IMG/VR virus record: IMGVR_UViG_3300032213_000971
Span: 1 to 60,505 of that record
Reading direction: 5' to 3' (one strand)
Length of the DNA: 60,505 nt
Source: a virus
Lineage: Duplodnaviria; Caudoviricetes
Shown: positions 1 through 60,505 of the stretch, piece by piece
Layout of the letters: every line of letters starts with the position of its first letter
Position numbering within the stretch: the stretch's first letter is position 1
Made by a program: the position numbers and the translations under genes
The notes under the pieces: generated by a model
Databases searched by the model: none
The model's input: only the letters and a program-made list of their open reading frames with translations
What the model was told of the DNA's origin: nothing

Positions 1-123
1 AGCAACTTATTACGCAAATCCTCAAGATGAAAATAATCTTTTGATTTATAGTTCTTTTGCTGATGCACAAAACAAAGCAAATCCAGTTTTGATGTCTGGA
101 TCTAGCGGAAAGTTTAATATCGA
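1..123. repeat. Terminal overlap, left copy (identical to 60383-60505)
   Basis: agcaacttattacgc...tttaatatcga occurs at both ends; typical circular-contig assembly overlap. Confidence 0.97.
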
Positions 124-2398
124 CATTAAAAAACAGATTTCTCCGCAGACGACATTAAAATTTAATGTAAAACACTACTATTTAAACGGAGATGAGGTGC
201 AAGCGTTTACTTCTGGTGGAACTCTCCCTGCTCCTTTGATTTCTGGTCAAAAGTATTTCGTAAATGTAATTGATACTTTTACAATCTCACTGCACACCAA
301 TATTGCAGATGCGAATGCTTCTAGCGCGAACTCATTGGTTAATCCAGTTGTTCTAACAGACGCAGGAACTGGTGTAAATGCTCTGGTGAAACTAATCCCA
401 GCAACATCTTCAATAGGAACGCAATCACAAATTACTGCTCCCGGATTCCCTGTTGCTGCGCCATTAGGATCTGGTGCTACTGCTACTGCCGTTGTGGTCG
501 GTTCTGTCAATGGACAGTTTGATATAACAAACCCCGGGAGCGGTTACACTACAGCACCAACCATCACGTTTAGTTCTCCCCCAAGCCCACCAGAAGGATC
601 TGGTCAAATTGCAAGTCCAGCAACAGGCTACGCAGTTATGGTTCCTGATGGGCCGGGACTATTAACAAATAAAGTAGCTAGTATTGTGCTTACGAATGCA
701 GGGTCTGGATACTCTTCTGCTCCGACGATTACTTTTTCTACGGGGAATGCATCTGCATCATGCGCTATTACTACATCTCTTGTTTCTAGATTCACAGTAA
801 CGAACGGCGGATCTGGTTATACAGACGCACCGATTGTTAAGATTACAGGAGGAGGAGGAACAGGAGCAACAGCAACTGCGATTGTTGACCCAAACAGCAA
901 CACAGTAACGGGATTAAATATCATAACGGAAGGAACCGGGTATACTTCAACCCCAACAGTTACCATAACTGCGTCTTCTGGTGTATTTGTTGAATTTGTA
1001 TCTACTGGCGCACTTCCCTCTCCTTTGGAGTCTGGAGTAGCATACACAGCAGAGCCTCCGCTAAATACAACAACAGGAAATTTCACAGTAAAGACAACTC
1101 AAGGGAATACAATCAACATTACTAGTGCGCCAACAGGCAATTTTTTCCTAGCTCTTTCTAGGTCTTTTACTGTTGGTTTTAACAATATATGGAATGGAGA
1201 CTTCTCTGGCATTACTACTGGGCAAGGTGTCTATTTAGATTCTGACTACCTCCTTCCAACAGGAGTTAGCTCTAATTTTTTGTACTATATCAGGAAACTA
1301 AACAACACTTCAGCGCAGTTGTATAATAGTCCTGAAAATGCCAGTTCAACGACAACAACGCAGGGTCTTATTGCTATTTCTCAAATAGGGACAGGGCAAA
1401 CATATTATGCTATCAGGAATCCCGCCTATGCAAAAGCATACAATAATCTTTTGTTTGTAGAATATAATCAATATATCAATTCAAGCACGATTGTAACATT
1501 CTCTACAACAGGAACATTGCCTTCCCCTTTAACAGCGAACACAAATTATCTTGTTAGTCCGCAAGGGCAATATCTTTCTATCACCGATCTGAACAACAAT
1601 CCGATTGTTTTTTCTCAAAACGCGATTCCTACTTTGCAGATTGGAGAGTTGAACCTTTTGATTCAAAGGGATTTTACAATCGTTCCATCAACAAATTTAC
1701 AAGCAACAAACAGCCTATTTAACACAGGGGATCAACTGACAGTAAGACCGAGTCCAAACGATTCTTTGCCTTATGGACTACAACAAAGCACGTTGCAATC
1801 ACCTCAATATTATTACGCTAGAACAATTGGTTCTAATTTAATAGAAATATACGACACAGAAAGCAACGCTCTTAACATTGCTTCAACAAATGGAAGAGTT
1901 ACATTTTATGATATTGGCAATTTAGTAAATAGTGCGTTTTTTACAGATGTAATTTTGCCTCCTGTGCTAATTAAAAGCATTTACCACATAGAAAAGCCAG
2001 AGACATTGGGATACGTTAGCCTGTATGCGTTCGACAACGGAAGAAGCAACGACATGGCTCTGATTGGGCAGTATCACCCGAAAGAAACCAATCCTAAATA
2101 TCGCAGGATTAGGATCGGAAAGCAGTGTTCTTGGGCTAGGGTTATTTACCGGGTAAAAGCACCGCAAATATCCAGCGAATACGATTACATTCCTGTTGAA
2201 AACCAACGCGCAATTTTAGCTGCTCTACATGCCGTGGATCTGGAGGACAAAGACTTCTTTGACCAATCTCAAAAGTATTGGGCAGTCGCATACGGTTATT
2301 TGAGGAACCAGAACGAGAGCATGGAAGGTCACGCTATGCAGCCACCTCAAATCAATAATATCACTTATGGTGATTATACTGACGAGGTGATGTTCTAA
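1..2398 (+). CDS. C-terminal part of origin-spanning virion protein (putative head-tail adaptor/tail tubular A-like, with inserted beta-repeat domains); starts at 59445
   Basis: In frame with ATG 59445 across the overlap (~1111 aa total). Contains GSGY(T/S)xxPxxxx repeats and LPxPL..Y repeats, and a helical C-terminus. Lies directly upstream of the nozzle-like gene. Confidence 0.7.
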   Translation, partial: ATYYANPQDENNLLIYSSFADAQNKANPVLMSGSSGKFNIDIKKQISPQTTLKFNVKHYYLNGDEVQAFTSGGTLPAPLISGQKYFVNVIDTFTISLHTNIADANASSANSLVNPVVLTDAGTGVNALVKLIPATSSIGTQSQITAPGFPVAAPLGSGATATAVVVGSVNGQFDITNPGSGYTTAPTITFSSPPSPPEGSGQIASPATGYAVMVPDGPGLLTNKVASIVLTNAGSGYSSAPTITFSTGNASASCAITTSLVSRFTVTNGGSGYTDAPIVKITGGGGTGATATAIVDPNSNTVTGLNIITEGTGYTSTPTVTITASSGVFVEFVSTGALPSPLESGVAYTAEPPLNTTTGNFTVKTTQGNTINITSAPTGNFFLALSRSFTVGFNNIWNGDFSGITTGQGVYLDSDYLLPTGVSSNFLYYIRKLNNTSAQLYNSPENASSTTTTQGLIAISQIGTGQTYYAIRNPAYAKAYNNLLFVEYNQYINSSTIVTFSTTGTLPSPLTANTNYLVSPQGQYLSITDLNNNPIVFSQNAIPTLQIGELNLLIQRDFTIVPSTNLQATNSLFNTGDQLTVRPSPNDSLPYGLQQSTLQSPQYYYARTIGSNLIEIYDTESNALNIASTNGRVTFYDIGNLVNSAFFTDVILPPVLIKSIYHIEKPETLGYVSLYAFDNGRSNDMALIGQYHPKETNPKYRRIRIGKQCSWARVIYRVKAPQISSEYDYIPVENQRAILAALHAVDLEDKDFFDQSQKYWAVAYGYLRNQNESMEGHAMQPPQINNITYGDYTDEVMF

Positions 2399-2399
2399 A

Positions 2400-4538
2400 A
2401 TGAAAAGCCCAAATATCACTTCAGGCAGGCAGGAAAAAACATCCGCTGCGTGGTTCATGGGGGCAAACAGCGTACGCAACCCGTGGACACTACCAGAAAA
2501 TCAATATAAATGGGGAGTCAATGTAACTTGCCGAGGCGGCATGGTTCAAACAAGACCCGGTTACACAATGAAATTGTCTCTGCCTGCTGGCAATTTCCAA
2601 GGTGGGGTTGTTTTTAACGCAAATAAGCAAGCGCAATCATCTTTGGTAATAACCGGGTACGGAGGATCAGGAGAGACTTATAGAAATACAATTTATGATT
2701 ACAACGGAAACGCAGTCGAAGCAGCAGAACTCCCGTATATTGTTTTTGCTGTAGATGGAAAAGTTTATTTCCTCCCCTTTCCGTTAGTTCAACCATCATC
2801 ATGGGAGGATCATCGTTTGACCGGGATCGAAATGAACCCGGACGCAGACAAAATCAATTTCGTTATAGCCACAAGGTCTGCAACTATTAGCACTGGCGGT
2901 GGTGTTGCTGTTACCCCTTCTCACAGGATAATTATTATCCAAGATGGGTCTAACACACCCTGTTATTGGGACGGTTCAAACGACACTGGGAACTTGGCAG
3001 AAAATATGCCAATTGGATACTGGATGGCATATTCTGGAAACAGGCTTTGGGTCGCAAACGGAAACATTATTTCCGCATCTGATTTGGCTAATCCTATTGG
3101 ATGGGAAGAAAGAAAAACAGGCAGCGGAAGGGGTGATTTTAGTGTTCCAAGAAAGGTTACTGCACTTCAAGACTATGTCGGCCAAAACAACGAGACCAGC
3201 CTCTATGTTTTTACCGATCAATCGACGTATTCTATTGCCAGCGGAATTTTAGACCGAAACGCATGGGCAAATACTGCAAATTTCCAAAGCAATATTTTCC
3301 CTCATATTGGTTGCGTTGCCGGGAAAAGCATCGCGTTTCAGGCCGGGCAGATGTGGTGGTACTCGCAAGGCGGACTGGTTAGCGTTGACGTTGCATCAGC
3401 CTCTTACTTATCAAGTCAGATTCTTTTCAAAGACATTGAAATGGCAAAAGCGAAGAGGCTAATGCCATCTGATTACACTGGCATATGCGCTACTTCTTTT
3501 GAGAACTACATCCTGTATTCAATTCCGTATCTTGAAAAGCTGAACAGCGTAACGATGGTTTTGGATTACGCAGTGGCATCGGAGTGGAATCAAAACAAGA
3601 TCCCGGCTTGGTCTGGAGTTTGGACAGGCATCCGACCAGTAGAATGGGCTGCTGGAATGATTGATAATCAGCCAAAGCTATTTGCTTTTTCAGTCGATTA
3701 CTCTCCATCTTCAGATGGATCATACAACCACTTGTGGGAGGCTTTCACACCAGAACGAGAGGACAAGTATTTCGAGATAAACCAAGACGGCTCAACTACA
3801 GAGCGAGTAAACAGGATTTACTGCCAGTTTGAAACTGGACTTCTTGGTGACACAATGGATCTTAAACAACTTGTTTACGGGGAAGTGGATTGCAGTCAGA
3901 TTGCTGGCACAGTCGATGTAAAAGTATCTTTCCGGGGGACAAAGGGAAAATACCAAAGCATATTGGATAAAAGGATTTTAGCAGTTACAGAAAAGTACCA
4001 GTATGAAAATACTTCAGAGCAGGGAGAAATAGAAGATTTAGGCATCCTTCAGACGCAGGCTCGCAGGCTTATTACTGAAAACATAGGAGGTAAAAATGAC
4101 AAACCATCATGCGAATCAGACTACTCAAATGATGTAGATAAGTGTTTCAGTTTTCTTGTTGAATGGTGCGGTGCTTTGGGGGTCGATTCCGTAAGGATGT
4201 ATCTTGATCCTTGGCCTGATAAATCAATTGGCAGGAAAAGTGAAAACGAAACAATTTATTGTGCTGTTGGAGAAAATGGAGATTCTAAAACATTCAACCT
4301 ACAAACCGCTTCCGTAGAAAAAGCACCTGAAGGTGTAAACTCTTGGAAAAGCACGCAGACAAGGACAGTCACGCTACGTTGCAATGGGGGATCGACTGTC
4401 CCGGCAGTTTCTTCTACGGCAACGGCAAGCTACATTAGTTACGTTTCAGAAGCTGACGCTGCTACTCAAGCTGCACTAATAGCTACTCAAGAGGCGACAA
4501 CTGCCGCTAATCTATACAGGAAAACAAACCCCTGCTAA
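2400..4538 (+). CDS. Putative tail nozzle / tail tubular B / DNA stabilization protein (beta-propeller-like)
   Basis: 712 aa, beta-rich, AYSGNRLWVA-type blade motif; podoviral position between adaptor and ejection genes. Confidence 0.65.
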   Translation: MKSPNITSGRQEKTSAAWFMGANSVRNPWTLPENQYKWGVNVTCRGGMVQTRPGYTMKLSLPAGNFQGGVVFNANKQAQSSLVITGYGGSGETYRNTIYDYNGNAVEAAELPYIVFAVDGKVYFLPFPLVQPSSWEDHRLTGIEMNPDADKINFVIATRSATISTGGGVAVTPSHRIIIIQDGSNTPCYWDGSNDTGNLAENMPIGYWMAYSGNRLWVANGNIISASDLANPIGWEERKTGSGRGDFSVPRKVTALQDYVGQNNETSLYVFTDQSTYSIASGILDRNAWANTANFQSNIFPHIGCVAGKSIAFQAGQMWWYSQGGLVSVDVASASYLSSQILFKDIEMAKAKRLMPSDYTGICATSFENYILYSIPYLEKLNSVTMVLDYAVASEWNQNKIPAWSGVWTGIRPVEWAAGMIDNQPKLFAFSVDYSPSSDGSYNHLWEAFTPEREDKYFEINQDGSTTERVNRIYCQFETGLLGDTMDLKQLVYGEVDCSQIAGTVDVKVSFRGTKGKYQSILDKRILAVTEKYQYENTSEQGEIEDLGILQTQARRLITENIGGKNDKPSCESDYSNDVDKCFSFLVEWCGALGVDSVRMYLDPWPDKSIGRKSENETIYCAVGENGDSKTFNLQTASVEKAPEGVNSWKSTQTRTVTLRCNGGSTVPAVSSTATASYISYVSEADAATQAALIATQEATTAANLYRKTNPC

Positions 4539-4540
4539 AT

Positions 4541-4786
4541 ATGCCATCTATTTTAACAGCAGCCAATCCTGTAACGGAATTTCCCAATAAATACATCAGC
4601 CCTTATGGCAACGATGGTGTAATCCCATTGTATTCAAGCATTCCAATCTACAATATTCCCTCAAACTCTACTTGCCTTCCTTGTGTTGTTTGCGGAACAT
4701 CCTCGACTAGGTCGGAAATTAATTCTTCACAAGCCATTGGATTCAAAATTAACCAACAAACTGGGGTTGTTACGACCCTGACCTAA
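4541..4786 (+). CDS. Small Cys-containing virion-associated protein
   Basis: Tight operon packing; CLPCVVCG motif. Confidence 0.6.
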   Translation: MPSILTAANPVTEFPNKYISPYGNDGVIPLYSSIPIYNIPSNSTCLPCVVCGTSSTRSEINSSQAIGFKINQQTGVVTTLT

Positions 4787-4790
4787 TAAA

Positions 4791-5168
4791 ATGAACAAAT
4801 ACCAATACAAATACGTCCCAAGGAACACAGTCGAATTTAAGCAGATGCAGGAATTTGCTAAATCCTTCGACCACACAATAGTAGAACATCCTTCTATTAA
4901 TGTTTTTGCCCACTACAGAAATGAACAGTTGTTTGGATACAGCGATCATTGCTCATTCCCGGTTATTTACCCTGCATTTCACCCCGAATTCACCAAACCA
5001 AGGGACGTAATTCAGACGATGACTGACTGGAGGCATTATTCTCAAATCAACGGAAGCCTTGGGTATTTGGGAGTTCCAACTAAAGAATTGAGGCCAAACT
5101 TTCCTGATGAAACAATGGAAAAACTTGGGCTTGTAAAACTCAACAGAGAATTATATTATCCTTCGTAA
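4791..5168 (+). CDS. Hypothetical protein (position of internal virion protein A-like genes)
   Basis: 125 aa ORF between nozzle and ejection genes; function inferred from synteny only. Confidence 0.6.
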   Translation: MNKYQYKYVPRNTVEFKQMQEFAKSFDHTIVEHPSINVFAHYRNEQLFGYSDHCSFPVIYPAFHPEFTKPRDVIQTMTDWRHYSQINGSLGYLGVPTKELRPNFPDETMEKLGLVKLNRELYYPS

Positions 5169-5171
5169 TTT

Positions 5172-6551
5172 ATGGGAAGTTCACCTACATATGTCCCTTC
5201 TGCCCCTGATAATAATCAGGCTGCTTACAATATCATGGCTGCTCAAATTGCAGCACAGGGGAATCTTTACCAGCAGAAACTCAAAAGTGATCTTGCTTTT
5301 CAACAAGCAAGGGGAGAGATCGAATCCCCACTGCTTAAAGCGTATAGCGATGCTCAAATTGGTCTTCAGAAAACGCAGAAAGACATTGAGATGGGGTATT
5401 TGCAGAGTCTTGCAAAGGGGCAGTTGGGGCTATTGGAAACGCAAGGAGCCATTCAGTCAGGGCAACTTAAAACTAGGGACGCTGTTCAATCTAGCCTGCT
5501 AGACCTACAAAACCAGCAACTGCTCCGGGAGGCTCAATTTGCTCCCACTATGGAGCGTTTCGACGCGAATAAAGCCGCAGAGGAGTCTAAAAAATTCGCC
5601 ATTGGCAATGTTCAAAGGCAACGCGAGGCAGAAGAGATCCTAAACCCGGAAGCCGCTAAAATTAGGAGGGAATTGGCTTCCGATGTAGATAAATACACTA
5701 GCGCAGATTACGACAAGGAGTGGATGAACCAACTCATTAAGTCTGGAATCGTCCGCAATCTTCAGTCTGGCCTTGGTTCAGGAACTTTGTCTGAAGCATC
5801 TTTCGCAGATCAGTCTTTGGAGCAAAAACGTAAAAGAGACCTAGAGAACATGTCGCTCCGGGAGCAGTACCTAAAACTGACTCCTCAAATCTCTACGCTA
5901 GATCCACAAGCCCTTATTGGGCAGCAACAGCAAACAGAACAGCAGAATTTGAATCGCATGAATCAGTGGCAACAGGGCATCCTGCAAGCCGCAAGAGGTC
6001 TTGGTGAAAATGTCGGTCGAGTTGGAATGGCTAATGTTGGTGAACTTTCTCAAATGCAGAATCAAAATCTTGCTGGCCTTTCTGCTCAACAAGCGCAGAA
6101 TATGTCTAATTTTGGGAACCTTCAATTTGCAGGAGCAAACAGAGTCAGGGAAGATGTGCTTGGTTCGTTGAACACACTAGGCCAGACTCAAATTAACAAC
6201 ATTAATTCTGTATTTGGTCAACAAGCAGGAAACTTGCAATCCATGTCAGATTTCCTTAATCGCTCCATGAGTGGTGCGCTATCTCTTAACCAAACCAATA
6301 GGCAGGAATGGCGCGATTACCAGAATGCGCTATCGCAAATATCGGCACAAAACGCTGCCAACCAAAACGCAACCACAGGCGCATTGATCGGTGCCGTTGG
6401 AACTATTGCTGGCGGTGCGCTTGGTGGCCCGATGGGCGCGATGATTGGAGGATCACTTGCTGGGTTAGGATCTAAAGCAGTTATGCCTTCTGGTGGATAT
6501 ACTCCAATGTCGTCAGCACCAGCTTCTGTTAAATCAAAATACGGATGGTAA
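5172..6551 (+). CDS. Putative DNA ejection / internal virion protein
   Basis: Q/A/G-rich and helical, with a C-terminal glycine-zipper hydrophobic segment (GALIGAVGTIAGGALGGPMGAMIGG). Confidence 0.7.
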   Translation: MGSSPTYVPSAPDNNQAAYNIMAAQIAAQGNLYQQKLKSDLAFQQARGEIESPLLKAYSDAQIGLQKTQKDIEMGYLQSLAKGQLGLLETQGAIQSGQLKTRDAVQSSLLDLQNQQLLREAQFAPTMERFDANKAAEESKKFAIGNVQRQREAEEILNPEAAKIRRELASDVDKYTSADYDKEWMNQLIKSGIVRNLQSGLGSGTLSEASFADQSLEQKRKRDLENMSLREQYLKLTPQISTLDPQALIGQQQQTEQQNLNRMNQWQQGILQAARGLGENVGRVGMANVGELSQMQNQNLAGLSAQQAQNMSNFGNLQFAGANRVREDVLGSLNTLGQTQINNINSVFGQQAGNLQSMSDFLNRSMSGALSLNQTNRQEWRDYQNALSQISAQNAANQNATTGALIGAVGTIAGGALGGPMGAMIGGSLAGLGSKAVMPSGGYTPMSSAPASVKSKYGW

Positions 6552-6592
6552 CAATTTCAACAAACAACACAAACAACTAACACACTACTATT

Positions 6593-7339
6593 ATGGGAGG
6601 AGGCCCTTCATTCATCAGTTCCCCTGCACCCGTGCAGCAGGACAACTCTGCTCAACTAATCGCCGCAATCAACGCTCAAAATGCAGCGATGATGCAAGCT
6701 CAAGCAGCGTATCAAGAAAAAGCATTGGCATACGGGAAAGAATCTGCCGCTGCTCAACTTGAATACAACAAATGGGCCGCTGAACAGCAACGGAACTTTG
6801 AATCAGCGCAAGCAGAACTTCAAAGAAAATTCCAAGACGAGTTCACAACGAAACAGACGCAACTAACGCAGGACTACGCTACCAAACAGCAGGAACGTGA
6901 AATTCAAGCTGCGGTAGATCGTGCTGCTGCTACAAAGCTCGCGCAAGATCAGGCGGCATATCAAACTGCTGTGTCTCAAGCCAATCAACTTGCAAACCAA
7001 AGCGAACAAGCCGCTTATCAGCAAATGGCCTCTGGTGATGCTATGCAAAAAGCAATGGATGTTGCTTCTGCTAATCAGTATGCTCAAGAAGCGTCAACGG
7101 CAGGCAAAAGCTACACTGGGCCTTCTTTCGACATCGGGCAAGCGGAACAACAGAAAATGCAAAACCTCCGTGCAGCATCTTCAAAAATTCCTGCATCTGC
7201 ATACAATCAAGCTATGCAACAGCAGAATCCTGCTATGAAATCTGCCGCAACGCAACAGACTTTGTTGAACCAGTTTGGCAACACTCAACAACAATTCAGT
7301 TCCCCTAAAGTTGATGATTTAAAGTTTGGTGGAGTGTAA
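6593..7339 (+). CDS. Putative internal virion protein (Q/A-rich coiled coil)
   Basis: MGGG start, A/C-rich leader, ejection-cluster position. Confidence 0.65.
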   Translation: MGGGPSFISSPAPVQQDNSAQLIAAINAQNAAMMQAQAAYQEKALAYGKESAAAQLEYNKWAAEQQRNFESAQAELQRKFQDEFTTKQTQLTQDYATKQQEREIQAAVDRAAATKLAQDQAAYQTAVSQANQLANQSEQAAYQQMASGDAMQKAMDVASANQYAQEASTAGKSYTGPSFDIGQAEQQKMQNLRAASSKIPASAYNQAMQQQNPAMKSAATQQTLLNQFGNTQQQFSSPKVDDLKFGGV

Positions 7340-7356
7340 TATAAATTTTCCAGAAG

Positions 7357-8583
7357 ATGTACTCACCATTAAAAGCGGTAAATGATTACTTCAGTAGTTC
7401 TGTTGGTAGTAATCAATCCAAACTAAAATCGGTTTGGGCTAATGCAACGTCATCTCCTAAAACAGAATTAGATAAGCGTTCTTATGATACATATCTGAAA
7501 TCTTTGCGATGGGATGAAAGGGATGCAGAGACAAAAAGGATGGATGAAATAAAGAAGCAAGAAAAAATAGATTTCGACAAACAACGAGAAAAAGATCTCT
7601 TGCGTATTGGCCCTACAATTCGTCCCCCTTCGTTTAGTGGGCAAACACCAATCGTAGTAAAGGCACTGGACGCAGGGCAATCTGTTGGCGGAACTAAAAC
7701 AGCAATAACAAACCCAACTGGGACATATTTTGTTGAAAGCACGCAACAAGGGCCAAAGATTTCCGTTGCCACACAACAGGGAACTAGGACTTCCTCAAAT
7801 GCGACAAATATAACTCCCATTGTTAATTATAAAGAAGCACCAGTTGGTTCCTCTCCAATTATAAATAAACTCCTTGTTGATAATGCGAAAAAATTTCAAG
7901 AAAATCTTACAGGACAACTTGTTAATTCTGTCTATTCTGGAATGGCCGCACAAACTACTGCGCCAGAATATTCAATGACAGAAACAGGGATACAGGCAGT
8001 TCAGCCGTTGGTTCCTATCACAAAAGAACAAATAGATAAAAAAATTCAAGAAGACCTTGAATTGGAAAAAAATACAGCATCTCGATTGCAGCAAGAAAAA
8101 GAACTAGAAGCCGCGCAAAAACTTGAAGCACAAAAGCGTGAAACACAAACAAAACTAGACAAACAAGCGAAAATTAATGCTGAAATAGAAGCCAAAAGGA
8201 TCGCAGATGAGAAAGCGGCAGAAGCTGCAAGGTTTAGATCTCAACAACAATTCGATTACGATACGCAAATAGAATCTGCGTTAAAAGCCGCAGAAGGAAA
8301 TAGTTCTTTGGCTAGGAGGCAATTCTCCGCCTATGAAGATAGGCAAAAGACAATGGACGCTGAAAAGTTGGCTCAACAGCGAGCAAAAAGAGGAAACCCG
8401 GCTGGGTACGCTGGAGGATTTGCTCAAAAAGCAATTCAACCAACTCCTGCTACGCCTGCTGCAATTAAAGCCCCTGCAATGAAGGCACCACAACCCCCGG
8501 CAACAATTGAACCAACAGCAAATAAGGTTTCTTCTTCTTTCTTGCCTCCCAAGGTAGATGGATTACAATTTGGCGGAAACTAA
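7357..8583 (+). CDS. Putative internal virion protein, partial paralog of 6593..7339
   Basis: Coiled coil; shares the C-terminal PKVDxLxFGG motif with the upstream gene. Confidence 0.6.
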   Translation: MYSPLKAVNDYFSSSVGSNQSKLKSVWANATSSPKTELDKRSYDTYLKSLRWDERDAETKRMDEIKKQEKIDFDKQREKDLLRIGPTIRPPSFSGQTPIVVKALDAGQSVGGTKTAITNPTGTYFVESTQQGPKISVATQQGTRTSSNATNITPIVNYKEAPVGSSPIINKLLVDNAKKFQENLTGQLVNSVYSGMAAQTTAPEYSMTETGIQAVQPLVPITKEQIDKKIQEDLELEKNTASRLQQEKELEAAQKLEAQKRETQTKLDKQAKINAEIEAKRIADEKAAEAARFRSQQQFDYDTQIESALKAAEGNSSLARRQFSAYEDRQKTMDAEKLAQQRAKRGNPAGYAGGFAQKAIQPTPATPAAIKAPAMKAPQPPATIEPTANKVSSSFLPPKVDGLQFGGN

Positions 8584-8586
8584 CAC

Positions 8587-10410
8587 ATGGCATTCTCATT
8601 CCAACCATTTTCCCCCCTTGCGAATGTTCAGCCAATAACCCTTGGTGGTTTGGATGTTTCCCAAATTAGGCCAATAACACCTTTCGCTGTAGGGAATACG
8701 AGGCCAGAACTCGTTGCCCAAGGAATTGCGTCTGGCACAAAAGACATTGCTTTAGGCATTCTCACAGGCGTAAAAGCCGCAAGAGAGCAAAAACTTCAAG
8801 ACCTCAAGGATCAAAGGGATCTCGCAAAAGAAGTAATCAAGCTAAAAGCTGCGCGAGAGGATAAACAAACTACTCTTGCCGAAACGATGCGGCACCATAA
8901 AGAGTTGGAAAGGTTGTCGCAGGAAAGGATTAAAAACGTCACGCCTCCTGATTGGGGTGGCGATTCATCCGAAACCACAGATACAGAGCAGCCATTGTCC
9001 GCTACGCAACCGCTCAAAACACCAACATCTACGCTCCCGACACAAGATAGATACCAACGTGACACTACTCCTGTTGGCGGGTTTTCTTTCGATACCATCA
9101 ACCTTCCCGAAGACCTGAATAATGATAGCAATCTGATTCAGGCAGATAAAATCCTTGGTGATCTTAATTATCCAGTGCCTTTGGAAACTTCTCCAACACC
9201 GCTTGGAATGAACGCTGTAAATGCTTTAGCAAATGTTGATTGGTCAAGCGTCAGGGCCAACCTTGGAGCAGGGCTTTCTGCTGGAGCAACCCCGGCAAGC
9301 ATTCCTGCAACCATCCCAAGTTTCGCAAAAGCCAAGCCCCCGGTTTCACTTTCTACTTTGGGTGGAGTTTCTAATGAGCAGATGTCGCAGATTCAACAGC
9401 AATTGGCAGAAATGCCGTTGAAATCTGTTTCCCCGGTTGCGGCACCTAAACCTGATGTAACAAAATTTGGTGTTCCTAAATCAGGTTTCAAAACATACGA
9501 GGAAGCTAGGAAATATATTGAATCTCAATCTGGCAACCCTAATTGGTATGCTGAAGCCACGCCAAAACCTGATAAGTCAGGAATGTTTGTTATTCCTTGG
9601 AAGCAACAAGACCCAAGCAAGGCGCAAACACAGGAGATGCAGAAAAAAAGGCTATCCAAGTTGGATCAGGCTGGACTTGCTTCAGAGGTAGATAAGTTTT
9701 ACAAAGATCCTATCTACAAGCTCATGCAGTCGCGCCCGATGCAGATTACGGAATTCAGTTCTTTGATGGACGAGGCATACTCCCCAAACCCCAAAAAGTC
9801 ACGCAGGGCAATCGACCTTGATGCTATTGACAAGTTTGTAATGTTTGCCCGTGGAACGCAGCCAACAGAAGCACAGTATTCAGAAATTCAGAACTGGACA
9901 CAGGGGTACTTAAACGATGTTCGTCAAAAAATAGACAAAGGAGTAGAAGGAGCAAGGCTTTCTGACGCTGATTATGAAAGCATGATGAACCTAATGTATC
10001 GTGCATACAACACAACGGCAGAACTGGTTAATCCTGAAATAGCCGACTTGAGGACGGTGGTTAAGGCAAAGCATCCAGACCTGATGGAACAGGAACTGCC
10101 ATCCACATATATGCCATACGAAGTGCCTTCGTATTTTGAAGACAAAATGGTAGAAGCGCAGCAGCAAATGAAGCAATATCATGCTCTAATGCAGGATGCA
10201 AAAAACAAGAATGATGCAACTACGTTCGCAGAGGCCAAAAAAAAGTACGACGAAGCAAAATCTGAACAGGACAACCTAAACAATTCTTTGACAAAATCTA
10301 AAGCATCACGACACCCATTAAATAAAAAAGCGTTCCGCCGAGGAGGATGGAGGCAGGGACTATTTGGTGGATCTAGCGATATTGGTGCAGCATTACAAAA
10401 TGCCCAATAA
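8587..10410 (+). CDS. Putative internal virion / DNA transfer protein
   Basis: 607 aa, low-complexity N-half and helical C-half, directly before the giant protein. Confidence 0.6.
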   Translation: MAFSFQPFSPLANVQPITLGGLDVSQIRPITPFAVGNTRPELVAQGIASGTKDIALGILTGVKAAREQKLQDLKDQRDLAKEVIKLKAAREDKQTTLAETMRHHKELERLSQERIKNVTPPDWGGDSSETTDTEQPLSATQPLKTPTSTLPTQDRYQRDTTPVGGFSFDTINLPEDLNNDSNLIQADKILGDLNYPVPLETSPTPLGMNAVNALANVDWSSVRANLGAGLSAGATPASIPATIPSFAKAKPPVSLSTLGGVSNEQMSQIQQQLAEMPLKSVSPVAAPKPDVTKFGVPKSGFKTYEEARKYIESQSGNPNWYAEATPKPDKSGMFVIPWKQQDPSKAQTQEMQKKRLSKLDQAGLASEVDKFYKDPIYKLMQSRPMQITEFSSLMDEAYSPNPKKSRRAIDLDAIDKFVMFARGTQPTEAQYSEIQNWTQGYLNDVRQKIDKGVEGARLSDADYESMMNLMYRAYNTTAELVNPEIADLRTVVKAKHPDLMEQELPSTYMPYEVPSYFEDKMVEAQQQMKQYHALMQDAKNKNDATTFAEAKKKYDEAKSEQDNLNNSLTKSKASRHPLNKKAFRRGGWRQGLFGGSSDIGAALQNAQ

Positions 10411-13400
10411 AATGGATTCTTTCGACATCCCCGACATTTCGTCTGATCTTATACACAATAAGGATCACTCCATTTCTGAAAAAAAGAAAAAGAAGGAAGA
10501 TGAATCTGGTTTTGATATTCCTGATGTGGAGTCGGATATTATCTCTATTGAGGATGGGAAAAAGGAAATTAGCCAAATACCTGAAGTAAAAGCTGATATT
10601 GAGGCAGCAAAGTATATGAGTGGAGAGATTGAGCCAACGGCTGCTCCTGCTCAAGAAAAACCAAGGCAAGAACAGTTTTCTCTGACTCCAGCATTGGGTT
10701 CTGGAATTCCATCACTAGAAAAGGATATCATAAAGACAGAACAGGCTCATGAACAGCCCGTTCGCGATATTGCAGATGATTTTGGTGATCAGTTGGAAAA
10801 GACCGGGCCGTGGGCTACAGAACTGCCATTTGTGAGAAAAATTGCCGGGGATCTTTCGGCAGAACAGCGCGAAAAGCTAATTGAGAGGCACAAATGGGTT
10901 TATGGTATGCTTTCCCCAGAGCAACAAGATCAATACTTTGCCGAAAACAAGCATTCTTCTCCATACAACTTTGAAAGTGCCAAAAAGGATGTGGGTTCTT
11001 TCATGCAATGGGTTGGAACTACAGGGAAGGCAGCGGTTGACGTTGGTCTTGATTTTACTGCTGCATACCTTACGGAACCACTAAAAGCAGCGATTGAAAA
11101 TGTGCCACAAAATGATCGCGTAAAATTAGCTAAAGAAGTACTTGATGCTGACATACGCAACGTAACCGGGGCGATACCTAATACGCTTACCGAGTCGTAT
11201 CGGATGCTTAAAAAGTATTACGGTGCTAAAACATTTTCAGACCTTACTGAAAGAATGGGTGATTCTGCATTGAACCCTGACCCAGTATCATTGTTGCCAC
11301 AATTAGCAGGCATTTTTTCATTGCCTACAATGATTGCATCAATGGGTAGGCTTAATGATCCTGATGCTGGAGGCGTAGCAGCAATTGACAACATTAATAC
11401 TTGGATAACCAAAGACGAAACAACTGCCAAAAAGCATTTCAAAAATCGCATGGAATCAGAGGCAGAAGACTCTGCTAATGATTGGAAAACAAGGCAAGGT
11501 TCTGAAAAGCTATCCCCGTGGTCGCAATGGATGTATAGCCCATTTGGACAGGGTGTAATGCTTGAACGAGAAAAAAGCCTTCTGCCTTCTCCTGAAGTAT
11601 ATGCCGCAACATATGGCATTACGGAAGCAGAAGCAGCAGGAAGGATTGAAGCCATTGCAGAAAAAAACGCTGACTACAATAGCCGGGATATAGCGCAGAA
11701 ATGGAACAACGAGTTTGATCAGGCAAAACAGGATTTTGGCGGATTCGTAACTGGGCCGATGGGAATGGGGCCGGGAGGTCTGGCACTAGGTGCCATTGGC
11801 CTCGCAAAGAAACTAGGCGGGGCAATGGAGGGCATCGGTCTTTCCGACGAGGCTTACAATGCGTATATGCGAGCGAAGCAAGCACGCACTATCAAGGCAA
11901 CAGAAAACTCCATTGAAGAGGCCCAGAAGCCACGTTTCTATGAATCTGGAGCGGACTACATAGTCGGTCAGCAGGCCGCTGCTGCCGATTGGGCAAAAGG
12001 AATGCTTGAGAGTATTCCAGAGGGCGCGAGACCATTTTTGCCTGTGGCTTTAAAGTATGCTGGGCTAGGAGGTGTAGGTGGAGCAGCGGGTGCTTTGGTT
12101 GATCCAGAAAGCCCGGGAATGGGTGCTTTGAAAGGTGCTGGTGTGCTTGCAGGGCTGGGCCTTGCACCCAGAGTCGTATCTGACCTTGGAAAGGCTAGGC
12201 GTGCGATTGGTGGTGGCGAGGGTGGTGTTTTCAAGACTGCTGGGCAGGCACCTGAATCAGCGTGGGCAACCCAAAAGTTGTTTGGTGGAAAAACTGGAGC
12301 AGTCGCTGATTATCTTACCGAGAATATAGGGCCACTTGCAAAAGCCGGGGTTCACCTAGGAACGCTGAACCTAGCTATGGGAACTATCAACAGCGACACT
12401 CCCAGCGAACTGATTAGCTCCACCATGCAGGGCATGATGATGGGATCAGGGTTCCACTCCTTGGGTGGCGGATTTAGGCTTTTGCATGAGAAGCCAATGC
12501 GGGAACAGATGGAGGACAGGAAAAAGCGCGATGTGGAGATTTACCATGCCGTGAAATCAGCTTCCCCGGAAACACAGCAGCAGTTGAACCGAATCGGAGA
12601 TTTTGAGAATGCCATCAATCGTTCAAAATTGAACACATTGATGATGGAGGCAAAACTGCAAGATGCATTGCAATCTGGTGACAAAAAGAAAGTCGATGAG
12701 GCGCAGAAGGCTGTAAATGTTGCAAGGGCAATACAGAAATCAATGTTGCGTGCAAACCTCCAGACCCGGAGTGAATATGGTCGTAATTTACGATCATTGT
12801 ATGCCGACATCCATGCTTTGGCAAATGGTGCTAGGAGTGGTCAGGGTCGCCTAAAGATTGAAGTACTGACCAGAGATCAGATCTTTGACCGTATCAATGC
12901 AGAAAACGATGCAAACAATTACGGAAAGACTCCAGAGCAGATGTGGCAAGAGTCTGGGATGCCCGGCAGATACAGCAAGAGCAAAGGAACTGCAATAATC
13001 AACGCTGACAACATTATGCGTAGGCAGACTCTTTTTGGTGAGTCTCCAACACAAGCCCTGCGGCATGAAGGTTTTGGTCATGGTCTTTACAACATCCCTG
13101 AATTTAGAAAGATGAATCAGGCCGCAGAGAGGCTTTTGTTTGATCAGCAAGAACGTGCGCTGAATGGTGATATCATCAAGCAAAGCAAAGGACGCTACAG
13201 CGACGATGATCTAATTTCCATGTACATGAACAACTACCTAAAAGGTAGTGATGTGGAGAAAATCCAATATGCCCGTGATATGGGGCTGTGGGATGAGGCA
13301 AACAACACCCTGAATCGTGAAGCCACAGTTCAGTACATGAAGGAAGAGGTTATTGCTGAACTAAACGCAGGAAACCTGAAATACGGCCTTGGTGCGCTTA

Positions 13401-16400
13401 AAAAGCAGGGTGGAGCAATTGAACAATGGCTGGAACACAATAAGGACAGGAATATGGTTGCTAGTGCCTTGTCCAGCCTCACCGGGATGGGTGCAAAGCC
13501 AATTTACAGCGAACTGCTAGAAACTGAATTCAGCCCTGAAGTAGTTGCTGCCAACAGGGAAGCACTTAAAAGCCTATCCAAGTATAATGGTAGGTTTGAA
13601 GAGTCAACGGAAGAGCAGTCTGGGACTGAACTTCCTGAAAAAGTTTTGAGTTCTGATTCTGCTCTTCGCACCCGTTATTCGCTTAACGGTGGCGAGTATA
13701 AGACGCAAATGGTGGCGGAAGTACGCGATAAGAACGGCAATCTAGTAGGAAGGCCGCTCCCGGTGGGAGATAATGCCGCCGAAGGATCTTGGGTGCATGA
13801 TGAGAACACAAACACAATCCAGCGCACCCGTGGATATGGTCAATTGCAAGAATCAGCAGCTATTCAAGTGCCTCTTGGTGGAAAAGTTACCGTCAAACGT
13901 GACTTTGTTTATGAACCAGATGGCATTACTCCAATCAGGAATTCCGATAAGGATATCAACACTTTAGAGTCGAACCGTGTTGAGGCTATTCGTCAGGCAC
14001 TTGAGACCGACGACCGTTTTGGTGGTCAGGGTCTGATCCCGGTGTCAGCAGATGGCGAAAGCTATAGCGGCATGCTTTCACCAAAGCAGCGCAAAGCGAT
14101 TGAGGATCTCCCGGAAAGCATTGTTCCGCTTTCAATGAAGGAAAAGATCTTTGAGCTTAATGATGCACTTGCAATGGATGATGGAAGCACGTTCGACATC
14201 GATTATGCACCTCGTTTGCAGGGCAAGAAGTACAAAGGTCGCCGGGCAGAGATTTACGGCATGATCCCGGTGAATTGGGGGCTTTCCAAGGCGGGTAATT
14301 TCTACATTCGTTCCGTATCTCTGGGTGCTTTGTTCCGCAAGGTAAAGGCCCGGAAAAAGTTGCTGCCCGGATGGTATGAGCCTTGGGGTGGGTCTACGGA
14401 GGCATTTATGGACGAGTTCCGTAATACCTACCTAAAGAACACCAAGGAAGGTAAGCCCGGGTGGATGGGCCTTGACCCGTCGAAACCTACGGAACAGACA
14501 CCTCTAGCAACGCTGAAGCAGAACAAGTTCAACGACATGCTGAACCTCGCGAATCGTCCCCGGGAGATCACTCCTCGCGACCCAGATAAGCGTAAGAGCA
14601 AGGCTGGAGAGGTTGATACTTTGTGGAGGTCATTCAGGGTGGACGCTATTGCTGACATGCTTAATACCCCGGAACGCAAATACCCGTTTGATGCAAAGCG
14701 TGTGTATGAGAATTTAATGCCACGGGAGGTTTCTGAAGAACTGACCCCACGGGATATTGAACGCGAAACAGGTAAAAATATTGATTTTGCGATTCCGCCT
14801 GAAGAAGAAGCAGCAAAGACTGCGTTGTACGAGAACAAGCGGCCACAATTTGGTGCAGCACGCACACTAAAAGAAGGTCATCCTGTATCTCTGCGAATCG
14901 ATATCCCTGCGTACAAGCGTGGAACCTATGTTGTTACTGTTCATGAGCAATCTGGGTCTAAAGGTGGAGTTGGCAGCGTTGTCGGGTACGACACGCATGC
15001 CCGGGTATACGACCCCGTATTTTCGTCCGACGAGAGGCTTGCTGGCAAAGTGGCTGCTGGAGGATCAAAAACTCCTCTAGCGACCGTTATGGGCGATTTC
15101 AACCCATCCCGGGAGATTCCCGCAGATATCGAAAGCTGGACACCGATTGGTTTTGACCCAAAGGAGCATAGTTTCTTTTATGATAAGGCAACTGACCGTC
15201 CTGTGATTGGTGGCGATGAGGCATACAGCGTAGGCAACACGGTATTTGTTAAAAACCCTGTATATGGTGAAAAGTCTGATTTTGCATACATGCCCCGTGA
15301 AGTAGCAGAAAGAGACGATGCACACCGCAAAGCTATTGATTCAGGCGACATGGAGACTGCACAAAGGATGGTTGACGAGGAAGCAGCTAGAAAAGGATAC
15401 GAAACTAAAGCATATCACGGAACAGACGCAGAAAAAATCGATGTGTTTGACAAAGATATGTTTGGTGAATCAACCGGGCAAGGTGACATCGGAGATGGTT
15501 TTTATTTTGCAACAACACCAGAGTTTGCTTCGGAATTTGGGAAAAACGTAATGCCTGTTTATTTGCAAAAAGGCAAATACGCTACCAATAAAGATTTGCT
15601 AGACCCAGACATTCAATCAGCAATTGACGACGACATGGGTTTCAAATCCGTTGCAGAGGTTTTGGCAGAAAAGGGATTTGATGGAATTAAATATGATCGT
15701 GGGAACAACAGGGTTGAGATGGTCGTATTCGACAATAATAAAGTCAAATCCGCAGATCCAATCACACGCGACGATGCAGGAAATGTGATCCCCTTGTCGC
15801 AACGCTTCAATCCAGAGAAAAATGACATTCGTTATCAGCCCCGGGAGGTTCAGGAAAAACTAGGTGCAGAAGAAGATCAGGAGCCTATGGGATATAAAAT
15901 CCCTACTATTCAGGCAAATATCCCTGAAAGCGTGGACAATGCAGCTACCTTGGAAAACGCATTTACAATTGCAGGAGGCCAAAAATGGCAAAAGGGAAGG
16001 GATCTTAAAGTTGCTTTGCAGCAGAATGTAAAAACTGAAGCTGCAAAATCCGGGGTAGATGTTTCTGTTCCATCACCACAAACTACCGAATATCTAGTTC
16101 GTGTTGGGAAGAAAGACGCTTTGGTTGCACTCAAGCAAAACGCAAATGCTATTGGATGGTACGATATAAAAACACGCCTAGCTATTAGGATTATGTCACT
16201 CATGCACCCTGAAATCATGACTGATGAAAATGCTAGACTTGCATTTACATGGGCATTAGCGACGACATCTAATGGATTAAAAGTAGGAAAAAATTTCCAG
16301 TTGGCAGAACGTGCGTACAGAAAATACAAAGAGACAGGGATTATGCCTAATGATATTGGCACAGGTACAGCAAAAGCTGCTATTAACGAATCTTTGGATC

Positions 16401-18049
16401 TTTTTAATAAACTATCCAAAGAATGGGGAACAGACAATCTGCGCCAATTCATGCAAACACCTTTTAGCGTTGCTGAAATCGCAGCTATCGACAAATCCCT
16501 AAAGCCGGGAGGTGAACACTCTCCAACTGTAGTTAAAGGTTCTGCTATTTTAGGGCCGAAGATTGGAAACGGGTTTTTTAGCAACCTGTACGGAAACTTT
16601 GATGCTCTTACAATGGATCGTTGGCTTGTGCGTACATGGGGACGCTGGACAGGAACCCTAATCGAAAGCGATCCGATTAATACTGAAAATCAACGCAATC
16701 GCTTGCAGGCAGCAGTACAAGCAATGACACCAGAGCAGGCCGCATCTATGAGCGAACTCGTTGGAAAGGATGTTGTAAGCACCCCAACAGATGAATTGGC
16801 TGTAGCAATTCAAAAGGCTTCTATGAAGCCTGAAAAGCGTGAGCAGATGCCAGACGAATTTAGGCTTTCTGGGAATGGACTTGCAAAGTATCTGGACGGG
16901 CAAAAAGAGGCACCAGCGGGGCCACATGAACGTACATACATCCGTTCTGTCTTCAGCCAAATACTTGATGAGCTACACCAAATTCCTGAATACAAGGATC
17001 TTACAATGGCAGATCTTCAAGCGGTTTTATGGTACGGAGAAAAGAGGTTGTATGAGACAGCAAAAGTAAAGATTGACGACGAGAACGACCCAGAGGGATA
17101 CTCTGATGAGGAGGCTCCTGACTACGCAAACGCAGCCGCAGAGGTTGCATTGGCAAACGGGATTTCTCAACGAAAACTTAATAATGCAATAGCACTAGAA
17201 AATGGACGCACAACAAATACACAATCAGGAGTTCAAGGGACTGACCAGCCCGGAGAGCAGGCAGCGTCTGGAGCTTTTACTCCAAGCAAAAAACGCTCCT
17301 TCGTCCAGACAAGGGCAATCGCTAGGGTTCGATCCAATAGAAGTGGCGATGAAGAACAATCCTTCTCTTACTCGCGAGGAAGTGGAGGAGGAGGCCAGCG
17401 CACACGGGTTCTAAAATCACTTGGTGTTCGTTATGTAGACGAATTCAAAGGTGGAGCGGGTCTAAAGCGGGTATTAAAAAACAACGGTGTTGATGCACCT
17501 TCGTATTTAGAAATTGATAACTCCGATTCTGCGAGCGTTCAGAAATTTGCTGACATGATTCAGGAAAGCAAAGAATCATCGCAATGGGGATCATCTGTGT
17601 ATGTGTATCCTAATGAGGATTACGCAAACATGCGTTTATTGATTGCAAAAGATGGCAAGTCAGGTGCTGCCGTTAAAAAAGATGGAGACATTGTTTCTGT
17701 ATTCAGCCATTCCGATAGCAAGGCTGGTCGTGCAGTACTTGAAGCTGCTATTGCCGCTGGAGGAACAAAGTTGGATTGTTTTGATACGGTTCTTCCTTCA
17801 TATTACGCTGCTCATGGGTTTAAAGCTGTTTCCCGGTTAAAATGGGACGATTCCCAAGCACCAGAAAACTGGGACAAGTCTGTTTATGGAAAACACAACA
17901 ATGGTGAGCCAGATGTCGTTTTCATGGCGTATGACCCATCTTATTATGGTACATACTCTATCAAAGACGGGAAAATTGCAGAATCCTATGACCAAGCATT
18001 AGAAATTCAAAAACGTGCTGTTAACAAATTGAAGAAAGCATCACAGTAA
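10400..18049 (+). CDS. Giant polyvalent internal virion protein (zincin-like HExxxH, ADP-ribosyltransferase, HhH-glycosylase-like and GNAT-like domains)
   Basis: HEGFGH at 13064-13081; AYHGT..GDGFYF..GFDGI..EMVVF (ART-PolyVal-like) at ~15300-15840; GPKIG..F..NL.G..TMDRW at ~16550; GGTKLDCFD..YYAAHGF near the C-terminus. Start is ATG 10400 or 10412. Confidence 0.85.
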   Translation: MPNKMDSFDIPDISSDLIHNKDHSISEKKKKKEDESGFDIPDVESDIISIEDGKKEISQIPEVKADIEAAKYMSGEIEPTAAPAQEKPRQEQFSLTPALGSGIPSLEKDIIKTEQAHEQPVRDIADDFGDQLEKTGPWATELPFVRKIAGDLSAEQREKLIERHKWVYGMLSPEQQDQYFAENKHSSPYNFESAKKDVGSFMQWVGTTGKAAVDVGLDFTAAYLTEPLKAAIENVPQNDRVKLAKEVLDADIRNVTGAIPNTLTESYRMLKKYYGAKTFSDLTERMGDSALNPDPVSLLPQLAGIFSLPTMIASMGRLNDPDAGGVAAIDNINTWITKDETTAKKHFKNRMESEAEDSANDWKTRQGSEKLSPWSQWMYSPFGQGVMLEREKSLLPSPEVYAATYGITEAEAAGRIEAIAEKNADYNSRDIAQKWNNEFDQAKQDFGGFVTGPMGMGPGGLALGAIGLAKKLGGAMEGIGLSDEAYNAYMRAKQARTIKATENSIEEAQKPRFYESGADYIVGQQAAAADWAKGMLESIPEGARPFLPVALKYAGLGGVGGAAGALVDPESPGMGALKGAGVLAGLGLAPRVVSDLGKARRAIGGGEGGVFKTAGQAPESAWATQKLFGGKTGAVADYLTENIGPLAKAGVHLGTLNLAMGTINSDTPSELISSTMQGMMMGSGFHSLGGGFRLLHEKPMREQMEDRKKRDVEIYHAVKSASPETQQQLNRIGDFENAINRSKLNTLMMEAKLQDALQSGDKKKVDEAQKAVNVARAIQKSMLRANLQTRSEYGRNLRSLYADIHALANGARSGQGRLKIEVLTRDQIFDRINAENDANNYGKTPEQMWQESGMPGRYSKSKGTAIINADNIMRRQTLFGESPTQALRHEGFGHGLYNIPEFRKMNQAAERLLFDQQERALNGDIIKQSKGRYSDDDLISMYMNNYLKGSDVEKIQYARDMGLWDEANNTLNREATVQYMKEEVIAELNAGNLKYGLGALKKQGGAIEQWLEHNKDRNMVASALSSLTGMGAKPIYSELLETEFSPEVVAANREALKSLSKYNGRFEESTEEQSGTELPEKVLSSDSALRTRYSLNGGEYKTQMVAEVRDKNGNLVGRPLPVGDNAAEGSWVHDENTNTIQRTRGYGQLQESAAIQVPLGGKVTVKRDFVYEPDGITPIRNSDKDINTLESNRVEAIRQALETDDRFGGQGLIPVSADGESYSGMLSPKQRKAIEDLPESIVPLSMKEKIFELNDALAMDDGSTFDIDYAPRLQGKKYKGRRAEIYGMIPVNWGLSKAGNFYIRSVSLGALFRKVKARKKLLPGWYEPWGGSTEAFMDEFRNTYLKNTKEGKPGWMGLDPSKPTEQTPLATLKQNKFNDMLNLANRPREITPRDPDKRKSKAGEVDTLWRSFRVDAIADMLNTPERKYPFDAKRVYENLMPREVSEELTPRDIERETGKNIDFAIPPEEEAAKTALYENKRPQFGAARTLKEGHPVSLRIDIPAYKRGTYVVTVHEQSGSKGGVGSVVGYDTHARVYDPVFSSDERLAGKVAAGGSKTPLATVMGDFNPSREIPADIESWTPIGFDPKEHSFFYDKATDRPVIGGDEAYSVGNTVFVKNPVYGEKSDFAYMPREVAERDDAHRKAIDSGDMETAQRMVDEEAARKGYETKAYHGTDAEKIDVFDKDMFGESTGQGDIGDGFYFATTPEFASEFGKNVMPVYLQKGKYATNKDLLDPDIQSAIDDDMGFKSVAEVLAEKGFDGIKYDRGNNRVEMVVFDNNKVKSADPITRDDAGNVIPLSQRFNPEKNDIRYQPREVQEKLGAEEDQEPMGYKIPTIQANIPESVDNAATLENAFTIAGGQKWQKGRDLKVALQQNVKTEAAKSGVDVSVPSPQTTEYLVRVGKKDALVALKQNANAIGWYDIKTRLAIRIMSLMHPEIMTDENARLAFTWALATTSNGLKVGKNFQLAERAYRKYKETGIMPNDIGTGTAKAAINESLDLFNKLSKEWGTDNLRQFMQTPFSVAEIAAIDKSLKPGGEHSPTVVKGSAILGPKIGNGFFSNLYGNFDALTMDRWLVRTWGRWTGTLIESDPINTENQRNRLQAAVQAMTPEQAASMSELVGKDVVSTPTDELAVAIQKASMKPEKREQMPDEFRLSGNGLAKYLDGQKEAPAGPHERTYIRSVFSQILDELHQIPEYKDLTMADLQAVLWYGEKRLYETAKVKIDDENDPEGYSDEEAPDYANAAAEVALANGISQRKLNNAIALENGRTTNTQSGVQGTDQPGEQAASGAFTPSKKRSFVQTRAIARVRSNRSGDEEQSFSYSRGSGGGGQRTRVLKSLGVRYVDEFKGGAGLKRVLKNNGVDAPSYLEIDNSDSASVQKFADMIQESKESSQWGSSVYVYPNEDYANMRLLIAKDGKSGAAVKKDGDIVSVFSHSDSKAGRAVLEAAIAAGGTKLDCFDTVLPSYYAAHGFKAVSRLKWDDSQAPENWDKSVYGKHNNGEPDVVFMAYDPSYYGTYSIKDGKIAESYDQALEIQKRAVNKLKKASQ
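17202..17414 (+). CDS. Candidate overprinted small protein (alternate frame inside the polyvalent gene)
   Basis: 70-aa ATG ORF with A-rich leader and a helical C-terminus (NPSLTREEVEEEASAHGF). The main frame is low-complexity linker over the same interval. Confidence 0.5.
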   Translation: MDAQQIHNQEFKGLTSPESRQRLELLLQAKNAPSSRQGQSLGFDPIEVAMKNNPSLTREEVEEEASAHGF

Positions 18050-18060
18050 TAAAAAAACAC

Positions 18061-19368
18061 ATGAAAGACATCAAAGACCCATCCGATGTAGTTGCGCTAG
18101 TAGTCGATAACGGATTATTTGTGGAACTTGCCCTGAAGCTATCAAAGACTTTTAAAAAGGTTTACTATTACGTCCCTTGGGAGTCGGCTTTTGCGAAGAT
18201 GAATCTGGCAAAAATTGGCCTAGGCATGGAAGGTCTTGAGGTTGTAGACAGCATCTATGGGCCTCATTTCGACGAGGTTGACCTTTTCTGCTTCCCGGAC
18301 ATCTACATGGGATGGGAGCAGGAGCATCTTGAAAAACTTGGCAAGGTTGTATGGGGATCACGCACAGGCGAGTGCTTGGAGCTAAACCGGGAGGGCATGA
18401 AAGAAATCCTGACAGCATTAGATATGCCTGTCGGGAAATTCTGGCACATCAAAGGCATGGCAAACCTCCGGGCCTTCCTCAAGGAGCATAAGGATGTCTA
18501 TGTAAAGATCGACAAGTACCGGGGAACATTTGAGACATTCCACGCTAAAAGCTACAAGGAGGTGGAGCCGAAGCTGGACGAGGTAGAATTCAATCTTGGT
18601 GCGTTCAAGCACATCATTGAATTCACGGTTGAAGCTGCGCTCCCGGATCGCGTTGAGGTTGGAACTGACTGCTGGGCTATTACGTCCCCAGAAGGCGAGT
18701 GCCAGTACCCGGAACACCTTATCTCTGGCATCGAAATCAAGGATGTTGGATTTGCCAGCATCTTTAAGAAGTACAAAGACCTCCCGGAGGTAGTTACCCG
18801 CTTTAACGAGCGAATGAAGCCAGTATTTGCTGCCTACAACTGGCGAGGATTTGTTAGCACAGAGGTTCGTATCGGAAAGGACATGGAGCCTTATATGATC
18901 GACCTGTGCGCTCGCGCCCCCTCGCCTCCTAACGAGCTTTACCAAGAGCAATACGCTAACCTAGCAGAGTGCATCTGGTATGGTGCCAATGGCATCGTCG
19001 TTGAGCCAGCGGCCAAGGCAAAATTCGGTGCCGAGATCATGCTGCATAGCTCATGGGCCGACAAGGGCTGGCAACCAATCTCGTTCCCAGAAGAAATCCG
19101 CGACATGGTCAAGCTCCGTAACGCTACGGTCATCGATGGCGTTTATTACGCGATCCCACAAGCCTGCGGACTACCTGAATGCGGTGCTGTGATTGGCCTT
19201 GGAAATACGATGAAGGAAGCACTCGACAACGCAGTTGAGAATGCCGAACAAATTACTGGGTATTACCTTGAGGCGAAGATGGGAGCTATCGACAACATCA
19301 AGGAAGAGGTAAAGAAACTCGACGAGCTTGGTCTGAATATGTACGCCGACGATGAGAATAATTCTTGA
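18061..19368 (+). CDS. ATP-grasp ligase (PurD/GAR synthetase-like fold)
   Basis: LELNRE.MKEIL...DMPV, YVKID, and STEVRI....YMIDLCARAPSPP, which matches the ATP-grasp E-x-N-x-R-like region. Confidence 0.75.
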   Translation: MKDIKDPSDVVALVVDNGLFVELALKLSKTFKKVYYYVPWESAFAKMNLAKIGLGMEGLEVVDSIYGPHFDEVDLFCFPDIYMGWEQEHLEKLGKVVWGSRTGECLELNREGMKEILTALDMPVGKFWHIKGMANLRAFLKEHKDVYVKIDKYRGTFETFHAKSYKEVEPKLDEVEFNLGAFKHIIEFTVEAALPDRVEVGTDCWAITSPEGECQYPEHLISGIEIKDVGFASIFKKYKDLPEVVTRFNERMKPVFAAYNWRGFVSTEVRIGKDMEPYMIDLCARAPSPPNELYQEQYANLAECIWYGANGIVVEPAAKAKFGAEIMLHSSWADKGWQPISFPEEIRDMVKLRNATVIDGVYYAIPQACGLPECGAVIGLGNTMKEALDNAVENAEQITGYYLEAKMGAIDNIKEEVKKLDELGLNMYADDENNS

Positions 19369-19750
19369 GTCGATTCCGCCGAAAGAAATCCGATACAGCA
19401 CATGTGGTGACTGGCGTTTCAAGGACGATGGAACGCTAGTCGTCAATGTTCCGCTTTTTGAGAACAATGATGATTCGGCATTTCTTGTCGCGCTGCACGA
19501 ACTTGTTGAAGCATGGTTGTGTCGTCGGGATGGTGTGACTGAAGAAGAAGTTTCTGCATGGGACAAAAACAACCCTGCGCTGGAAGAACCGGGAGATAGC
19601 AAAAACGCACCATACCATCGGCAGCACTCTTACGCGATGCTGATTGAAAAGACCCTGTGCAAGCTCATGAGGAAGAATTGGGCGCAACACCAGAGGTGGG
19701 TAGAGGATTCTGCAAATGCGGTTGACCGGGCGCATGCCGGGGCAGAGTAG
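19352..19750 (+). CDS. Zincin-like putative metallopeptidase
   Basis: YSTCGDW and LVALHELVE motifs plus downstream YHRQH and E; overlaps the ATP-grasp stop. Confidence 0.55.
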   Translation: MRIILESIPPKEIRYSTCGDWRFKDDGTLVVNVPLFENNDDSAFLVALHELVEAWLCRRDGVTEEEVSAWDKNNPALEEPGDSKNAPYHRQHSYAMLIEKTLCKLMRKNWAQHQRWVEDSANAVDRAHAGAE

Positions 19751-19810
19751 AAAGCCGGGCAGGCTGTAGAGCCTGTATTTATGCGGCTCAAAAAAAACTA
19801 AAAAAAAGCA

Positions 19811-19860
19811 TTGACCGGGATGCCGCTTGGGATTAGTATCCCTATTGACGGTAGAAACAC
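19811..19860 (+). promoter_or_regulatory. Sigma70-type early promoter P1
   Basis: A-tract, then TTGACC-17bp-TAGTAT, then TGACGGTAGAAACAC element. Confidence 0.75.
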
Positions 19861-19890
19861 AACCAACACCAACCCATAAATAAATACGCC

Positions 19891-20439
19891 ATGTACGCCA
19901 ACGAAATCACCATCCCAGCAGCATACTTTGACGAAGTCGCTGCTCAAGACCTGAACGCTCTGCCACAAGATCAAGAGATCCGCCTCAAAGGCAAAGGCAA
20001 GCAATACGTCATCAACCGCAACGATCCGAAGCTCGCGGTCTTCATCGGCATCGCCAAGCTGGAGTACAAAGACAGCGGCTCTGCTTCCGCCGAAAACCTC
20101 CTCCGCGCTCTGGAAAAGCAGGGTGTTCCTACTGGCGCAAATCTCCCGGTGCGCGAGGCCAAGCCTGTCACCCGGAAGACCAATGCCATCGGGGATCGTC
20201 GCAACCTGATCGTCACGATCACCCCGGACGGAGATCTGATCCTGCGCCCTGCTGGTCGCCGCAAGAGCATCAGCATTAGCCTCTCGACGGTCTACACGCT
20301 CGCAGTCAACGCCGAGGCTCGCAAGGCTATCGCAGTAGCCAAGGCCGCTCGCAAGGAGCGCAAGGCCCAACGCCGGGCCGAGCGTGATGCTGCCGTGCTG
20401 GCATTCAAGGCCAACCCCAGCCAGATCACCCTGCGCTGA
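19891..20439 (+). CDS. Early hypothetical protein, basic C-terminus
   Basis: First gene after P1; strong C-ending codon bias. Confidence 0.8.
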   Translation: MYANEITIPAAYFDEVAAQDLNALPQDQEIRLKGKGKQYVINRNDPKLAVFIGIAKLEYKDSGSASAENLLRALEKQGVPTGANLPVREAKPVTRKTNAIGDRRNLIVTITPDGDLILRPAGRRKSISISLSTVYTLAVNAEARKAIAVAKAARKERKAQRRAERDAAVLAFKANPSQITLR

Positions 20440-20449
20440 TCACTCACCC

Positions 20450-20475
20450 GGCCCCGGGTTCGATCCCCGGGGCCA
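20450..20475 (+). other. T-loop hairpin (tRNA minihelix-like)
   Basis: GGCCCCGGG-TTCGATC-CCCGGGGCC-A: perfect 9-bp stem with a TPsiC-like loop. Confidence 0.7.
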
Positions 20476-20494
20476 CAACCACACCAATAAATCC

Positions 20495-20764
20495 ATGAAT
20501 CGATACATCGCAGCCACCGTCAAGTACCTCCCGGTTACAGACTCCCGGGGTTCCCGGGTGAAGATCACACTTCCCCGCTTCAAGGTCTCCAAGACCATCC
20601 CGTTCGATCACCAGTACAACAACAGCGAGGACATCGCGATTGCGTTCCTGAATGACAACGGTGTATCCATCGAAGGCACCGCAGAACTCGACAACGGCAG
20701 CGTCCTGATAATTGATTGGACGGTCGCTAACCGATTCGCTCTTGAGCAGCTATCCAAATTCTGA
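20495..20764 (+). CDS. Early hypothetical protein
   Basis: ATG after A/C-rich leader; TVKYLP.TDSRGSRVK motif common in small phage early proteins. Confidence 0.75.
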   Translation: MNRYIAATVKYLPVTDSRGSRVKITLPRFKVSKTIPFDHQYNNSEDIAIAFLNDNGVSIEGTAELDNGSVLIIDWTVANRFALEQLSKF

Positions 20765-20766
20765 TC

Positions 20767-21453
20767 ATGAGCATCCACAGCACACCAGCAGTTGCCCGGG
20801 TATACAGCGATGGCGGACGTTCGGCTGTAGACAAGGCGTACAACGACACCAATGCCTGCACGGTGAACGCACTAGCTAACTGCACCGGGTGGGATTACGC
20901 GCTGTGCCACGACATTGCAGCGATGTCCGGGAGGTGGAATGGCAAAGGCCACAATCCTGTCCAGTTGCTAAAGCTGGCAGGAAGGTTTGGCGCAAAGAAC
21001 CGCAAGCTGACCCGTATAACGTACAGCAACCCGTGGACGCTTCAGAAGTTCATTAAAAAGAACCCGACCGGGAACTTCTACGTCTGCACATCTCATCACG
21101 CATTTTCCATTGTTGACGGTGTCGTCAAGGATTGGCTGCACAACGGTGACATGTGCCGACTTGTTCAAGTCTGGAGGATCACCGGGACTGTCTACAACGG
21201 ACGCAAGCCCAAGCGTCCAGTAGTTACGAAAAAGCCCCGGAAGCCACGGGAAAAGCGTGTAGAGTACACGGTTCGCCTTCGTGACAAGGAAGGTGACGCA
21301 TACGATGTCTGGTATTATGAAGACCGGGCAGAGGCTATTAAGGAGGCCCGGGAGTTTCCGCTAGACGATGTGACTTGGGCAGTAGATGTCGAGAGCGTGA
21401 GCATCGGTAGCTACAACTGGAAGATCATCTACAGCAGGAGCCGCAAATCATGA
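20767..21453 (+). CDS. Early hypothetical protein (CTVNAL...HAF motif)
   Basis: DGGR..CTV.AL and HAFSIVDG motifs suggest a Cys/His papain-like fold; tentative. Confidence 0.7.
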   Translation: MSIHSTPAVARVYSDGGRSAVDKAYNDTNACTVNALANCTGWDYALCHDIAAMSGRWNGKGHNPVQLLKLAGRFGAKNRKLTRITYSNPWTLQKFIKKNPTGNFYVCTSHHAFSIVDGVVKDWLHNGDMCRLVQVWRITGTVYNGRKPKRPVVTKKPRKPREKRVEYTVRLRDKEGDAYDVWYYEDRAEAIKEAREFPLDDVTWAVDVESVSIGSYNWKIIYSRSRKS

Positions 21454-21713
21454 ATGACCAAGCCGTCATGCGCTTCGCTGCGTACCTAATCCAGTCTTCC
21501 CGGGCAATGGATAGAAAGTGGGCATACGTCCCGCCGCATCAGTTCCCGTTACGAGAGGTGCCGGGAACATGGGAACCATCAGGACGCTCAAATTTCGATT
21601 CCCGGGAAATGGCATATCACGGCACCGGGAGCCTTGCCCCGACCGGGAATCCTCACAGGTGCCTTACTGCCTGCCTACATCACCGTGCTTGGATAGCAAC
21701 AGACCCTCTATGA
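21450..21713 (+). CDS. Hypothetical protein
   Basis: ATGA coupling at both ends. Confidence 0.55.
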   Translation: MNDQAVMRFAAYLIQSSRAMDRKWAYVPPHQFPLREVPGTWEPSGRSNFDSREMAYHGTGSLAPTGNPHRCLTACLHHRAWIATDPL

Positions 21714-21859
21714 ACATCACCCAACAGATCCTGTGCCGCCGAGAATTCGCAGAATGGGCCTTAAAACACCGCCTCCCGGTGAAAAGGTATCCCGAGTACG
21801 GCAAGCGCATATTCGCCATTTACGAGGCATCGTGGAAGCGGCATCATAACGTCAAATGA
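21710..21859 (+). CDS. Small hypothetical protein
   Basis: ATGA-coupled; starts MNITQQ. Confidence 0.55.
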   Translation: MNITQQILCRREFAEWALKHRLPVKRYPEYGKRIFAIYEASWKRHHNVK

Positions 21860-22077
21860 CCGCAATGCTAATCATCGCAGACGCTGATGCTCCGCTACCG
21901 GGCGCAGTTCCTGAATTCTGCCACCACCTTGATTTTAAGGCATGGATCACGCATGACATTCCTAGGCTAATAGAAGCCGGGGTCTCCCGGTGCGTGTATC
22001 TTACTCCGCACTATCATGCCCGGGTGGAACTCGACCGGGAAAACAGACACGGGGAAATAGAACTAAATGTGCTATGA
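21856..22077 (+). CDS. Hypothetical protein
   Basis: ATGA-coupled chain. Confidence 0.6.
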   Translation: MTAMLIIADADAPLPGAVPEFCHHLDFKAWITHDIPRLIEAGVSRCVYLTPHYHARVELDRENRHGEIELNVL

Positions 22078-22370
22078 GCTTCCGCCGAATCTGCTTTGCC
22101 ACTATTAACGGTCGCCGCTGGGAAATCGGTTTTGGTTTCCCGGGAAAGACGAAGGGCAAAGTCGATGAGGGAGTTGCGAACTACGAACGCAGGCGCATCG
22201 TGTTACGCCGCAAGATCAAGGGGAGGAAATGCAGCCTGCTTGACGGGGCCATACACGAACTGCTCCATGCCGCAGTTCCATCCCTGAATGAGGAAGTGGT
22301 GGACGATTTCGGGGAACTTTGTGGCCGGGTGCTGCCCAAGCTATTGGCTGCGGAGGCCGACAAACACTAG
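22074..22370 (+). CDS. Small zincin-like protein (HExxH)
   Basis: AIHELLHA motif followed by E; ATGA coupling. Confidence 0.65.
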   Translation: MSFRRICFATINGRRWEIGFGFPGKTKGKVDEGVANYERRRIVLRRKIKGRKCSLLDGAIHELLHAAVPSLNEEVVDDFGELCGRVLPKLLAAEADKH

Positions 22371-22395
22371 ATCCCGTGGGCATGAAAATTTATCG

Positions 22396-22440
22396 TTGAC
22401 GAAACCCAAGCGGGGGCTGATACTCCCCCTGACAGTAAAC
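22396..22440 (+). promoter_or_regulatory. Sigma70-type early promoter P2
   Basis: TTGACG-17bp-GATACT, then TGACAGTAAAC. Confidence 0.7.
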
Positions 22441-22459
22441 CTCAACCATAAATAAATAC

Positions 22460-23164
22460 ATGAAACACAAGCTCGCTAACGCAACGGTCATCGGGTTCTT
22501 TTCTCTCCCGTCACCATCCCTCGCGGAACACAATCCATCCGCCTACTACAACGCAATGGCGAACTCCCCATCTGGTGCAGGAACCTGTTCTCATTGCGGT
22601 ACTGGCATCGTCCACCATGTCGTCATTCGCGATGAGTCTGGCAAGACCCGCTTCATTGGAACGCAATGCGCCGAGAAGGTTGGGATTGACCCAGAGGCTA
22701 TTCGCCTTCGTAAATCCAGAGAGCAGATCGATGCTGAAAAGGCCGCTCACGAAGAGTACCTTGCCAATTTCGATGCTACCGTTTTCGATGGCGGCAAGTA
22801 CGCTGGTCGCAAGATCGCTGATGTGCTGGTAGAGGACGAGCAGTACGTCCGTTGGTTTGTGAGCCGTTATCCCTCCAATGAGGAACTAAAGCGTCAGATC
22901 GATACCTGTGAGGCTCTCTTGGCTCCTATCCGCAATGCAGAGCAGGCCGCTCGCAACACGCAACGCCAAAAACTCATAGAGGTCTTGGGCGAGCAGTTCC
23001 TTCGCTCGTACATCAACCATAACGAGCGAGGCTTCTGCCATGATGTGGCAACGCAGATCCTTGGAATCCGTTTCAGCTACGAGCGAGGCGGTTGCGTGGA
23101 AATCGCAGAACGGACGCTGGGAAGACGCAGAGCAGGGCAGTTCTGCCGAAGTATATCCCCGTGA
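22460..23164 (+). CDS. Zn-finger plus DUF3820-like protein, C-terminus possibly chimeric
   Basis: CSHCG..GTQC motif and FDGGKYAGRKIADV...YVRW motif. Confidence 0.7.
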   Translation: MKHKLANATVIGFFSLPSPSLAEHNPSAYYNAMANSPSGAGTCSHCGTGIVHHVVIRDESGKTRFIGTQCAEKVGIDPEAIRLRKSREQIDAEKAAHEEYLANFDATVFDGGKYAGRKIADVLVEDEQYVRWFVSRYPSNEELKRQIDTCEALLAPIRNAEQAARNTQRQKLIEVLGEQFLRSYINHNERGFCHDVATQILGIRFSYERGGCVEIAERTLGRRRAGQFCRSISP

Positions 23165-23241
23165 GTGCGAGGAATGCGGCAAGGAAGTTGATCTTGAGGA
23201 AGTAGAAGAGGCTTGCAGTTAACCACCAACACAACAAACCC

Positions 23242-23427
23242 ATGACATACACCGAACATCAGGAGTTCTCGCAAATTGAAAAAACATGCGAGGAAGTACG
23301 CAAGGAAAACTTGGATCTACGTTTCGAGATCCTTGGTTACCGCCTCCAGCTACAGGAGTTAATTCGCCTGAATAGCCTAGGGAAGACCCGGGAAATAGCT
23401 GTACGCATTGAAGCCATACTAAAATGA
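23242..23427 (+). CDS. Small coiled-coil protein
   Basis: A/C-rich leader and ATG. Confidence 0.65.
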   Translation: MTYTEHQEFSQIEKTCEEVRKENLDLRFEILGYRLQLQELIRLNSLGKTREIAVRIEAILK

Positions 23428-23588
23428 GAACACACTCTTTGTCCTTAACCGACAACCAATGGCTTGAACTGCTTTCCGTTCTTTTGGGAGAGGCAGAAAC
23501 CCTTTGCAACTCTCAAGACAAAAACCAACGCAAAGAGGGGCGAACGCTTTGCCTCATCATCAATAAACTCCGGGAGTACAAAAATAAT
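23424..23588 (+). CDS. Small hypothetical protein (54 aa, not in ORF track)
   Basis: ATGA-coupled; MRTHSLSLTDNQWLELL...YKK. Confidence 0.55.
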
Positions 23589-23769
23589 ACCAATCAGTAA
23601 TGAACCCTGAATATTACGGACAGATCATATTGTGGTTTCTGGAAGGAGTTGTGAAAACAGCTATCCCTATATCCACAGTTATCGTTGCTTACAAATTACT
23701 CAACGTCTCAAGATAACCGTTAATAATTATATGTTGACGCAAGAAACCCAAGCTGATAATCACCCGGTC

Positions 23770-23973
23770 ATGGATCTGCATCCATTCGACGCAGGGAAGG
23801 CTGAAATGGCAGAGATTATAGCTTCTGCCATCTACGAGCGTTATTACCTATTTCACAGAAAGTGGCACGGCAAAGACAACGATATTACAAAGATCTTGTA
23901 CAACATACTGTCCGATATCCGTGACATTCAGGCAACTGACCTTACTACCAACGAGCCAACAAACGATGAATAA
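23770..23973 (+). CDS. Hypothetical protein
   Basis: ATG just downstream of TTGACG at 23734. Confidence 0.55.
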   Translation: MDLHPFDAGKAEMAEIIASAIYERYYLFHRKWHGKDNDITKILYNILSDIRDIQATDLTTNEPTNDE

Positions 23974-24334
23974 ATACACAAAGCTGATAAAAGCACTTTT
24001 TAACTGGAAAGCTCAAAAAGAACGTAACCAGAAGAAAAAGGAGTTGGCATCCCATGTCCGCTATGTCGGCATGGAGGAGTACACTCTGGTTGGATCTGAT
24101 CGTGTGCTAATGGTGCATTCTAGGTCTAAATGTCAGGGACAACATTGCTGCATACACAATCCTAGCGATCACCATATGCGCGATTGGCCGCAGAACTGGC
24201 GAGGTGACCGAGGGATCATGGAACGGATTTGTCCGCATGGCATCGGCCATCCTGACCCGGATGACCCGAAGACCAAAAACAAATACGAAGCGATCCACGG
24301 GTGTGACGGTTGCTGCCATCCTCCAACCAAATAA
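23966..24334 (+). CDS. Cys/His-rich putative metal-binding protein
   Basis: CCIHNPSDHHM, ERICPHGIGHPDPD and HGCDGCC motifs. Confidence 0.75.
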   Translation: MNKYTKLIKALFNWKAQKERNQKKKELASHVRYVGMEEYTLVGSDRVLMVHSRSKCQGQHCCIHNPSDHHMRDWPQNWRGDRGIMERICPHGIGHPDPDDPKTKNKYEAIHGCDGCCHPPTK

Positions 24335-24477
24335 AGCCATGATGTCGCTACGAGAATATAAACAGGCGCATGTATACAAGCCATGCATACCATACATTTG
24401 GGTATTTCTTGACAGGCTTGGAGTACTAGATAAAAAGTATCGCCTCACTTGCAACGGTCGCAAATAACAATTAACCA

Positions 24478-24717
24478 ATGACTACAATGAATCGAATCAA
24501 TAAAAAATTCAATTTCCCGGCGTTTCCTGTCGCTCCCTACCAAGGCGATAGGAATAATCCTCCAATCAAAAGCAATACAGGCATGAGCATGCGTGCATTC
24601 TTTGCTGCTTCTGCAATGTCTGGTATTGCATCTACCGACGATGGTACTGACCCTGAAAAGGCAGCGAAGATGGCTTTTGACCTAGCTGACGCAATGATGC
24701 AATATGTAACGGAATAA
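24478..24717 (+). CDS. Conserved small phage protein
   Basis: PAFP...GMSMR.FFAA.AM..A..AF.LADAM pattern. Confidence 0.75.
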   Translation: MTTMNRINKKFNFPAFPVAPYQGDRNNPPIKSNTGMSMRAFFAASAMSGIASTDDGTDPEKAAKMAFDLADAMMQYVTE

Positions 24718-24907
24718 TATGAACAACAATTCTACATATCTCAAAGTTGGAACACCTGAAATCCGAGTCGGCCTGACTGCTGCTAAAAAAAACATTCCGA
24801 TGGAATCGAAGTCGAAGAAGTCGGAGATGCCGAAAGACAAGAAGCGTCTAATCAAGATGCCGAAGCGTGCAAAGATGTAACAGAAAACAACCAACCAAAT
24901 AAACACA

Positions 24908-25249
24908 ATGAGCGAAAATACAACAGAAGAGACCAAATCAAATATCGTCCAGCTTCCTACGCAGGACAACCAACCTCCTGCATCGGATGTTTCCGAGACC
25001 CCTGCTGCCGAACCAACCGCTGAAGAGACTACCGGGGAGGCAGATCACATCCAGAAGGTCATTGAGAATGTTGATCTAAACACGATCACCCGTGACGACA
25101 TCTTTGTTGACCTAATCAACAAGAGCAAGCTGTTCGCCTTCAACCTCCTCATCGCAGCAGCCCTGCTTGAGAAGCTGATTATCAAAGACAGGAGCGAGGC
25201 AGAGCAGGCAACTCCTGAAGCAGCACCAGAGGATCAAGCTGTAAGCTGA
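24908..25249 (+). CDS. Acidic hypothetical protein
   Basis: A/C-rich leader; 113 aa. Confidence 0.7.
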   Translation: MSENTTEETKSNIVQLPTQDNQPPASDVSETPAAEPTAEETTGEADHIQKVIENVDLNTITRDDIFVDLINKSKLFAFNLLIAAALLEKLIIKDRSEAEQATPEAAPEDQAVS

Positions 25250-25373
25250 TGCCTAAAAAGCCAATTACAAAGAGCTTCCCCCCGGCTGACGACATTTTGC
25301 GAAAACAGGGTGCTCGTCCAGCCAGCGAAGTTCTTCAATCCCCAACAACCAATAAATCAAAACCAAAAATCAA

Positions 25374-25559
25374 ATGAGCAATTCAAATACATCTGGAATG
25401 TCCGCAGGAACTGTCCTGCTTATTGTATTCATCACTCTTAAACTTTGCGGCGTTATCGCATGGTCGTGGTGGTGGGTGCTTTCTCCGCTTTGGATTCCGT
25501 TGGTTTTTCTTGCGGTTATTATGCTAATCTGCGTCATCATCGCTTTCCTAGTGCCGTGA
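25374..25559 (+). CDS. Small membrane protein
   Basis: LKLCGVIAWSWWWVLSPLW motif; two hydrophobic helices. Confidence 0.8.
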   Translation: MSNSNTSGMSAGTVLLIVFITLKLCGVIAWSWWWVLSPLWIPLVFLAVIMLICVIIAFLVP

Positions 25560-25724
25560 AAAAGACCAACTACTTCAAACGAGTAGCAAGCCCTATTGCT
25601 GGTTCTGAAGTTGCCGTAAAAGCCCGGACGCATTCTTTGAAAAAAGCCACCCCGGCAACCAAAGCTAATAACCCACAGCGCATGGACATCATGCGTCGAT
25701 ACGAATTAAGCAGTAGGAACAACA

Positions 25725-25964
25725 ATGAATAATACAGACATCAATTTCCCTGACGCTGTAACTCACCCGGCTCACTACACGGCACACCCGTCTGGTGTTG
25801 AGTGCATTCAGGTTACGGAGCATTTTGGGTTTTGCCTAGGTAATGCCATTAAGTATATTTGGAGGGCAGGGCTGAAATCTAAAGACCCAACGGAAGACTT
25901 GGAAAAAGCCATCTTTTACATCCGCAGAGAGATCCAAAGAATTAACACAAATGAGTCTATCTGA
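25725..25964 (+). CDS. DUF3310 (SaV-like) protein
   Basis: VTHPAHY..ECI..GFCLGNAIKYIWRAG.K..EDL.KA.FY. Confidence 0.9.
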   Translation: MNNTDINFPDAVTHPAHYTAHPSGVECIQVTEHFGFCLGNAIKYIWRAGLKSKDPTEDLEKAIFYIRREIQRINTNESI

Positions 25965-26262
25965 AGATTGCAGGCATTGGACAACCCCTAGGTGGCTTTC
26001 GTGCATTTACGAAAGGCTTCTTCAGCCGTTTTCTGTAACGATTGACGGCACACTTCCTGTGTCTGGATCTGTTTCGGTAGATAATTTCCCAGCGCAAAGA
26101 TCATCATCGTATTCACTGCCTGTATTCACGCGAAGAACATTTGTATCTACTGATGGTAACATCACGCAGATTAATTATTTCAATGGAGCAACACAAGTTG
26201 CCAGCAGGAATCTGACATATAGTGCTGGAGCAATCGCAACAGACACCCTTACAATTCCATAA
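25951..26262 (+). CDS. Putative virion/fibre-associated protein
   Basis: Beta-rich; SVSVDNFP motif resembles SVSVSNFP in 50815..51195. Confidence 0.6.
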   Translation: MSLSEDCRHWTTPRWLSCIYERLLQPFSVTIDGTLPVSGSVSVDNFPAQRSSSYSLPVFTRRTFVSTDGNITQINYFNGATQVASRNLTYSAGAIATDTLTIP

Positions 26263-26266
26263 CCAT

Positions 26267-26482
26267 ATGAACGAACAAATCTCACTCGCATTCTCCGTAC
26301 AGCCTACTGGCTACACTTCTACATCAATTAGCATCATCCCAACCAAGGAAGATGGATCGCTGAATACGGATGCCATTGTGTCTGTGAACATTGCGTCCCC
26401 TATTGCTGGATCTCCAGAAGCAAACTTGGTTGAGTCAATCTCCACGGCTCTGTCTGATTACAGGACAGCAAAAAGTATCTAA
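26267..26482 (+). CDS. Small hypothetical protein
   Basis: Operon packing. Confidence 0.6.
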   Translation: MNEQISLAFSVQPTGYTSTSISIIPTKEDGSLNTDAIVSVNIASPIAGSPEANLVESISTALSDYRTAKSI

Positions 26483-26484
26483 TC

Positions 26485-27828
26485 ATGGCTACAAGATGGG
26501 CAGTCGCATCTGGTAACTGGTCGTCCAATGCAACTTGGAATGGAACCTCTTCCATACCCGGTAACGGAGATACTGTTTACGCCAACGGCTTTAACGTAAC
26601 AATCAACCAGAACGTAAGCATTGGTGGTGCAAACAATAGTTCTGTCAATGCAGGAAGTTTTTTAATTGGATCTCGTTATGTAATTACTTCCGTTGGATCT
26701 ACATCGTGGACTGCCATAGGTGCTTCAACCAATACTGTGGGTGTAATTTTTGTTGCAACTGGAGCTGGATCTGGAACAGGTGTTGCGTCAACAGTTGCAA
26801 GCATCAACACGAGTGCCATTGCCTCAATTCCAATTGCCACTGGCGGTTCTTTTACCATTGCTGATACGTTTACTTTAACCGCTGATGTTTACGCAGGAAC
26901 TACTACTTGTTTGTTGTTTTCAGCAAACTCTCCTGCAACTGCCGCTGTTGTTGGCAATATAACTAGTGGGGTCAACTCAAGAGGGTTGAACATAACTGGC
27001 ACAGGAACAATGAATGTCACGGGAAATGCAAATGGCACTCAAGGAGGATCTACTGGCCCTGCTATTGATAATACTTCAACAGGCGTTTTGAACTTTACTG
27101 GAAACGCAAGCGGTGGATCTATTACTAACTCATACGGAATTGCAAACTCTTCAACTGGCACGGTTATCATGGTTGGGAATGCGCTTCCAAGTAGTATAAC
27201 AAACTCAAGTGCCGCTGTTACAAACCTTGCGGGTGGATCATTTACATTAACTGGAAACGCAACGGGTGGTTTATCTGCTCCGGGTGCGTCTAATCAGGGA
27301 ACTGGGACATTTACTATAATTGGTAATGTTACTGCATCTACAAATCAGGCTGGATTTACTTCTACCAATCCTACTGCCACAAATAGAGCGTCAGGATCAA
27401 CATTTGATTCTGCGAATGGATTTGCGGCAATTTTTGCCGTTAGAATATTCCTAAATACAGCAGTAACAAATGGCGAAATACGGAAATCACTAAATGGAAC
27501 TTCAACATTCCAATCGTTCTACACAGCAGACTTCTCTGGATTCGGACAACCAGCCACTTCCAACGTGCGGTCTGGAGTAACTTATGCCGCTGGAGCTTTA
27601 ACAGGAACCGCCGCAATACCAGCCGCAGGATCAGTTGCTTTGGGTGTGCCAGTAGACGCAACTACTGGAACCGCTGTGCTTACAGCCGCAAACGTCCAGA
27701 CTGCTCTCACCTCGCAGGGATTGACAACCGCAAGGGCAACCAACCTAGACAATCTGGATGCTACGATTTCATCACGATCAACCATAACAGCATCACAAGT
27801 GCAAGCCGCAGTCCTACCGATTCTATGA
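26485..27828 (+). CDS. G/S/T/N-rich beta-helical fibre/spike-like protein
   Basis: SGNWSS.ATWNG start, repeated GNA.GG units, PATSNVRSGVTY motif. Confidence 0.75.
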   Translation: MATRWAVASGNWSSNATWNGTSSIPGNGDTVYANGFNVTINQNVSIGGANNSSVNAGSFLIGSRYVITSVGSTSWTAIGASTNTVGVIFVATGAGSGTGVASTVASINTSAIASIPIATGGSFTIADTFTLTADVYAGTTTCLLFSANSPATAAVVGNITSGVNSRGLNITGTGTMNVTGNANGTQGGSTGPAIDNTSTGVLNFTGNASGGSITNSYGIANSSTGTVIMVGNALPSSITNSSAAVTNLAGGSFTLTGNATGGLSAPGASNQGTGTFTIIGNVTASTNQAGFTSTNPTATNRASGSTFDSANGFAAIFAVRIFLNTAVTNGEIRKSLNGTSTFQSFYTADFSGFGQPATSNVRSGVTYAAGALTGTAAIPAAGSVALGVPVDATTGTAVLTAANVQTALTSQGLTTARATNLDNLDATISSRSTITASQVQAAVLPIL

Positions 27829-27998
27829 GCCAACCAATTCCTAAAAATCAGTTCGGCACAGGTGCCGGGAAAGGCGATGCAGAGCGTCCTGTGAATCGCA
27901 AGGTCTTCCGGGAAACGCTTGAGCGCATGAAGACGCATGGAATGCGTGGGAAGGTTGCCCGGGTGAACGGAATCAAGACAACTCTGGTATACAAGTGA
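27825..27998 (+). CDS. Small basic protein (not in ORF track)
   Basis: ATGA-coupled; MSQPIPKNQFGTGAGKGDAERPV. Confidence 0.55.
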   Translation: MSQPIPKNQFGTGAGKGDAERPVNRKVFRETLERMKTHGMRGKVARVNGIKTTLVYK

Positions 27999-28180
27999 AA
28001 AGGGAAAAATGGATGGCCGAGATTGGCCGTCTGGGCGGGTCATCCCGGTCAGAGCGGAAAGCGATTGCTGCGGCTAAAAACGGAGCAAAGGGAGGTCGTC
28101 CCCGGGTGGCTGTGCCTGCGCCCCTGCTTAAATACTGGCTCCAGACAGGGTCAAAAAAACCTGTTGACGCATCTCGCTGA
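27995..28180 (+). CDS. Small basic KGGRP-motif protein, putative DNA-binding
   Basis: EIGRLGG..SERKA.AA..NGAKGGRP. Confidence 0.7.
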   Translation: MKREKWMAEIGRLGGSSRSERKAIAAAKNGAKGGRPRVAVPAPLLKYWLQTGSKKPVDASR

Positions 28181-28212
28181 TCTTACTAGAGTCTTCCTGT
28201 CGGTAGAAACAC
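28153..28212 (+). promoter_or_regulatory. Sigma70-type promoter P3
   Basis: AAAAAACCTG-TTGACG-17bp-TAGAGT, then TGTCGGTAGAAACAC. Confidence 0.75.
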
Positions 28213-28233
28213 AACCATATAAATCAATACATC

Positions 28234-28431
28234 ATGAAACTCAACAAGCGCATTATCGACAAAGCAATCAAGCACCTTGATCTGCAAATCATCCATGAGC
28301 GTGGATCGGGATATTTTTATTTTGTCTCCCTTAAAACCGACACCACAGTCGGCGAGTCAGTCTACGTCTGCTACTACGACCACCTCACGCTCCAGCAATG
28401 GCTGGATAGGGCTGAAGAAGCAGCCCAATAA
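28234..28431 (+). CDS. Early hypothetical protein
   Basis: Single gene between P3 and P4. Confidence 0.75.
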   Translation: MKLNKRIIDKAIKHLDLQIIHERGSGYFYFVSLKTDTTVGESVYVCYYDHLTLQQWLDRAEEAAQ

Positions 28432-28435
28432 CCTG

Positions 28436-28494
28436 AAAAAACCTGTTGACGTACTCGCCTGAATCCCTACACTCGTCCCTGTCAGTAGAAACAT
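28436..28494 (+). promoter_or_regulatory. Sigma70-type promoter P4 (duplicate of P3)
   Basis: AAAAAACCTG-TTGACG-16bp-TACACT, then TGTCAGTAGAAACAT. Confidence 0.75.
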
Positions 28495-28513
28495 AAACCC
28501 AACACATACATAT

Positions 28514-28756
28514 ATGAATCTAACGCTCCCTGTTAAAACCATTCACGGCACCTCATGGAACTCTCTCTGCGAGGACTACGAAAACGCACGCATCGCGGTC
28601 GAGGAAGCCGCTAATGCACTCGCCAAGATCGAATTCAATTCCCGTGACTACGCAACGGGCACATGGATCGATGCGGTCAAGCAGCGGCACGACATCTACG
28701 AGAAGCTGTCCGAAGTCCGCGACTTCTTGATGACCCACTCAATTCACCTTTCCTAA
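28514..28756 (+). CDS. Early hypothetical protein
   Basis: IHGTS..L.E.Y...FNSRDY pattern; first gene after P4. Confidence 0.75.
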   Translation: MNLTLPVKTIHGTSWNSLCEDYENARIAVEEAANALAKIEFNSRDYATGTWIDAVKQRHDIYEKLSEVRDFLMTHSIHLS

Positions 28757-28788
28757 TCACCCAACAACCAAACCCAACACATACATAC

Positions 28789-29400
28789 ATGAACACAACC
28801 CTAAACGCAGCCCTAGTAGCAGCCCTTGGTGAGCTTCGCAACATCGCGAAGGACAAGGTCAACCCACACTTCAAGTCGCGCTTCACAAGCCTTGACGCGA
28901 TACTCGACGCAACCCGGCCAATCCTTGCCAAGCATGGCCTAGCTCTCTCACAGGAGCCTGTATTTGAAGACGGCATGGCAGGAGTTGTCACCCGGATTAT
29001 CCACACCTCTGGTGACTCCCGGGAGAGCAAGCTGATCCTCCCGCTTCGCGATCAGTCGGCACAGGGAGTAGGTAGCGCAATCAGCTACGCTCGTCGTTAC
29101 TCTGCCGCAGCCGTCCTTGGCATCGCCTCTGATGAAGACGACGATGGGCAGCAGGCCAGCACTCCAAGCAAGGCTGTGATTGCCAAGCCTGTCATTGCCA
29201 AGCCATCTATCAAGAAGGCAGGCCCAACCCTGTCGGAGTTGATGGAAAGCAACAAGGTCACCGATGATGAGGTTATTGCATTCTGCAAGGCAAAGGGCAT
29301 GAAAGAGGTGCCTGAATACGTTGGCGATTTCTCGCCTGCGCTAACCAAAAGACTGGTCGAGATCTTTGACGAAGTTGTCACCTTCAGCCTTGCAAAATAA
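28789..29400 (+). CDS. erf: ERF family single-strand annealing protein
   Basis: KDKVNPHFKS.F.SLD.I and QGVGSAISYARRYS signature. Confidence 0.92.
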   Translation: MNTTLNAALVAALGELRNIAKDKVNPHFKSRFTSLDAILDATRPILAKHGLALSQEPVFEDGMAGVVTRIIHTSGDSRESKLILPLRDQSAQGVGSAISYARRYSAAAVLGIASDEDDDGQQASTPSKAVIAKPVIAKPSIKKAGPTLSELMESNKVTDDEVIAFCKAKGMKEVPEYVGDFSPALTKRLVEIFDEVVTFSLAK

Positions 29401-29609
29401 TGATCAATCGAAACCTACAGATTTTGGGAGATCTACTGGCATTTGAACTCCGTAACGCAGAGCGTCATGGATTGAGCGAAATCCGCATCACAGCGGCTCG
29501 CGCCAGAACAATCCTGTCCGATATCAGATCCATTACAGAAAAGGCTCCTGCGCCCAAAAACAGACGGGAGCCTGCTTACTTCAACCATCTCGACAAGCAA
29601 CTAGCCTAA
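29400..29609 (+). CDS. Hypothetical protein
   Basis: Stop/start coupled to erf. Confidence 0.6.
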   Translation: MINRNLQILGDLLAFELRNAERHGLSEIRITAARARTILSDIRSITEKAPAPKNRREPAYFNHLDKQLA

Positions 29610-29616
29610 TAAATAT

Positions 29617-30675
29617 ATGACCGACGAACGTAACAACAAGCCATCCGGGAGTGCAGCTTCAGCCTACGCAGCCTGCCCCGGGCGTTTCTACCTAGAGAAA
29701 CTCGTTCCAGAGCGTCCAACTAGCCCATACGCAGAGTCTGGTAGCCGCATCCACGCATACCTAGGTGGAGAGGCTGGGCCAGAAACTCTGACAGAGGAGG
29801 AACTGGCAACAGCCGAAAGGTGCCGGGCAGAGTATGAGGAGATCCGGGCTGCTCTGCCTGTTCAGGATTGCGAAGAAACCGTACTGGAGAACCGTTACTG
29901 GTACGACGACTTGTTCAGCGGCCAGATTGATCGCATTGATTTCTTCGATCATGGGGCTACAGCCCTAGTGGTTGACTGGAAGACAGGACGCACGGCACAG
30001 GCATCAGCTTCCGAGAACCTTCAGCTTCGTGCATACGGGGTGCTGGTTAAGAAGAACTACCCGGCGATCAAGCGCATGTTTGTGGCGATTGTGCAGCCAC
30101 TTGCAGCCCGGTTCACGATTGCCGAATATGATGAAGTAGACCTAGCGCACGCAGGGGCTGAAATCGTCGGCATCATGCATGCGGTAAACGAGCCTGATGC
30201 GCCTCGCAATCCATCCCCAGACGCATGCAAGTACTGCTCCGCAAAGGCTATCTGCCCAGAGGCTGGGAGTGTTGCCCGGGAAATCGTTGCAGCCCCAGTA
30301 GCAAGCGTTCCTGCACTCTCCAATAATGACCTGTCAGATTTCTTGGAGAAGGCACAGGTTGTGGAAGACTTCATCGAAGCGATTCGCGCCGAGGCCAAGG
30401 CAAGACTGAAATCAGGGCAGGAAGTTCCCGGGTATAAGCTGACAGCCGGGCGCACATCCCGTAGCGTTGAAAATTTAGACGAGGTTTATGAGAAATCTGG
30501 TCTTGAACCGTACACTTTCCTGCGTGCGTGCAAGCTGTCCTTGCCGTCACTCGAAAAGATCTTTGCCGAGGCCAAGGGGCTGAAGGCTAAAGAGGCAAAG
30601 GCCGAGTTGGAAACCCTACTCGCCGATGTCATCACAACAAAAACCAGCGACCAGATTCTGGCTCGCGCAAAATAA
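29617..30675 (+). CDS. DUF2800 / Cas4-like PD-(D/E)XK exonuclease
   Basis: CPG, G...H, GQID, VDWKTG, QLRAY and CKYC....C motifs; adjacent to ERF. Confidence 0.88.
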   Translation: MTDERNNKPSGSAASAYAACPGRFYLEKLVPERPTSPYAESGSRIHAYLGGEAGPETLTEEELATAERCRAEYEEIRAALPVQDCEETVLENRYWYDDLFSGQIDRIDFFDHGATALVVDWKTGRTAQASASENLQLRAYGVLVKKNYPAIKRMFVAIVQPLAARFTIAEYDEVDLAHAGAEIVGIMHAVNEPDAPRNPSPDACKYCSAKAICPEAGSVAREIVAAPVASVPALSNNDLSDFLEKAQVVEDFIEAIRAEAKARLKSGQEVPGYKLTAGRTSRSVENLDEVYEKSGLEPYTFLRACKLSLPSLEKIFAEAKGLKAKEAKAELETLLADVITTKTSDQILARAK

Positions 30676-30683
30676 GGAGAAGT

Positions 30684-30968
30684 ATGATTAGCGTTAAAAT
30701 CGACGTTACCAAAATCGATAAAGAAGCCTTGTACAAGGGAGCAAAGGGGACGTACCTGAACATCACTCTCATGGACAACCGGGAAGGGAAAGACCAGTAC
30801 GAGAATGACGGGTTCGTCGTTCAGGACATCGGTCGTGACCGCAGGCAGGCTGGTGAGAAGGGGCCAATTATTGGCAATTTCCGCCACATCGAAGTTGCCA
30901 GCACCCCGGCACCCAAACCAAAGCCTGCACCCGTGCAGGAGAGCATTGACGACGACATCCCATTTTAA
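30684..30968 (+). CDS. Putative single-stranded DNA-binding protein
   Basis: IDVTKIDK..GAKGTYL..PIIGN core and acidic DDDIPF tail. Confidence 0.75.
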   Translation: MISVKIDVTKIDKEALYKGAKGTYLNITLMDNREGKDQYENDGFVVQDIGRDRRQAGEKGPIIGNFRHIEVASTPAPKPKPAPVQESIDDDIPF

Positions 30969-30970
30969 AC

Positions 30971-31159
30971 ATGGAAAGCAAAAATCTCCTCACAAAGGAT
31001 CAGCTTGCAACTGTCCTGAATGTTTCGCTTTCCACGATTAATTCGTGGATGCGTAAGGGCATTCTTCCTTTCTACAAACTGTCGCCCCGGTGCATTCGGT
31101 TCGACATGGAAAAGGTGAATGCAGCCATTCAGACAATGGTTGAATCTCAAGCGAAGTAA
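30971..31159 (+). CDS. HTH_17 / excisionase-like DNA-binding protein
   Basis: LLTKDQLA..LNVS.STI..W...G.LP..K.....RF. Confidence 0.85.
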   Translation: MESKNLLTKDQLATVLNVSLSTINSWMRKGILPFYKLSPRCIRFDMEKVNAAIQTMVESQAK

Positions 31160-31162
31160 ACC

Positions 31163-31360
31163 GTGAGTGCTATTGTTTCAAAAAAGGGAGTACATCCCGG
31201 AGATCAGTTTCCCTGTGAAGACTGCGGAGACATTATTTCTGGGGTAAGAGTTCTGGATGGCGAACACGTTTATTACGTCATTCACGACAGAAGCAATCCC
31301 AACAAAAGCACCTATCGATGTGCCGACTGTCAGGATGACCGTTGGAACCAACTCGACTGA
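31163..31360 (+). CDS. Small Zn-finger protein
   Basis: CEDC...CADC. Confidence 0.6.
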   Translation: MSAIVSKKGVHPGDQFPCEDCGDIISGVRVLDGEHVYYVIHDRSNPNKSTYRCADCQDDRWNQLD

Positions 31361-31791
31361 TGAACATCATTTCTTTCACCATCCCTGTCTGCCCGGCGAG
31401 CCTTCAGTTCTCTGGCAGGCGGGTGATGGTAAAGAACGGTCGCCCGGTATTCTTCAAGCAAAAGAAAGCTAGTGACTGGGAAAAGATCGTCGGGTGGTAC
31501 GCAAATCCGCATCGCCCGGCGGCACCATTTACGGGGCCGCTGCGTATGTCTGTCACGTTTGTACTGAAGCGTCCGATTTCTTTGAACGCTAAAAAATATA
31601 CTCGCGACCGCATACCATGCCCGAAGCGTCCAGACCTAGACAACTTACAGAAAAACCTACAGGATAGTGTGAAAGGTTTTTGGGAAGACGACTCGCAGAT
31701 TGTTAGTCTATTCCTGAAGAAGTTTTACGCATCAATAGACGAAACACCAAAAATAGAAATATCAATAGCGCAGTATGAAGACGAACATTAA
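31360..31791 (+). CDS. rusA: RusA family Holliday junction resolvase
   Basis: KRPDLDNL.K...D......EDDSQIV signature. Confidence 0.92.
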   Translation: MNIISFTIPVCPASLQFSGRRVMVKNGRPVFFKQKKASDWEKIVGWYANPHRPAAPFTGPLRMSVTFVLKRPISLNAKKYTRDRIPCPKRPDLDNLQKNLQDSVKGFWEDDSQIVSLFLKKFYASIDETPKIEISIAQYEDEH

Positions 31792-31942
31792 GAAGAAATG
31801 CACCGTCAAACTGAAAGACGGTCGTGTATTCAAAGCCAACATCGTTGGCAGGGCAGGCAACCATAAACTAATTGTAGACTCAAAGGAATGGGGTCAAATG
31901 GAAGTAGACTCCCGGGCAGTAAAAAATTAACCACACACAACA

Positions 31943-32203
31943 ATGGATAACATCACATACAAATCACAGAATCTTGGATCTGATCCAATTGCAATCAACA
32001 AGTCATTTTACATGGTTTTCAAACTGACAAGTGGATTGCATCAAAGAGATTGCACTCCAACTGTCAGGCATGAAACTCTGGAAGAAGCATGCATCGAAGC
32101 AGAGAGGTTGGCAGCAAAGCACCCTGCTAATAAATTTGTGGTTCTGAAAGCAATTGGAATCATGCACGCAGAAGTCACCGTGAAGGAACAACCGCTAAAC
32201 TAA
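31943..32203 (+). CDS. Conserved small phage protein
   Basis: PTVRH...EEA..EAERLA..HP...FVVL. Confidence 0.75.
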   Translation: MDNITYKSQNLGSDPIAINKSFYMVFKLTSGLHQRDCTPTVRHETLEEACIEAERLAAKHPANKFVVLKAIGIMHAEVTVKEQPLN

Positions 32204-32400
32204 TGGACAAACAACAAGCATTTAAAAATTGGTACGCCACCGAGGGAGTCAGGACACCCGTTCCGGGAGGTGAAGGATACAGCCAACACGAAGAGTATCA
32301 GAGAGTCGCATTCCTTGCCGGGATGGAAGCAATGAACGAATTCGTGTGCGAAACAATCGACCGCATTCATCGTGAAATAAGCAAAACCAACAACAATTGA
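32203..32400 (+). CDS. Hypothetical protein
   Basis: Coupled ORF. Confidence 0.6.
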   Translation: MDKQQAFKNWYATEGVRTPVPGGEGYSQHEEYQRVAFLAGMEAMNEFVCETIDRIHREISKTNNN

Positions 32401-32405
32401 TCCAC

Positions 32406-32765
32406 ATGAATACATTAATAGATTCAATAAATGACTTGTTCTCATGGGCAAGAAACAACGACCCAGAGACATCCAAGATGGTTGGCAAAGACAAAAAGGT
32501 ACAACTGCGCTGGGGGTCGCAACGTGCATCGTTGCTCATCCAGTACATCGATAACGATCTTTCTGATGAGGAGGCTGGGGACGCATCAGGACTGCGTAGC
32601 AATCGTTCATGCTGCTACTGGAAGCGATGCAGCGAACTGCGTCAAATGGGCCTAATAGAGGATACTGGAGAGGTGAAGGTATCGGAGGCCGGGCAAAAGG
32701 TACAGGTGTGCAGGATCACCGAACTTGGAAAGCAGAAGATAAACGAAATAAATCCAAACAAATGA
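32406..32765 (+). CDS. Winged-HTH protein
   Basis: LSDEEA..WKRCSELR..GLIEDTG..ITELG. Confidence 0.75.
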   Translation: MNTLIDSINDLFSWARNNDPETSKMVGKDKKVQLRWGSQRASLLIQYIDNDLSDEEAGDASGLRSNRSCCYWKRCSELRQMGLIEDTGEVKVSEAGQKVQVCRITELGKQKINEINPNK

Positions 32766-33460
32766 ACTACTATCAATTCCACATTGGTGACTACCAATCC
32801 CACACCTCTCACCTCACCCCGATGGAAGACTTGTGCTACCGTAGGCTAATTGACAGGTACTACCTATCCGAAGCGCACCTACCTTTGGATGTGACCGCAG
32901 TTGCCCGGCTTATCGGCTTCCGAGATCAGGAGCAGATCGTATCTGATATCTTGTCTGAATTCTTTGTGAAATCAGAAGAAGGATGGAGGTCATCCCGGTG
33001 CGACGACGAGATCGAAAAGTACCGGGAAAAAGCCAACCGAGCGAGAAAGGCAAACGATAGCCGTTGGCACAAGAAAGGAGAAAACAGGTCATCTGATTCT
33101 GATGCGGATCTGATTTCAGAAACCTTTCAGATCCCAACCAATAACCAAGAACCAATAGTAAGTAGTACTAAAAAGAAAAAGGTCGCTGACGCTCCCGTTG
33201 TGATGCCAGAGGTCTTGGACAATCTGGAGTTTGCCACAGCATGGCAGGAGTACATTTCCTATCGCTCGACCGCAGGCTTCAAGACCCTGAAGCGTCCAAG
33301 CATCCAGCGAACCTTTGACGAGATGGCTACATGGGGATGCGATGCAGCAATCCAATCCCTGCACAACTCAATCCGCAACGGGTGGCAAGGTGTCTTCGCA
33401 CCCCGGACACAAGCAAACGCCATCCCAGAAAAGAACAATGAATTCACAACTGCATTCTAA
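32762..33460 (+). CDS. YdaU/DUF1376 family replication initiator
   Basis: MNYYQFHIGDY...T.HL....Y.RL.D.YY at the N-terminus; C-terminal SIRNGWQGVF. Confidence 0.9.
   Translation: MNYYQFHIGDYQSHTSHLTPMEDLCYRRLIDRYYLSEAHLPLDVTAVARLIGFRDQEQIVSDILSEFFVKSEEGWRSSRCDDEIEKYREKANRARKANDSRWHKKGENRSSDSDADLISETFQIPTNNQEPIVSSTKKKKVADAPVVMPEVLDNLEFATAWQEYISYRSTAGFKTLKRPSIQRTFDEMATWGCDAAIQSLHNSIRNGWQGVFAPRTQANAIPEKNNEFTTAF
33091..33180. other. Candidate replication origin (iteron-like repeats in initiator linker)
   Basis: TCTGA x3 and inverted TCAGA x2 within 45 bp, followed by an A-rich tract; lambdoid origins lie inside the initiator gene. Confidence 0.5.
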
Positions 33461-33461
33461 A

Positions 33462-34151
33462 ATGAACATCATCAAACCATGCACACGCTGCGAAACAGAG
33501 TTCTCGTCCGAGGTTCTGGAGTACAACGGTAGGCAGATCTTCGCGCAGGACATGTGCGACACCTGTTTGGAGAAAGCCATCCAGTCAGAGGAGGAAAAGT
33601 GGGAGGAAACAGTAAAGGCTAACCGGGAAAAACTATTCTGGGAGGAGATTCCTCCCTTGTACCAAGGCACAGACCCATCCAGACTCCGGGAGGATGTCCT
33701 GCACGCCATCAACACCTACACATACAACCCCACGGGGCTGGGTATCATCGGGGTGTCAGGGGCAGGCAAAACACGGGCCGCTGTCATGTTGCTGCACAGA
33801 CTGCACACCCAGAATAGGTCTGTATGCTTCATAAAGGCCACAGAAATCACTTTGGTGGCCCGGGATAGGTATTCGGACGAGCCGACCATTAAAAACCTCG
33901 CCACGGGGCGTATAGCGCGATTCTACAAATCCGATGTGATCCTGATCGACGACATCGGGAAAGGTCGCCTCACCCCCACCGCTGAAGAACTCCTGTTCGA
34001 TGTCATTGACCGCAGGAACGAAAACATGCTGCCAACACTTTGGACTTCCAATATGAATGCAAAGGGTCTACAACAGGCATTCTCTGAAGACCGGGGAGAT
34101 GCACTAATCCGCCGACTCCGGGAATTCACAAAAGTAATCACAACCAAATAA
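33462..34151 (+). CDS. DnaC/IstB-like AAA+ helicase loader
   Basis: Two CxxC motifs, Walker A GVSGAGKT, Walker B ILIDDIG, TSN, and RRLRE. Confidence 0.9.
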   Translation: MNIIKPCTRCETEFSSEVLEYNGRQIFAQDMCDTCLEKAIQSEEEKWEETVKANREKLFWEEIPPLYQGTDPSRLREDVLHAINTYTYNPTGLGIIGVSGAGKTRAAVMLLHRLHTQNRSVCFIKATEITLVARDRYSDEPTIKNLATGRIARFYKSDVILIDDIGKGRLTPTAEELLFDVIDRRNENMLPTLWTSNMNAKGLQQAFSEDRGDALIRRLREFTKVITTK

Positions 34152-34322
34152 ATGAACTACTATAAAGACCACAACGATATCTTGCTGATCGTAATCGTAA
34201 TTCTTTCAATCTTGATTATGCTTCGCGCAATCTAAAATTATCCCCACTTGCATGGGTTAAACAATACAACCCAAAACTGTCTTGTGGAACGAGTGACCAT
34301 GCAAGTGGGAACCTTTTATAAA

Positions 34323-34682
34323 ATGAATAACCAACATACCGACGAACAAGTTGCTCAAGAGGTTGAAACTCCACGATGCGAGGCGGAACGCTTTGAAGCT
34401 CTTGAAGGCTCTGCCATCCGTAGGGATTGCGTTAAATTAAATTTCGCCCGACAGCTTGAGCGTGAACTTGTCGCAGCAGAGTCCGAACTACTCCAATCAC
34501 AGGATATCAATTCGTTTCTAGACACCGAGTTCCGTATTGCTACCAAGCGTGCAGAGAAAGCAGAGGCAGAAAACCAGAAGCTCCGCGAGATCGTGGAAAG
34601 ATACCGAGTTTGGGCAACCAGCGAGAACCCAACCCAAATTGAACTAGATAACCTAAAACAAAAATATGATGAACTCAACTAA
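34323..34682 (+). CDS. Coiled-coil phage protein
   Basis: TPR.....FARQLEREL motif. Confidence 0.7.
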   Translation: MNNQHTDEQVAQEVETPRCEAERFEALEGSAIRRDCVKLNFARQLERELVAAESELLQSQDINSFLDTEFRIATKRAEKAEAENQKLREIVERYRVWATSENPTQIELDNLKQKYDELN

Positions 34683-34790
34683 ACAGCACATTGATAAATT
34701 CACTAAAGACTCACTACTCTGGAACGCTATTTCTTGGGCAGGAGTATTCATCTGTGGAAGCATCATGGCAATTTATTACTTCTTGCTAAA

Positions 34791-35009
34791 ATGAAACCCG
34801 ACATACAGCACATATTACCATTAAGCATCAACCACCTAAAACTTACAGAAAAGGAAGCATCAGCATTGAAGATGCTTAATGTTTGTACGTTTTCAGACAT
34901 ATTTAAAATTAAAAAATACGACTTTATAAAAATTAAAGGGTTCGGAAGAACATCTTTAAATAAATTGGTAGATAAATTTGCTGAATACGCAATTGTTATA
35001 CCAAATTAA
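34791..35009 (+). CDS. RNA polymerase alpha-subunit C-terminal-domain-like protein
   Basis: I..L.LT...A..LK...V.T..DI......F.KI.GFG..SL aligns by eye with the alpha-CTD HhH pattern. Confidence 0.75.
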   Translation: MKPDIQHILPLSINHLKLTEKEASALKMLNVCTFSDIFKIKKYDFIKIKGFGRTSLNKLVDKFAEYAIVIPN

Positions 35010-35053
35010 AAAATGAAACCATTCATCGAACCAGACCCAGACGAAGACCAACT

Positions 35054-35296
35054 ATGAGCCTAATACAAAAAGCCAAAAACCTAGCAGAGACTGCTATGGT
35101 GTGGGTAGACGCAGGAATGCCAATCGTAGATAAAAAGACCTACGACCATCGGATTTCCATCTGCAACAAATGCCCGGATCTAATCAACAACCATTGCATT
35201 CATTGCGGGTGCTTCATGCCAGCAAAATCATGGCTCGCGACCGAAGGATGCGCTCACCCACGCGACCAAAAATATTACCCAGAGATCAATCAATAG
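35054..35296 (+). CDS. Cys-rich protein (DUF6171-like)
   Basis: R..ICNKC....CIHCGCF...K......C. Confidence 0.7.
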   Translation: MSLIQKAKNLAETAMVWVDAGMPIVDKKTYDHRISICNKCPDLINNHCIHCGCFMPAKSWLATEGCAHPRDQKYYPEINQ

Positions 35297-35418
35297 GGGA
35301 TATTTAAGGGGCTTTTATAATTAATATGTCAAGACATTTCAATCGCATACCTTAAACCGGGACATCTTTTGCTTGTTAAAATACAAAAATTCTATAAGAG
35401 GGGGTTTGCCTAACGCTT

Positions 35419-36045
35419 ATGCCAGCACTATCTAACGCCAAACACGAACGCTTCGCACGACTACTTGTTCAGGGGGTGACGGCTACTGAAGCCGTTAGGA
35501 AAGTATACCCGGAGGCATCGTCTAAATCGTCTATCGTCATGGGCAGTCGCCTCAAGCATTCGCTAGAGATAGCGTCCCGGATAGCAGAGATGAAGGAGAT
35601 CATCGACAACCAGTTTGCAATGACAACCGGGGAGCGCAGGGATGCTCTTCGTCGCATGGGTGCTGGGGAGATCCCAACGAAGGTGACCCGCAGGGCAAAC
35701 GGAAAGATCGAAGCAACATACGACAGGCTGGCTGCACTTCAGTTGGACGCACGACTGGCAGGGGAACTAGGTGGCGATACGACTATCAATATGCACGCTG
35801 GGCCTACCCTGAAGCTGGATTTCCATGTGCTAGGCAGGAACACCAGCATGACCCCGGAGCTAGAGGCAGAGTGGCAGGAACTGAACAAGCCCCAGACCCG
35901 GGAGCTTCCAGAGCCACCACCAGAGCAGGAGGAAGATTTCAGCCTGTACGAGCAGGCAGAGATCAACCCAAAGAAAACCATGACATTAGATCAAGCGGCA
36001 CAAATCATCGATATTAGTACCGATAAACAGGATTCTACAGAGTAA
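35419..36045 (+). CDS. terS: Terminase small subunit
   Basis: MPALSNAKHERFA N-terminal HTH; upstream of TerL. Confidence 0.8.
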   Translation: MPALSNAKHERFARLLVQGVTATEAVRKVYPEASSKSSIVMGSRLKHSLEIASRIAEMKEIIDNQFAMTTGERRDALRRMGAGEIPTKVTRRANGKIEATYDRLAALQLDARLAGELGGDTTINMHAGPTLKLDFHVLGRNTSMTPELEAEWQELNKPQTRELPEPPPEQEEDFSLYEQAEINPKKTMTLDQAAQIIDISTDKQDSTE

Positions 36046-36100
36046 TCCAATTATCTATGACTATGTTTATCTGATGTTACAGAAGTTAAGTAAACCAAAT

Positions 36101-36298
36101 ATGAAAGCAATACTTGAATTCAACCTACCAGAAGAAGAAGACGAGCATGATACTGCCATGAAGGGGTTGCGTTATCGTTCAGTCATAGATCATACGATGG
36201 AGCTAATCCGCAACAAGCTGAAGCACGGTCACACCTACAAAACCCCGGAGGATGCCCTAGAAGACATCAGGCGGGAGATCCTTGTCTGGTTGCCCTAA
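36101..36298 (+). CDS. Conserved small phage protein
   Basis: MKAILEFNLPEE...R..LKHG. Confidence 0.75.
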   Translation: MKAILEFNLPEEEDEHDTAMKGLRYRSVIDHTMELIRNKLKHGHTYKTPEDALEDIRREILVWLP

Positions 36299-36303
36299 TC
36301 TTC

Positions 36304-36375
36304 GCCTCGCTAGTATAATGGCTATTGCGCCCGATTTGTAATCGGGTAATCCCGGTTCAACTCCGGGGCGAGGCT
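36304..36375 (+). tRNA. tRNA-Thr(UGU)
   Basis: Acceptor GCCTCGC/GCGAGGC, anticodon arm CCCGA-TTTGTAA-TCGGG, T arm CCCGG-TTCAACT-CCGGG; CCA not encoded. Confidence 0.92.
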
Positions 36376-36587
36376 CTCTTCTTCCCGGTGTAACCCGGGC
36401 CGACTGCGGCACCATAGATCGTCTTCACCCGGACGGCATCAGGCAACTGCTGGACAGCAACACGCAACCGGGCGGCATAGTCTGGCCCCATGAGGCGGAT
36501 CAGGTGCGCGAACTCTGCCCCGGCTGCGGCCAGCTTCAATGCCTCTGTGAAGGCGAACATTTCCTGTTCTTGGTATTGGTGCATCAT
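36357..36587 (-). CDS. Hypothetical protein, only credible minus-strand gene
   Basis: Fills the gap between tRNA-Thr and terL; helical sequence MMHQYQEQEMFAFTEALKLAAAG. Confidence 0.55.
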   Translation of the reverse strand: MMHQYQEQEMFAFTEALKLAAAGAEFAHLIRLMGPDYAARLRVAVQQLPDAVRVKTIYGAAVGPGYTGKKRASPRS

Positions 36588-36626
36588 TTGGTTGCCTCTA
36601 CTTATCATTGTTGCTAAATAACGCAA

Positions 36627-38519
36627 ATGAATATCGATACAGGCTATAGAATAACACCACCAGACTGCATTAAGGTTTACCATAAGCACGCATTAAACAT
36701 CCGGGCAGAGGCAGACCGGGATGAAGAGTTAGGTATCCTTTATGCAGCCAAATACATAGCCGAGCGAGTTGTTCGCACCCCGCCGAACATCACCGAGATC
36801 TCCATTCCGATAGCACAGGACATCATCAGGAAGTACGTCATGCACCTACTGAACAAGGATCAGTTTGAGGCAGCGGCTACTATCCTGTGGGGGCCGACCG
36901 TCTACGATTGGAGGCCGTTGTCTTCCCGGGATACATGGCGTTGCCTGTTCAAGCACGATCAAGTGCTGGTGCAAGGGGCTGGTGCTATGGGCAAATCATT
37001 CGGGGCTGCGGCATGGTTCTACCTAGATTGGTTCCGAGACCCGGAGTACACCTGTATCAAGGTCATCTCTCTCACGAAGGAGCATGCCGAGCGCAACATA
37101 TTCGCCAACATCAAGACGTTTCACAGGACGGCACTTGTGCAGCCGTTGACCGATCAAGAGGAACGAGCCACCAGCATTCAGGTGACCAGCGATTCCAAGC
37201 AGGGCATTCACCTAGTAGCGATCCCACGGGGAGAGTCAGGGCATGGTACGTTGCGTGGGTTCCACCCGATACCTAGGCCCGGGCAGGAGCATCAGAAGTG
37301 GGGCAGACTATCCCGGACGCATGTCGTGTTGGACGAGGCGGAGGAGATCCCGGTTGGAGTCTGGGAGGGCATCAACAACATCCTATCGACTGCCGACATG
37401 GATCACTACCGTGGACACATCAAGGTCTTTGGAGCCAGCAACCCTAGGGACAGGACTAGTGACTTCGCCCAGAGGTGCGAGCCGCAGGAAGGATGGGGCA
37501 GCGTGGACTGCGAGGAGGATTTCGAGTGGGACAGCAAGGAGGGATACCATGTGCTTCGACTGGACGCAGCCCGGTGTGAGAATGTCGTGGAGCGTAGGAT
37601 TGTTTACCCGGGCCTGCAAACCTATCAGGGGTTCATGAGCTACATTTCCCGGGGGCGCACAGCAGAGGCCATGACGATGGCAAGAGGCTGGTTCCCGGAG
37701 GAAGGAATCAGCATGGGCATAATCACCCCGGCCATGATGGACAACAGCATTGGTATCGTCCGCTTTATCGGCCCTGTCGTGCCTCTGGCAGCGTTTGACT
37801 TGGCATTGGAGGGGGTTGATCAGGTGCTATGCTCTTACGGCAGATTTGGGCTTTCTGACGGGTGGACACCGCAGAGCGGTCAGTTCATATCGTTCAAGCA
37901 GCCCAAGGTGGTACTTCAGCTTGACTCACAGATCCCATTCCCCAAGAAGCCGACACTTGAGCAGGCGGAAGCCATCATAAAGTTCTGCAAGCAGATGAGG
38001 ATTTCGCCTAGCTGGCTTGCTGTGGACAGGACAGGAAACGGTGCCGGGATTCACGACTCGTTGTGCAGCCTGTTTGGGAAAGATGTGCTTGGTGTCAACT
38101 ACTCATGGGCGGCGACTGACACGCACATTCTGGGAGACGACTCGCAGAAGGCATCGGAGTTGTACAATGGAGTTGTGACAGAGTTGATCTTTGGGCTGGC
38201 GAAGTATCTGGAGTTTGAGTTCTTGAAGATATCCCCCGGGTTCCGCAACGAGGATTTGATCAAACAGGCAACGGCCCGGAGGTACAAGCAGAAGGGCAAG
38301 GGAATGGTCAGGGTCGAGAGCAAGGGAGAGTATTGCAAGCGCACCCGGCAATCTAGCCCGGACGCATTGGATTCGTTGAGCATGATGGTTTTCCTGATGA
38401 GGCAGCGGAGTGGAGAGACTGCCCGGATGACCGACGAAAAGAAGGAAGCATTTGATCCCCGGAAGCGCATGGACAGGAGCATTGTTGACAACATGGAGTT
38501 TGTTGATATGTCTGACTAA
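36627..38519 (+). CDS. terL: Terminase large subunit
   Basis: Walker A GAGAMGKS, Walker B VVLDEAEE, ASNP coupling motif, nuclease motifs AFDLA, VDRTGNG and SPDALD. Confidence 0.93.
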   Translation: MNIDTGYRITPPDCIKVYHKHALNIRAEADRDEELGILYAAKYIAERVVRTPPNITEISIPIAQDIIRKYVMHLLNKDQFEAAATILWGPTVYDWRPLSSRDTWRCLFKHDQVLVQGAGAMGKSFGAAAWFYLDWFRDPEYTCIKVISLTKEHAERNIFANIKTFHRTALVQPLTDQEERATSIQVTSDSKQGIHLVAIPRGESGHGTLRGFHPIPRPGQEHQKWGRLSRTHVVLDEAEEIPVGVWEGINNILSTADMDHYRGHIKVFGASNPRDRTSDFAQRCEPQEGWGSVDCEEDFEWDSKEGYHVLRLDAARCENVVERRIVYPGLQTYQGFMSYISRGRTAEAMTMARGWFPEEGISMGIITPAMMDNSIGIVRFIGPVVPLAAFDLALEGVDQVLCSYGRFGLSDGWTPQSGQFISFKQPKVVLQLDSQIPFPKKPTLEQAEAIIKFCKQMRISPSWLAVDRTGNGAGIHDSLCSLFGKDVLGVNYSWAATDTHILGDDSQKASELYNGVVTELIFGLAKYLEFEFLKISPGFRNEDLIKQATARRYKQKGKGMVRVESKGEYCKRTRQSSPDALDSLSMMVFLMRQRSGETARMTDEKKEAFDPRKRMDRSIVDNMEFVDMSD

Positions 38520-38548
38520 ACAGATCCACAAGTGTGGAACCCTGTTAC

Positions 38549-38590
38549 GATGTCGTCCTAGGGGTGGGGAAACATTCTTTGGGCGGCATC
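38549..38590 (+). other. Long G-U-rich RNA hairpin between terL and tRNA-Gln
   Basis: GATGTCGTCCTAGGGGTG-GGGAAA-CATTCTTTGGGCGGCATC. Confidence 0.6.
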
Positions 38591-38595
38591 AGCAA

Positions 38596-38669
38596 TACCC
38601 TTTGGTGTAACGGTAGCACAGGAGACTTTGACTCTCCCAGTCATGGTTCAAATCCATGAGGGGTAGCCA
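38596..38669 (+). tRNA. tRNA-Gln(UUG)
   Basis: Acceptor TACCCTT/AGGGGTA, GGAGA-CTTTGAC-TCTCC, CATGG-TTCAAAT-CCATG, encoded CCA. Confidence 0.95.
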
Positions 38670-38699
38670 ATTTTTGTGAACGAGTGAACGAATGGATCG

Positions 38700-38742
38700 A
38701 CGCTAGGAGAAACGCTAGGACAAACGCTAGGACAAACGCTAG
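38700..38742. repeat. 12-bp tandem repeat ACGCTAGGA(G/C)AA x3.5
   Basis: Read directly from the sequence. Confidence 0.9.
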
Positions 38743-38772
38743 TAAAGTTTCATATATCAATCAATCCGCCGC

Positions 38773-39126
38773 ATAATGACAGATATAGTTGACATTATCC
38801 TTTTTAAAAGGACAGGTTGCCCCTGTTACTATTCAGGGGTGGTGGAAGTCATTTACCATCAGCATCTAGTAAGATGACCGATCTGCTCTTTCTGAAAGAA
38901 AAAGTGGTAGTTTTTTCCGTCAAAATATTAATGATCGCGCACATTCAATAAAAGTCTACGAGCGAAAACAATAATTGTTTCATATCGGGTATAATTCGTC
39001 GCCACAGACGAGTAATGTGACATATCGGGTGTAGTATCGTCGTTTATGGCGAATAACACACTAGCTATGGTGCCGTGCATGGTTTACAAAACCTTGCCAT
39101 AACTGCAAACATGTGTAGAGTTTGTA
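38773..39126. repeat. Array of short unrelated inverted repeats
   Basis: Examples: TCCTTTT-T-AAAAGGA, CCCCTG-8-CAGGGG, CATCT-4-AGATG, TCTTTC-T-GAAAGA, AAACAAT-A-ATTGTTT. Confidence 0.7.
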
Positions 39127-39128
39127 AC

Positions 39129-39205
39129 GCAGTCCAATGTTCCAAGGATAGGCGATTGGGACTCCAAATCCCGATGGGTTGGTTCGATTCCAACGGGCTG
39201 TGCCA
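39129..39205 (+). tRNA. tRNA-Trp(CCA), atypical D arm
   Basis: Acceptor GCAGTCC/GGGCTGT, TGGGA-CTCCAAA-TCCCG, GTTGG-TTCGATT-CCAAC, encoded CCA. Confidence 0.85.
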
Positions 39206-39212
39206 ATTTTTT

Positions 39213-39419
39213 ATGAAGACAAAAGCAACAATCATTGCCTACAGACCGTGGAACGGAAGCTACTGGGCTTACCGAATGGATTCCTTGAATCATAATGGCG
39301 AAGGTGGAGAACTAATCGCTCGCGGTGACACAATAGAGCAATGCAGGGAGCGCGTCTTTGAGTGGCTGGATGAAAAACGAGAAGCCGATCTTTTGAATAA
39401 ACTAAAAGAGAAAAAATAA
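39213..39419 (+). CDS. Small hypothetical protein
   Basis: ATG immediately after tRNA-Trp; 68 aa. Confidence 0.6.
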   Translation: MKTKATIIAYRPWNGSYWAYRMDSLNHNGEGGELIARGDTIEQCRERVFEWLDEKREADLLNKLKEKK

Positions 39420-39455
39420 AATAATCCGCGTTAATGAATTAAAATGAAAACTCTC

Positions 39456-39543
39456 TCGGGGGAGGCATTGAGGGGCGAAATCGGTCAGGAGGTGTAATAC
39501 GCCGCTGATCGAAAGTAGTAGCGACCTGAACCTCCTCCGACCA
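39456..39543 (+). ncRNA. Candidate structured ncRNA with closing stem and 3' CCA
   Basis: 10-bp stem TCGGGGGAGG/CCTCCTCCGA followed by CCA; inner stem TCGGTCAG/CTGATCGA; GAA/AGTA internal loop. Confidence 0.6.
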
Positions 39544-39687
39544 TTTTCGTAGCGTCACGAAAATGGTTTAGACCACACATGTGTCGAGTGCCAATAATGA
39601 ACGATTTTGTTAAAAATTGTGCATCACAATATTAACAAATTCCAATTATTGGTTGAACTTTCCGGGATTCCCGGGTAGTTCCGTTCT

Positions 39688-40182
39688 ATGCATAACCAAA
39701 TAGAAAGCATAAAAATAGATCAACTTGTACCTTACGCCCGGAACTCACGCACTCATAGCGACATTCAAGTATCGCAGATTGCTGCCAGCATAAAGGAGTT
39801 TGGGTTCACCAACCCGGTTCTGATTTCTGATGACCATGACATTATCGCCGGGCATGGCCGGGTACTGGCTGCAAAGAAGCTAGGAATGGAAGAAGTGCCG
39901 TGCATCAAGCTGTCGCATCTTACCGACACGCAACGCCGGGCATATGTCATCGCAGACAATCAGCACGCCATGAATTCCGGGTGGAACTTCGATATGCTTG
40001 CTGTCGAGATTGATGAACTGAACGACCAGAAGTTTGATATTTCAACCATTGGTTTCACTAATGAGGAGCTTGCTGACTTGATTGGAACTCCTGATGTCCC
40101 GGTGATTGATGAGGATAAAAACAAGGAAAAGGACAAAAGCCCGGTGATTTGTCCAAAGTGCAACCATGAGTTTGTTCCCTAG
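39688..40182 (+). CDS. ParB/Srx N-terminal domain protein with C-terminal Zn ribbon
   Basis: LVPYARNSRTH..IAASIKEFGFTNPVL..IAGHGR..ADN; CPKC.HEF. Confidence 0.92.
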   Translation: MHNQIESIKIDQLVPYARNSRTHSDIQVSQIAASIKEFGFTNPVLISDDHDIIAGHGRVLAAKKLGMEEVPCIKLSHLTDTQRRAYVIADNQHAMNSGWNFDMLAVEIDELNDQKFDISTIGFTNEELADLIGTPDVPVIDEDKNKEKDKSPVICPKCNHEFVP

Positions 40183-40224
40183 ATAACACTTGATGAATAA
40201 CAACAATTAATATACTAGAAAACT

Positions 40225-40803
40225 ATGGCTAAACCTATTATCGGAATGGTTCCCCCGGGAGGGTGGCATTATATTGATGGTGACGCAAAGATCACCGGGC
40301 ATAGCTATGACTCTTTAATCAAGGCTGTTGAAAGCTATCGCGCAGAGAACAGCCTGCCATCCGGGGACATAGAGGGGGATGTGAACTCATTTATTTGCAC
40401 CAATTGGCCGACATTTTGCCACGGTGTGGATATGGTTGCGATTACTTCCGTTGTTGCTCAAACAGCAGCCTCTGAATTGCAGAATGACATTCAGGCATGG
40501 GCAAAGAACATTTTGCACAGCAATCAACGGCATGTTTTGGTGAATGATGAACTAGCAGAGCAGCGTGCGAAAACGTGCTTGGGCTGCAAACACAACGTAA
40601 ATTGGAGGGCCGGGTGTGGAAGCTGTATTGTTGCAACAGACAGGATATGTGCAAGCGTGCGTCAGGGGCGCGACACGCAATCAAGTCAGGTGCTGGGGGG
40701 GTGTTCACTAATGCGTCACGACAATCGTTCAGCTATTTTCTTTGACAAAGATCATATTCATAAGTCTTCTTCTCTTCCCGACAACTGCTGGATGAATATC
40801 TAA
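40225..40803 (+). CDS. Cys-rich protein upstream of portal
   Basis: PPGGW motif; RAKTCLGC, CGSC and NCW. Confidence 0.75.
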   Translation: MAKPIIGMVPPGGWHYIDGDAKITGHSYDSLIKAVESYRAENSLPSGDIEGDVNSFICTNWPTFCHGVDMVAITSVVAQTAASELQNDIQAWAKNILHSNQRHVLVNDELAEQRAKTCLGCKHNVNWRAGCGSCIVATDRICASVRQGRDTQSSQVLGGCSLMRHDNRSAIFFDKDHIHKSSSLPDNCWMNI

Positions 40804-40806
40804 TAT

Positions 40807-43218
40807 ATGGCTACAATACTAAAACCGCTAGACCCGATCATTACAGACGAGTTTGCAAATAGGTCTGCAAGGATCTCTGATTCGCACGACAAGCCTAGGG
40901 TTCTTGATCTTGATATAGTTGATCCAAGCACAGGCAATTCAGAAACAGTTAATCCTAAAACACTTCAGGTAAGGAGAACTTTCCGGGACACAGAGCAGGC
41001 GCACAGCGCATATCGCAGGCTTAAACAACAAAACGTAGAGCGAAATAAGAAGAATCAACTTATTCAGAAGAAGCTGAATCTGGAGCCACCATACCAGAAC
41101 AAGAAACTGGAAAGCATGGGGCAGAACTGGCGCAGCAATCGCCCAACCGGGTTCCTTTCCACGATGGTGAGCCGCATTCAGCCTCCTTTCCGCCAAGTGG
41201 TTGAGCAAGCAACAACAATCACGTTTGCGAAGTATCCAATTGAGTCTGTTGACGCAGATCAAAAGACAAAAGTATTCCGTGATGCGGTTACAAAATGCGT
41301 TCGTGGGTGGAATGGATTCGATGATCTTCTTGCTCAAGTTGTCCATGAGAATACTACCTTTGGTTATTGCGCTTTGTGCTGGGACGATATGCGCGATTGG
41401 AAGCCAGAATTCTTGAGGCAGGACTACACGTTTTTCAGTATTGAGACACCGCAAGTAGCCGATCAGACCCCCATTTGGGCTAGGAAGCGCAGGTATCAAA
41501 TTGCTGACCTTCTTCCCGTGCTTGAAGACCCAGAGATCTCTGCCGCAGCAGGGTGGCATATCAACAACCTTGTAGAATCAATCAACAACGCGATTCCTGC
41601 CGGGCGGACGCTTGATGCGGACGAAGACGCAAGAAGGTACGAGGATTGGACACGAGAGGGCAGCTATGGTGCCAGCTACGAAAACGATGCGAAATATGTA
41701 GAGCTTGGCGAGCTTCTTATCAAGGAGCCGCATGGCAAGATTAGCCGATTCTTGTTCGATGATAAGTCGGGCAAAGAAATCTGCACACAACTGGATCGCT
41801 ACAACAACATGAGCGAGTGCATTGCCCTCTTTGCCGTGGAGGTCGGATCAGGTAGTCTGATGTCCAGCCGGGGTGCTGGTCGCGATCTATACAACTCCCA
41901 CATTGCAATTGAGAAGGCTCGGAATCTGGTAATCGACAACTCCTATCTCAAAGGTCTTCTCCTCCTCAAGAAAGGCCCGAACGCCAAGGTTGGTGTGCCT
42001 CCTCTGACTGTGCATCATCCTGTGGCTTTCGTTTCCGAAGGCTACGAGGTTGTTCCGCAAAATGTCCCGGCAGATGTAGATGATTTCCTTCGCCTAGATC
42101 AGTTCGCCAGCAACCTAGCTGAAATTCAGGTTGGCACATTCCTTCCCGGTTCTCCCGTAGAGACACAATCCCGCAAGACTGCATCAGAAGTTAATCGTGT
42201 GGCCGCAATTGAGAACCAACTTCGCGAGGGTGTCCTGATGCGGTTCAGTAGGCAGTTCTCTAAAGCGGTTGAGCGGATGCAAAGGGGAATTTGTCACCCC
42301 GAACACGTCAAAGCCGCTGCGGAGCTTAAAACGCTTCTGGACATCAAACGACAACAGATTCCTGATGCCGTGTGGGCAAAACGCGAAGTGGTTGACGCTT
42401 TTGATAGATCCTTCATGGAGCTTCCGACATTCCTAGTTCCGTTTGAAGTTCCTCCTCATTTGGACGAGGACGCAATCTCATGCTGTTTGTCGATGATTGA
42501 GCAGAATATTCCGCCATCCGACATCATGCTCATGGCTTACAGCCCGGCTGCTCAACTCACACAAGACACAGCACAACAGGATGTGATGATACTTGATTCG
42601 CTGATCCAGCGTTACGCAGGAAACCCGAACGTAAATCAGGACGAACTCATGCGTCTGGATTGGAGCAAGAAGATGGGCGACACCATCGCGAAGTCTGTCA
42701 TTCTCCCGAAAGATCAGATTGAAGCCATTGCCATTGAGGCTACTCGCCAACAGGTGATTGAGCTTCAATCAATTATTGCAGGCCAAGAGGTTCCTGTGTC
42801 TCCTCGCGACAATGACATCGTGCATCTGAACACAATGGCGCAGAAACTAATGCCAGTGTTCCAGAACATCCCCAATGGGTCATTGCCTCCTGAAGGTGTG
42901 GCACCGCTGGTTGAAGCAATGAAGCATTTCGCTGCACATATTGGGCAAGCAGAGGCAAAGGGATCAAATAAGGAGGAGGTTGCCAAATTCAGGGATCTGT
43001 ATAAGCAAGCAGTCGCGCACATTACTGCGGGGCAAAATGTTCCTCCCCCTCCAGAACTCGCGCCTGCCGCAGCATCCTCTTCAAGCAGAGGATCACAAGC
43101 ACCTAGCCAGCCTGCTCCTGCTCCCGGACAACAGCCCGATTCCTTCATGAATATGGGAGGTCAAAGCGGTGTTGTTCAAAGCGTATCTCACCCGGCCAAA
43201 CCTCCTACCGCAGCATAA
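40807..43218 (+). CDS. Portal protein
   Basis: 803 aa, helical, between TerL and scaffold; KTASEV motif like the TATEV motif of podoviral portals; P/Q-rich tail. Confidence 0.8.
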
Positions 43219-43219
43219 A

Positions 43220-43867
43220 ATGGGAGGAGTAAACGCAAATATCGGCCAAATTGAAGGTGGCAACATAGACCTGAATTCTCGGCCTGTTGTTCAAAACCCT
43301 GATGGTTCTATTAGTACCGTTCGCTCTATGAGCATAGGAACGGACAAAGGAGAGGTTCTTATCCCTACAATCAGTGATGAAGGAAAAGTTCTTGCAGAAA
43401 AAGATGCAATCGATTTGTACAGAAAGACAGGGAAGCATTTAGGTATTTTTGCAACACCAGAACAGGCTACAAAATACGCCGAAGATCTTCACCGGGATCA
43501 AGACAAACTATACTCACAATACAACACAAACAAAAAACCAAAAACCAATATGGGCGGAACATCTGCAATCCCAACACCAGCATCGGCAAACATTCCTGTT
43601 TCTAAAGGAACTTATGACGAAGAAGGCAATGCTGTATCTCTAACTCCTGAACAAGAGCAACTTCGCACCGCTGACCTAGCTTTAGAAGCGCAAAAAGCTC
43701 AAGAATTCCAAGATGCAAAGGAATCTGCTGACAGAAATTTCAAAGGCCAACAAGAAGAGACTTATTCTACCATGTTCGCAAATCCAGACGCAACCAATGA
43801 GGTTGTAGAAAGCCCTAGCGAATACATGAAAGCCAAGACTGCAAAGAAAATGAAAAAGCGCAAATAA
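43220..43867 (+). CDS. Virion-associated protein with [19 protein letters not shown] domain; possible internal start at 43550
   Basis: Globular N-terminal domain ending KHLGIF...A..YA..LH; a second MGG start is in frame after an A/C-rich leader. Confidence 0.7.
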
Positions 43868-43953
43868 ACGCATTTAATCTAAAAATAACTGATTGACGAT
43901 ATTTTTGCTCATGCTAATTATCGTTTCTTAACCAACCACATCTGAAATAAATT

Positions 43954-44193
43954 ATGACTTGGGATAAATCTGATTCTGCTAGGTTTCGACAATACAATAC
44001 TCAAACAGGAGGAAAACTAATCTCTTTCCTCCGTAGTTGCATTCACAGGGCTGAAGGTGACGATATTGAAGAGTACGCTTTGAGAGCCGCATACAAACAA
44101 GGTGCTGAAGATATAGTTTCTCGGTTGGAAGAAATAATCACAGACGTAAACAAAGAGGATGATGCCTCGTCAGCATCGTTCACATCAATGTAA
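43954..44193 (+). CDS. Small head-module protein
   Basis: Between portal and scaffold; TTGACG at 43893 upstream. Confidence 0.7.
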   Translation: MTWDKSDSARFRQYNTQTGGKLISFLRSCIHRAEGDDIEEYALRAAYKQGAEDIVSRLEEIITDVNKEDDASSASFTSM

Positions 44194-44201
44194 TAAGAGT
44201 T

Positions 44202-45509
44202 ATGGAAAACGAAACAGACAACGAAGTGCCAGAAATCACAGCCGCTAACCCGGATGGAGGAGCAGAGCGATTGGACGCAGACCCAGTAACAAGCAATTTG
44301 CACGACCAGTTGGATTCTCTTCTGGACGAAGCAGAACAAGAAACGCAACCAGAACCCATAACAACAAATGAAGAAACTAATAACAAACCTCCTGTTGAGC
44401 CTGTATCACCTTCTGCCGGGGAAATGGCAGGACAAGCTGGCGATTCAAATGGTCAGCCTGCTCCTCAAGATCAGGTTCTTCCCGTCCAAAATAACGATCA
44501 AGGAACTGCCGATCAGCGACCAGAAATTGACCCCGAAATCGCCCAAATCGAACAACCCCGGAACCTCTCGGAGAAAAATCAAAACAATTGGCGCAAGCTC
44601 CAAGAAACAGCCTCGCACTACAAAAAGCAGGCCGAAGAAGCCGAAATCCTCCGTCAACGACTAGCTGAAGCAGAAACCAAGCCTTCTGCTGCCCCGGAGG
44701 ACTACGACGAGCTAAAGAAATTCCGGGCTATTTTTGATATTAAAAATGACCCATCTTTCAAAAGCAAGTACGAGGAGCCGCTTGAAAATGCGAAGCAGTC
44801 CATCTATTCCGTAATGCGGAAAAACGGGGCAAGCGACGAACTGATTGATAGCATCGAAAAGGCTGGAGGCCCGGAAAAAATTGATCAAAATTGGTGGAAG
44901 ACCAACGCAATCGACAAGCTACAGCTTACCGATGCTGAAAAGCTGAAGCGAGGTCTTCTGGACATTTCTGATCTAAAAGAACAGCAGGAAAAAGAGATTG
45001 CTCACGCTGCCGAAAATGCTGAACAAATCCTTGAGGAAAGGAAAAACAAGAGCATCAACTGGTACAAACAGGAGAGCGAAGGAATCCAGAAGCACATTGA
45101 GGATATAACAAAAGAAATTCCTTGGGCTAGGTATCAGCAAGCACCGCAGAATGCCACGCAGGATCAGGTGGCAAAGATCCAACAGCACAATGCTATGGTT
45201 TCGGATCTGCACAACAAGTTCAACACTGCCCTGTGGCCGCAAAACGCACAGGAACGTGCTTCTGTAGCCGCAGCAGCGGTATTGAGTCACAAACTGGCTG
45301 ACCAACTTCGTCTTGAGCAAAACGCTCGCGGGAACATGGTTGAGCAACTCAAAAAGCTGACTGAAGAAAACAATCGTTTGAAGGGAGCCGGGAAAATCCC
45401 AAAAACTAATGTCACATCTCCTTCGCCAGCAAAAGCAGATGTAAATAGCAGGATCAAGATGAATTCTAGTGATGCTATTGACATGGGACTTGACGAAGCA
45501 GGAGCATAA
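44202..45509 (+). CDS. Putative capsid scaffolding protein
   Basis: Acidic disordered N-terminus and long coiled coils; head-module position. Confidence 0.7.
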   Translation: MENETDNEVPEITAANPDGGAERLDADPVTSNLHDQLDSLLDEAEQETQPEPITTNEETNNKPPVEPVSPSAGEMAGQAGDSNGQPAPQDQVLPVQNNDQGTADQRPEIDPEIAQIEQPRNLSEKNQNNWRKLQETASHYKKQAEEAEILRQRLAEAETKPSAAPEDYDELKKFRAIFDIKNDPSFKSKYEEPLENAKQSIYSVMRKNGASDELIDSIEKAGGPEKIDQNWWKTNAIDKLQLTDAEKLKRGLLDISDLKEQQEKEIAHAAENAEQILEERKNKSINWYKQESEGIQKHIEDITKEIPWARYQQAPQNATQDQVAKIQQHNAMVSDLHNKFNTALWPQNAQERASVAAAAVLSHKLADQLRLEQNARGNMVEQLKKLTEENNRLKGAGKIPKTNVTSPSPAKADVNSRIKMNSSDAIDMGLDEAGA

Positions 45510-45511
45510 TT

Positions 45512-46618
45512 ATGGCAACCAGAGACCCGGTCAGAACACCGATGACCGACAGAACTGCTCGCGCATTGGAGTCGGCAAATCCGTTTGCTACTCCTGTTCC
45601 TGAACCTAAAAGGCTGGATGGACAACCTATCGTCAGGGAACGCGAACCTGTCACAGAATCGACCCCGGAACCCTCGTTAAGTCACGAAAATGCTTCATAT
45701 GAAGCAAAAAGTGATGTTCCACAGCGTTCCACGGGCGATTTAGAACCCATTAAGGACACGCGAGATAGCCAAAAAAAGGAACCAGAGCAGATTCCTGAAG
45801 ATGTTGCAGAACTACTCCGTTCAGGAGATGAGCCGACACTTTTTGAAACAACACCACTCTTTGAATCGAACGAAGAGTTCAACAACCCGATCATCGAAAG
45901 CAGGAACAGCGATGGGATGCCTAGTTATCGTTGCGAGTTCGGTGGCCGGGATATTTTTGTTGCTTGGCCTTGGTATAAAGCAAGCAATCCTGTCACTGCC
46001 GCTACACAGGTCGCGTTCGCTTTGGATTTTGGCCGGGACAAGATCCGCTTCGACATGTCAATCGGAGATGCAAAGATTGAGCATTCCAGAAACAGACTTG
46101 CTCATAAATTCCTAGAAACTGACGCTAAATGGATGCTGATGATTGATGACGACATCATTCCTAGTATTGGTCGCCCATCATGGATGAGGTATTGGGTGCA
46201 GGCCGCAAGGAACCTTCAAGATAACCAGTTGCAAAGGCATGGAATTCATAGGCTAGTTGGAGCAAACAAAACATTGGTAGGAGGCGCATACTTTGGCCGT
46301 CAGGAAAATGGTGCGCTCATGTGCAGCGACCCAACTCTATACAGCAGGGCAAAGCAATATGAAGATGCTGTTGTGCCTGTTGATTGGATCGGGACAGGGT
46401 TTATTCTAATTCACAGGAAAGTGTTTCAAGACATCCGCGAGAAGTTCGGAGATAGCCTGAAAATCGACGTTCCTGATTACGAGTACGATTACTTCAGGCC
46501 ATTCGATAGTGCCAGAGGTGAAGATGTATCATTCTGTATCCGGGCTAAAGAGGCTGGGCATCAGCCTCATATTGACCTAGGAATCCCTATTTTCCATGTA
46601 GGGGCAAAGACATACTAA
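45512..46618 (+). CDS. GT-A (GT2-like) glycosyltransferase with disordered N-terminal extension
   Basis: SRNRLA..FL, MLMIDDD, GTGFILI.R.VF, GEDVSFC and H-VG motifs. Confidence 0.85.
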   Translation: MATRDPVRTPMTDRTARALESANPFATPVPEPKRLDGQPIVREREPVTESTPEPSLSHENASYEAKSDVPQRSTGDLEPIKDTRDSQKKEPEQIPEDVAELLRSGDEPTLFETTPLFESNEEFNNPIIESRNSDGMPSYRCEFGGRDIFVAWPWYKASNPVTAATQVAFALDFGRDKIRFDMSIGDAKIEHSRNRLAHKFLETDAKWMLMIDDDIIPSIGRPSWMRYWVQAARNLQDNQLQRHGIHRLVGANKTLVGGAYFGRQENGALMCSDPTLYSRAKQYEDAVVPVDWIGTGFILIHRKVFQDIREKFGDSLKIDVPDYEYDYFRPFDSARGEDVSFCIRAKEAGHQPHIDLGIPIFHVGAKTY

Positions 46619-46619
46619 A

Positions 46620-47204
46620 ATGAAGAAAATATACGCATATTACGAGTCTATTGCTTTGTCCAACCAACCAGAGGAATTTGCCTGCGCCAACCATTGGAAA
46701 GCAAGCTGGGAGAAAAATGGATGGGAAACAGTCATGTTGAACAGGAGTCACGCACAAGGAAGCCATCTTTACAACAAGCTACAGCAAAAGATGATGAATT
46801 GTGCGATGGGATTACCATCAGAACTAACAGCAAGATTCCATTGGATTACTGCTAGGTTTGCTCGTTGGTGCGCCTTGCACGCTGCCGGTGGTGGGTGGAT
46901 GTCCGACTACGATGTTTTAAATAAGTCATTCAAACCAGAAGCCGCAGACAAAATAGAACAAACAGAAACGCTTACTATCGTTGGCGACCCAGCATTTCTA
47001 TTTTACGCCACCAAAGAACATGCCGCATCAGCTATAATAAAGCTCTCGCGAACAGACATTATTCAGGACAATTCTGTAGTTTCTGAACATAGCCTCCTAG
47101 GAATAGAACTGACCACAAAAGGATTCGCGAAAAAAGTCATTCACGCAAAGTCACAGGAAGATGCGTGTAGGTCTGAAATTATGGCGAATCTGATGAAAAA
47201 GTAA
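46620..47204 (+). CDS. DxD glycosyltransferase-like protein (GT32-like)
   Basis: W..SW...GW, RW.AL...GG.MSDYD. Confidence 0.7.
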   Translation: MKKIYAYYESIALSNQPEEFACANHWKASWEKNGWETVMLNRSHAQGSHLYNKLQQKMMNCAMGLPSELTARFHWITARFARWCALHAAGGGWMSDYDVLNKSFKPEAADKIEQTETLTIVGDPAFLFYATKEHAASAIIKLSRTDIIQDNSVVSEHSLLGIELTTKGFAKKVIHAKSQEDACRSEIMANLMKK

Positions 47205-47205
47205 T

Positions 47206-47949
47206 ATGAAAAGTAAATTTTTGGTAGCTTTGCAGTATTGGGATGGAGACAAAGAACAAGCCTGCAAATTGCTTGATTTGTTTGCCAAAACAATAACTCC
47301 AGAAAACGAGTTTGCAGATCTAGTAATTTTTTATAGAGCGGACTCGACCCCTCCCTGTTTAGAGTTGCTAGAAATACTAAAAATTCCATTTTCCAAGGTT
47401 TGGTGCATCAAATCTAAAAATATTATGCAGGGGTGGCCGAATGGGTGTAACCAACTCTGGACTGATTTGGTAATGGAGGCATATATACGATCAACGCAAT
47501 CCGCTACTTCAAAACCACCAGAATGGTCAGAATATAAAGCAATTCTCACGATAGAATCTGATTCCTGCCCTATAAAAAAAAGCTGGTTAAAAGAGTTATC
47601 TGAAGAATGGGATGGCCTTCAGGCTTGTGTAGTCGGAACATGGTTGGGAAACAACGACGAGCATGAAGGGTTAGGGCATATCAACGGAAATGCTATGTTC
47701 TGCATAGATATTGTCAAAAAATGCCCAACAATATCAGGAACCCCGTGCGATAAAGCGTGGGACACATATCACGCAAAAACATTTCAGAAGGCAGGATGGG
47801 CAAGCACACAAAAAATAGTAAGTATGCACAACAGCAAAACTCTTAATACAGATCAATATGAACACCTAAAAAACACAGATTGCGTATTTTTGCATGGAGT
47901 AAAAGACAATTCCGTGTTGGAGATGTATTTAAATGAAAATTCTAAATAA
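47206..47949 (+). CDS. Putative glycosyltransferase
   Basis: GWP.G.N, IESDSCP...W, HINGNA, AWD and HGVK motifs. Confidence 0.65.
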   Translation: MKSKFLVALQYWDGDKEQACKLLDLFAKTITPENEFADLVIFYRADSTPPCLELLEILKIPFSKVWCIKSKNIMQGWPNGCNQLWTDLVMEAYIRSTQSATSKPPEWSEYKAILTIESDSCPIKKSWLKELSEEWDGLQACVVGTWLGNNDEHEGLGHINGNAMFCIDIVKKCPTISGTPCDKAWDTYHAKTFQKAGWASTQKIVSMHNSKTLNTDQYEHLKNTDCVFLHGVKDNSVLEMYLNENSK

Positions 47950-48583
47950 CGGAATTCGCGTCATAGAAGGAGACACCCATATATCTCTATGGGTTGAGCA
48001 ATCTGGAAGGCTAGATCACGATCAATATGCGCTCCCGGTAATCCTAAAACACATCGCAAATGGAGACTGCGTTGTTGATGCTGGAGCGTTTATTGGCGAT
48101 CATACTATTGCTTATTTGAGAGCAGTAGGATCGGAGGGAAAAGTAATCGCGTTTGAACCAAACCCAGCAGCCTACGATTGCCTTGTTCTAAACTGCAAAG
48201 AGGCATACTGCATCAGGTCTGGGCTAGGAGACAAAGAAGAATTTATATCCATAGAACCTTCTGAAAATGCTGGGGCATCCCATCTTACTAATGGGAAATT
48301 AGGTTCAATTTCCGTAGTAACACTAGATTCATACAATCTAGACAGACTCAATTTCTTCAAAATAGATGTTGAAGGATACGAGTTAAAAGCATTGCTAGGT
48401 GCAGAAAAAACTATCTCAAAGCATAAGCCAAAGATGTGGATAGAAATAAATCCCGGTGCTTTAGCAAAACAAAATACAACTCCAGAAGAGATTTTTGGCC
48501 TAATTATGGGTCACGGGTACACTATTGAAGCGTTTCCTGATTTTTCAGAAGATCAATACGACATTCTTTGTGTTCCAAAATGA
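47933..48583 (+). CDS. FkbM family SAM-dependent methyltransferase
   Basis: VVDAGAFIG, AFEPN, KIDVEGYE..L.GA. Confidence 0.93.
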   Translation: MKILNNGIRVIEGDTHISLWVEQSGRLDHDQYALPVILKHIANGDCVVDAGAFIGDHTIAYLRAVGSEGKVIAFEPNPAAYDCLVLNCKEAYCIRSGLGDKEEFISIEPSENAGASHLTNGKLGSISVVTLDSYNLDRLNFFKIDVEGYELKALLGAEKTISKHKPKMWIEINPGALAKQNTTPEEIFGLIMGHGYTIEAFPDFSEDQYDILCVPK

Positions 48584-49263
48584 CAACAGACATTTTCATT
48601 AGGTCGTATTCGCCTGATTTTAAATGGCTTGATTATTGCCTTTTCAGCTGCGCCAAGTTTACGAAAGGCTTTTCTTCAATTCATATTGTAGTCCCGGAGC
48701 AAGACAAACACATTTTAAGCCACCTGACTCTGGAATCAGTTCATGGTGTTGCTCCTGCCTGCGAAGATGGATACCTAGATCAGCAAGTTTCTAAATTGTA
48801 CGCAGATGAATTTTGCCAAAGCGATTACATCCTGCACCTAGATAGCGACTGCGTTTGGTATAAAGAAACTACACCTCAAGATTTTTTCAAAAACGGAAAG
48901 CCAATCATCCTAGTTGAAGATGGCGTTGTTTCACCTTGGCCTAAAATAACAGAAAAAACACTAGGTTGGTACGACTCAAAAGAATACATGAGAAGACTTC
49001 CAATCATTTATCCAAGGTGGGTGTATCCAGAATTTAGAAAATGGATAGAAAACAAACATAGAATGTCTTTAAGGAATTGGATTTCTATCCAGCCACATAG
49101 AGAATTCAGCGAGTTCAATACTCTTGGGCAATGGCTTTTCAGATTTCACTCGGAAAAATTTGCATGGCTGCACCCATCTGAAACAGAAGTATTTGCTAAA
49201 CAATTCTGGTCGTGGGGTGGAGTAGAAAAAGAAGAAGATCAAATAAAATCATTTTTTTCTTAA
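48580..49263 (+). CDS. Putative glycosyltransferase (DUF6492-like)
   Basis: GYLDQQVSKL.AD, LHLDSD and FSEFN.LG motifs. Confidence 0.7.
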   Translation: MTTDIFIRSYSPDFKWLDYCLFSCAKFTKGFSSIHIVVPEQDKHILSHLTLESVHGVAPACEDGYLDQQVSKLYADEFCQSDYILHLDSDCVWYKETTPQDFFKNGKPIILVEDGVVSPWPKITEKTLGWYDSKEYMRRLPIIYPRWVYPEFRKWIENKHRMSLRNWISIQPHREFSEFNTLGQWLFRFHSEKFAWLHPSETEVFAKQFWSWGGVEKEEDQIKSFFS

Positions 49264-49270
49264 AAACATA

Positions 49271-49516
49271 TTGACGAACTCGTAAGCAATCCTTAATAGT
49301 TCACTCAACTCGGTGTGCCGTCTCCGTATGACGGTGGTTCTGATAGGAACCGCAAGACCTATCAATCAGGCCGCAAACAAAAACTTCCAGCGTGCCGGGA
49401 AGTGAACAAAACACAAAATTACGAATCGTGGTCGCACGCGACTGCCGTTCAGCCTTGTGGTTGTCACTTCCAAAATTGGTTGAGATGGCTGCAAGGAAAC
49501 AACCAAAACAAACACT
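49271..49516 (+). promoter_or_regulatory. Promoter and structured 5' leader of major capsid gene
   Basis: TTGACG at 49271 with TAATAGT at 49294; hairpins CCGTC/GACGG, TGATAGG/CCTATCA, ACTTCC/GGAAGT. Confidence 0.6.
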
Positions 49517-50725
49517 ATGTCTAACGATTGTATCCCCTTGGCTACGATCCAGAACTTCGCCGCCAAGGATGTTAGCCGCATCATTGGTCAGATCGCGAAG
49601 GTGCTGGCCCGTAAGTCGCCCTATATTAACGCCATTGATGGCGGAACCCTCCCTAGCGTTTCGGACGTTGTACGTTCGGTCGTTGAGGAAATGGCCGTTC
49701 CTGCCGCTTCGCTCGCTTCGCCTACGTTCGTGAATGACCTCTCCCTTTGCGGAGTTGGTGCCACCCCGGATCAGGTCGGATCTACGGAGTATCAGTTCCA
49801 GCTTCAGACCCTTCGTGGTGCTGGCCCTCGCGTCTGCGTCAAGCAGGCTCGTACAGCCTTCAAGGGCAGCTATCTTCAGGCTCAAGTCAGCCTTGAGAAG
49901 ACGATCCTCCAGATCATCAACGCTGATATTCGCTATCAGTTCCTGATTCAGTCTGGCGTTAAGTATGTGGTCAATTCGACCCGTCCTTTCACGCAGAACC
50001 TGACCGGGGACATGCAGCAGATCAACACGAAGTTCGCAGCCGTTCTCCCGGATGCCCCCCTCAACTTCAAGACCCTCTATCGCATTGGAACCTTCCTTCG
50101 CGAGGAGATGCTTGCAGAGCCGTTCGCCAGCAAGGATGGCGAGTTCTTCCAAGTCATGCTCGGAGCCGATGCCATTGAAAACATCCGCAACGATGCTGAC
50201 GTTAAGGAAGACCTCCTCTATCTCACCGCTGGTAGCTTCAAGCTCGGTGAGGACAGCATCGCCGGGTATCAGTTCCAAGGCTATCGTGGTTTCGCCTTCG
50301 GTATCGACCAGCAGCCCCTTCGCGCTACTGGGTTCACTGTCGACGGCAATCTGATCCTTGTCAACCCCATCGTCAGCACTCCCGTCACGAACGGCTTTGC
50401 TCAACGCCGCAACCCGGCTTGGGTCAACGCTCCTTACGAGGTGGGCTTCGTCATCGCTGGGGATTCGTTCAAGCGTCTCGTCCCGGAGAACTACGTTGGA
50501 GAAGGAACATTCCGCTTCGCTCCCCAGCTTGCTATGGGCGAACTGGAGTGGACTTACTTCCGCGACAACGACTGCAACCTCTACGGAGATTACGGTCAGC
50601 ACATCTACCAGATCCAGCGTGCGATTCAGCCGATTCGTCCGCAGAACGTCTGCCCTGTGCTGTTCCGCCGTTGCCCCTTCAGCGGAAACCCGCTCCCTTG
50701 CTCGACCTCCTCGACGGGTCTGTAA
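49517..50725 (+). CDS. Major capsid protein
   Basis: 402 aa with the strongest codon bias in the genome, its own promoter and a downstream hairpin; follows the scaffold module. Confidence 0.85.
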   Translation: MSNDCIPLATIQNFAAKDVSRIIGQIAKVLARKSPYINAIDGGTLPSVSDVVRSVVEEMAVPAASLASPTFVNDLSLCGVGATPDQVGSTEYQFQLQTLRGAGPRVCVKQARTAFKGSYLQAQVSLEKTILQIINADIRYQFLIQSGVKYVVNSTRPFTQNLTGDMQQINTKFAAVLPDAPLNFKTLYRIGTFLREEMLAEPFASKDGEFFQVMLGADAIENIRNDADVKEDLLYLTAGSFKLGEDSIAGYQFQGYRGFAFGIDQQPLRATGFTVDGNLILVNPIVSTPVTNGFAQRRNPAWVNAPYEVGFVIAGDSFKRLVPENYVGEGTFRFAPQLAMGELEWTYFRDNDCNLYGDYGQHIYQIQRAIQPIRPQNVCPVLFRRCPFSGNPLPCSTSSTGL

Positions 50726-50741
50726 TAGGTAGGTAGTTATC

Positions 50742-50777
50742 GGTGGCTGAAGTGAGATAAAACTTGCTTCAGCCACC
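50742..50777 (+). terminator. Strong hairpin after capsid gene (terminator/stabiliser, no U tract)
   Basis: GGTGGCTGAAGTGAG-ATAAAA-CTTGCTTCAGCCACC. Confidence 0.7.
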
Positions 50778-50814
50778 TCAACTGCCCCAAAAATTACACA
50801 ACTCTTCTAATATT

Positions 50815-51195
50815 ATGCCTCTTACACCCATCCCATCTACAATCCCTACTTCTAGCTTTTACCAACTCGCACTTCAGGCACTTTACGACATTGCTGGATC
50901 TGGAGGAGGTGGAGGAGGCGGGTCTGTATCGGTATCTAATTTTCCTTCGCTACAAAATGTAATCGACCACAATTCTGGAGCTAATGGCGGAAAGATTGTA
51001 GCTGCTACTACTGCTTCTGGATCTGGAACTTGGTACGCACTTCAGTTTGTAACTAGCGGAACCCTTACTGCTTACGCTGGCAATATCACTGGAACTGTGA
51101 CTGGAGTTACTTTTCCTGCTGGCTTCGTCCTTTACGGAAATACAACCAGCTTCACAACTGGTTCTGGAACATCCGTGGTGGCTTACACGTTCTAA
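50815..51195 (+). CDS. Putative capsid decoration/fibre protein
   Basis: G-rich linker, beta-rich C-terminus (TFPAGFVLYG). Confidence 0.65.
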   Translation: MPLTPIPSTIPTSSFYQLALQALYDIAGSGGGGGGGSVSVSNFPSLQNVIDHNSGANGGKIVAATTASGSGTWYALQFVTSGTLTAYAGNITGTVTGVTFPAGFVLYGNTTSFTTGSGTSVVAYTF

Positions 51196-51198
51196 TTC

Positions 51199-52155
51199 AT
51201 GCCAAGCCTCTCGCTAAAGGCTAGTATAAATTACCCATTTATTGGAGGGCCAAGTGGCCCTTCGTATGATCCCGATGCACAGGCTTGGTTCACAGCGGTA
51301 GAGGCGGCAGGGGGGTCAATCACATCACAAAATAAAACTGCGTTTAATACAGCATTTGTATCTATTAAAACTACTGCTATATACAATGACAATCCATCGC
51401 AAGCTGGATATTTGTGGGATTACATTGGAGTAGGTTATTTTTTAATTGGTCAAGAAAGTTTTGGCAATGGTCTATTCATTCCTTTTGGTGGCCCTGCTTT
51501 ATCTGCGCCATCTGGAGGTTGGGCGCAAGCTACTCCTTATAGCTATACTTCATCTGATTACAATAAACTTACAGGATTGATTGGAGATGGAGCATCTAAA
51601 TATTTTTCAATAGATCAGTTAAACAACAACCGAACAGGCGATTGGACTCCTACTGGCGGAACAAGAATGGCTTACACCTATAAGAAAATTGATTATAGCC
51701 AAGGTGGGTTTTCTGTTGCTCCATATGGAACTTCTGTAGGTTCATCCCGGACTTTTGGAATGAACTTTAGTGTAACTGGAGTAGGCGGATTATTTGGAGG
51801 AGGTTCAATTTTAAATAACAGGGCTGCTGTAAATACAATGCCAACTCCTTTAACTGGTTTGCCGCAAACTTATGGTGCTGTTGGAATTTATTCTTCTAGG
51901 GGAGTGCTTGATGGAGGCGCAGTAGCGTTCAGACTAGGAGGATTGCCAGAATCAGTTAGTTTAGGAACACCTAACACCACAAGTCTCCCAAATACACCAA
52001 TGTTATTTGGAAGGAATGGTTCTGCTTATGACACCCAAAGAACATTATTTGCTTGTTTTGGAAAACAATTTAATAATTATCCCGTAAGTGGAGAACCCGA
52101 CCCATTTGGAAAACTTAACGCCATCATGGAAACATTGATAACTTCACTAGCATGA
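51199..52155 (+). CDS. Putative virion fibre/lectin-like protein
   Basis: YDPDAQAWFTAVEAAGG N-terminus; G/aromatic-rich. Confidence 0.65.
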   Translation: MPSLSLKASINYPFIGGPSGPSYDPDAQAWFTAVEAAGGSITSQNKTAFNTAFVSIKTTAIYNDNPSQAGYLWDYIGVGYFLIGQESFGNGLFIPFGGPALSAPSGGWAQATPYSYTSSDYNKLTGLIGDGASKYFSIDQLNNNRTGDWTPTGGTRMAYTYKKIDYSQGGFSVAPYGTSVGSSRTFGMNFSVTGVGGLFGGGSILNNRAAVNTMPTPLTGLPQTYGAVGIYSSRGVLDGGAVAFRLGGLPESVSLGTPNTTSLPNTPMLFGRNGSAYDTQRTLFACFGKQFNNYPVSGEPDPFGKLNAIMETLITSLA

Positions 52156-52388
52156 AATGGCTAATTATCACTTCAGACAAAGTAAATGAGCTTAATTTGC
52201 TTAATGAATCTCACGACAATCAAAAATGCAATTTTGTAGAAACAAAAGAAGGAATGCTTGTTACAAATGCAGACCAACTAAAATGCCCTTATTGGGCAGA
52301 CTACCACCAGTTTCTTTCGTCTCTTAAAACATTTGAAGGAACACCAACATTTGAACTGAATCAACAATTAAATGCAGATGAGCAATAA
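52152..52388 (+). CDS. Small hypothetical protein
   Basis: ATGA-coupled. Confidence 0.6.
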   Translation: MKWLIITSDKVNELNLLNESHDNQKCNFVETKEGMLVTNADQLKCPYWADYHQFLSSLKTFEGTPTFELNQQLNADEQ

Positions 52389-52578
52389 TGCAACAATCTC
52401 CGAAGTAGGCCCAACAAGCGCAATCGTGTCTTTGTTTTCGTTAATTGTATCTTTCTTTGGTTCGACACATCTTTGGCTTCAAAATCTAACTCTTATTGTA
52501 TCTCTTCTCGCAGGAACAATAGCCATCATTGCCGCAATAATTAAACTCGTCGTCTGGACTAAAAAACAATTTCAATAA
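52372..52578 (+). CDS. Putative holin
   Basis: Two hydrophobic helices, basic C-tail, dual Met start (MQM), lysis cluster. Confidence 0.6.
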   Translation: MQMSNNATISEVGPTSAIVSLFSLIVSFFGSTHLWLQNLTLIVSLLAGTIAIIAAIIKLVVWTKKQFQ

Positions 52579-52931
52579 TGAAAAATATTATTCTTGTTTG
52601 TGCATCAGCACTTCTTATTGGATGTGCATCAAAAGAGCCTGTGAAATACACCGCTCCTTCTGTTGTTGCTGTAAAAACAGGCATAGAAAGGCTGAAGCCA
52701 CACGTTTCCAGCCCGGAAGGGAATGCTGTTATCAAGGATCTTGCTTTGGCAGTAGATACATACGAGGCTCAAGTTAATCAGCAATCTTTAGATTTAGCAA
52801 AAGCGCAGAATGATGCTGTTTATTGGAAAGATAAACAGCGCAAAAGCCTGAAAGAGCTTTGGTCTTGGAGGTTGTTTTTCGGGTTGCAAGTATTGGCGGT
52901 AGCCACTTGGTTTGCTATCAAAATGAGATAA
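52578..52931 (+). CDS. Lipoprotein, candidate unimolecular spanin
   Basis: Lipobox LLIGC, coiled coil, C-terminal hydrophobic helix. Confidence 0.65.
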   Translation: MKNIILVCASALLIGCASKEPVKYTAPSVVAVKTGIERLKPHVSSPEGNAVIKDLALAVDTYEAQVNQQSLDLAKAQNDAVYWKDKQRKSLKELWSWRLFFGLQVLAVATWFAIKMR

Positions 52932-52933
52932 AA

Positions 52934-53248
52934 ATGACAAATCTCCCGGCTACATGGCAGAGACTAGTGCTTTCTGTTTTAGGCATAATTCTCATTCAAA
53001 TTAGCTGGCGTTGGGCTGTTGCTCACCTATACACACTTCCACAAGAGGCTTATGCTGGATTTGTTACAATAACGACCAATTCTTTTTACGTCATCGGTGC
53101 CATCGTAATTTTCATGGTAACTGGTAGGTTGATCTACGAGTGGAAAATTGGGACAAGTCAGGTTCAAGATGTTGCGTCTCGCGTAGAAAAAATTACCCAA
53201 GTTTTGACGCAAAACGCGAAGGAGGAAGACTATGAAACCTCCATCTAA
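52934..53248 (+). CDS. Membrane protein, putative holin
   Basis: Two TM helices; overlaps the endolysin start. Confidence 0.6.
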   Translation: MTNLPATWQRLVLSVLGIILIQISWRWAVAHLYTLPQEAYAGFVTITTNSFYVIGAIVIFMVTGRLIYEWKIGTSQVQDVASRVEKITQVLTQNAKEEDYETSI

Positions 53249-53852
53249 AAATACCCTTAAACTCATTTACGAGTATGAAGTCGGAGGTGGCGAAAGTTAC
53301 TACAATAAATACTTAAAGCGTTTTACTTGGCCGGGAGGCGCATCAGGCCCAACCATTGGAATAGGCATTGATACCGCTTATTACTCTAAAGAAGAACTGG
53401 CAGAGATATTTTCATACCTTTCGGCAAAGCATAGAAGGCTTGTAGAAAACGCCAGCGGCAAAAAAGGCAATGCTGGCAAGGAATACACGAAAACATTGTC
53501 TGCGGCCAAAATAGAGATGCCTTGGAACCTTGCAGAGAGGATATTCATGTTCACTACATGGAAGAAATTCGCCAACCTCGCGGAATCTGTATTTCCGCAA
53601 CTTGAGGATCTTTGCGGAGACGCATACGGAGCAATCGTAAGCCTAGTTTTTAACCGGGGATCTAGCCTAAAAGGTGACTCTAGGTTGGAGATGAGACAAA
53701 TCAAAGAGTTGATTCCCAACAAAGACTACGCAGGGATAGCTGAACAAATCAGGAAAATGAAAAGGCTGTGGCAAGGAAAGGGGCTGGATGGACTTGTTCG
53801 CCGTAGAGAAGCAGAAGCTGCGGCTGTTGAAAGCTGCCTACAACAATCATAA
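53232..53852 (+). CDS. Endolysin (lysozyme/pesticin-like muramidase)
   Basis: YEV...WPGGASGPTIGIG.D, SLVFNRG and GLVRRREAEA. Confidence 0.9.
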   Translation: MKPPSKNTLKLIYEYEVGGGESYYNKYLKRFTWPGGASGPTIGIGIDTAYYSKEELAEIFSYLSAKHRRLVENASGKKGNAGKEYTKTLSAAKIEMPWNLAERIFMFTTWKKFANLAESVFPQLEDLCGDAYGAIVSLVFNRGSSLKGDSRLEMRQIKELIPNKDYAGIAEQIRKMKRLWQGKGLDGLVRRREAEAAAVESCLQQS

Positions 53853-54610
53853 TGGCAAATATCGTCAACAAATGGAAAAGGTTCGCTGCTTTGGGATGTT
53901 CGCACGCACGATTCGTGGACAAAGAAGCGTGGAGTGCTTTCATGACATTCCGGGAAGCATTTCAGCCGCATTTTTTAGCTCATTTAGGTGATGCAATCGA
54001 CATGACTGGGCTAATGGGTAATGGCATCGGATCAGGGTCAGCAGGGGACGACCTAGAACCTGACGTAGATACTGGTCTAGTGCATTTGAGGGAACTGAAG
54101 CCATCCGTTTTCGTAATGGGGAACCATGAAGACAGGGCATATAAATTAAGAAACAGCAAAAGCCCTACAATTGGGTACGCTGCCGAAAAAATCTGCCAAC
54201 AGATTGAGCAAACATGCCAAAAGATCAAATGCAGAACAATTCCATATACTGGGGTGTTTCAAACCTATGATCTAGCGGATATCGTTTTTCAGCATGGTGT
54301 GCTTTTTAATGAAATGGCCGCTAGAGATACAGCAGAATACCTGTGTACCAACGGAACAAGGCGGAAGGCTATCTTTGTTCACACCCATAAAACGGCCATC
54401 CAGAGCGCAAGGAACCTCACCAGCGCAGTCGGATACAATATAGGCACATTGTCCCGGCGCGGAGCTTTGGATTACGCCAAGGGGCGCAGGGCCACCCTAG
54501 CATGGACACAGGCATGGGCTTGGGGATTCTACAACGAAAAACTAAATCAATCTGTTGTGTATATCACGCAACGCAACCATGACGAAATATGGCATCAACC
54601 AAGCTGGTAA
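53852..54610 (+). CDS. Calcineurin-like metallophosphoesterase
   Basis: GCSH, LGD..D, GNHE, HG and HTH motifs. Confidence 0.88.
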   Translation: MANIVNKWKRFAALGCSHARFVDKEAWSAFMTFREAFQPHFLAHLGDAIDMTGLMGNGIGSGSAGDDLEPDVDTGLVHLRELKPSVFVMGNHEDRAYKLRNSKSPTIGYAAEKICQQIEQTCQKIKCRTIPYTGVFQTYDLADIVFQHGVLFNEMAARDTAEYLCTNGTRRKAIFVHTHKTAIQSARNLTSAVGYNIGTLSRRGALDYAKGRRATLAWTQAWAWGFYNEKLNQSVVYITQRNHDEIWHQPSW

Positions 54611-54849
54611 AAAAAAGCGCAAACCAATGGCTAAAAGAGATTGCAAATGAAGTGGGGTGCAACATTGACGCAGTTCCTGAAGAATATATGACGATGAAGC
54701 AAATGATGGAGGAGCTAGGCTTGTCTTTAGGAGAAGTCGAGTCATTTGTGTCTAGGGCAACAAAACTGAAAATAATGAAAAAGAAGCAATTCAGGATAGA
54801 CACAAAGGGTGGCGGAATCCGACCTGTCTGGCATTACACAAAAATCTAA
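54589..54849 (+). CDS. Small wHTH-like protein
   Basis: VPEEYMT...M...LG....RPVWHY. Confidence 0.65.
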   Translation: MASTKLVKKSANQWLKEIANEVGCNIDAVPEEYMTMKQMMEELGLSLGEVESFVSRATKLKIMKKKQFRIDTKGGGIRPVWHYTKI

Positions 54850-54892
54850 TTTTCCCTTTACAAAGATCAACCTCTAAACAAAACTGCTTATT

Positions 54893-55672
54893 ATGTCTTG
54901 TGGATGCGGATCAGATTACGGTTCAAGTGACGGGTACAATGGTGTTTGCGACACCGATACCCCGTATCCAATTATTTCTCATGAGTCTGTACCCAGCTTG
55001 ATAGATAACCTTGTTGCTGCGCTTTACGGGCAAATTCAAAAAAATGTATCCAGCGGAAAAATTGTTTGGACAATCCCATGCGATCCCAACAATACCGCAT
55101 CAGTCGCCGGGATTCCTAGGAACACAGGAGAAGGGTTGCTGTGTTATATGTTGAGGGTGTTTGACTCTTTTAATTTTTCCAACTTTGTTGATATAAGCAG
55201 CGTTCAGACCATTTCCAACAAAACGCTGAATAATTCTAGCGTATCTGGAACAATGAATTTTGGGTCTGCTGTTGTCAGCGGAGGAAATTTCTCTGCTATT
55301 ACAGCAGGGAAAGCAACAAATCTAGCAGGAGGAACACAGGGAGGGTTGCCATACCAAACAGGAGCAAATGCTACAACTTTTCTTCCCATTGGCACTGCTG
55401 GTCAGGTGCTTTCACCAAACGGAAGCGGAGGGCTTCAATGGATAACAAACACAACATCCTCATCATCTGCAAATAACATTCTTTCTGGTCAGGCGAGCCA
55501 GCTTTTATATCAAACTGCTCCGAACACCACAGGATTTATTGGAAACGGAACGAGCGGTCAATTTCTAGGAAGCAACGGATCTTCTGCCCCTAGCTGGAAA
55601 ACAATCACAGCATCTACAATCGGAGCCGCAACACAACAACAGGCAATCGCTTTTGCAATCGCACTATCATAA
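54893..55672 (+). CDS. Tail fibre protein 1
   Basis: GGxxGxLPYQ..TTFL.IG..GQVL repeats; N-terminal domain shared with 57380..58615. Confidence 0.75.
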   Translation: MSCGCGSDYGSSDGYNGVCDTDTPYPIISHESVPSLIDNLVAALYGQIQKNVSSGKIVWTIPCDPNNTASVAGIPRNTGEGLLCYMLRVFDSFNFSNFVDISSVQTISNKTLNNSSVSGTMNFGSAVVSGGNFSAITAGKATNLAGGTQGGLPYQTGANATTFLPIGTAGQVLSPNGSGGLQWITNTTSSSSANNILSGQASQLLYQTAPNTTGFIGNGTSGQFLGSNGSSAPSWKTITASTIGAATQQQAIAFAIALS

Positions 55673-56187
55673 TGAAACAACTCGTAAAACCTAGCAATAT
55701 CACATTTAGCGGAGCAGTCGTTTCTATGGCTGGCGTAGATGTTCCTTTAAGCCAAATCCTTTTGGTTGCCAACGCTACAACGGGAGTAGTTCACTATTCG
55801 ATCTCTGGCCCTGCGCCTTCCGCGTATACTCAAGGCTCTACATCTCAAATCACCCTTGCATCTGCACCTTCCGTTGGGGATAAGCTCACAATCTATTATG
55901 ATGACGCTTTGCCAAATTCGGCAACAGCAGCTTCTGTGACAAGTTTTTCTTCCATCAATGCGTCTGCTCTAATAAAAGCAGCAAACCCTAACAGGAAATC
56001 AATCGTTTTAGCTAACAATCCTAATGGTTCTCTTGTTTATGTCTTATTCGGATCTGGAGTAACTTCTTCTTCTAATTATTCACTCGCATTACAGCCGTCA
56101 GATACAGCTACAATTTCAGGAGTAACGCTTGCATTGCAAGGATTTAGCACTGGAGCAGGAAATCTGCTTGTGACAGAACTTACATAA
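55672..56187 (+). CDS. Fibre-associated protein
   Basis: ILLV.N.T.G motif and ANPNRKS..L.N beta domain. Confidence 0.65.
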   Translation: MKQLVKPSNITFSGAVVSMAGVDVPLSQILLVANATTGVVHYSISGPAPSAYTQGSTSQITLASAPSVGDKLTIYYDDALPNSATAASVTSFSSINASALIKAANPNRKSIVLANNPNGSLVYVLFGSGVTSSSNYSLALQPSDTATISGVTLALQGFSTGAGNLLVTELT

Positions 56188-56188
56188 A

Positions 56189-57346
56189 ATGCAAAATATC
56201 ACAATAGATTCTGGATCTGGTGTATCTATCTTTGTTAATTCAGCACAGAAAACCACGCCTCCAGAGCCAACACAAATATGGAATAGACCAGTTTCTTGGT
56301 TGCCTATTCCAGAAGTAACAGGTCAGGAATCTGTATTTTATGCTCTGGTTCCAGTAGCCGATGCGAGCTACAACAACATTTCCGTAACAGTTTCAGGAAA
56401 TTATATTGTAGATTGGGGTGATGGAAGCACAGGAAACTTTAGTTCAGGAACGACTGCAACTCACAATTATAGTTACTCACAAATTCCATCATCTACTAAT
56501 ACGCCATTCGGATATAGGCAAGCATTAATCAAAATAACTCCACAGGCAGGAAGCAGTTTAACATCAATAACCAATCTAAATAAAACACAATTTCTTGATA
56601 TAGTTGCATCTGGCCCTAATTTGGTCGTTAACGGAATCACAGAAAATTATCTACTGAAACATGTAAAAATATTAGCAAAATGCACATTATTTCAGTCAAA
56701 CACAAGCCTTGAAGCAATAGAACTAGATTACAATAGTTTTTCTTCGCTAACGAGTTTTTCATCTGTGTTTTCTTTCAATCCAAATCTTATTTATATTTCT
56801 GATTTTAATACATTCAATATCACTAATTTTTCAAGCACTTTTAGTCAATGCAACGCATTGGAAAAATGTCCAAATATAAATTTTAATAATGCAACATCAT
56901 TAGTAGCTTGTTTTGCATCTTGTTTTTCATTAAATTCACTACCACAGATAAACTTTTCAAGTCCTTGCAATTTATCAAGCGCATTTTCATCTTGTTACAA
57001 TTTGCAAAATATACCTATTACAGGAAATGCTTCTTCTATTAACGCCATGATTCCTGATAGATCCCCATTGATAGAGTTTCCTGCTATAAATCTTTCGTTG
57101 GTTAGTTTAGATATGATTATTGCACCTCCTGTTAAAAGATTCAAAGCATTTGGAATGAAATCATCACTTTCATTCTTTGATAATTTTATGGGAAGAAATG
57201 AAATAATTGAATGTTTTAACAATCTTGGAAACGCAAATCCACAAGCATATGTCGATGTTTCTTTGTGCGCTGGAGCAGGATCGCTTACAAGCCAAGATCT
57301 GGCAATCGCAGAACAAAAAGGATGGGATGTTGTTTATCAACCATAA
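56189..57346 (+). CDS. BspA/DUF285-like leucine-rich-repeat protein, putative receptor binding
   Basis: IVDWGDG PKD-like motif, repeated F..C..L...P units, AEQKGWDV end; very AT-rich. Confidence 0.75.
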   Translation: MQNITIDSGSGVSIFVNSAQKTTPPEPTQIWNRPVSWLPIPEVTGQESVFYALVPVADASYNNISVTVSGNYIVDWGDGSTGNFSSGTTATHNYSYSQIPSSTNTPFGYRQALIKITPQAGSSLTSITNLNKTQFLDIVASGPNLVVNGITENYLLKHVKILAKCTLFQSNTSLEAIELDYNSFSSLTSFSSVFSFNPNLIYISDFNTFNITNFSSTFSQCNALEKCPNINFNNATSLVACFASCFSLNSLPQINFSSPCNLSSAFSSCYNLQNIPITGNASSINAMIPDRSPLIEFPAINLSLVSLDMIIAPPVKRFKAFGMKSSLSFFDNFMGRNEIIECFNNLGNANPQAYVDVSLCAGAGSLTSQDLAIAEQKGWDVVYQP

Positions 57347-57379
57347 CAGTGGATAAAAAGTTATAACTAACACAAAAAT

Positions 57380-58615
57380 ATGAATCACGAAACTTGCAGA
57401 AAAGATATACCTTACCCGTCAGTAAGTAATGAATCTGTCCCAAGCCTCATCAATAACTTGGTGACAGCACTTTATGGATCAAATGTAACAAAAAGCGTTG
57501 TCAATCGTCAGGTTATTTGGAACATCCCTTGTGATCCAAACAACACTGCACAAATAAGCAGTCTTCCGAGAAATCAAGGAGAAGGTCTTTTGTGTTATTT
57601 GATAAGAGCTTTCAACACTACATTTGTTGGTCAAGTTACGCTTGATGGTGTTCAAACACTCACGAATAAAACCTTGACTGCTCCTGTAATCAATAGCCCT
57701 AGCGTTGCAAACCTTTCGGCAACTGGAACATTATCTTTGCCTTTAGCAAGTATTTTACCATCGTATCTTTCATTGGGCGCACCATCTTGGACGAGCCAAG
57801 GAGTTACTTCTATAATAGACCTGATTGTTTCTGGTAATTTAACGCTACCGAACAACAGTATAACTTCTGGCATGATTGCTGACGGGACAATAACAAACGC
57901 CGATATCAGCAGTTCTGCGGCTATTGCAAATAGCAAACTTGCAGGATTGCCAGACAGCACAAATCAAGCTAATAAAATTGTATTGCGTGATGGATCAGGA
58001 AACTTTGCTGCAAATATCGTAACTGCAAACCTGACTGGCATTGCATCAAATGCAACGAATGTACAAGGTGGTGCTTTGGGATCTATCCCATATCAATCTG
58101 CTCTAAATACCACAGCACTTCTAGCTACTGGATCTGCTGGGCAAGTGTTGATTTGCGGAGGAAATGCTGCCCCTTCATGGGGAACAGATCAGCTTGGGAC
58201 AACCAACACGGCAGCAATCACAGCAGGATACAAAGGAGAATATGTTGTTGGTCAAGTTACAAATGCTGTTTCTATAACGCAGAATTCAGCAAAAAACATT
58301 GCGTCAATATCGCTTACTGCTGGAGATTGGGATGTATCAGGGAGTGTAACGCTTGCCTACACAACCACAAACAGCGCAACCTTTACTTTACAGGGAGGAA
58401 TTAACACTACAGCCGATACTATCGGCGCACAGGACACATATTCACAATTCATGGTTCATGCTGGATCTTCGGCAGCACAAACCCAAGCATTTTCAACTCC
58501 CGTAGTTCGCATATCTATCTCTTCAGCAACAACAATTTACCTTGTTGGATTTGCCAATGGAGGATTGAGTTCAATTACCGGGAAAGGTGCGATTAGGGCT
58601 AGGAGAATGCGATAA
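57380..58615 (+). CDS. Tail fibre protein 2
   Basis: QTLTNKTLTAP, ITSGMIADG, VLRDGSGNF and SISLTAGDWDV motifs. Confidence 0.8.
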   Translation: MNHETCRKDIPYPSVSNESVPSLINNLVTALYGSNVTKSVVNRQVIWNIPCDPNNTAQISSLPRNQGEGLLCYLIRAFNTTFVGQVTLDGVQTLTNKTLTAPVINSPSVANLSATGTLSLPLASILPSYLSLGAPSWTSQGVTSIIDLIVSGNLTLPNNSITSGMIADGTITNADISSSAAIANSKLAGLPDSTNQANKIVLRDGSGNFAANIVTANLTGIASNATNVQGGALGSIPYQSALNTTALLATGSAGQVLICGGNAAPSWGTDQLGTTNTAAITAGYKGEYVVGQVTNAVSITQNSAKNIASISLTAGDWDVSGSVTLAYTTTNSATFTLQGGINTTADTIGAQDTYSQFMVHAGSSAAQTQAFSTPVVRISISSATTIYLVGFANGGLSSITGKGAIRARRMR

Positions 58616-58672
58616 TTGTATTGCAGGAGAAACAAAACGATGATTATCTCTATAGGAATTCCCAAAAATGAA

Positions 58673-59113
58673 ATGAGTATGCAAAAACAATCTTTACCTG
58701 AAGGTTTTTTAGACCTTGGTGAAAAAATTATTCCCCATCCGCTTATTGAAGCCGCAGAAAAAACTGCGGAAAAACAAGAAGCGCAAGATAACATTCACTA
58801 CCCTTCGCTGTATTTTTCCAATGCTCCTGAAGGCATGAGCAAATTAAATAAAGAAGGAACTGCCATTATCCATTATCGAAAGGTTATGGAGCGTGAAGAG
58901 AAAGTAGAAAGGGATGGCAAGACTATTACGAATTATTGCGTGGAGCTAGAAATTCATGGGATTAAACCATCAGGAGAAGACGCTACATACGAGACGAAAG
59001 AAATATATCCTGATGATGATGATGCAATCGAAAAGGGGCTAAAAGAAGCGTCAAAAGAAATTTCTACCGACACAGAATCGGAAGAAGAGTCGGAAGAAGA
59101 AACTGAAATCTAA
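58673..59113 (+). CDS. Acidic hypothetical protein (start uncertain: 58640/58673/58679)
   Basis: Open frame to 59113 with an E-rich tail. Confidence 0.7.
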   Translation: MSMQKQSLPEGFLDLGEKIIPHPLIEAAEKTAEKQEAQDNIHYPSLYFSNAPEGMSKLNKEGTAIIHYRKVMEREEKVERDGKTITNYCVELEIHGIKPSGEDATYETKEIYPDDDDAIEKGLKEASKEISTDTESEEESEEETEI

Positions 59114-59133
59114 CCAATAACCAAATTACTATT

Positions 59134-59436
59134 ATGCCTGCTGAAACACCAATGCCACCTACTGATATGCCAATGCCTGAAGCTCCCGCAATGCCACCCC
59201 CTCCTCAAGATGGTGGATCTGTTATGATTTCTATGCCACGCGAGGCTTTTAATGCGATGCGCGAAATCGTTTCACAGTTGGCAGCAGGGCTGGATCAACT
59301 TTCACAGTCAGTCGAACAGCAATCAGGATCACCACAAGCTGCCGAGGCACCCGTTCCTTCTCCTGCCCCCGGTGTCCCGGCAGAAGATGAAGAGTTCCTG
59401 AAAAGCATGGCAGAAGAGGCTAGTGCTGGAAGATAA
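59134..59436 (+). CDS. P/M-rich small protein
   Basis: A/C-rich leader; 100 aa. Confidence 0.7.
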   Translation: MPAETPMPPTDMPMPEAPAMPPPPQDGGSVMISMPREAFNAMREIVSQLAAGLDQLSQSVEQQSGSPQAAEAPVPSPAPGVPAEDEEFLKSMAEEASAGR

Positions 59437-59444
59437 TATAAAAC

Positions 59445-60505
59445 ATGTTCGTCTCGCAAATCATCGACGAGGCTTCCGAAATACTTGCTACTACTGACCG
59501 GGAAAAAGTATTTCGGAAGCTAACGCAGGCAGTCCAGATTCTGATGGAGTCTGGTCATTATCTGCACACTAATGCAGAAGTCGATGTTTGCACTGGTTGG
59601 GATGGGCAAACAATAACGCTACCCAGAGGTGTTGAAGTTCCTTTAGGTGTTAACGTAGATGGTTCTCCTACATATTTTAGGGGAAGACTTTTCCAGTACC
59701 ATGTCAACAAAGGAGGCATGTATAACCCGGTAGATTGGGCGTGGGATGACAGAGGATTCGTTAGCACAATCATGGACATTCGCCAGCCCAGCCAAGTTCT
59801 AGCAATCGCAGAACACAATGCTGACTCTGGAAAACAAATCCGCATTCTTGGAACTGACTCAAACAACCGAGAATTGAGGACTCAATTGCCAGACGGGCAA
59901 ACTATTGACGGAAAATTAGTTGATATTCACGCCCAAAGCGATTTTCCATATGGAACTATTATTCCAGACGGTATTCAGATAGACACTAGGCAAGTTGCGG
60001 TTTCTCCAATTTCGCAGTTTATTTCCGCTTCAGCGCATCAACTTTCTTCGGGGCAATCCGCTGTCTTTTCTGTTGTTTCTGGAGATTCGCCAGAAGTTAT
60101 CATTTCTGGAAAGACATATTACATTGGAGTAGATGCAGATAACGAAATTTCTTTATATAATAGTTCTTTGGATGCTCAATATAAGACCAATAAAATAAAT
60201 CTTCAAAGCATTGTAAACTCTGGAACAGTCAGACTAACAGACAGCAGGAAATCTAGTTTGCTGACTGCTGTTAATTTTGTTTCTACTCCTTCTGTAGCGA
60301 TTGATACGCCTAACTCTGTGTCGTTTTCTACAGGAACAGGATCAGGGTTCTCATCTGTGCTGCCAACACCATTGATTGCGGGAGCAACTTATTACGCAAA
60401 TCCTCAAGATGAAAATAATCTTTTGATTTATAGTTCTTTTGCTGATGCACAAAACAAAGCAAATCCAGTTTTGATGTCTGGATCTAGCGGAAAGTTTAAT
60501 ATCGA
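59445..60505 (+). CDS. N-terminal part of origin-spanning adaptor-like virion protein (absent from ORF track)
   Basis: MFVSQIIDEASEIL... is open to the window end and in frame with 41..2398. Confidence 0.85.
   Translation, partial: MFVSQIIDEASEILATTDREKVFRKLTQAVQILMESGHYLHTNAEVDVCTGWDGQTITLPRGVEVPLGVNVDGSPTYFRGRLFQYHVNKGGMYNPVDWAWDDRGFVSTIMDIRQPSQVLAIAEHNADSGKQIRILGTDSNNRELRTQLPDGQTIDGKLVDIHAQSDFPYGTIIPDGIQIDTRQVAVSPISQFISASAHQLSSGQSAVFSVVSGDSPEVIISGKTYYIGVDADNEISLYNSSLDAQYKTNKINLQSIVNSGTVRLTDSRKSSLLTAVNFVSTPSVAIDTPNSVSFSTGTGSGFSSVLPTPLIAGATYYANPQDENNLLIYSSFADAQNKANPVLMSGSSGKFNI
60383..60505. repeat. Terminal overlap, right copy
   Basis: Identical to 1-123. Confidence 0.97.

Follow-up and report, generated by a model that had tools for sequence, protein, structure and literature searches.

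Extreme restriction-site avoidance and accumulation of CCSGG in the genome of an uncultured lake-water phage

The multispecific C5 methyltransferases of the Bacillus phages SPR and phi3T protect sites of the CCGG group, and Dcm blocks overlapping sites. Vsr repair in Escherichia coli shapes oligonucleotide abundance, with CCWGG raised and its donor words lowered. A survey of phages (Rusinov et al. 2018, PMC6286503) describes site elimination as typical of those that are non-temperate with dsDNA genomes and, among recognition sites, of those read by orthodox Type II systems. The stretch of DNA analysed here, referred to as the window (60,505 nucleotides), is from an uncultured freshwater (lake-water) phage and represents a complete circular genome of 60,382 bp with a 123-bp terminal overlap (Table 1). 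Like the phages described in the survey passages used for comparison (PMC6286503), it shows total loss of orthodox Type II words via silent codon choice, in a genome in which no integrase was found. Relative to the phages in those passages the extent is unusual, with 30 of the 64 palindromic hexamers absent and three more present once each. Those passages also describe no enrichment of a word from the same group, whereas here CCSGG exceeds its expectation by a factor of 1.5 to 2.7, according to which null is applied. Site avoidance alone is textbook, and in that respect the genome is one more, if extreme, example. A search of all six frames for tyrosine or serine recombinases, integrases and resolvases found none and, although this absence does not prove virulence, the phage is probably virulent.

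The preliminary description of this DNA held that CCGG is found almost only as CCSGG, that CCAGG, CCTGG, GGWCC, GGATCC and CTGCAG are missing, and that CTAGG, CCTAG, CTTGG and CCAAG are common. Exact counts bear this out. CCGG occurs 238 times, 237 of them flanked so as to form CCSGG, and the exception, GCCGGT, lies exactly where it had been placed (Table 1). CCWGG, GGWCC, GGATCC and CTGCAG are each absent from the genome, and there are 51 CTAGG, 54 CCTAG, 78 CTTGG and 76 CCAAG. CCSGG itself is present 272 times (142 CCCGG and 130 CCGGG on the plus strand). The kilobases richest in CCSGG (Table 1) match the dense zones described earlier at 20100-22330 and 35500-38470, and no repeat family or repeat element was found in the first two of them. 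When the genome is divided into 3-kb bins, CCSGG is above a constrained null in 19 of the 21.

Table 1. Positions of features in the window
Feature	Position	Strand	Remarks
Terminal overlap	60383-60505		Duplicates 1-123
Densest CCSGG stretch	20001-22000		18 sites at 20-21 kb, 17 at 21-22 kb; 54-59 % G+C
Second dense CCSGG stretch	36001-38000		13 sites at 36-37 kb, 12 at 37-38 kb
Probable large terminase gene	36627-38519		24 CCSGG; in the second dense stretch
GCCGGT	46884-46889		Sole CCGG outside CCSGG
GTGCTC	25310-25315		Surviving GDGCHC site
GGGCAC	28657-28662		Surviving GDGCHC site
FkbM-family methyltransferase	47933-48583	+	Pfam PF05050, E 7e-20; sole methyltransferase gene found
Giant protein, 2561 residues	10364-18049		ART-PolyVal domain at residues 1678-1798
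tRNA-like 3' fragment	about 20447-20482		No exact bacterial match

Expected counts come from 300 randomisations in which synonymous codons were shuffled gene by gene (79 genes, 94.5 % of the genome), with proteins and codon usage kept. Against this codon-aware null, CCWGG (0 vs 83.7 ± 7.1; lowest shuffle, 63) and DCCGGH, which is CCGG outside CCSGG (1 vs 104.5 ± 8.6), are far below expectation and CCSGG (272 vs 98.7 ± 7.1; highest shuffle, 120) is far above it, so the motif rule proposed for these three words holds on all three counts. Apart from the single GCCGGT, all nine DCCGGH hexamers are absent, including the non-palindromic pair GCCGGA/TCCGGC (0 vs 23.9). Of the other words said to be missing, 67.8 ± 6.7 GGWCC, 25.5 CTGCAG and 10.8 GGATCC were expected. 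The list can be extended with CTNAG (0 vs 154.7), RGCGCY (0 vs 42), GRCGYC (0 vs 33) and GDGCHC, for which two sites survive where 63 were expected (Table 1). AAGCTT is at zero or near zero against an expectation in the range 25-155, and interrupted palindromes are absent too, for example GGCNGCC (0 vs 12.4). These deficits amount to an extreme form of classic restriction-site avoidance and support the earlier suggestion that the pattern records restriction pressure on CCWGG and CCGG. CCSGG is a mutationally risky word, as a single transition at its centre gives the vetoed CCWGG.

The words have been removed by synonymous respelling, with the protein conserved. In an alignment of 81 terminase sequences, the amino acid at codons lying under CCSGG is shared with the 80 relatives as often as at other codons (0.76 vs 0.76), and at these places the relatives use other synonymous codons. 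In the window, each of the 34 Pro-Gly pairs is written as CCS-GGN. CCSGG exceeds the unconstrained null by about 173 sites, and CCWGG and DCCGGH together fall short of it by about 188; figures as close as these might be seen if modified CCWGG had been systematically miscalled as CCSGG or a similar sequencing or assembly artefact had occurred. However, we find an artefact scarcely credible, since miscalls would ignore codon position whereas the sites sit at synonymous positions where residues are as conserved as elsewhere, long ORFs are intact, about 40 unrelated words are also missing, and independent contigs of relatives carry the same kinds of pattern. Deamination of m5C, raised in the preliminary description, cannot account for a complete purge either. 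The purge consists of synonymous changes that leave the protein intact, it extends to many words with no relation to cytosine methylation, and the words that deamination would supposedly produce, CTWGG/CCWAG, show no more than a mild rise (259 vs 211 expected). We read the pattern as a record of the restriction systems present among the hosts and not of a methylome, which had been suggested as one option.

The relatives form a mosaic in which all CCGG is purged, CCSGG alone is purged, CCSGG is preferred, or the mirror image is seen. Across 61 related contigs, CCWGG, CCSGG and bare CCGG are each separately vetoed, ignored or preferred. A veto on plain CCGG is common, with CCGG left just at unavoidable Pro-Gly codon pairs, and in some relatives it reaches the protein level, the Pro-Gly dipeptide being wholly lost. 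CCGG-reading enzymes must therefore exist in the host range of this family. The closest relatives in the alignment (L001-L019; terminase 80-83 % identical) have no CCSGG in the terminase. In three further relatives (L033, L155 and L157) CCSGG is preferred, yet bare CCGG is not vetoed, so preference and exemption may be separate things. Two mirror lineages, L158 and L159, are rich in CCWGG.

As the preliminary description supposed, CCSGG is treated differently from CCWGG and CCGG, and constrained nulls and codon choice (below) show it to be both exempt and actively preferred. Of the 16 palindromic hexamers centred on CpG, 13 are missing from the genome and GTCGAC is left with a single copy; the survivors are CCCGGG (35 vs 12.6 expected) and ATCGAT (14 vs 21.6). 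The AvaI-type set is split, with no CTCGAG (6.9 expected) and two CCCGAG/CTCGGG (15.7 expected) alongside the 35 CCCGGG. A shield would be expected to leave overlapping restriction words only where CCSGG is included, and this holds for CCGG (237 of 238) and for CCCGGG, with CTCGAG absent and CCCGAG/CTCGGG far below expectation. The reading we favour, from sequence patterns and with a probability of roughly 0.5, is avoidance under many strain-variable host Type II restriction-modification systems combined with a CCSGG methylation shield supplied by the host, with active CCSGG accumulation on top. Under pressure from hosts carrying such systems, selection has acted through synonymous respelling to clear the genome entirely of some 40 or more words of restriction type. 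In the CC(N)GG group, CCWGG and plain CCGG are vetoed and CCSGG, though it contains CCGG, is exempt. To judge from which sites survive, a methyltransferase with the specificity of NciI/BcnI would always methylate cytosine in the CCSGG sites of the phage DNA, and the methyl groups would block enzymes reading CCGG, CCNGG or CYCGRG. The likeness to SPR, phi3T and Dcm is that a methyl group of one specificity blocks enzymes reading an overlapping word, which would explain the survival of CCCGGG and of CCGG embedded in CCSGG.

The absence of all nine DCCGGH hexamers is also what would be seen with no shield at all, if a host enzyme with a CCGG core, and an outer pair that can be anything but C:G, cut DCCGGH alone and an EcoRII/PspGI-type enzyme had removed CCWGG. 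The CCGG-core enzyme would presumably be a relative of Cfr10I, NgoMIV or BsaWI. Sites with one 'bad' half are tolerated (69 ACCGGG, counted with its complement CCCGGT), as for a homodimer reading DCC half-sites. D/H degeneracy occurs in real enzymes, as in GDGCHC, a word that is itself avoided here, but we know of no DCCGGH-specific restriction enzyme. Such an enzyme leaves unexplained both why CCCGGG escapes when an AvaI-type veto takes out CTCGAG and CCCGAG and why CCSGG is actively preferred, and the plain CCGG veto in relatives indicates that a simpler enzyme is at hand. We consider this explanation unlikely, though not to be dismissed.

The genome actively accumulates CCSGG, and codon pairs are chosen that create the site. 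Arginine is spelled CGG in 41 of 67 cases after xCC and 41 of 84 after xDC with G next (49-62 % where CCSGG results), in none of 154 where bare CCGG would result and in 42 of 599 elsewhere (baseline 6-8 %). CGG usage is thus about eightfold higher exactly where CCSGG is created. Similarly, proline is CCG at 68 of 125 site-forming places against a baseline of 19-21 %. CCSGG is raised 2- to 4.4-fold in all four free frame-and-orientation classes and, since it is seen in every free reading frame and in either orientation, the preference acts at the DNA level. Part of the surplus could be a by-product of the vetoes, with CCG, CGG, CCC and GGG codons squeezed into the one safe context. Forbidding every absent word lifts the expectation from 99 to 134 ± 9, capping 48 additional depleted 5-mers lifts it to 164-172, and capping 354 depleted words (76 5-mer and 278 6-mer classes) at their observed counts gives 176-187. 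CCCGC, CCGCG and CTCGG, which are depleted in every frame, add a push of their own. However, about 90 sites are still unexplained under the most conservative null, which also caps words that are perhaps low merely because CCSGG is high, while capped nulls may still miss soft vetoes. The remaining CCG contexts are evenly lowered (CCGA 0.73, CCGC 0.80, CCGT 0.78), which resembles a pull rather than a push, relatives in which CCWGG and CCGG are both vetoed have no CCSGG surplus, and CGG rises just at the site-making places. That the whole surplus is a by-product is therefore improbable.

A mutational drive is another conceivable source of the surplus. A host m5C CCSGG methyltransferase together with a Vsr-type very-short-patch repair nuclease would convert T:G in CTSGG/CCSAG to C:G, and a drive of this kind has been proposed for CCWGG in E. 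coli. The resemblance to E. coli is that a restriction-type pentamer is above expectation on both strands, and the enrichment here is symmetric over both strands and all frames. The donors CTSGG/CCSAG are low in the window (122 vs 177) and in two CCSGG-rich relatives, L033 (52 vs 80) and L064 (67 vs 94). However, this donor signature is non-specific. The transversion neighbours CGSGG/CCSCG (0.63-0.77 of expectation) and CASGG/CCSTG (0.52-0.82) are equally low, each in five of six CCSGG-rich lineages, and CTCGG, low in all frames, fits an independent AvaI-type veto. Donors are not low in L155 (52 vs 45) or L157 (72 vs 74), and in the mirror lineages L158 and L159 the signature runs the other way, with CTWGG/CCWAG raised (96 vs 70 and 60 vs 50). 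No Vsr gene was found in the phage, and the eightfold codon preference seems larger than the effect in E. coli. Such a drive is very unlikely.

The preliminary description recognised no DNA methyltransferase in the phage, and a targeted search agrees. No match to Pfam families PF00145, PF01555, PF02086, PF02384 or PF05869 was found in six frames of the window at E up to 1, and none of the called ORFs contains the amino-methyltransferase motif IV ([DNS]PP[YFWH]). Modification of CCSGG by the phage itself, with a gain from dense modified sites, would call for a non-canonical enzyme, and the genome does encode an FkbM-family methyltransferase and, in the giant protein, an ADP-ribosyltransferase (ART-PolyVal) domain (Table 1); about two thirds of the scanned proteins match no family. 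The folded FkbM model is nearest to FkbM and to methyltransferases of RNA or small molecules, and none of the matches listed is a DNA methyltransferase. Among 53 phage loci with an FkbM homologue, CCSGG is enriched in none, ordinary in 46 and near absent in seven, so the presence of the gene does not track the CCSGG pattern and FkbM was rejected as the source of the shield. There is no link between the ART domain and DNA, none of the window genes lying up to 10 kb from the terminase is associated with CCSGG richness among the relatives, and a canonical methyltransferase was also sought and not found in the CCSGG-rich L064, which is 91 % complete. We regard self-modification as quite improbable. 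SPR and phi3T encode a methyltransferase and need no avoidance, whereas this genome has no recognisable one and avoids every unshielded version, so that any shield would need to be supplied by the host. In the reading we favour, the CCSGG methyltransferase is for this reason placed in the host population, where it would be fixed.

A shield predicts tolerance of CCSGG and not a twofold surplus, and the preference needs a further cause. As a tentative and rather doubtful suggestion, some lineages may accumulate CCSGG (in the mirror lineages, CCWGG and bare CCGG) since the site carries a protective mark in the current host, dense marks being an advantage against other defences and the preference being toggled as hosts change; such hoarding of sites would then serve as a counter-defence. 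Avoidance theory does not foresee the active creation of a restriction-type word; the accumulation of this one points to a protective modification whose benefit grows with each site or else to a repair bias that depends on context. With CCWGG, CCSGG and bare CCGG behaving as three separate units of the CC(N)GG group, the pattern provides a readable record of host restriction repertoires that differ between close relatives. Should the host be found, the word list of the phage yields a prediction for it, namely its restriction enzymes and a single fixed methyltransferase of CCSGG. A comparison of the terminase with cultured phages gave no match, and its sole match in a bacterial genome is to a 6-kb contig of a metagenome bin.

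CCWGG, GGWCC, GGATCC and CTGCAG are each absent from the window, and 237 of its 238 CCGG lie within CCSGG, the sole exception being GCCGGT at 46884. The counts made by eye in the preliminary description, and its placing of this exception, were all right. The codon-aware null proposed there has now been run, using 300 shuffles of synonymous codons within genes, with the proteins and the codon usage of each gene kept. Relative to this null, CCWGG and the CCGG outside CCSGG (DCCGGH, referred to here as bare CCGG) are far below expectation and CCSGG is far above it. These departures lie far outside chance and confirm the observation. Unpressured words match the same null, namely GATC (279 versus 273 expected), CTAG (164 versus 156) and GAATTC (26 versus 23.5).

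Words in the window, with the counts expected from synonymous codon shuffling
Word	Observed	Expected
CCWGG	0	83.7 ± 7.1
DCCGGH (CCGG outside CCSGG)	1	104.5 ± 8.6
CCSGG	272	98.7 ± 7.1
GGWCC	0	67.8
CTNAG	0	154.7
GDGCHC	2	63.2
RGCGCY	0	42.3
GRCGYC	0	32.9
CTGCAG	0	25.5
AAGCTT	0	24.1

Among the palindromic hexamers, 30 of 64 are missing and 3 more are present once, and the interrupted palindromes GGCNGCC (0 versus 12.4 expected) and GCGNCGC (0 versus 9.3) are missing. Asymmetric words that are scarce on both strands, including CAGCTC (1 versus 31), ACCTGC (1 versus 30) and ATCGAG (1 versus 24), could reflect Type IIS enzymes or others with non-palindromic sites. GCCCGC and CACGTA are also nearly missing on both strands, genome-wide; CTCGAC is not avoided (21 versus 19.4 expected). 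We consider it very probable (about 0.9) that the pattern in the window is restriction-site avoidance. It matches the pattern of Type II word loss surveyed by Rusinov et al. (PMC6286503), who describe the elimination of orthodox Type II words as typical of non-temperate double-stranded DNA phages. The core is a known phenomenon, seen here in an extreme form.

The respelling is silent and the protein is kept. Pro is CCC or CCG in all 34 Pro-Gly pairs encoded in the window. When the probable large terminase gene was aligned by codon with its counterparts in 80 relatives, the relatives were found to hold other synonymous codons at the CCSGG sites of the window, and residue conservation at these sites does not differ from that at other positions (0.76 versus 0.76). 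Because these places are synonymous and their residues conserved, a base-calling artefact was ruled out.

A by-product of the vetoes on other words would explain at most half of the CCSGG surplus. Constrained nulls were generated by synonymous swaps within genes (400,000-500,000 proposals per run), refusing swaps that created forbidden words. At equilibrium, CCSGG stood at 130-146 when only CCWGG and DCCGGH were forbidden, at 134 ± 9 when every absent word was forbidden, at 164-172 when 48 depleted 5-mers were additionally capped at their observed counts, and at 176-187 when 76 5-mer and 278 6-mer classes were capped. Vetoes can therefore lift the word part of the way, but all of these nulls fall short of the observed 272, and the last, capped ones are over-cautious, as the abundance of CCSGG may itself be the sole reason why some capped words are scarce.

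Codon choice shows an active preference. CGG encodes Arg at 41 of the 67 places that follow a CC-ending codon and at 41 of the 84 that follow a DC-ending codon and have G as the next base, versus 0 of 154 places where bare CCGG would result and 42 of 599 elsewhere. For Pro, CCG is used at 68 of 125 site-forming places, at 8 of 217 where bare CCGG threatens and at 19-21 % otherwise. CCSGG is raised 2- to 4.4-fold in all four free frame-orientation combinations and in 19 of 21 bins of 3 kb, and its two orientations are equally common although the genes are all on one strand. Frame, orientation and genome-wide spread thus make the preference a property of double-stranded DNA, and not of translation or a local element. 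No extended motif was found around the sites, except for T at -1 in 41 % of them (30 % in the null), nor were there repeats at the sites, clustering beyond local G+C or an excess of close pairs in which CCCGG could form a hairpin with CCGGG. Other CCG contexts are evenly lowered (CCGA, 0.73; CCGC, 0.80; CCGT, 0.78), which looks like a pull to CCGG rather than a push away from one neighbour.

In the terminase gene, the window has 24 CCSGG and L001-L019, its closest relatives by terminase alignment at 80-83 % identity, have 0, so the sites were gained in the lineage of the window, and they overshoot any neutral level. This active accumulation is the part of the pattern that avoidance theory does not predict. 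Among titles and abstract openings in the literature, none on CCSGG enrichment in phages was found.

Repair bias of the very-short-patch (Vsr) type, converting the donor words CTSGG/CCSAG to CCSGG, could produce such a surplus, and these donors are low in the window (122 versus 177 expected). However, most lineages are equally low in the transversion neighbours, the donors are not low in the related loci L155 and L157, and they are raised in L158 and L159, two relatives rich in CCWGG. Donor depletion of this type was rejected as not specific to the donor words. What is left as the cause could be a benefit per protected site, or a repair bias beyond the Vsr donor test. For PspGI, an enzyme specific for CCWGG, the site of enhanced deamination is reportedly CCSGG; if so, the word would be depleted, not enriched. 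A study of the enzyme (PMC1557792) names sequence-dependent enhancement of deamination in its title and reports in its abstract that PspGI protects the cytosines in its own site.

Sixty-one non-redundant related loci, each of at least 9 kb, were compared with their own codon-shuffle nulls. Among these loci, 53 have at most one CCWGG, 24 have almost no CCSGG and 8 have it raised at least 1.6-fold, and about 20 have almost no bare CCGG. Counts by codon context indicate that all CCGG is vetoed in L066-L069, L076, L116, L134, L137, L141, L145 and L152. The residual CCSGG in these relatives is about the number of Pro-Gly pairs, because Pro-Gly has no spelling without CCNGG. Fourteen relatives were considered as sharing the rule of the window and all except L064 were rejected; in the other 13 the few CCSGG again approximate the forced Pro-Gly pairs, which indicates a plain CCGG veto. 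In L006, L011, L083, L087 and L012, there are no CCNGG and no Pro-Gly dipeptides in 13-22 kb. Every way of encoding this dipeptide contains CCNGG, so the purge extends into the protein sequence.

CCSGG is preferred in L160, L033, L155 and L157, where CGG makes up 36-63 % of Arg codons at site-making places versus 16-34 % elsewhere. The mirror lineages L158 and L159 are depleted in CCSGG (7 versus 53 and 1 versus 30 expected, respectively), and both CCWGG (149 versus 85 and 110 versus 62) and bare CCGG (141 versus 74 and 97 versus 57) are enriched, about 1.8-fold, with CGG and CCG codons favoured where bare CCGG results. These lineage differences show that CCWGG, CCSGG and bare CCGG are acted on separately, and the family displays an arms race with separate vetoes and preferences for the three words. 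What is new is that CCGG is sheltered in CCSGG and, most of all, that CCSGG is actively accumulated in a family that also has mirror lineages. L147 (0 versus 45 expected) and L151 (0 versus 47) have no GATC at all, a word that matches expectation in the window and in most other relatives.

Since plain CCGG vetoes are frequent among the relatives, CCGG-reading enzymes must lie within the host range of the family, and despite these vetoes the window retains its 237 sheltered CCGG. Thirteen of the 16 CpG-centred palindromic hexamers are missing and GTCGAC occurs once; the survivors are CCCGGG (35 versus 12.6 expected) and ATCGAT (14 versus 21.6). Within the AvaI-type set, which includes CCCGGG, CTCGAG is missing (0 versus 6.9) and CCCGAG/CTCGGG is rare (2 versus 15.7). 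A homodimer accepting the CCC half-site of CCCGAG should cut CCCGGG too, so the simplest reading is that any word containing CCSGG is protected. Methylation by an enzyme of NciI/BcnI specificity would give this protection, and the methyltransferase would be one fixed in the host population. Such a shield would have to be host-supplied, because the phage has no recognisable DNA methyltransferase and its FkbM-type methyltransferase is excluded. We give shielding of CCSGG by host methylation close to an even chance.

The preliminary description had also recognised no DNA methyltransferase in the phage, and this is borne out by six-frame Pfam searches and a motif IV scan. Five DNA-methyltransferase Pfam families that each match in 3-14 of 14 control genomes (just 3 for Dam, PF05869) gave no match in the six frames of the window, and the amino-methyltransferase motif IV is in no window ORF. 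No Vsr gene was found in the window, and the records behind L033 and L064 yielded no canonical DNA methyltransferase or Vsr. Judged from its homologues, of which more than 500 were found on phage-sized contigs (53-77 % identical among the 120 listed), the FkbM methyltransferase is a common phage gene; no relative was found in bacterial genomes. Its predicted structure, of high confidence (pLDDT 92.7), resembles methyltransferases of the FkbM, RNA and small-molecule kinds, and the chains listed as similar include no DNA methyltransferase. CCSGG is enriched in 0 of 53 loci with an FkbM homologue and near absent in 7, and on these two grounds FkbM was rejected as the shield. A 447-residue protein was rejected as a methyltransferase because its predicted model is beta-helix tail-like. 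No gene common to the CCSGG-rich relatives was found within 10 kb of the terminase.

Features of the window
Feature	Position	Location	Remarks
Gene spanning the junction of the circle	59445 through 2398		
2561-residue protein	10364-18049	end of late genes	ART-PolyVal ADP-ribosyltransferase domain, residues 1678-1798
tRNA-like stretch	20447-20482		resembles T-arm, acceptor 3' strand and CCA
447-residue protein	26485-27828	among early genes	
tRNA-Thr	36304-36376	flanks terminase gene	confirmed by Rfam at gathering score
Large terminase (probable)	36627-38519		630 residues
tRNA-Gln	38596-38669	flanks terminase gene	confirmed by Rfam at gathering score
tRNA-Trp	39129-39205	flanks terminase gene	not confirmed by Rfam at gathering score
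FkbM-type methyltransferase and adjoining DUF6492 protein	47933-49263	among late genes	FkbM small

The window begins and ends with the same 123 bases, and its record is a virus contig classed as having direct terminal repeats and as 100 % complete, which indicates a circular genome of 60,382 bp. In the gene model of the present analysis, 79 ORFs, all on the + strand, make up 94.5 % of it. Recognisable proteins are few. Profile matches were obtained for ERF, a PD-(D/E)XK/DUF2800 nuclease, RusA, a DnaC/IstB-like ATPase and DUF1376, with a weak match for the small terminase; the protein adjoining this match is interpreted as the large terminase. The genome also encodes a lysozyme and a ParB-N protein. 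No integrase or resolvase was found in the window. The tRNA-like stretch was not called as a tRNA by ARAGORN or Rfam and has no exact match in bacterial genomes, and a role as an attachment site is unsupported because the genome has no integrase.

Three proteins and one DNA stretch from the window had no match in 50,697 cultured-phage records. The terminase is encoded on 226 IMG/VR contigs and 111 metagenome contigs, with best-segment identities of 65-83 % among the 80 loci listed per collection, and the metagenome scan gave none closer than 83 % among the matches listed. Its single match in bacterial genomes, on a 6-kb contig of a metagenome bin, says little on the host. Public runs containing the window stretch are labelled metagenomes, one of them aquatic, and contigs of four other public runs match it at about 85-99 % likeness.

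Neither the 2561-residue nor the 447-residue protein has a solved relative by sequence. The former, in which no further domain was recognised, may be an ejected virion protein. The Atlas model of the latter resembles beta-helix tail or pectate-lyase-like proteins, and this structural-looking gene is oddly placed.

What the first reader, a model, noticed from the sequence alone, without database searches (positions are those of the whole stretch)
14717..15850. (M/Q)PREV motif marks each domain junction in the polyvalent protein
Seen: LMPREV (14717), YMPREV (15290) and YQPREV (15836) bracket the unknown domain and the ART domain exactly. The DNA differs at synonymous sites, so selection acts on the peptide. 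Inference: cleavage sites for the in-cis zincin that release effectors as a polyprotein, and/or microhomology joints for cassette exchange.
Basis: partly seen in the sequence, partly recalled or inferred. Interest (0 to 1): 0.7.

Follow-up and report, generated by a model that had tools for sequence, protein, structure and literature searches.

The report
Cassette joints in a phage polyprotein
The repeated (M/Q)PREV peptide is this phage's own version of a short mark that separates swappable effector modules in giant injected phage proteins, and it predicts where such proteins might be cut into pieces.

Summary
MPREV, MPREV and QPREV (M/Q codons at nt 14717, 15290, 15836) lie in one 2561-aa ORF (10364..18049). 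They sit at the points where similarity to relatives starts and stops.

PREV itself is only a local dialect. It is shared by four proteins (window, P0268, P0003, P0358) of the 25 counted from the 26-protein family list. The conserved feature is a joint, D/G-hydrophobic-x-[F/Y] | [M/S/Q]-P. [FY]MP occurs 94 times against 5.3 expected in those 25 members, and 90 of the 94 lie in the cassette region.

Cassette gain, loss and swapping at this joint is shown:
- The closest relative lacks exactly the 182-aa domain between the first two motifs.
- P0003 has a kinase cassette inserted after the first motif.
- Of 202 joint pairs with at least 80% identical upstream sequence, 91 diverge within 0-2 residues of the joint and 99 stay collinear.

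Free-standing homologues end at ...DIRY or begin with MP....

An HExx(x)H module lies upstream in 171 of 202 large relatives (6 expected). Its predicted fold resembles zincins only at middling scores. Cleavage was not tested.

Verdict: a real cassette joint; the processing-site role is plausible but unproven.

The parts
10364..18049 (+). Giant ORF of 2561 aa. The library copy P0002 starts at the ATG at nt 10400 and is 2549 aa. It is a phage polyvalent, presumably virion-borne and ejected, protein.
   Evidence: The window is a complete 60505-nt virus record with direct terminal repeats.
12941..13393 (+). Zincin-like module. HEGFGH (aa 901-906, nt 13064-13081) lies in a predicted helix (aa 895-909). 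The invariant Glu995 (nt 13346-13348) lies in a later helix (aa 985-1006).
   Evidence: H901, E902, H906, E913, Y991 and E995 are invariant in 20-25 relatives. AF2 model: pLDDT 74. VIA best rows are zincin-like folds at Z 4.3-6.7. No Pfam hit.
14555..14569 (+). RPREI (aa 1398-1402), a fourth PRE[VI] that is not a joint.
   Evidence: alignments to relatives run through it to aa 1455-1470.
14714..14731 (+). Joint 1, LMPREV: the end of the conserved N-terminal module and the start of the first cassette.
   Evidence: N1450 and P1453 are invariant in 20 relatives. Four relatives' alignments end at 1455-1470. P0003 has a kinase cassette inserted after it; in L002 a stretch of about 90 aa follows it.
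14717..15289 (+). It is a distant relative of Pfam Phage_L5_gp82.
   Evidence: Pfam E = 0.0095 in the window. PF25735 is precomputed for many relatives. The cassette is absent from P0268. Its structure prediction failed (pLDDT below 50).
15287..15304 (+). Joint 2, YMPREV.
   Evidence: P1644 is invariant in 20 relatives. A helix starts at R1645 in the model.
15290..15835 (+). ART cassette (aa 1643-1824). The Pfam ART-PolyVal core is aa 1678-1798 (nt 15395-15757).
   Evidence: AF2 pLDDT is about 95.
15746..15835 (+). Conserved C-terminal tail of the ART cassette, KSADPITRDDAGNVIPLSQRFNPEKNDIRY. It is the most conserved stretch of the region.
   Evidence: Invariant K, A, D, G, I, P, L, S, R, F, I in 20 sequences. 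pLDDT 94-96 and packed on the domain. The DNA encoding it is 65% identical across 50 tails.
15833..15850 (+). Joint 3, YQPREV.
   Evidence: Similarity to P0268 ends 10 residues after it.
16031..17113 (+). Cassette D4 (about aa 1890-2250), of unknown function. It is found at other positions in other polyvalent proteins.
   Evidence: P0219 is a free-standing form that starts MPDG....
17492..17932 (+). C-terminal cassette D5 (aa 2377-2523), PHROG 2563.

Best explanation
The three (M/Q)PREV peptides are the local form of a family-wide mark between effector cassettes in giant phage polyvalent proteins.

Anatomy. The left half of the mark, D/G-hydrophobic-x-[F/Y], is the last structured part of one cassette. 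The right half, [M/S/Q]-P, is the first two residues of the next cassette; the Pro caps its first helix. In this phage's small clade every cassette start also carries R-E-V-x-E.

Shown: cassettes are gained, lost and swapped exactly at this mark, and free-standing homologues end or begin there.

Inferred (about 40%): the mark is also a processing site. The bond between [F/Y] and [M/S/Q] would be cut by the conserved HExx(x)H module that lies N-terminal to the cassettes, between the Gly/Ala-rich hydrophobic segments and the cassette array. The cut would most plausibly happen while the cassettes are unfolded during or after ejection. It would release effectors with the same ends as the free-standing forms.

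The stated confidence is for the whole statement. The cassette-joint part alone is about 0.9.
For: Domain boundaries coincide with the motif.
- Alignment ends and starts peak at aa 1646-1650 and 1826-1830.

The joint consensus holds across unrelated domains.
- U end, n=110: D60, F70, R41/L27/A22, Y57/F48, M49/S23/Q8, P66, then noise.
- ART end, n=129: D109, I119, R110, Y79/F36, S56/M30/Q22, P41, then noise.
- The U-end and ART-end profiles align only over the last 12 columns.

The mark punctuates the cassette region in this family.
- In 25 proteins sharing the N-terminal module, [FY]MP occurs 94 times against 5.3 expected, and 90 of the 94 lie after aa 1400.
- FMP is the most over-represented tripeptide there (56-fold, n=87). 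Spacing between sites peaks at about 190-230 aa.
- Pfam domains fall inside the intervals between joints in P0364 and P0363.

Cassettes are exchanged at the joint.
- P0268 is 99% identical over aa 1150-1460. It reads NLMPREVSEE|FMPREVAERDDA and lacks the 182 aa 1460-1641. Its ART cassette is 88% identical over its last 150 aa, and the two proteins become unrelated after DIRYQPR(E/D)V.EKLGA.
- P0003 has Kinase-PolyVal between MPREV and MPREI.
- Of 202 joint pairs with at least 80% identical upstream 150 aa, 99 stay collinear for more than 60 aa, 91 diverge within 0-2 residues and 12 fall in between.
- 14 of 28 upstream clusters are followed by two or more unrelated downstream classes, 36 classes in all.

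The joint matches natural protein ends.
- 6 of 355 proteins end exactly at ...DIRY, and only 1 ends 1-8 residues later.
- 8 proteins start with MP followed by a cassette's normal N-terminus.

A candidate protease is present.
- HExxH or HExxGH occurs in 171 of 202 relatives of at least 1400 aa, against a shuffled mean of 6.15 and maximum of 12. Among the 137 relatives in which both a motif and a joint were found, the first motif lies before the first joint in 103 and after it in 34.
- H, E, H and a downstream E are invariant.
- The best VIA rows are mostly zincin-like folds: YbeY-like Z 6.7, anthrax lethal factor catalytic domain Z 5.9, PPEP-2 Z 4.7.

Other consistent points.
- The +1 residues (M, S, Q, A) are not destabilising N-terminal residues under the bacterial N-end rule. 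This rests on established knowledge and is an inference.
- Joint tails are more alike within a protein than between proteins: 1.20 against 0.63 identities out of 5. Pairs with at least 4 of 5 identical are 19 of 293 within proteins and 13 of 3000 between.
Against: - No cleavage data exist for this protein or any relative that I could find.
- The HExx(x)H module matches no Pfam, NCBIfam or PHROG peptidase model.
- None of the 120 listed long relatives carries PF18818.
- Foldseek finds nothing at E of 0.001 or better. VIA scores of 6.7 or less are in the range the tool calls common for unmatched models.
- The window's motif is HEGFGH, with one residue more than the canonical HExxH.
- In the AF2 model, DIRY and the tail are packed on the ART domain (pLDDT 83-96) and REV starts a helix. 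That leaves only M/Q-P as a hinge, which is a poor protease substrate while folded.
- The helix variant of the HExx(x)H motif does not co-vary with the joint tail. MPER occurs with both HETSH and HEALGH, and the HEGGGH proteins P0359 and P0360 lack MPREV at most joints.
- In most family members the residues after M-P differ between joints of one protein.
- In 50 tails from 45 of 80 IMG/VR loci, no stop codon follows within 10 residues, so the split state is rare.
Confidence: 0.45

Rival explanations
1. The mark is a joint only, with no cleavage. It would be a fusion scar plus structural caps: the aromatic residue anchors the end of one domain and M-P caps the first helix of the next. It persists because only recombinants that join cassettes end to end at these caps fold correctly. 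The protein would act as one chain of beads.
For: - The AF2 model shows the tail and the Tyr packed, with helices starting right after the Pro.
- The joint equals the termini of free-standing homologues.
- Mosaic breakpoints are razor-sharp.
- From passages of Iyer et al. 2017 (PMC5512222): N4 virion RNA polymerase, ArdC and TraC1 are reported as packaged or transferred unprocessed although they carry a metallopeptidase domain.
Against: - The same 6-8-residue motif ends unrelated domains with no wider homology, which fold constraints alone do not predict.
- M at +1 and P at +2 stay conserved far beyond what a neutral scar would keep.
- 'Ghost' cassettes of 9-24 aa keep both halves of the mark.
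- An HExx(x)H module is nearly universal upstream and would need another role.
Confidence: 0.3
2. The mark is a short linear motif read by another factor. That factor could be a host or other phage protease, or a partner that binds each cassette end for packaging into the capsid or for threading through the tail.
For: - The 30-aa tail before the joint is the most conserved part of the ART cassette.
- It is also the natural C-terminus of free-standing proteins.
- Joint tails are more alike within proteins than between them.
Against: - PHROGs and Pfam recognised no prohead or other protease: PHROGs was run on 30 other ORFs and Pfam on 10 of them.
- The tail is predicted to be packed on its own domain rather than free.
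- The U cassette has no comparable tail.
Confidence: 0.12
3. The mark acts during translation. The ATG at +1 would be an internal start that yields separate cassette proteins, or I-R-x-x-P would be a pause site (the same spacing as the R and P of the SecM arrest motif, recalled) that lets each cassette fold before the next is made.
For: - M is the commonest +1 residue; MP follows 154 of 465 sites.
- Free-standing forms start with this M.
- A conserved stretch of about 30 aa precedes the joint, which is roughly the length of the ribosomal exit tunnel (recalled).
Against: - Joint 3 of the window has CAG (Gln), and S is the commonest +1 residue after ART tails.
- A Shine-Dalgarno yardstick could not discriminate, because real ORF starts of this phage score as poorly as the joints.
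- SecM-type arrest needs small residues where the joint has Y/F and M (recalled).
Confidence: 0.08
4. Chance recurrence of a 4-mer in a long protein.
For: Some 4-mer recurs at least 3 times in 1151 of 2000 shuffles.
Against: - The motif coincides with homology breakpoints.
- It is conserved at joints of P0268, P0003 and L001/L002.
- [FY]MP is enriched family-wide, 94 observed against 5.3 expected.
Confidence: 0.02

Closest known systems
Polyvalent proteins of phages and conjugative elements (Iyer, Burroughs, Anand, de Souza, Aravind 2017, PMC5512222; abstract and passages read)
   Same: A giant multi-domain protein of a phage with an ART-PolyVal domain. Relatives carry Kinase-PolyVal and GNAT domains. 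The authors predict processing by in-cis zincin-like peptidases, and they liken neighbouring small ORFs to recombining cassettes.
   Different: The word 'linker' occurs 0 times, and the passages I read define no inter-domain motif or scissile bond. The window's HExx(x)H module is not matched by Pfam MPTase-PolyVal. The supplementary architecture lists could not be seen.
MARTX toxins of Vibrio (recalled, not looked up here)
   Same: Works alike under the processing reading. Effector domains are arrayed in one chain behind a membrane-inserting part. They are released by an in-cis protease that cuts between domains. The effector set is reshuffled by recombination between strains.
   Different: MARTX toxins use a cysteine protease activated by a host cofactor and cut after Leu. 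They are secreted bacterial toxins, not phage virion proteins, and share no sequence similarity. This is not a member.
Polymorphic toxin joints such as the CdiA VENN motif and the Rhs PxxxxDPxGL motif (recalled; Zhang et al. 2012, PMC3482391, seen only in the search listing)
   Same: A short conserved peptide marks the point where conserved sequence gives way to swappable cassettes.
   Different: Those systems have one joint before a single C-terminal toxin, usually with an immunity gene. Here up to 8 joints occur in series and no immunity gene is evident.
Prohead-protease sites in packaged phage proteins (T4 gp21 L/I-x-E, phiKZ gp175 S/A/G-x-E; recalled) and viral polyprotein sites
   Same: Short site motifs at which packaged or polyprotein precursors are cut. 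P-R-E would fit a cut after Glu.
   Different: The family-wide conserved part is [F/Y]|[M/S/Q]-P, not x-x-E. No prohead protease was recognised in the window.
Stx phage phi24B gp47 (preprint 10.64898/2026.04.10.717836; passages read)
   Same: A 2811-aa polyvalent protein with a metallopeptidase domain. It was detected in virions by mass spectrometry and proposed to be an ejection protein.
   Different: Its domains differ (LPD5, LPD1, LPD38, MuF-C). In the passages I read, the authors assign the peptidase to cell-wall degradation and report no processing of gp47. Its joints were not examined here.

Membership tests
Polyvalent protein (sensu Iyer et al. 2017) | Two or more distinct effector-type domains in one polypeptide of a phage or conjugative element | tested here: met
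   ART-PolyVal at 52.9 bits against a cut-off of 31.2, plus an L5_gp82-like domain, PHROG 2563 and further modules shared with other giant proteins. The source is a complete virus record.
Polyvalent protein (sensu Iyer et al. 2017) | Delivery with the DNA (virion-packaged) | not testable with these tools
   Only gene position is available: the gene follows ORFs of which one matched tail or virion structural PHROGs. The analogy to phi24B gp47 is the other support.
MPTase-PolyVal zincin (Pfam PF18818) | Match to the family model | tested here: not met
   No hit at E up to 1 in P0001. The family is absent from the precomputed Pfam lists of the 120 listed relatives and of the 26 family members.
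Zincin / gluzincin metallopeptidase fold | HExxH on a helix plus a downstream Glu as third metal ligand | tested here: inconclusive
   The window has HEGFGH (HExxxH), while homologous positions in relatives read HExxH. H901, E902, H906 and E995 are invariant in 20-25 sequences. Both lie in predicted helices.
Zincin / gluzincin metallopeptidase fold | Structural similarity to solved zincins | tested here: inconclusive
   VIA wide gave Z 6.7 (rmsd 4.4, 114 aligned) to YbeY-like 1oz9, Z 5.9 (4.4, 159) to the lethal factor catalytic domain and Z 4.7 to PPEP-2. Most top rows are zincin-like, but the scores are middling. Foldseek found nothing at E of 0.001 or better.
DPP III / M49 peptidases (HEXXGH and EEXXAE motifs, recalled) | The two motifs and the fold | tested here: inconclusive
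   The patterns HEGFGH and EEVIAE are present in the sequence. VIA gives only Z 3.2 to DPP III 5zum. Relatives have plain HExxH. Not filed as a member.
Protease cleavage site | Observed cleavage products or neo-termini | not testable with these tools
   No proteomic data were found. The only indirect support is that the joint matches the termini of free-standing homologues.
Recombination joint of cassette systems (VENN-like) | Conserved upstream sequence with unrelated downstream sequence starting at the motif | tested here: met
   91 of 202 pairs diverge within 0-2 residues. 14 of 28 upstream clusters have two or more downstream classes. The P0268, P0003 and L002 comparisons agree.
Recombination joint of cassette systems (VENN-like) | DNA homology at the joint long enough for recombination | tested here: inconclusive
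   Window PREV cores share exact runs of 5-9 nt, and L001/L002 share 15 nt at two joints. Tail DNA is 65% identical, with exact runs of at least 20 nt in 85 of 1220 pairs. The DNA of P0268 could not be fetched.

The most novel reading that the evidence does not exclude
Giant phage polyvalent proteins would be self-processing polyproteins with a shared site grammar, [F/Y]|[M/S/Q]-P. After ejection the N-terminal membrane-inserting part would stay at the envelope. The adjacent HExx(x)H module would cut each still-unfolded cassette free as it emerges. The same mark would let phages swap effector cassettes as plug-in units. Clade dialects such as MPREV.E and MPER would be tuned site variants.
Probability: 0.3. 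Interest if true: 0.8.

Novelty: new variant of a known kind. Interest (0 to 1): 0.6.

Why it matters
Polyvalent proteins are common: 5043 representatives matched this region at E of 0.001 or better. How their many domains are deployed is still an open question.

A defined joint gives three things:
- Exact predicted scissile bonds, so the 2017 autoprocessing hypothesis can be tested directly by N-terminomics or by HE mutants.
- A rule for parsing unannotated cassettes out of giant phage proteins. The intervals between joints delimit domains, including ones with no family yet.
- A concrete picture of how phages reshuffle injected effectors.

If no cleavage occurs, the joint still defines natural fusion points for modular proteins.

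Tried and rejected
Searches that found nothing or were unavailable
- Megablast of nt 1-20000 against phages gave no match.
- tblastn of aa 1380-1900 against phages gave 5 records, none covering at least 80% of the query.
- The tail peptide gave 1 record against phages and none against plasmids.
- The search for related loci with the N-terminal module in viral contigs found none. P0210 in genome contigs found none. The DNA of P0268 and of the free-standing genes was therefore not seen.
- PDB sequence search and profile search found nothing meaningful.
- The ESM Atlas gave two errors and no result.
- NCBIfam had nothing for P0001.
- A literature search for six peptide strings found 0 papers.
- 'ART-PolyVal' found 2 papers on a eukaryotic ADP-ribosyltransferase family; only the listing was seen.
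- Jamet et al. 2017 (PMC5576092) has 0 hits for linker, cleavage or junction.

Ideas tested and dropped
- A mutated stop codon as the origin of S or Q at +1: x-M-P follows the aromatic residue in only 2 of 465 sites.
- Co-variation between the HExx(x)H helix variant and the joint tail looked promising. It was not upheld in the 26-member family.
- The Shine-Dalgarno yardstick for internal starts was uninformative.
- Homology between the U-end and ART-end tails: only the 12 joint columns align.

Structure and complex predictions
- The U domain failed to fold (pLDDT below 50).
- Complex prediction of the zincin-like region with the ART tail plus joint gave no answer (score 0.00). This is neither support nor evidence against binding.
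Full report
**What is there**

The window is a complete 60505-nt virus record with direct terminal repeats. All large ORFs lie on the + strand. PHROG hits include an Erf-like annealing protein, an exonuclease, primosomal and helicase-loader proteins, a small terminase subunit and tail-like proteins. PHROGs (30 other ORFs) and Pfam (10 of them) recognised no protease.

The finding lies in one 2561-aa ORF, 10364..18049. Pfam sees only ART-PolyVal (aa 1678-1798, 52.9 bits against a cut-off of 31.2) and a weak Phage_L5_gp82 match (aa 1536-1627, E = 0.0095). PHROGs adds family 2563 at aa 2377-2523.

**The observation**

MPREV, MPREV and QPREV begin at nt 14717, 15290 and 15836 (aa 1452, 1643, 1825). 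They are preceded by L, Y and Y. A fourth PRE[VI] (RPREI, aa 1398-1402) lies inside the N-terminal module.

The codons differ at synonymous sites. Pairwise, 10-12 of 15 nt are identical, with exact runs of 5-9 nt.

PREV is expected 0.025 times per protein, and 0 of 20000 shuffles reach three copies. However, some 4-mer recurs three times in 1151 of 2000 shuffles, so recurrence alone proves little.

Position is what counts. I searched aa 1380-1900 against 1.84 billion representatives and got 5043 hits at E of 0.001 or better. I then re-aligned the whole protein to the best 149. Alignment ends peak at aa 1646-1650 (38) and 1826-1830 (51). Starts peak at 1646-1650 (47) and, more broadly, at 1451-1485.

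**PREV is a dialect; the conserved mark is [F/Y]|[M/S/Q]-P**

PRE[VIL] is absent from 130 of 150 representatives (25 sites against 13.5 expected). What recurs is the sequence around it:

| Position | U domain end (n=110) | ART domain end (n=129) |
|---|---|---|
| -3 | D 60 | D 109 |
| -2 | F 70 | I 119 |
| -1 | R 41, L 27, A 22 | R 110 |
| 0 | Y 57, F 48 | Y 79, F 36 |
| +1 | M 49, S 23, Q 8 | S 56, M 30, Q 22 |
| +2 | P 66 | P 41 |
| beyond | noise | noise |

Profiles of the two domain ends align only over the last 12 columns, which are the joint itself. The mark is therefore a short motif shared by unrelated domains.

The residues from +3 to +15 are enriched in D, P, E and S and depleted in W and L.

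A last protein search with aa 1150-1460 found 26 proteins that share the N-terminal module, mostly on contigs of 56-64 kb. In 25 of them:
- [FY]MP occurs 94 times against 5.3 expected from shuffles.
- 90 of the 94 lie after aa 1400.
- FMP is the most over-represented tripeptide there (56-fold, n=87).
- Spacing between sites peaks at about 190-230 aa.
- There are up to 8 marks per protein.

In P0364 and P0363 the Pfam GNAT and ART domains fall inside single intervals between marks.

MPREV itself is found only in the window protein, P0268, P0003 and P0358 (the protein of locus L002). In that clade the consensus extends to [M/Q]-P-R-E-V-x-E.

**Cassettes are exchanged at the mark**

The closest relative, P0268, is 99% identical over aa 1150-1460. 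It reads ...KRVYENLMPREVSEE|FMPREVAERDDA.... This means:
- It lacks exactly aa 1460-1641 of the window protein, which is the body of the U domain.
- It keeps the first eight residues and the last aromatic residue of that cassette.
- Its ART cassette is 88% identical over its last 150 aa.
- After DIRYQPR(E/D)V.EKLGA the two proteins are unrelated.
- P0268 has a further ...DYSY|MPREV joint between two modules that the window lacks.

P0003 carries Kinase-PolyVal (aa 1512-1675) between MPREV and MPREI, ahead of its U domain. In L001/L002 a short stretch of about 90 aa separates the first and second MPREV.

Across all stored proteins:
- 460 joint pairs have at least 60% identical upstream sequence. 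In 304 the downstream sequence is unrelated, and in 156 it is similar.
- Of 202 pairs with at least 80% identical upstream 150 aa, 99 stay collinear for more than 60 aa. Another 91 diverge within 0-2 residues after the aromatic residue, and only 12 fall in between.
- These pairs are not independent. Counted by cluster, 14 of 28 upstream clusters are followed by two or more unrelated downstream classes, 36 classes in all.

**The mark equals natural protein ends**

Six of the 355 stored proteins end exactly at ...DIRY, and only one ends 1-8 residues later. Eight start with MP followed by the usual start of an ART, U or D4 cassette.

Two caveats apply. These are database gene calls whose DNA I could not inspect. 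Also, in 50 tails from 45 of 80 IMG/VR loci, none is followed by a stop within 10 residues, so the split state is rare.

**DNA homology**

The PREV cores give little microhomology in the window, though two joints of L001/L002 share 15 identical nt.

The 105 nt that encode the ART tail are 65% identical across 50 tails. Exact runs of at least 20 nt occur in 85 of 1220 pairs. The 105 nt after the joint are 28% identical, which is random.

The phage encodes an Erf-like annealing protein and an exonuclease. From general knowledge, such proteins can use short, imperfect homology. That link is an inference.

**The in-cis protease candidate**

The window has HEGFGH at aa 901-906. Homologous positions in relatives read HExxH or HExxGH.

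One of these motifs is present in 171 of 202 relatives of at least 1400 aa, against a shuffled mean of 6.15 and maximum of 12. Among the 137 relatives in which both a motif and a joint were found, the first motif lies before the first joint in 103 and after it in 34.

H901, E902, H906, E913, Y991 and E995 are invariant in 20-25 relatives, down to 22% identity.

AlphaFold2 on aa 800-1110 gave pLDDT 74 and pTM 0.71. It shows two strands and a helix, then the HEGFGH helix (aa 895-909), and E995 in a later helix.

Foldseek found nothing at E of 0.001 or better. VIA-align against 48161 chains gave:

| Structure | Z |
|---|---|
| YbeY-like protein | 6.7 |
| Certhrax N-terminal domain | 6.0 |
| Anthrax lethal factor catalytic domain | 5.9 |
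| YbeY (two entries) | 5.5 and 5.2 |
| Pro-Pro endopeptidases (two entries) | 4.7 and 4.3 |
| ArdC, DPP III, selecase, Wss1 | about 3 |

Most top rows are zincin-like, but the scores are in the range the tool calls common. No Pfam, PHROG or NCBIfam peptidase model matches. None of the 120 listed relatives carries PF18818. I therefore call a zincin-like fold plausible, not established.

**What the fold of the joint says**

AlphaFold2 on aa 1440-1850 failed for the U domain (pLDDT below 50). It gave pLDDT of about 95 for the ART domain and its 30-aa tail.
- Y1824 lies in a beta-bridge.
- Helices begin at R1645 and R1827, directly after the joint Pro.

So in the folded state DIRY is packed, REV is the first helical turn, and only M/Q-P is a hinge. 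This favours a structural reading. It means a protease would need an unfolded substrate. That condition is plausible for a protein that must pass through a phage tail, but that is an inference.

**Other tests**
- Joint tails (+1 to +5) are more alike within a protein than between proteins when the downstream sequence is unrelated. The means are 1.20 and 0.63 identities; pairs with at least 4 of 5 identical are 19 of 293 and 13 of 3000.
- In most members of the 26-protein family the residues after M-P differ between joints.
- The HExx(x)H helix variant does not co-vary with the tail.
- A complex prediction of the zincin-like region with the ART tail gave no answer.

**Literature**
- Iyer et al. 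2017 (PMC5512222; abstract and passages) define polyvalent proteins and predict processing by zincin-like peptidases. They liken nearby small ORFs to recombining cassettes. 'Linker' occurs 0 times, and the passages I read name no joint motif.
- A 2026 preprint on phage phi24B (passages) finds a 2811-aa polyvalent protein in virions and proposes that it is ejected. In the passages I read it reports no processing of that protein.
- Six peptide strings from the joint occur in 0 papers of the library.

**Verdict**

The cleavage idea remains a reasonable but untested inference, at about 40%.

The main correction is one of scope. The meaningful unit is not PREV. It is a family-wide mark, [F/Y]|[M/S/Q]-P, that separates swappable cassettes.

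Noticed in passing
window about 11680-12460 (aa about 440-700 of the giant ORF): Gly/Ala-rich hydrophobic stretches (for example GPMGMGPGGLALGAIGLAKKLGG and LGGVGGAAGALV...GAGVLAGLGLAP) lie N-terminal to the HExx(x)H module. They look like membrane-inserting segments of an ejection protein.
   Followed up: no
P0268 aa 1440-1448; P0371 aa 1478-1494; P0376 aa 1476-1499: 'Ghost' cassettes: two joints lie only 9, 17 and 24 residues apart (for example MPREVSEEF|MPREV). They keep a cassette start and end with no domain between them.
   Followed up: partly
many relatives, for example P0193, P0200, P0240 (alignment A4): 40 stored proteins end 57-58 residues after their last joint. They share a conserved C-terminal mini-domain, MPSPDSAMPGAYSF.GGYRALPGKAKGSLRLYGPAGSLIG...AQRILRRKNK. 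It is not present in the window.
   Followed up: no
window 14555-14584 and 14717-14758: PRE[IV] followed by TPRD occurs twice about 55 residues apart (RPREITPRD and MPREVSEELTPRD). TPRD of the first copy is invariant in the four closest relatives.
   Followed up: no
window 28663-29400 and 29617-30675: An Erf-like single-strand annealing protein and an exonuclease. This is a recombination pair that could promote the short-homology cassette exchange.
   Followed up: no
window 17360-17374 (aa 2333-2337, SFSYS): A degenerate joint-like site (EEQSFSYSRGSGGGG) lies about 40 residues before the last cassette. It has no M-P and was not verified as a boundary.
   Followed up: partly
window 20001-22000: GC content rises to 0.564, against 0.36-0.54 in the rest of the window.
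   Followed up: no
L003 (Pseudomonas phage F116, gp60): The 1649-aa gp60 has an ART domain that ends ...QVKSAVGNRGTFDASTPDILF|SRSG, a short-tail form of the joint. It also has two HExxH motifs. F116 is a cultured phage in which processing could be tested.
   Followed up: partly

Follow-up and report, generated by a model that had tools for sequence, protein, structure and literature searches.

The gene-free tract between two tRNA genes of an uncultured freshwater phage (positions 38773-39126) is no single unit but is pieced together, as a mosaic, from six or more short modules. These modules, which were resolved by comparing the tract with its relatives, recur in other phages with an accessory and reshuffled distribution, and are followed in the genome by a conserved promoter. 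Our preferred reading, which we hold tentatively, is that the tract consists of cis-acting, putative protein-binding DNA modules around tRNA and late promoters, more than of folded RNA or of a decayed gene. The main rival to DNA sites is an RNA that is processed together with the tRNAs.

Genomic setting

The window, that is, the whole stretch of DNA analyzed here (60,505 nt), constitutes the complete record of an uncultured virus; its ends overlap by 123 nt, and this terminal repeat sits within an ORF. Almost all genes are carried by the plus strand. Around the tract, the order is TerS-like gene, tRNA-Thr, TerL-like gene, tRNA-Gln, tract, tRNA-Trp, a 68-aa ORF, a ParB-like gene, a gene for a 192-aa protein and a portal-sized gene (Table 1). 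The genome also encodes an ERF recombinase, a Cas4-like exonuclease, a DUF1376 protein, a DnaC-like loader and a 2561-aa polyvalent protein, the ORF of which (10364-18049) contains the ADP-ribosyltransferase domain of polyvalent proteins (PF18760, E 9e-14). Among cultured phages, a blastn search of the phage collection with 38500-39450 picked up 60 nt of tRNA-Gln only, and tblastn of TerL gave no match.

Two neighbors of the tract are unusual. The tRNA-Trp (CCA) has its anticodon at position 36 and, as its best Rfam match, tRNA-Sec at a sub-threshold 32.9 bits; this atypical form is kept in L010, L011, L020, L021 and L183 (other phages are designated here by L numbers). A small GC-rich ORF at ~36357-36585, tail-to-tail with tRNA-Thr, is apparently the sole gene on the minus strand. 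Its product matches no Pfam or PHROG family and shares 36% identity over 50 aa (E 1e-9, pairwise) with a 73-aa plus-strand ORF of another phage group, which is located immediately 5' of tRNA-Gln and modules and encodes a basic Gly-Arg-rich tail.

Palindrome content of the gene-free tract

An earlier note, made from the sequence alone, had described 38773-39126 as a gene-free array of mutually different, operator-like palindromes between two tRNAs. The lack of genes and the flanking tRNAs are borne out: the longest ORFs of the spacer are 50 aa (minus strand), 44, 33 and 31 aa, and the borders are tRNA-Gln (TTG) and tRNA-Trp (CCA). A decayed gene was rejected, as ORFs do not exceed 50 aa and tblastx matches to relatives are multi-frame, fall on both strands at the same places and involve non-coding homologues only.

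All nine palindromes listed in the note are found where it had placed them, but the perfection of their arms holds for five: TCCTTTT-T-AAAAGGA, CCCCTG-8-CAGGGG, CATCT-4-AGATG, TCTTTC-T-GAAAGA and AAACAAT-A-ATTGTTT are perfect as listed in an exact scan, while the other four are imperfect. ATAATGAC-10-GACATTAT pairs at 7/8 positions, GGTGGTGGA-5-TTTACCATC has six Watson-Crick pairs plus three G.T pairs, and TTCGTC-6-GACGAG and TGCAAAC-9-GTTTGTA are perfect in the inner 5 bp only. The exact scan added four inverted repeats: ACAGG-5-CCTGT, TTTCT-3-AGAAA, GAAAAA-8-TTTTTC and GGTTT-3-AAACC.

The shuffle test of palindrome density that had been proposed came out positive. Counting perfect inverted repeats with arms of at least 5 and loops of at most 12, the tract holds 12, of which two overlap others, versus 4.16 ± 1.98 in dinucleotide shuffles; none of 1000 shuffles reached 12. 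With arms of at least 6 there are 5, versus 1.14 in shuffles (p 0.004). The excess persists when 2-, 3- or 4-letter words are preserved (p 0.001, 0.006 and 0.004, respectively), and 0.08% of same-size segments along the genome reach 12. At ~2.7-fold, the palindrome excess is real but moderate.

Other gaps of the same genome gave 1 inverted repeat versus 2.7 expected (36046-36303), 11 versus 9.4 (34683-35418) and 7 versus 3.2 (39420-39687; p 0.047). Homologous gaps are enriched in L037 (15 versus 8.0, p 0.017), L197 (16 versus 8.9, p 0.020) and L183 (10 versus 5.2, p 0.06), and there is no clear enrichment in L021 (p 0.18), L116 (p 0.13) and L225 (p 0.36). Several palindromes of the tract are phage-specific and are not kept as palindromes in homologue alignments. 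As the note had it, the units differ mutually: the tract is non-coding, dyad-enriched and assembled from differing units.

Anatomy of the tract

The features of the tract and its surroundings are listed in Table 1. The 12-nt array is the top tandem repeat of the genome (26 TRF rows), with copies at 38700, 38712 and 38724, and the sequence of the tandem units differs between relatives. The imperfect inverted repeat that follows shares homology with the opening ~13 nt of module E (38787-38800); as comparison with L021 shows, the rest of this module, complete in relatives, is absent from the window. Homologues of hairpin H0 retain a hairpin, although, as aligned, their 5' arm pairs with another register of the conserved 3' arm.

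Table 1. Positions of genes, modules and repeats in and around the tract, ordered 5' to 3'
Feature	Position	Strand	Remarks
TerS-like gene	35419-36045		PHROG 51
TerL-like gene	36627-38519		630 aa
tRNA-Gln (TTG)	38596-38669	+	Left border of tract; ARAGORN; Rfam tRNA 59.2 bits
8-nt direct repeat, two copies	38676-38691		TRF
12-nt tandem array	38700-38742		3.6 copies; TRF score 79
Imperfect inverted repeat (7/8)	38773-38798		Contains TTGACA
Hairpin H0	38798-38812		7-bp arms, 1-nt centre
6-bp inverted repeat	38820-38839		Around left half of module A dyad 1; phage-specific
Module A, dyad 1	38827-38844	+	TACYA-N8-TRGTR
Module A, dyad 2	38854-38871	+	TACYA-N8-TRGTA
5-bp inverted repeat	38863-38876		Overlaps right half of dyad 2
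6-bp palindrome	38887-38899		1-nt centre; not conserved in homologues
Module B	38898-38917		A-run/T-run inverted repeat, conserved centre
Module C	38925-38975	+	Nearly invariant 51-nt core, no predicted structure
7-bp palindrome	38966-38980		1-nt centre; end of module C
10-nt box, two exact copies	38981-38990, 39021-39030	+	
5-bp hairpins after boxes	38996-39011, 39037-39052		The second with one G.T, read by eye
5-bp palindrome	39081-39093		Just 5' of promoter
Sigma-70-like promoter of tRNA-Trp	39081-39124 (block)	+	-35 at 39094, 16-nt spacer, -10 ending 39121
5-bp inverted repeat	39106-39124		Across promoter spacer and -10
tRNA-Trp (CCA)	39129-39205	+	Right border of tract; ARAGORN; atypical, 77 nt
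ParB-like protein gene	39688-40182		

The two dyads of module A lie 27 nt apart, and the pattern of dyad 2 has a single exact match in the genome, with 0.05 expected. The arms of module B measure 6 bp in the window and up to 10 bp in L183. At the position of the palindrome that ends module C, homologues carry a 10-bp gapless palindrome in three types and none in three types. A TATAAT-like hexamer stands between each 10-nt box and its hairpin, and boxes related to the 10-nt box are also found upstream of the tRNA-Trp promoter in relatives (family read by eye).

Module C is locally amplified in L175/L181 and in L121. L175 carries three tandem copies of the first box, which contains GATC, and in L121 a 24-nt unit of the core is duplicated. 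A tiny ORF in module C (8 codons, with a TAA/TAG-variable end) was considered and dropped, as its changes are non-synonymous and a ribosome-binding site is present in one homologue only (by eye).

Sequence conservation without covariation in modules A and B

For module A, RNAalifold predicts 0 pairs across 13 homologues. Covariation equals that of shuffled controls, with 405/500 and 374/500 shuffles reaching the observed score for the 'two hairpins' and 'nested' pairings, respectively, and the sole variable position is unpaired in 5-8 of the 13 sequences. Covariation at shuffle level means that the four half-sites vary independently, as expected if a protein recognizes each half-site. The dyad architecture is retained in 13/13 homologues. 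A minus-strand RNA, in which C.A mismatches would become G.U, was rejected, since on neither strand do the variable positions depend statistically on one another.

The consensus folding energy of module B across 16 homologues is just -0.56 kcal/mol, with a two-sided change in 1/7 pairs. Where module B lies upstream of module A, its centre fits better as the reverse complement in 6/7 copies (0.57-0.69 versus 0.35-0.47); where it lies downstream, the forward match is better in 9/9 copies. That the centre is kept when inverted indicates conservation of the duplex and not of one strand. This orientation-independent conservation is confined to module B, as A and C keep one orientation. Both A and B are thus conserved in sequence without base-pair covariation, a missing signal that, in 13-16 sequences, constitutes weak negative evidence. 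Module C is almost invariant, hence covariation is uninformative there.

Three palindromes of the tract have 1-nt centres and relatives carry gapless palindromes, which fits duplex DNA and suits RNA hairpins poorly. Folding energy of the spacer is ordinary compared to shuffles (plus strand, z -0.66; minus strand, z -1.67). At E <= 1, the Rfam search of 36000-40000 and of six related loci returned tRNA-type matches and three weak chance-level hits only, with nothing on the modules in these relatives. As far as tested, the operator-like character that the earlier note had ascribed to the units fits the A dyads, unchanged in 13 homologues without compensatory change, and the inverted B centre. 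Its alternative suggestion of a multi-hairpin RNA finds no support in the modules tested, given the lack of pairs in A, the negligible energy of B and the ordinary folding of the spacer.

A possible RNA released with the tRNAs

It is conceivable that the spacer is co-transcribed with the tRNAs and that RNase P and 3' processing release one or more small RNAs, the modules of which would act as protein-binding or base-pairing motifs at the RNA level. We regard this as a real contender, albeit on the unlikely side. Small stable RNAs occur in phage tRNA clusters, such as the tRNA-region RNAs of T4, and bacterial tRNA operons yield 3' external-spacer RNAs. Like these, the tract lies between co-oriented tRNAs and its modules often abut tRNA 3' ends, so that tRNA processing would release them. 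Considering the nearest tRNA within 700 nt, 18/18 distinct copies of A and 9/9 of C are co-oriented with it, and some of them begin 4-11 nt past its 3' end; the tRNAs abutted by differing modules themselves differ (Gln, Asn and one of unassigned type). Co-orientation counts against the DNA reading, as pure duplex sites have no need of it; it is, however, partly the default where a genome is transcribed one way. The hairpin maintained at H0 through register shifts, the structured plus-strand element at 39457-39539 in the same island and the stem of module E, in which relatives show changes with G.U on the plus strand (by eye), likewise fit an RNA. Contrary to tRNA-cluster RNAs, however, A lacks conserved structure and covariation, B has almost none and negligible stability, and B is conserved either way round. 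The plus-strand folding of the spacer, no better than shuffles, and the restriction of Rfam families to tRNAs in the window and six relatives argue in the same direction.

The element at 39457-39539, between the 68-aa ORF and the ParB-like gene, serves as a positive control, since its strong covariation demonstrates that the methods detect RNA structure in the same island. Compensatory changes affect 8 of its 18 pairs among 19 sequences; 98.0% of cells are paired versus 83.8% in shuffles. Its covariation score is 0.432 versus 0.151, with 0/500 shuffles reaching the observed value and slid controls at 0.05-0.10. The element consists of a long-range GC-rich closing helix with conserved internal loops and G.U pairs on the plus strand, and often has a T-run or a second hairpin behind it; in the window, this is a hairpin at 39548-39575. 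It is present in 22/80 TerL-relative loci, at times in two copies (L028), and has no Rfam match. It is a candidate new structured RNA, perhaps an ornate terminator or a riboswitch-like leader.

Module E is a conserved non-coding element of ~85 nt (L021 6330-6420, L037 5400-5480, L082 5350-5440), with about 30 distinct copies in viral contigs. Its 7-nt loop does not vary and is complementary to a likewise invariant stretch located 11 nt further downstream, so a pseudoknot is possible, and its flanking stem shows compensatory changes between copies, with G.U tolerated on the plus strand (by eye).

Distribution among relatives, distant phages and strains

The note had asked for unit gain or loss in relatives, and both are seen: the modules are accessory, gained, lost and reshuffled. 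TerL searches of the viral collection yielded 226 relatives, of which 80 loci were kept for comparison. The interval from TerL to ParB or the 192-aa protein ranges from 5 nt to 3.4 kb across these loci. By profile search, 15 of the 80 loci carry A, 5 carry B and 2 carry C, counts to be read with the unequal downstream reach of the loci in mind. Merely 72-75 nt separate tRNA-Gln from tRNA-Trp in L010, L011 and L020, whereas L021 has a homologous insert of 445 nt.

Pattern scans also detected modules in phage groups with TerL ~22% identical or of another family, and A, B and C are conserved in sequence among phages with TerL identity down to 22%. Module C amounts to 19 distinct copies; in metagenome contigs its pattern matched 8 stretches, most of which duplicate viral contigs. 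In every case terminase genes are found no more than ~3 kb from the modules, and at least six gene arrangements are represented. A TerS of PHROG 51 is near the modules in the window, L197, L183, L116, L093 and L220, and TerL is in L121 and L156. Modules are located downstream of TerL (window, L121, L156), directly 5' of a divergent terS (L183, L197, L142) or, in the L116 group, between convergent gene blocks. Order and number vary; B follows A in nine copies and precedes it in seven.

Co-occurring strain variants were found in contigs of four runs from one study, one of which (run X1) may be where the window comes from. One variant lacks 38824-38985 and another skips 38671-39208; in addition, there is a 12-nt deletion at 38710 and a replacement of 38677-38740 by 31 letters comprising a B-type hairpin (runs X2, X4).

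In L183 (10150-10215) and L197 (850-915), the divergent terS and module B are separated by a canonical GC-rich terminator hairpin that has a T-run and is encoded on the module strand; L183 has a perfect palindrome with 8-bp arms upstream of it (~10030-10046). This may be a small transcription unit. For the tract, contig ends were rejected as physical genome ends, as assemblies tend to break at hypervariable sites: the element occupies positions 1-41 of one 78%-complete linear contig, lies 1-3.4 kb from the ends of two DTR contigs and is mid-contig in another contig and in the window.

Alternatives at a hypervariable locus

This variability would also be expected of functionless conserved 'linker' patches that border a hypervariable gene-cassette site and are kept through homologous recombination of co-infecting phages, the palindromes being incidental or leftover terminators and promoters of lost cassettes. 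The wide range of the TerL-to-ParB interval, the patchy occurrence of A, B and C, the varying module order, strain deletion and replacement breakpoints within the tract, and the ERF recombinase and Cas4-like exonuclease encoded by the phage are all in keeping with such patches. We nevertheless consider them rather improbable: module C is conserved above the flanking proteins at 22% TerL identity, a hint that the sequence as such is under selection, A retains its dyads in every homologue examined, and the palindrome excess is statistically real.

A long shot is that the modules are portable non-coding cassettes for counter-defence or takeover, i.e., DNA or RNA mimics of host regulator or defence targets. 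Freshwater phages would then trade these cassettes at tRNA islands near terminase genes in the manner of anti-defence genes and, if true, phages would possess an 'accessory genome' that is non-coding.

Terminase recognition sites (pac/cos) and iteron-type origins typically combine a single locus with repeats, palindromes and AT-rich DNA. The tract resembles these: its modules occur at one locus per genome, at most ~3 kb from terminase genes and in L183, L197 and L142 directly 5' of terS; it is palindromic, contains the strongest tandem repeat of the genome at 38700-38742, and has a GC content of 39% versus ~50% around it. An essential single-copy site, whether a pac/cos that the small terminase would recognize or an origin of replication made up of iterons and an AT-rich palindromic region, is still very improbable. 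Unlike such sites, the tract is dispensable, being absent from close relatives (the 72-75-nt tRNA gaps of L010, L011 and L020) and in part or whole from co-occurring strains, and C is found in 2/80 loci. The natural deletion variants point to viability without the tract. Moreover, the DUF1376 protein and the DnaC-like loader, which represent the replication functions, are encoded 5 kb off, and the tandem units vary in sequence between relatives.

The least probable of these readings is the one put forward in the earlier note, a library of decoy sites that would soak up host repressors or defence proteins as a sponge, here taken to be of DNA or of RNA. Mutually different operator-like units at one locus, unique in the genome, accessory and exchanged between phages, would fit such a library, and many counter-defence genes are likewise accessory and exchanged. 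On the other hand, none of the results speaks in its favor, and 1-2 copies per site titrate little protein unless amplified by replication. The module C pattern matched 0 stretches in the bacterial genome collection (genomes of 185,579 species), so no mimicked host operator was identified, and the part of the literature searched contained no known precedent. A miniature transposable element finds no support, as comparison by eye of empty (L010, L011) with filled loci (window, L021) reveals no terminal repeats or target duplication, and the insert is composite.

A conserved promoter and a putative role for protein binding

The block preceding tRNA-Trp scores 9/12 in a promoter scan, and with a consensus -35 it recurs in L021, L010, L011, L183, L197 and L082. 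Promoter-like sites are not in surplus across 36000-40500 (5 found versus 5.4 expected), which counts against the DNA reading. The TATAAT-like boxes at 38992 and 39032 were discarded as promoters, as there is no properly spaced -35 (by eye) and no excess of promoter sites.

Returning to protein-binding DNA modules, the tract would be a mosaic of independent, portable, cis-acting modules, most of them dyad-symmetric or repeated sites for sequence-specific proteins. Phage or host proteins may bind these sites, and binding could tune transcription, or some other process acting on DNA, where the terminase and portal genes meet. The promoter just 3' of the modules would drive tRNA-Trp and presumably also the 68-aa ORF, the ParB-like protein, the portal and the remaining morphogenesis genes. 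As in operators, the conserved dyads and repeats are of operator size, conservation is strand-independent (for B only) and a promoter is adjacent. Among nearby gene products, the ParB-like protein, TerS and the small minus-strand protein would be candidate binders.

Further observations are at odds with DNA sites. The module motifs are found at the tract locus only within the genome and therefore lack a regulon-like pattern; in one group they lie between convergent genes, which is odd for promoter control; and the register shifts of H0 and the G.U-tolerant stems of module E represent RNA-like behavior in the same island.

The closest known parallel to protein-binding DNA modules is formed by multi-operator intergenic control regions of phages, such as lambdoid operator/promoter regions. 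As in those regions, short dyads are packed by sigma-70-type promoters, the arrangement is mosaic between related phages, and sequence is conserved without RNA-type covariation. In contrast to them, no repressor or regulator gene was identified beside the tract, its sites are mutually different instead of one operator repeated, it is flanked by tRNAs at the terminase/portal junction and not situated in an immunity region, and it is missing in close relatives.

Significance

The modules match no described family in Rfam, among cultured phages or, for the C pattern, in bacterial genomes, and the portion of the literature searched held no description of them. In phage annotation, non-coding DNA is largely passed over. 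The 460-nt gap described here consists of sequence families that are more conserved than the surrounding proteins, that move between phages of differing genome architecture and that come and go among strains of a single population. The neighboring covarying element at 39457-39539 is a candidate new RNA motif. Should the modules be RNAs, they would represent small RNAs of a new, tRNA-linked kind; should they bind proteins, they would mark an unrecognized layer of regulation where packaging and morphogenesis meet in a widespread group of uncultured freshwater phages. In both cases, the modules can serve as convenient markers to trace recombination between these phages.
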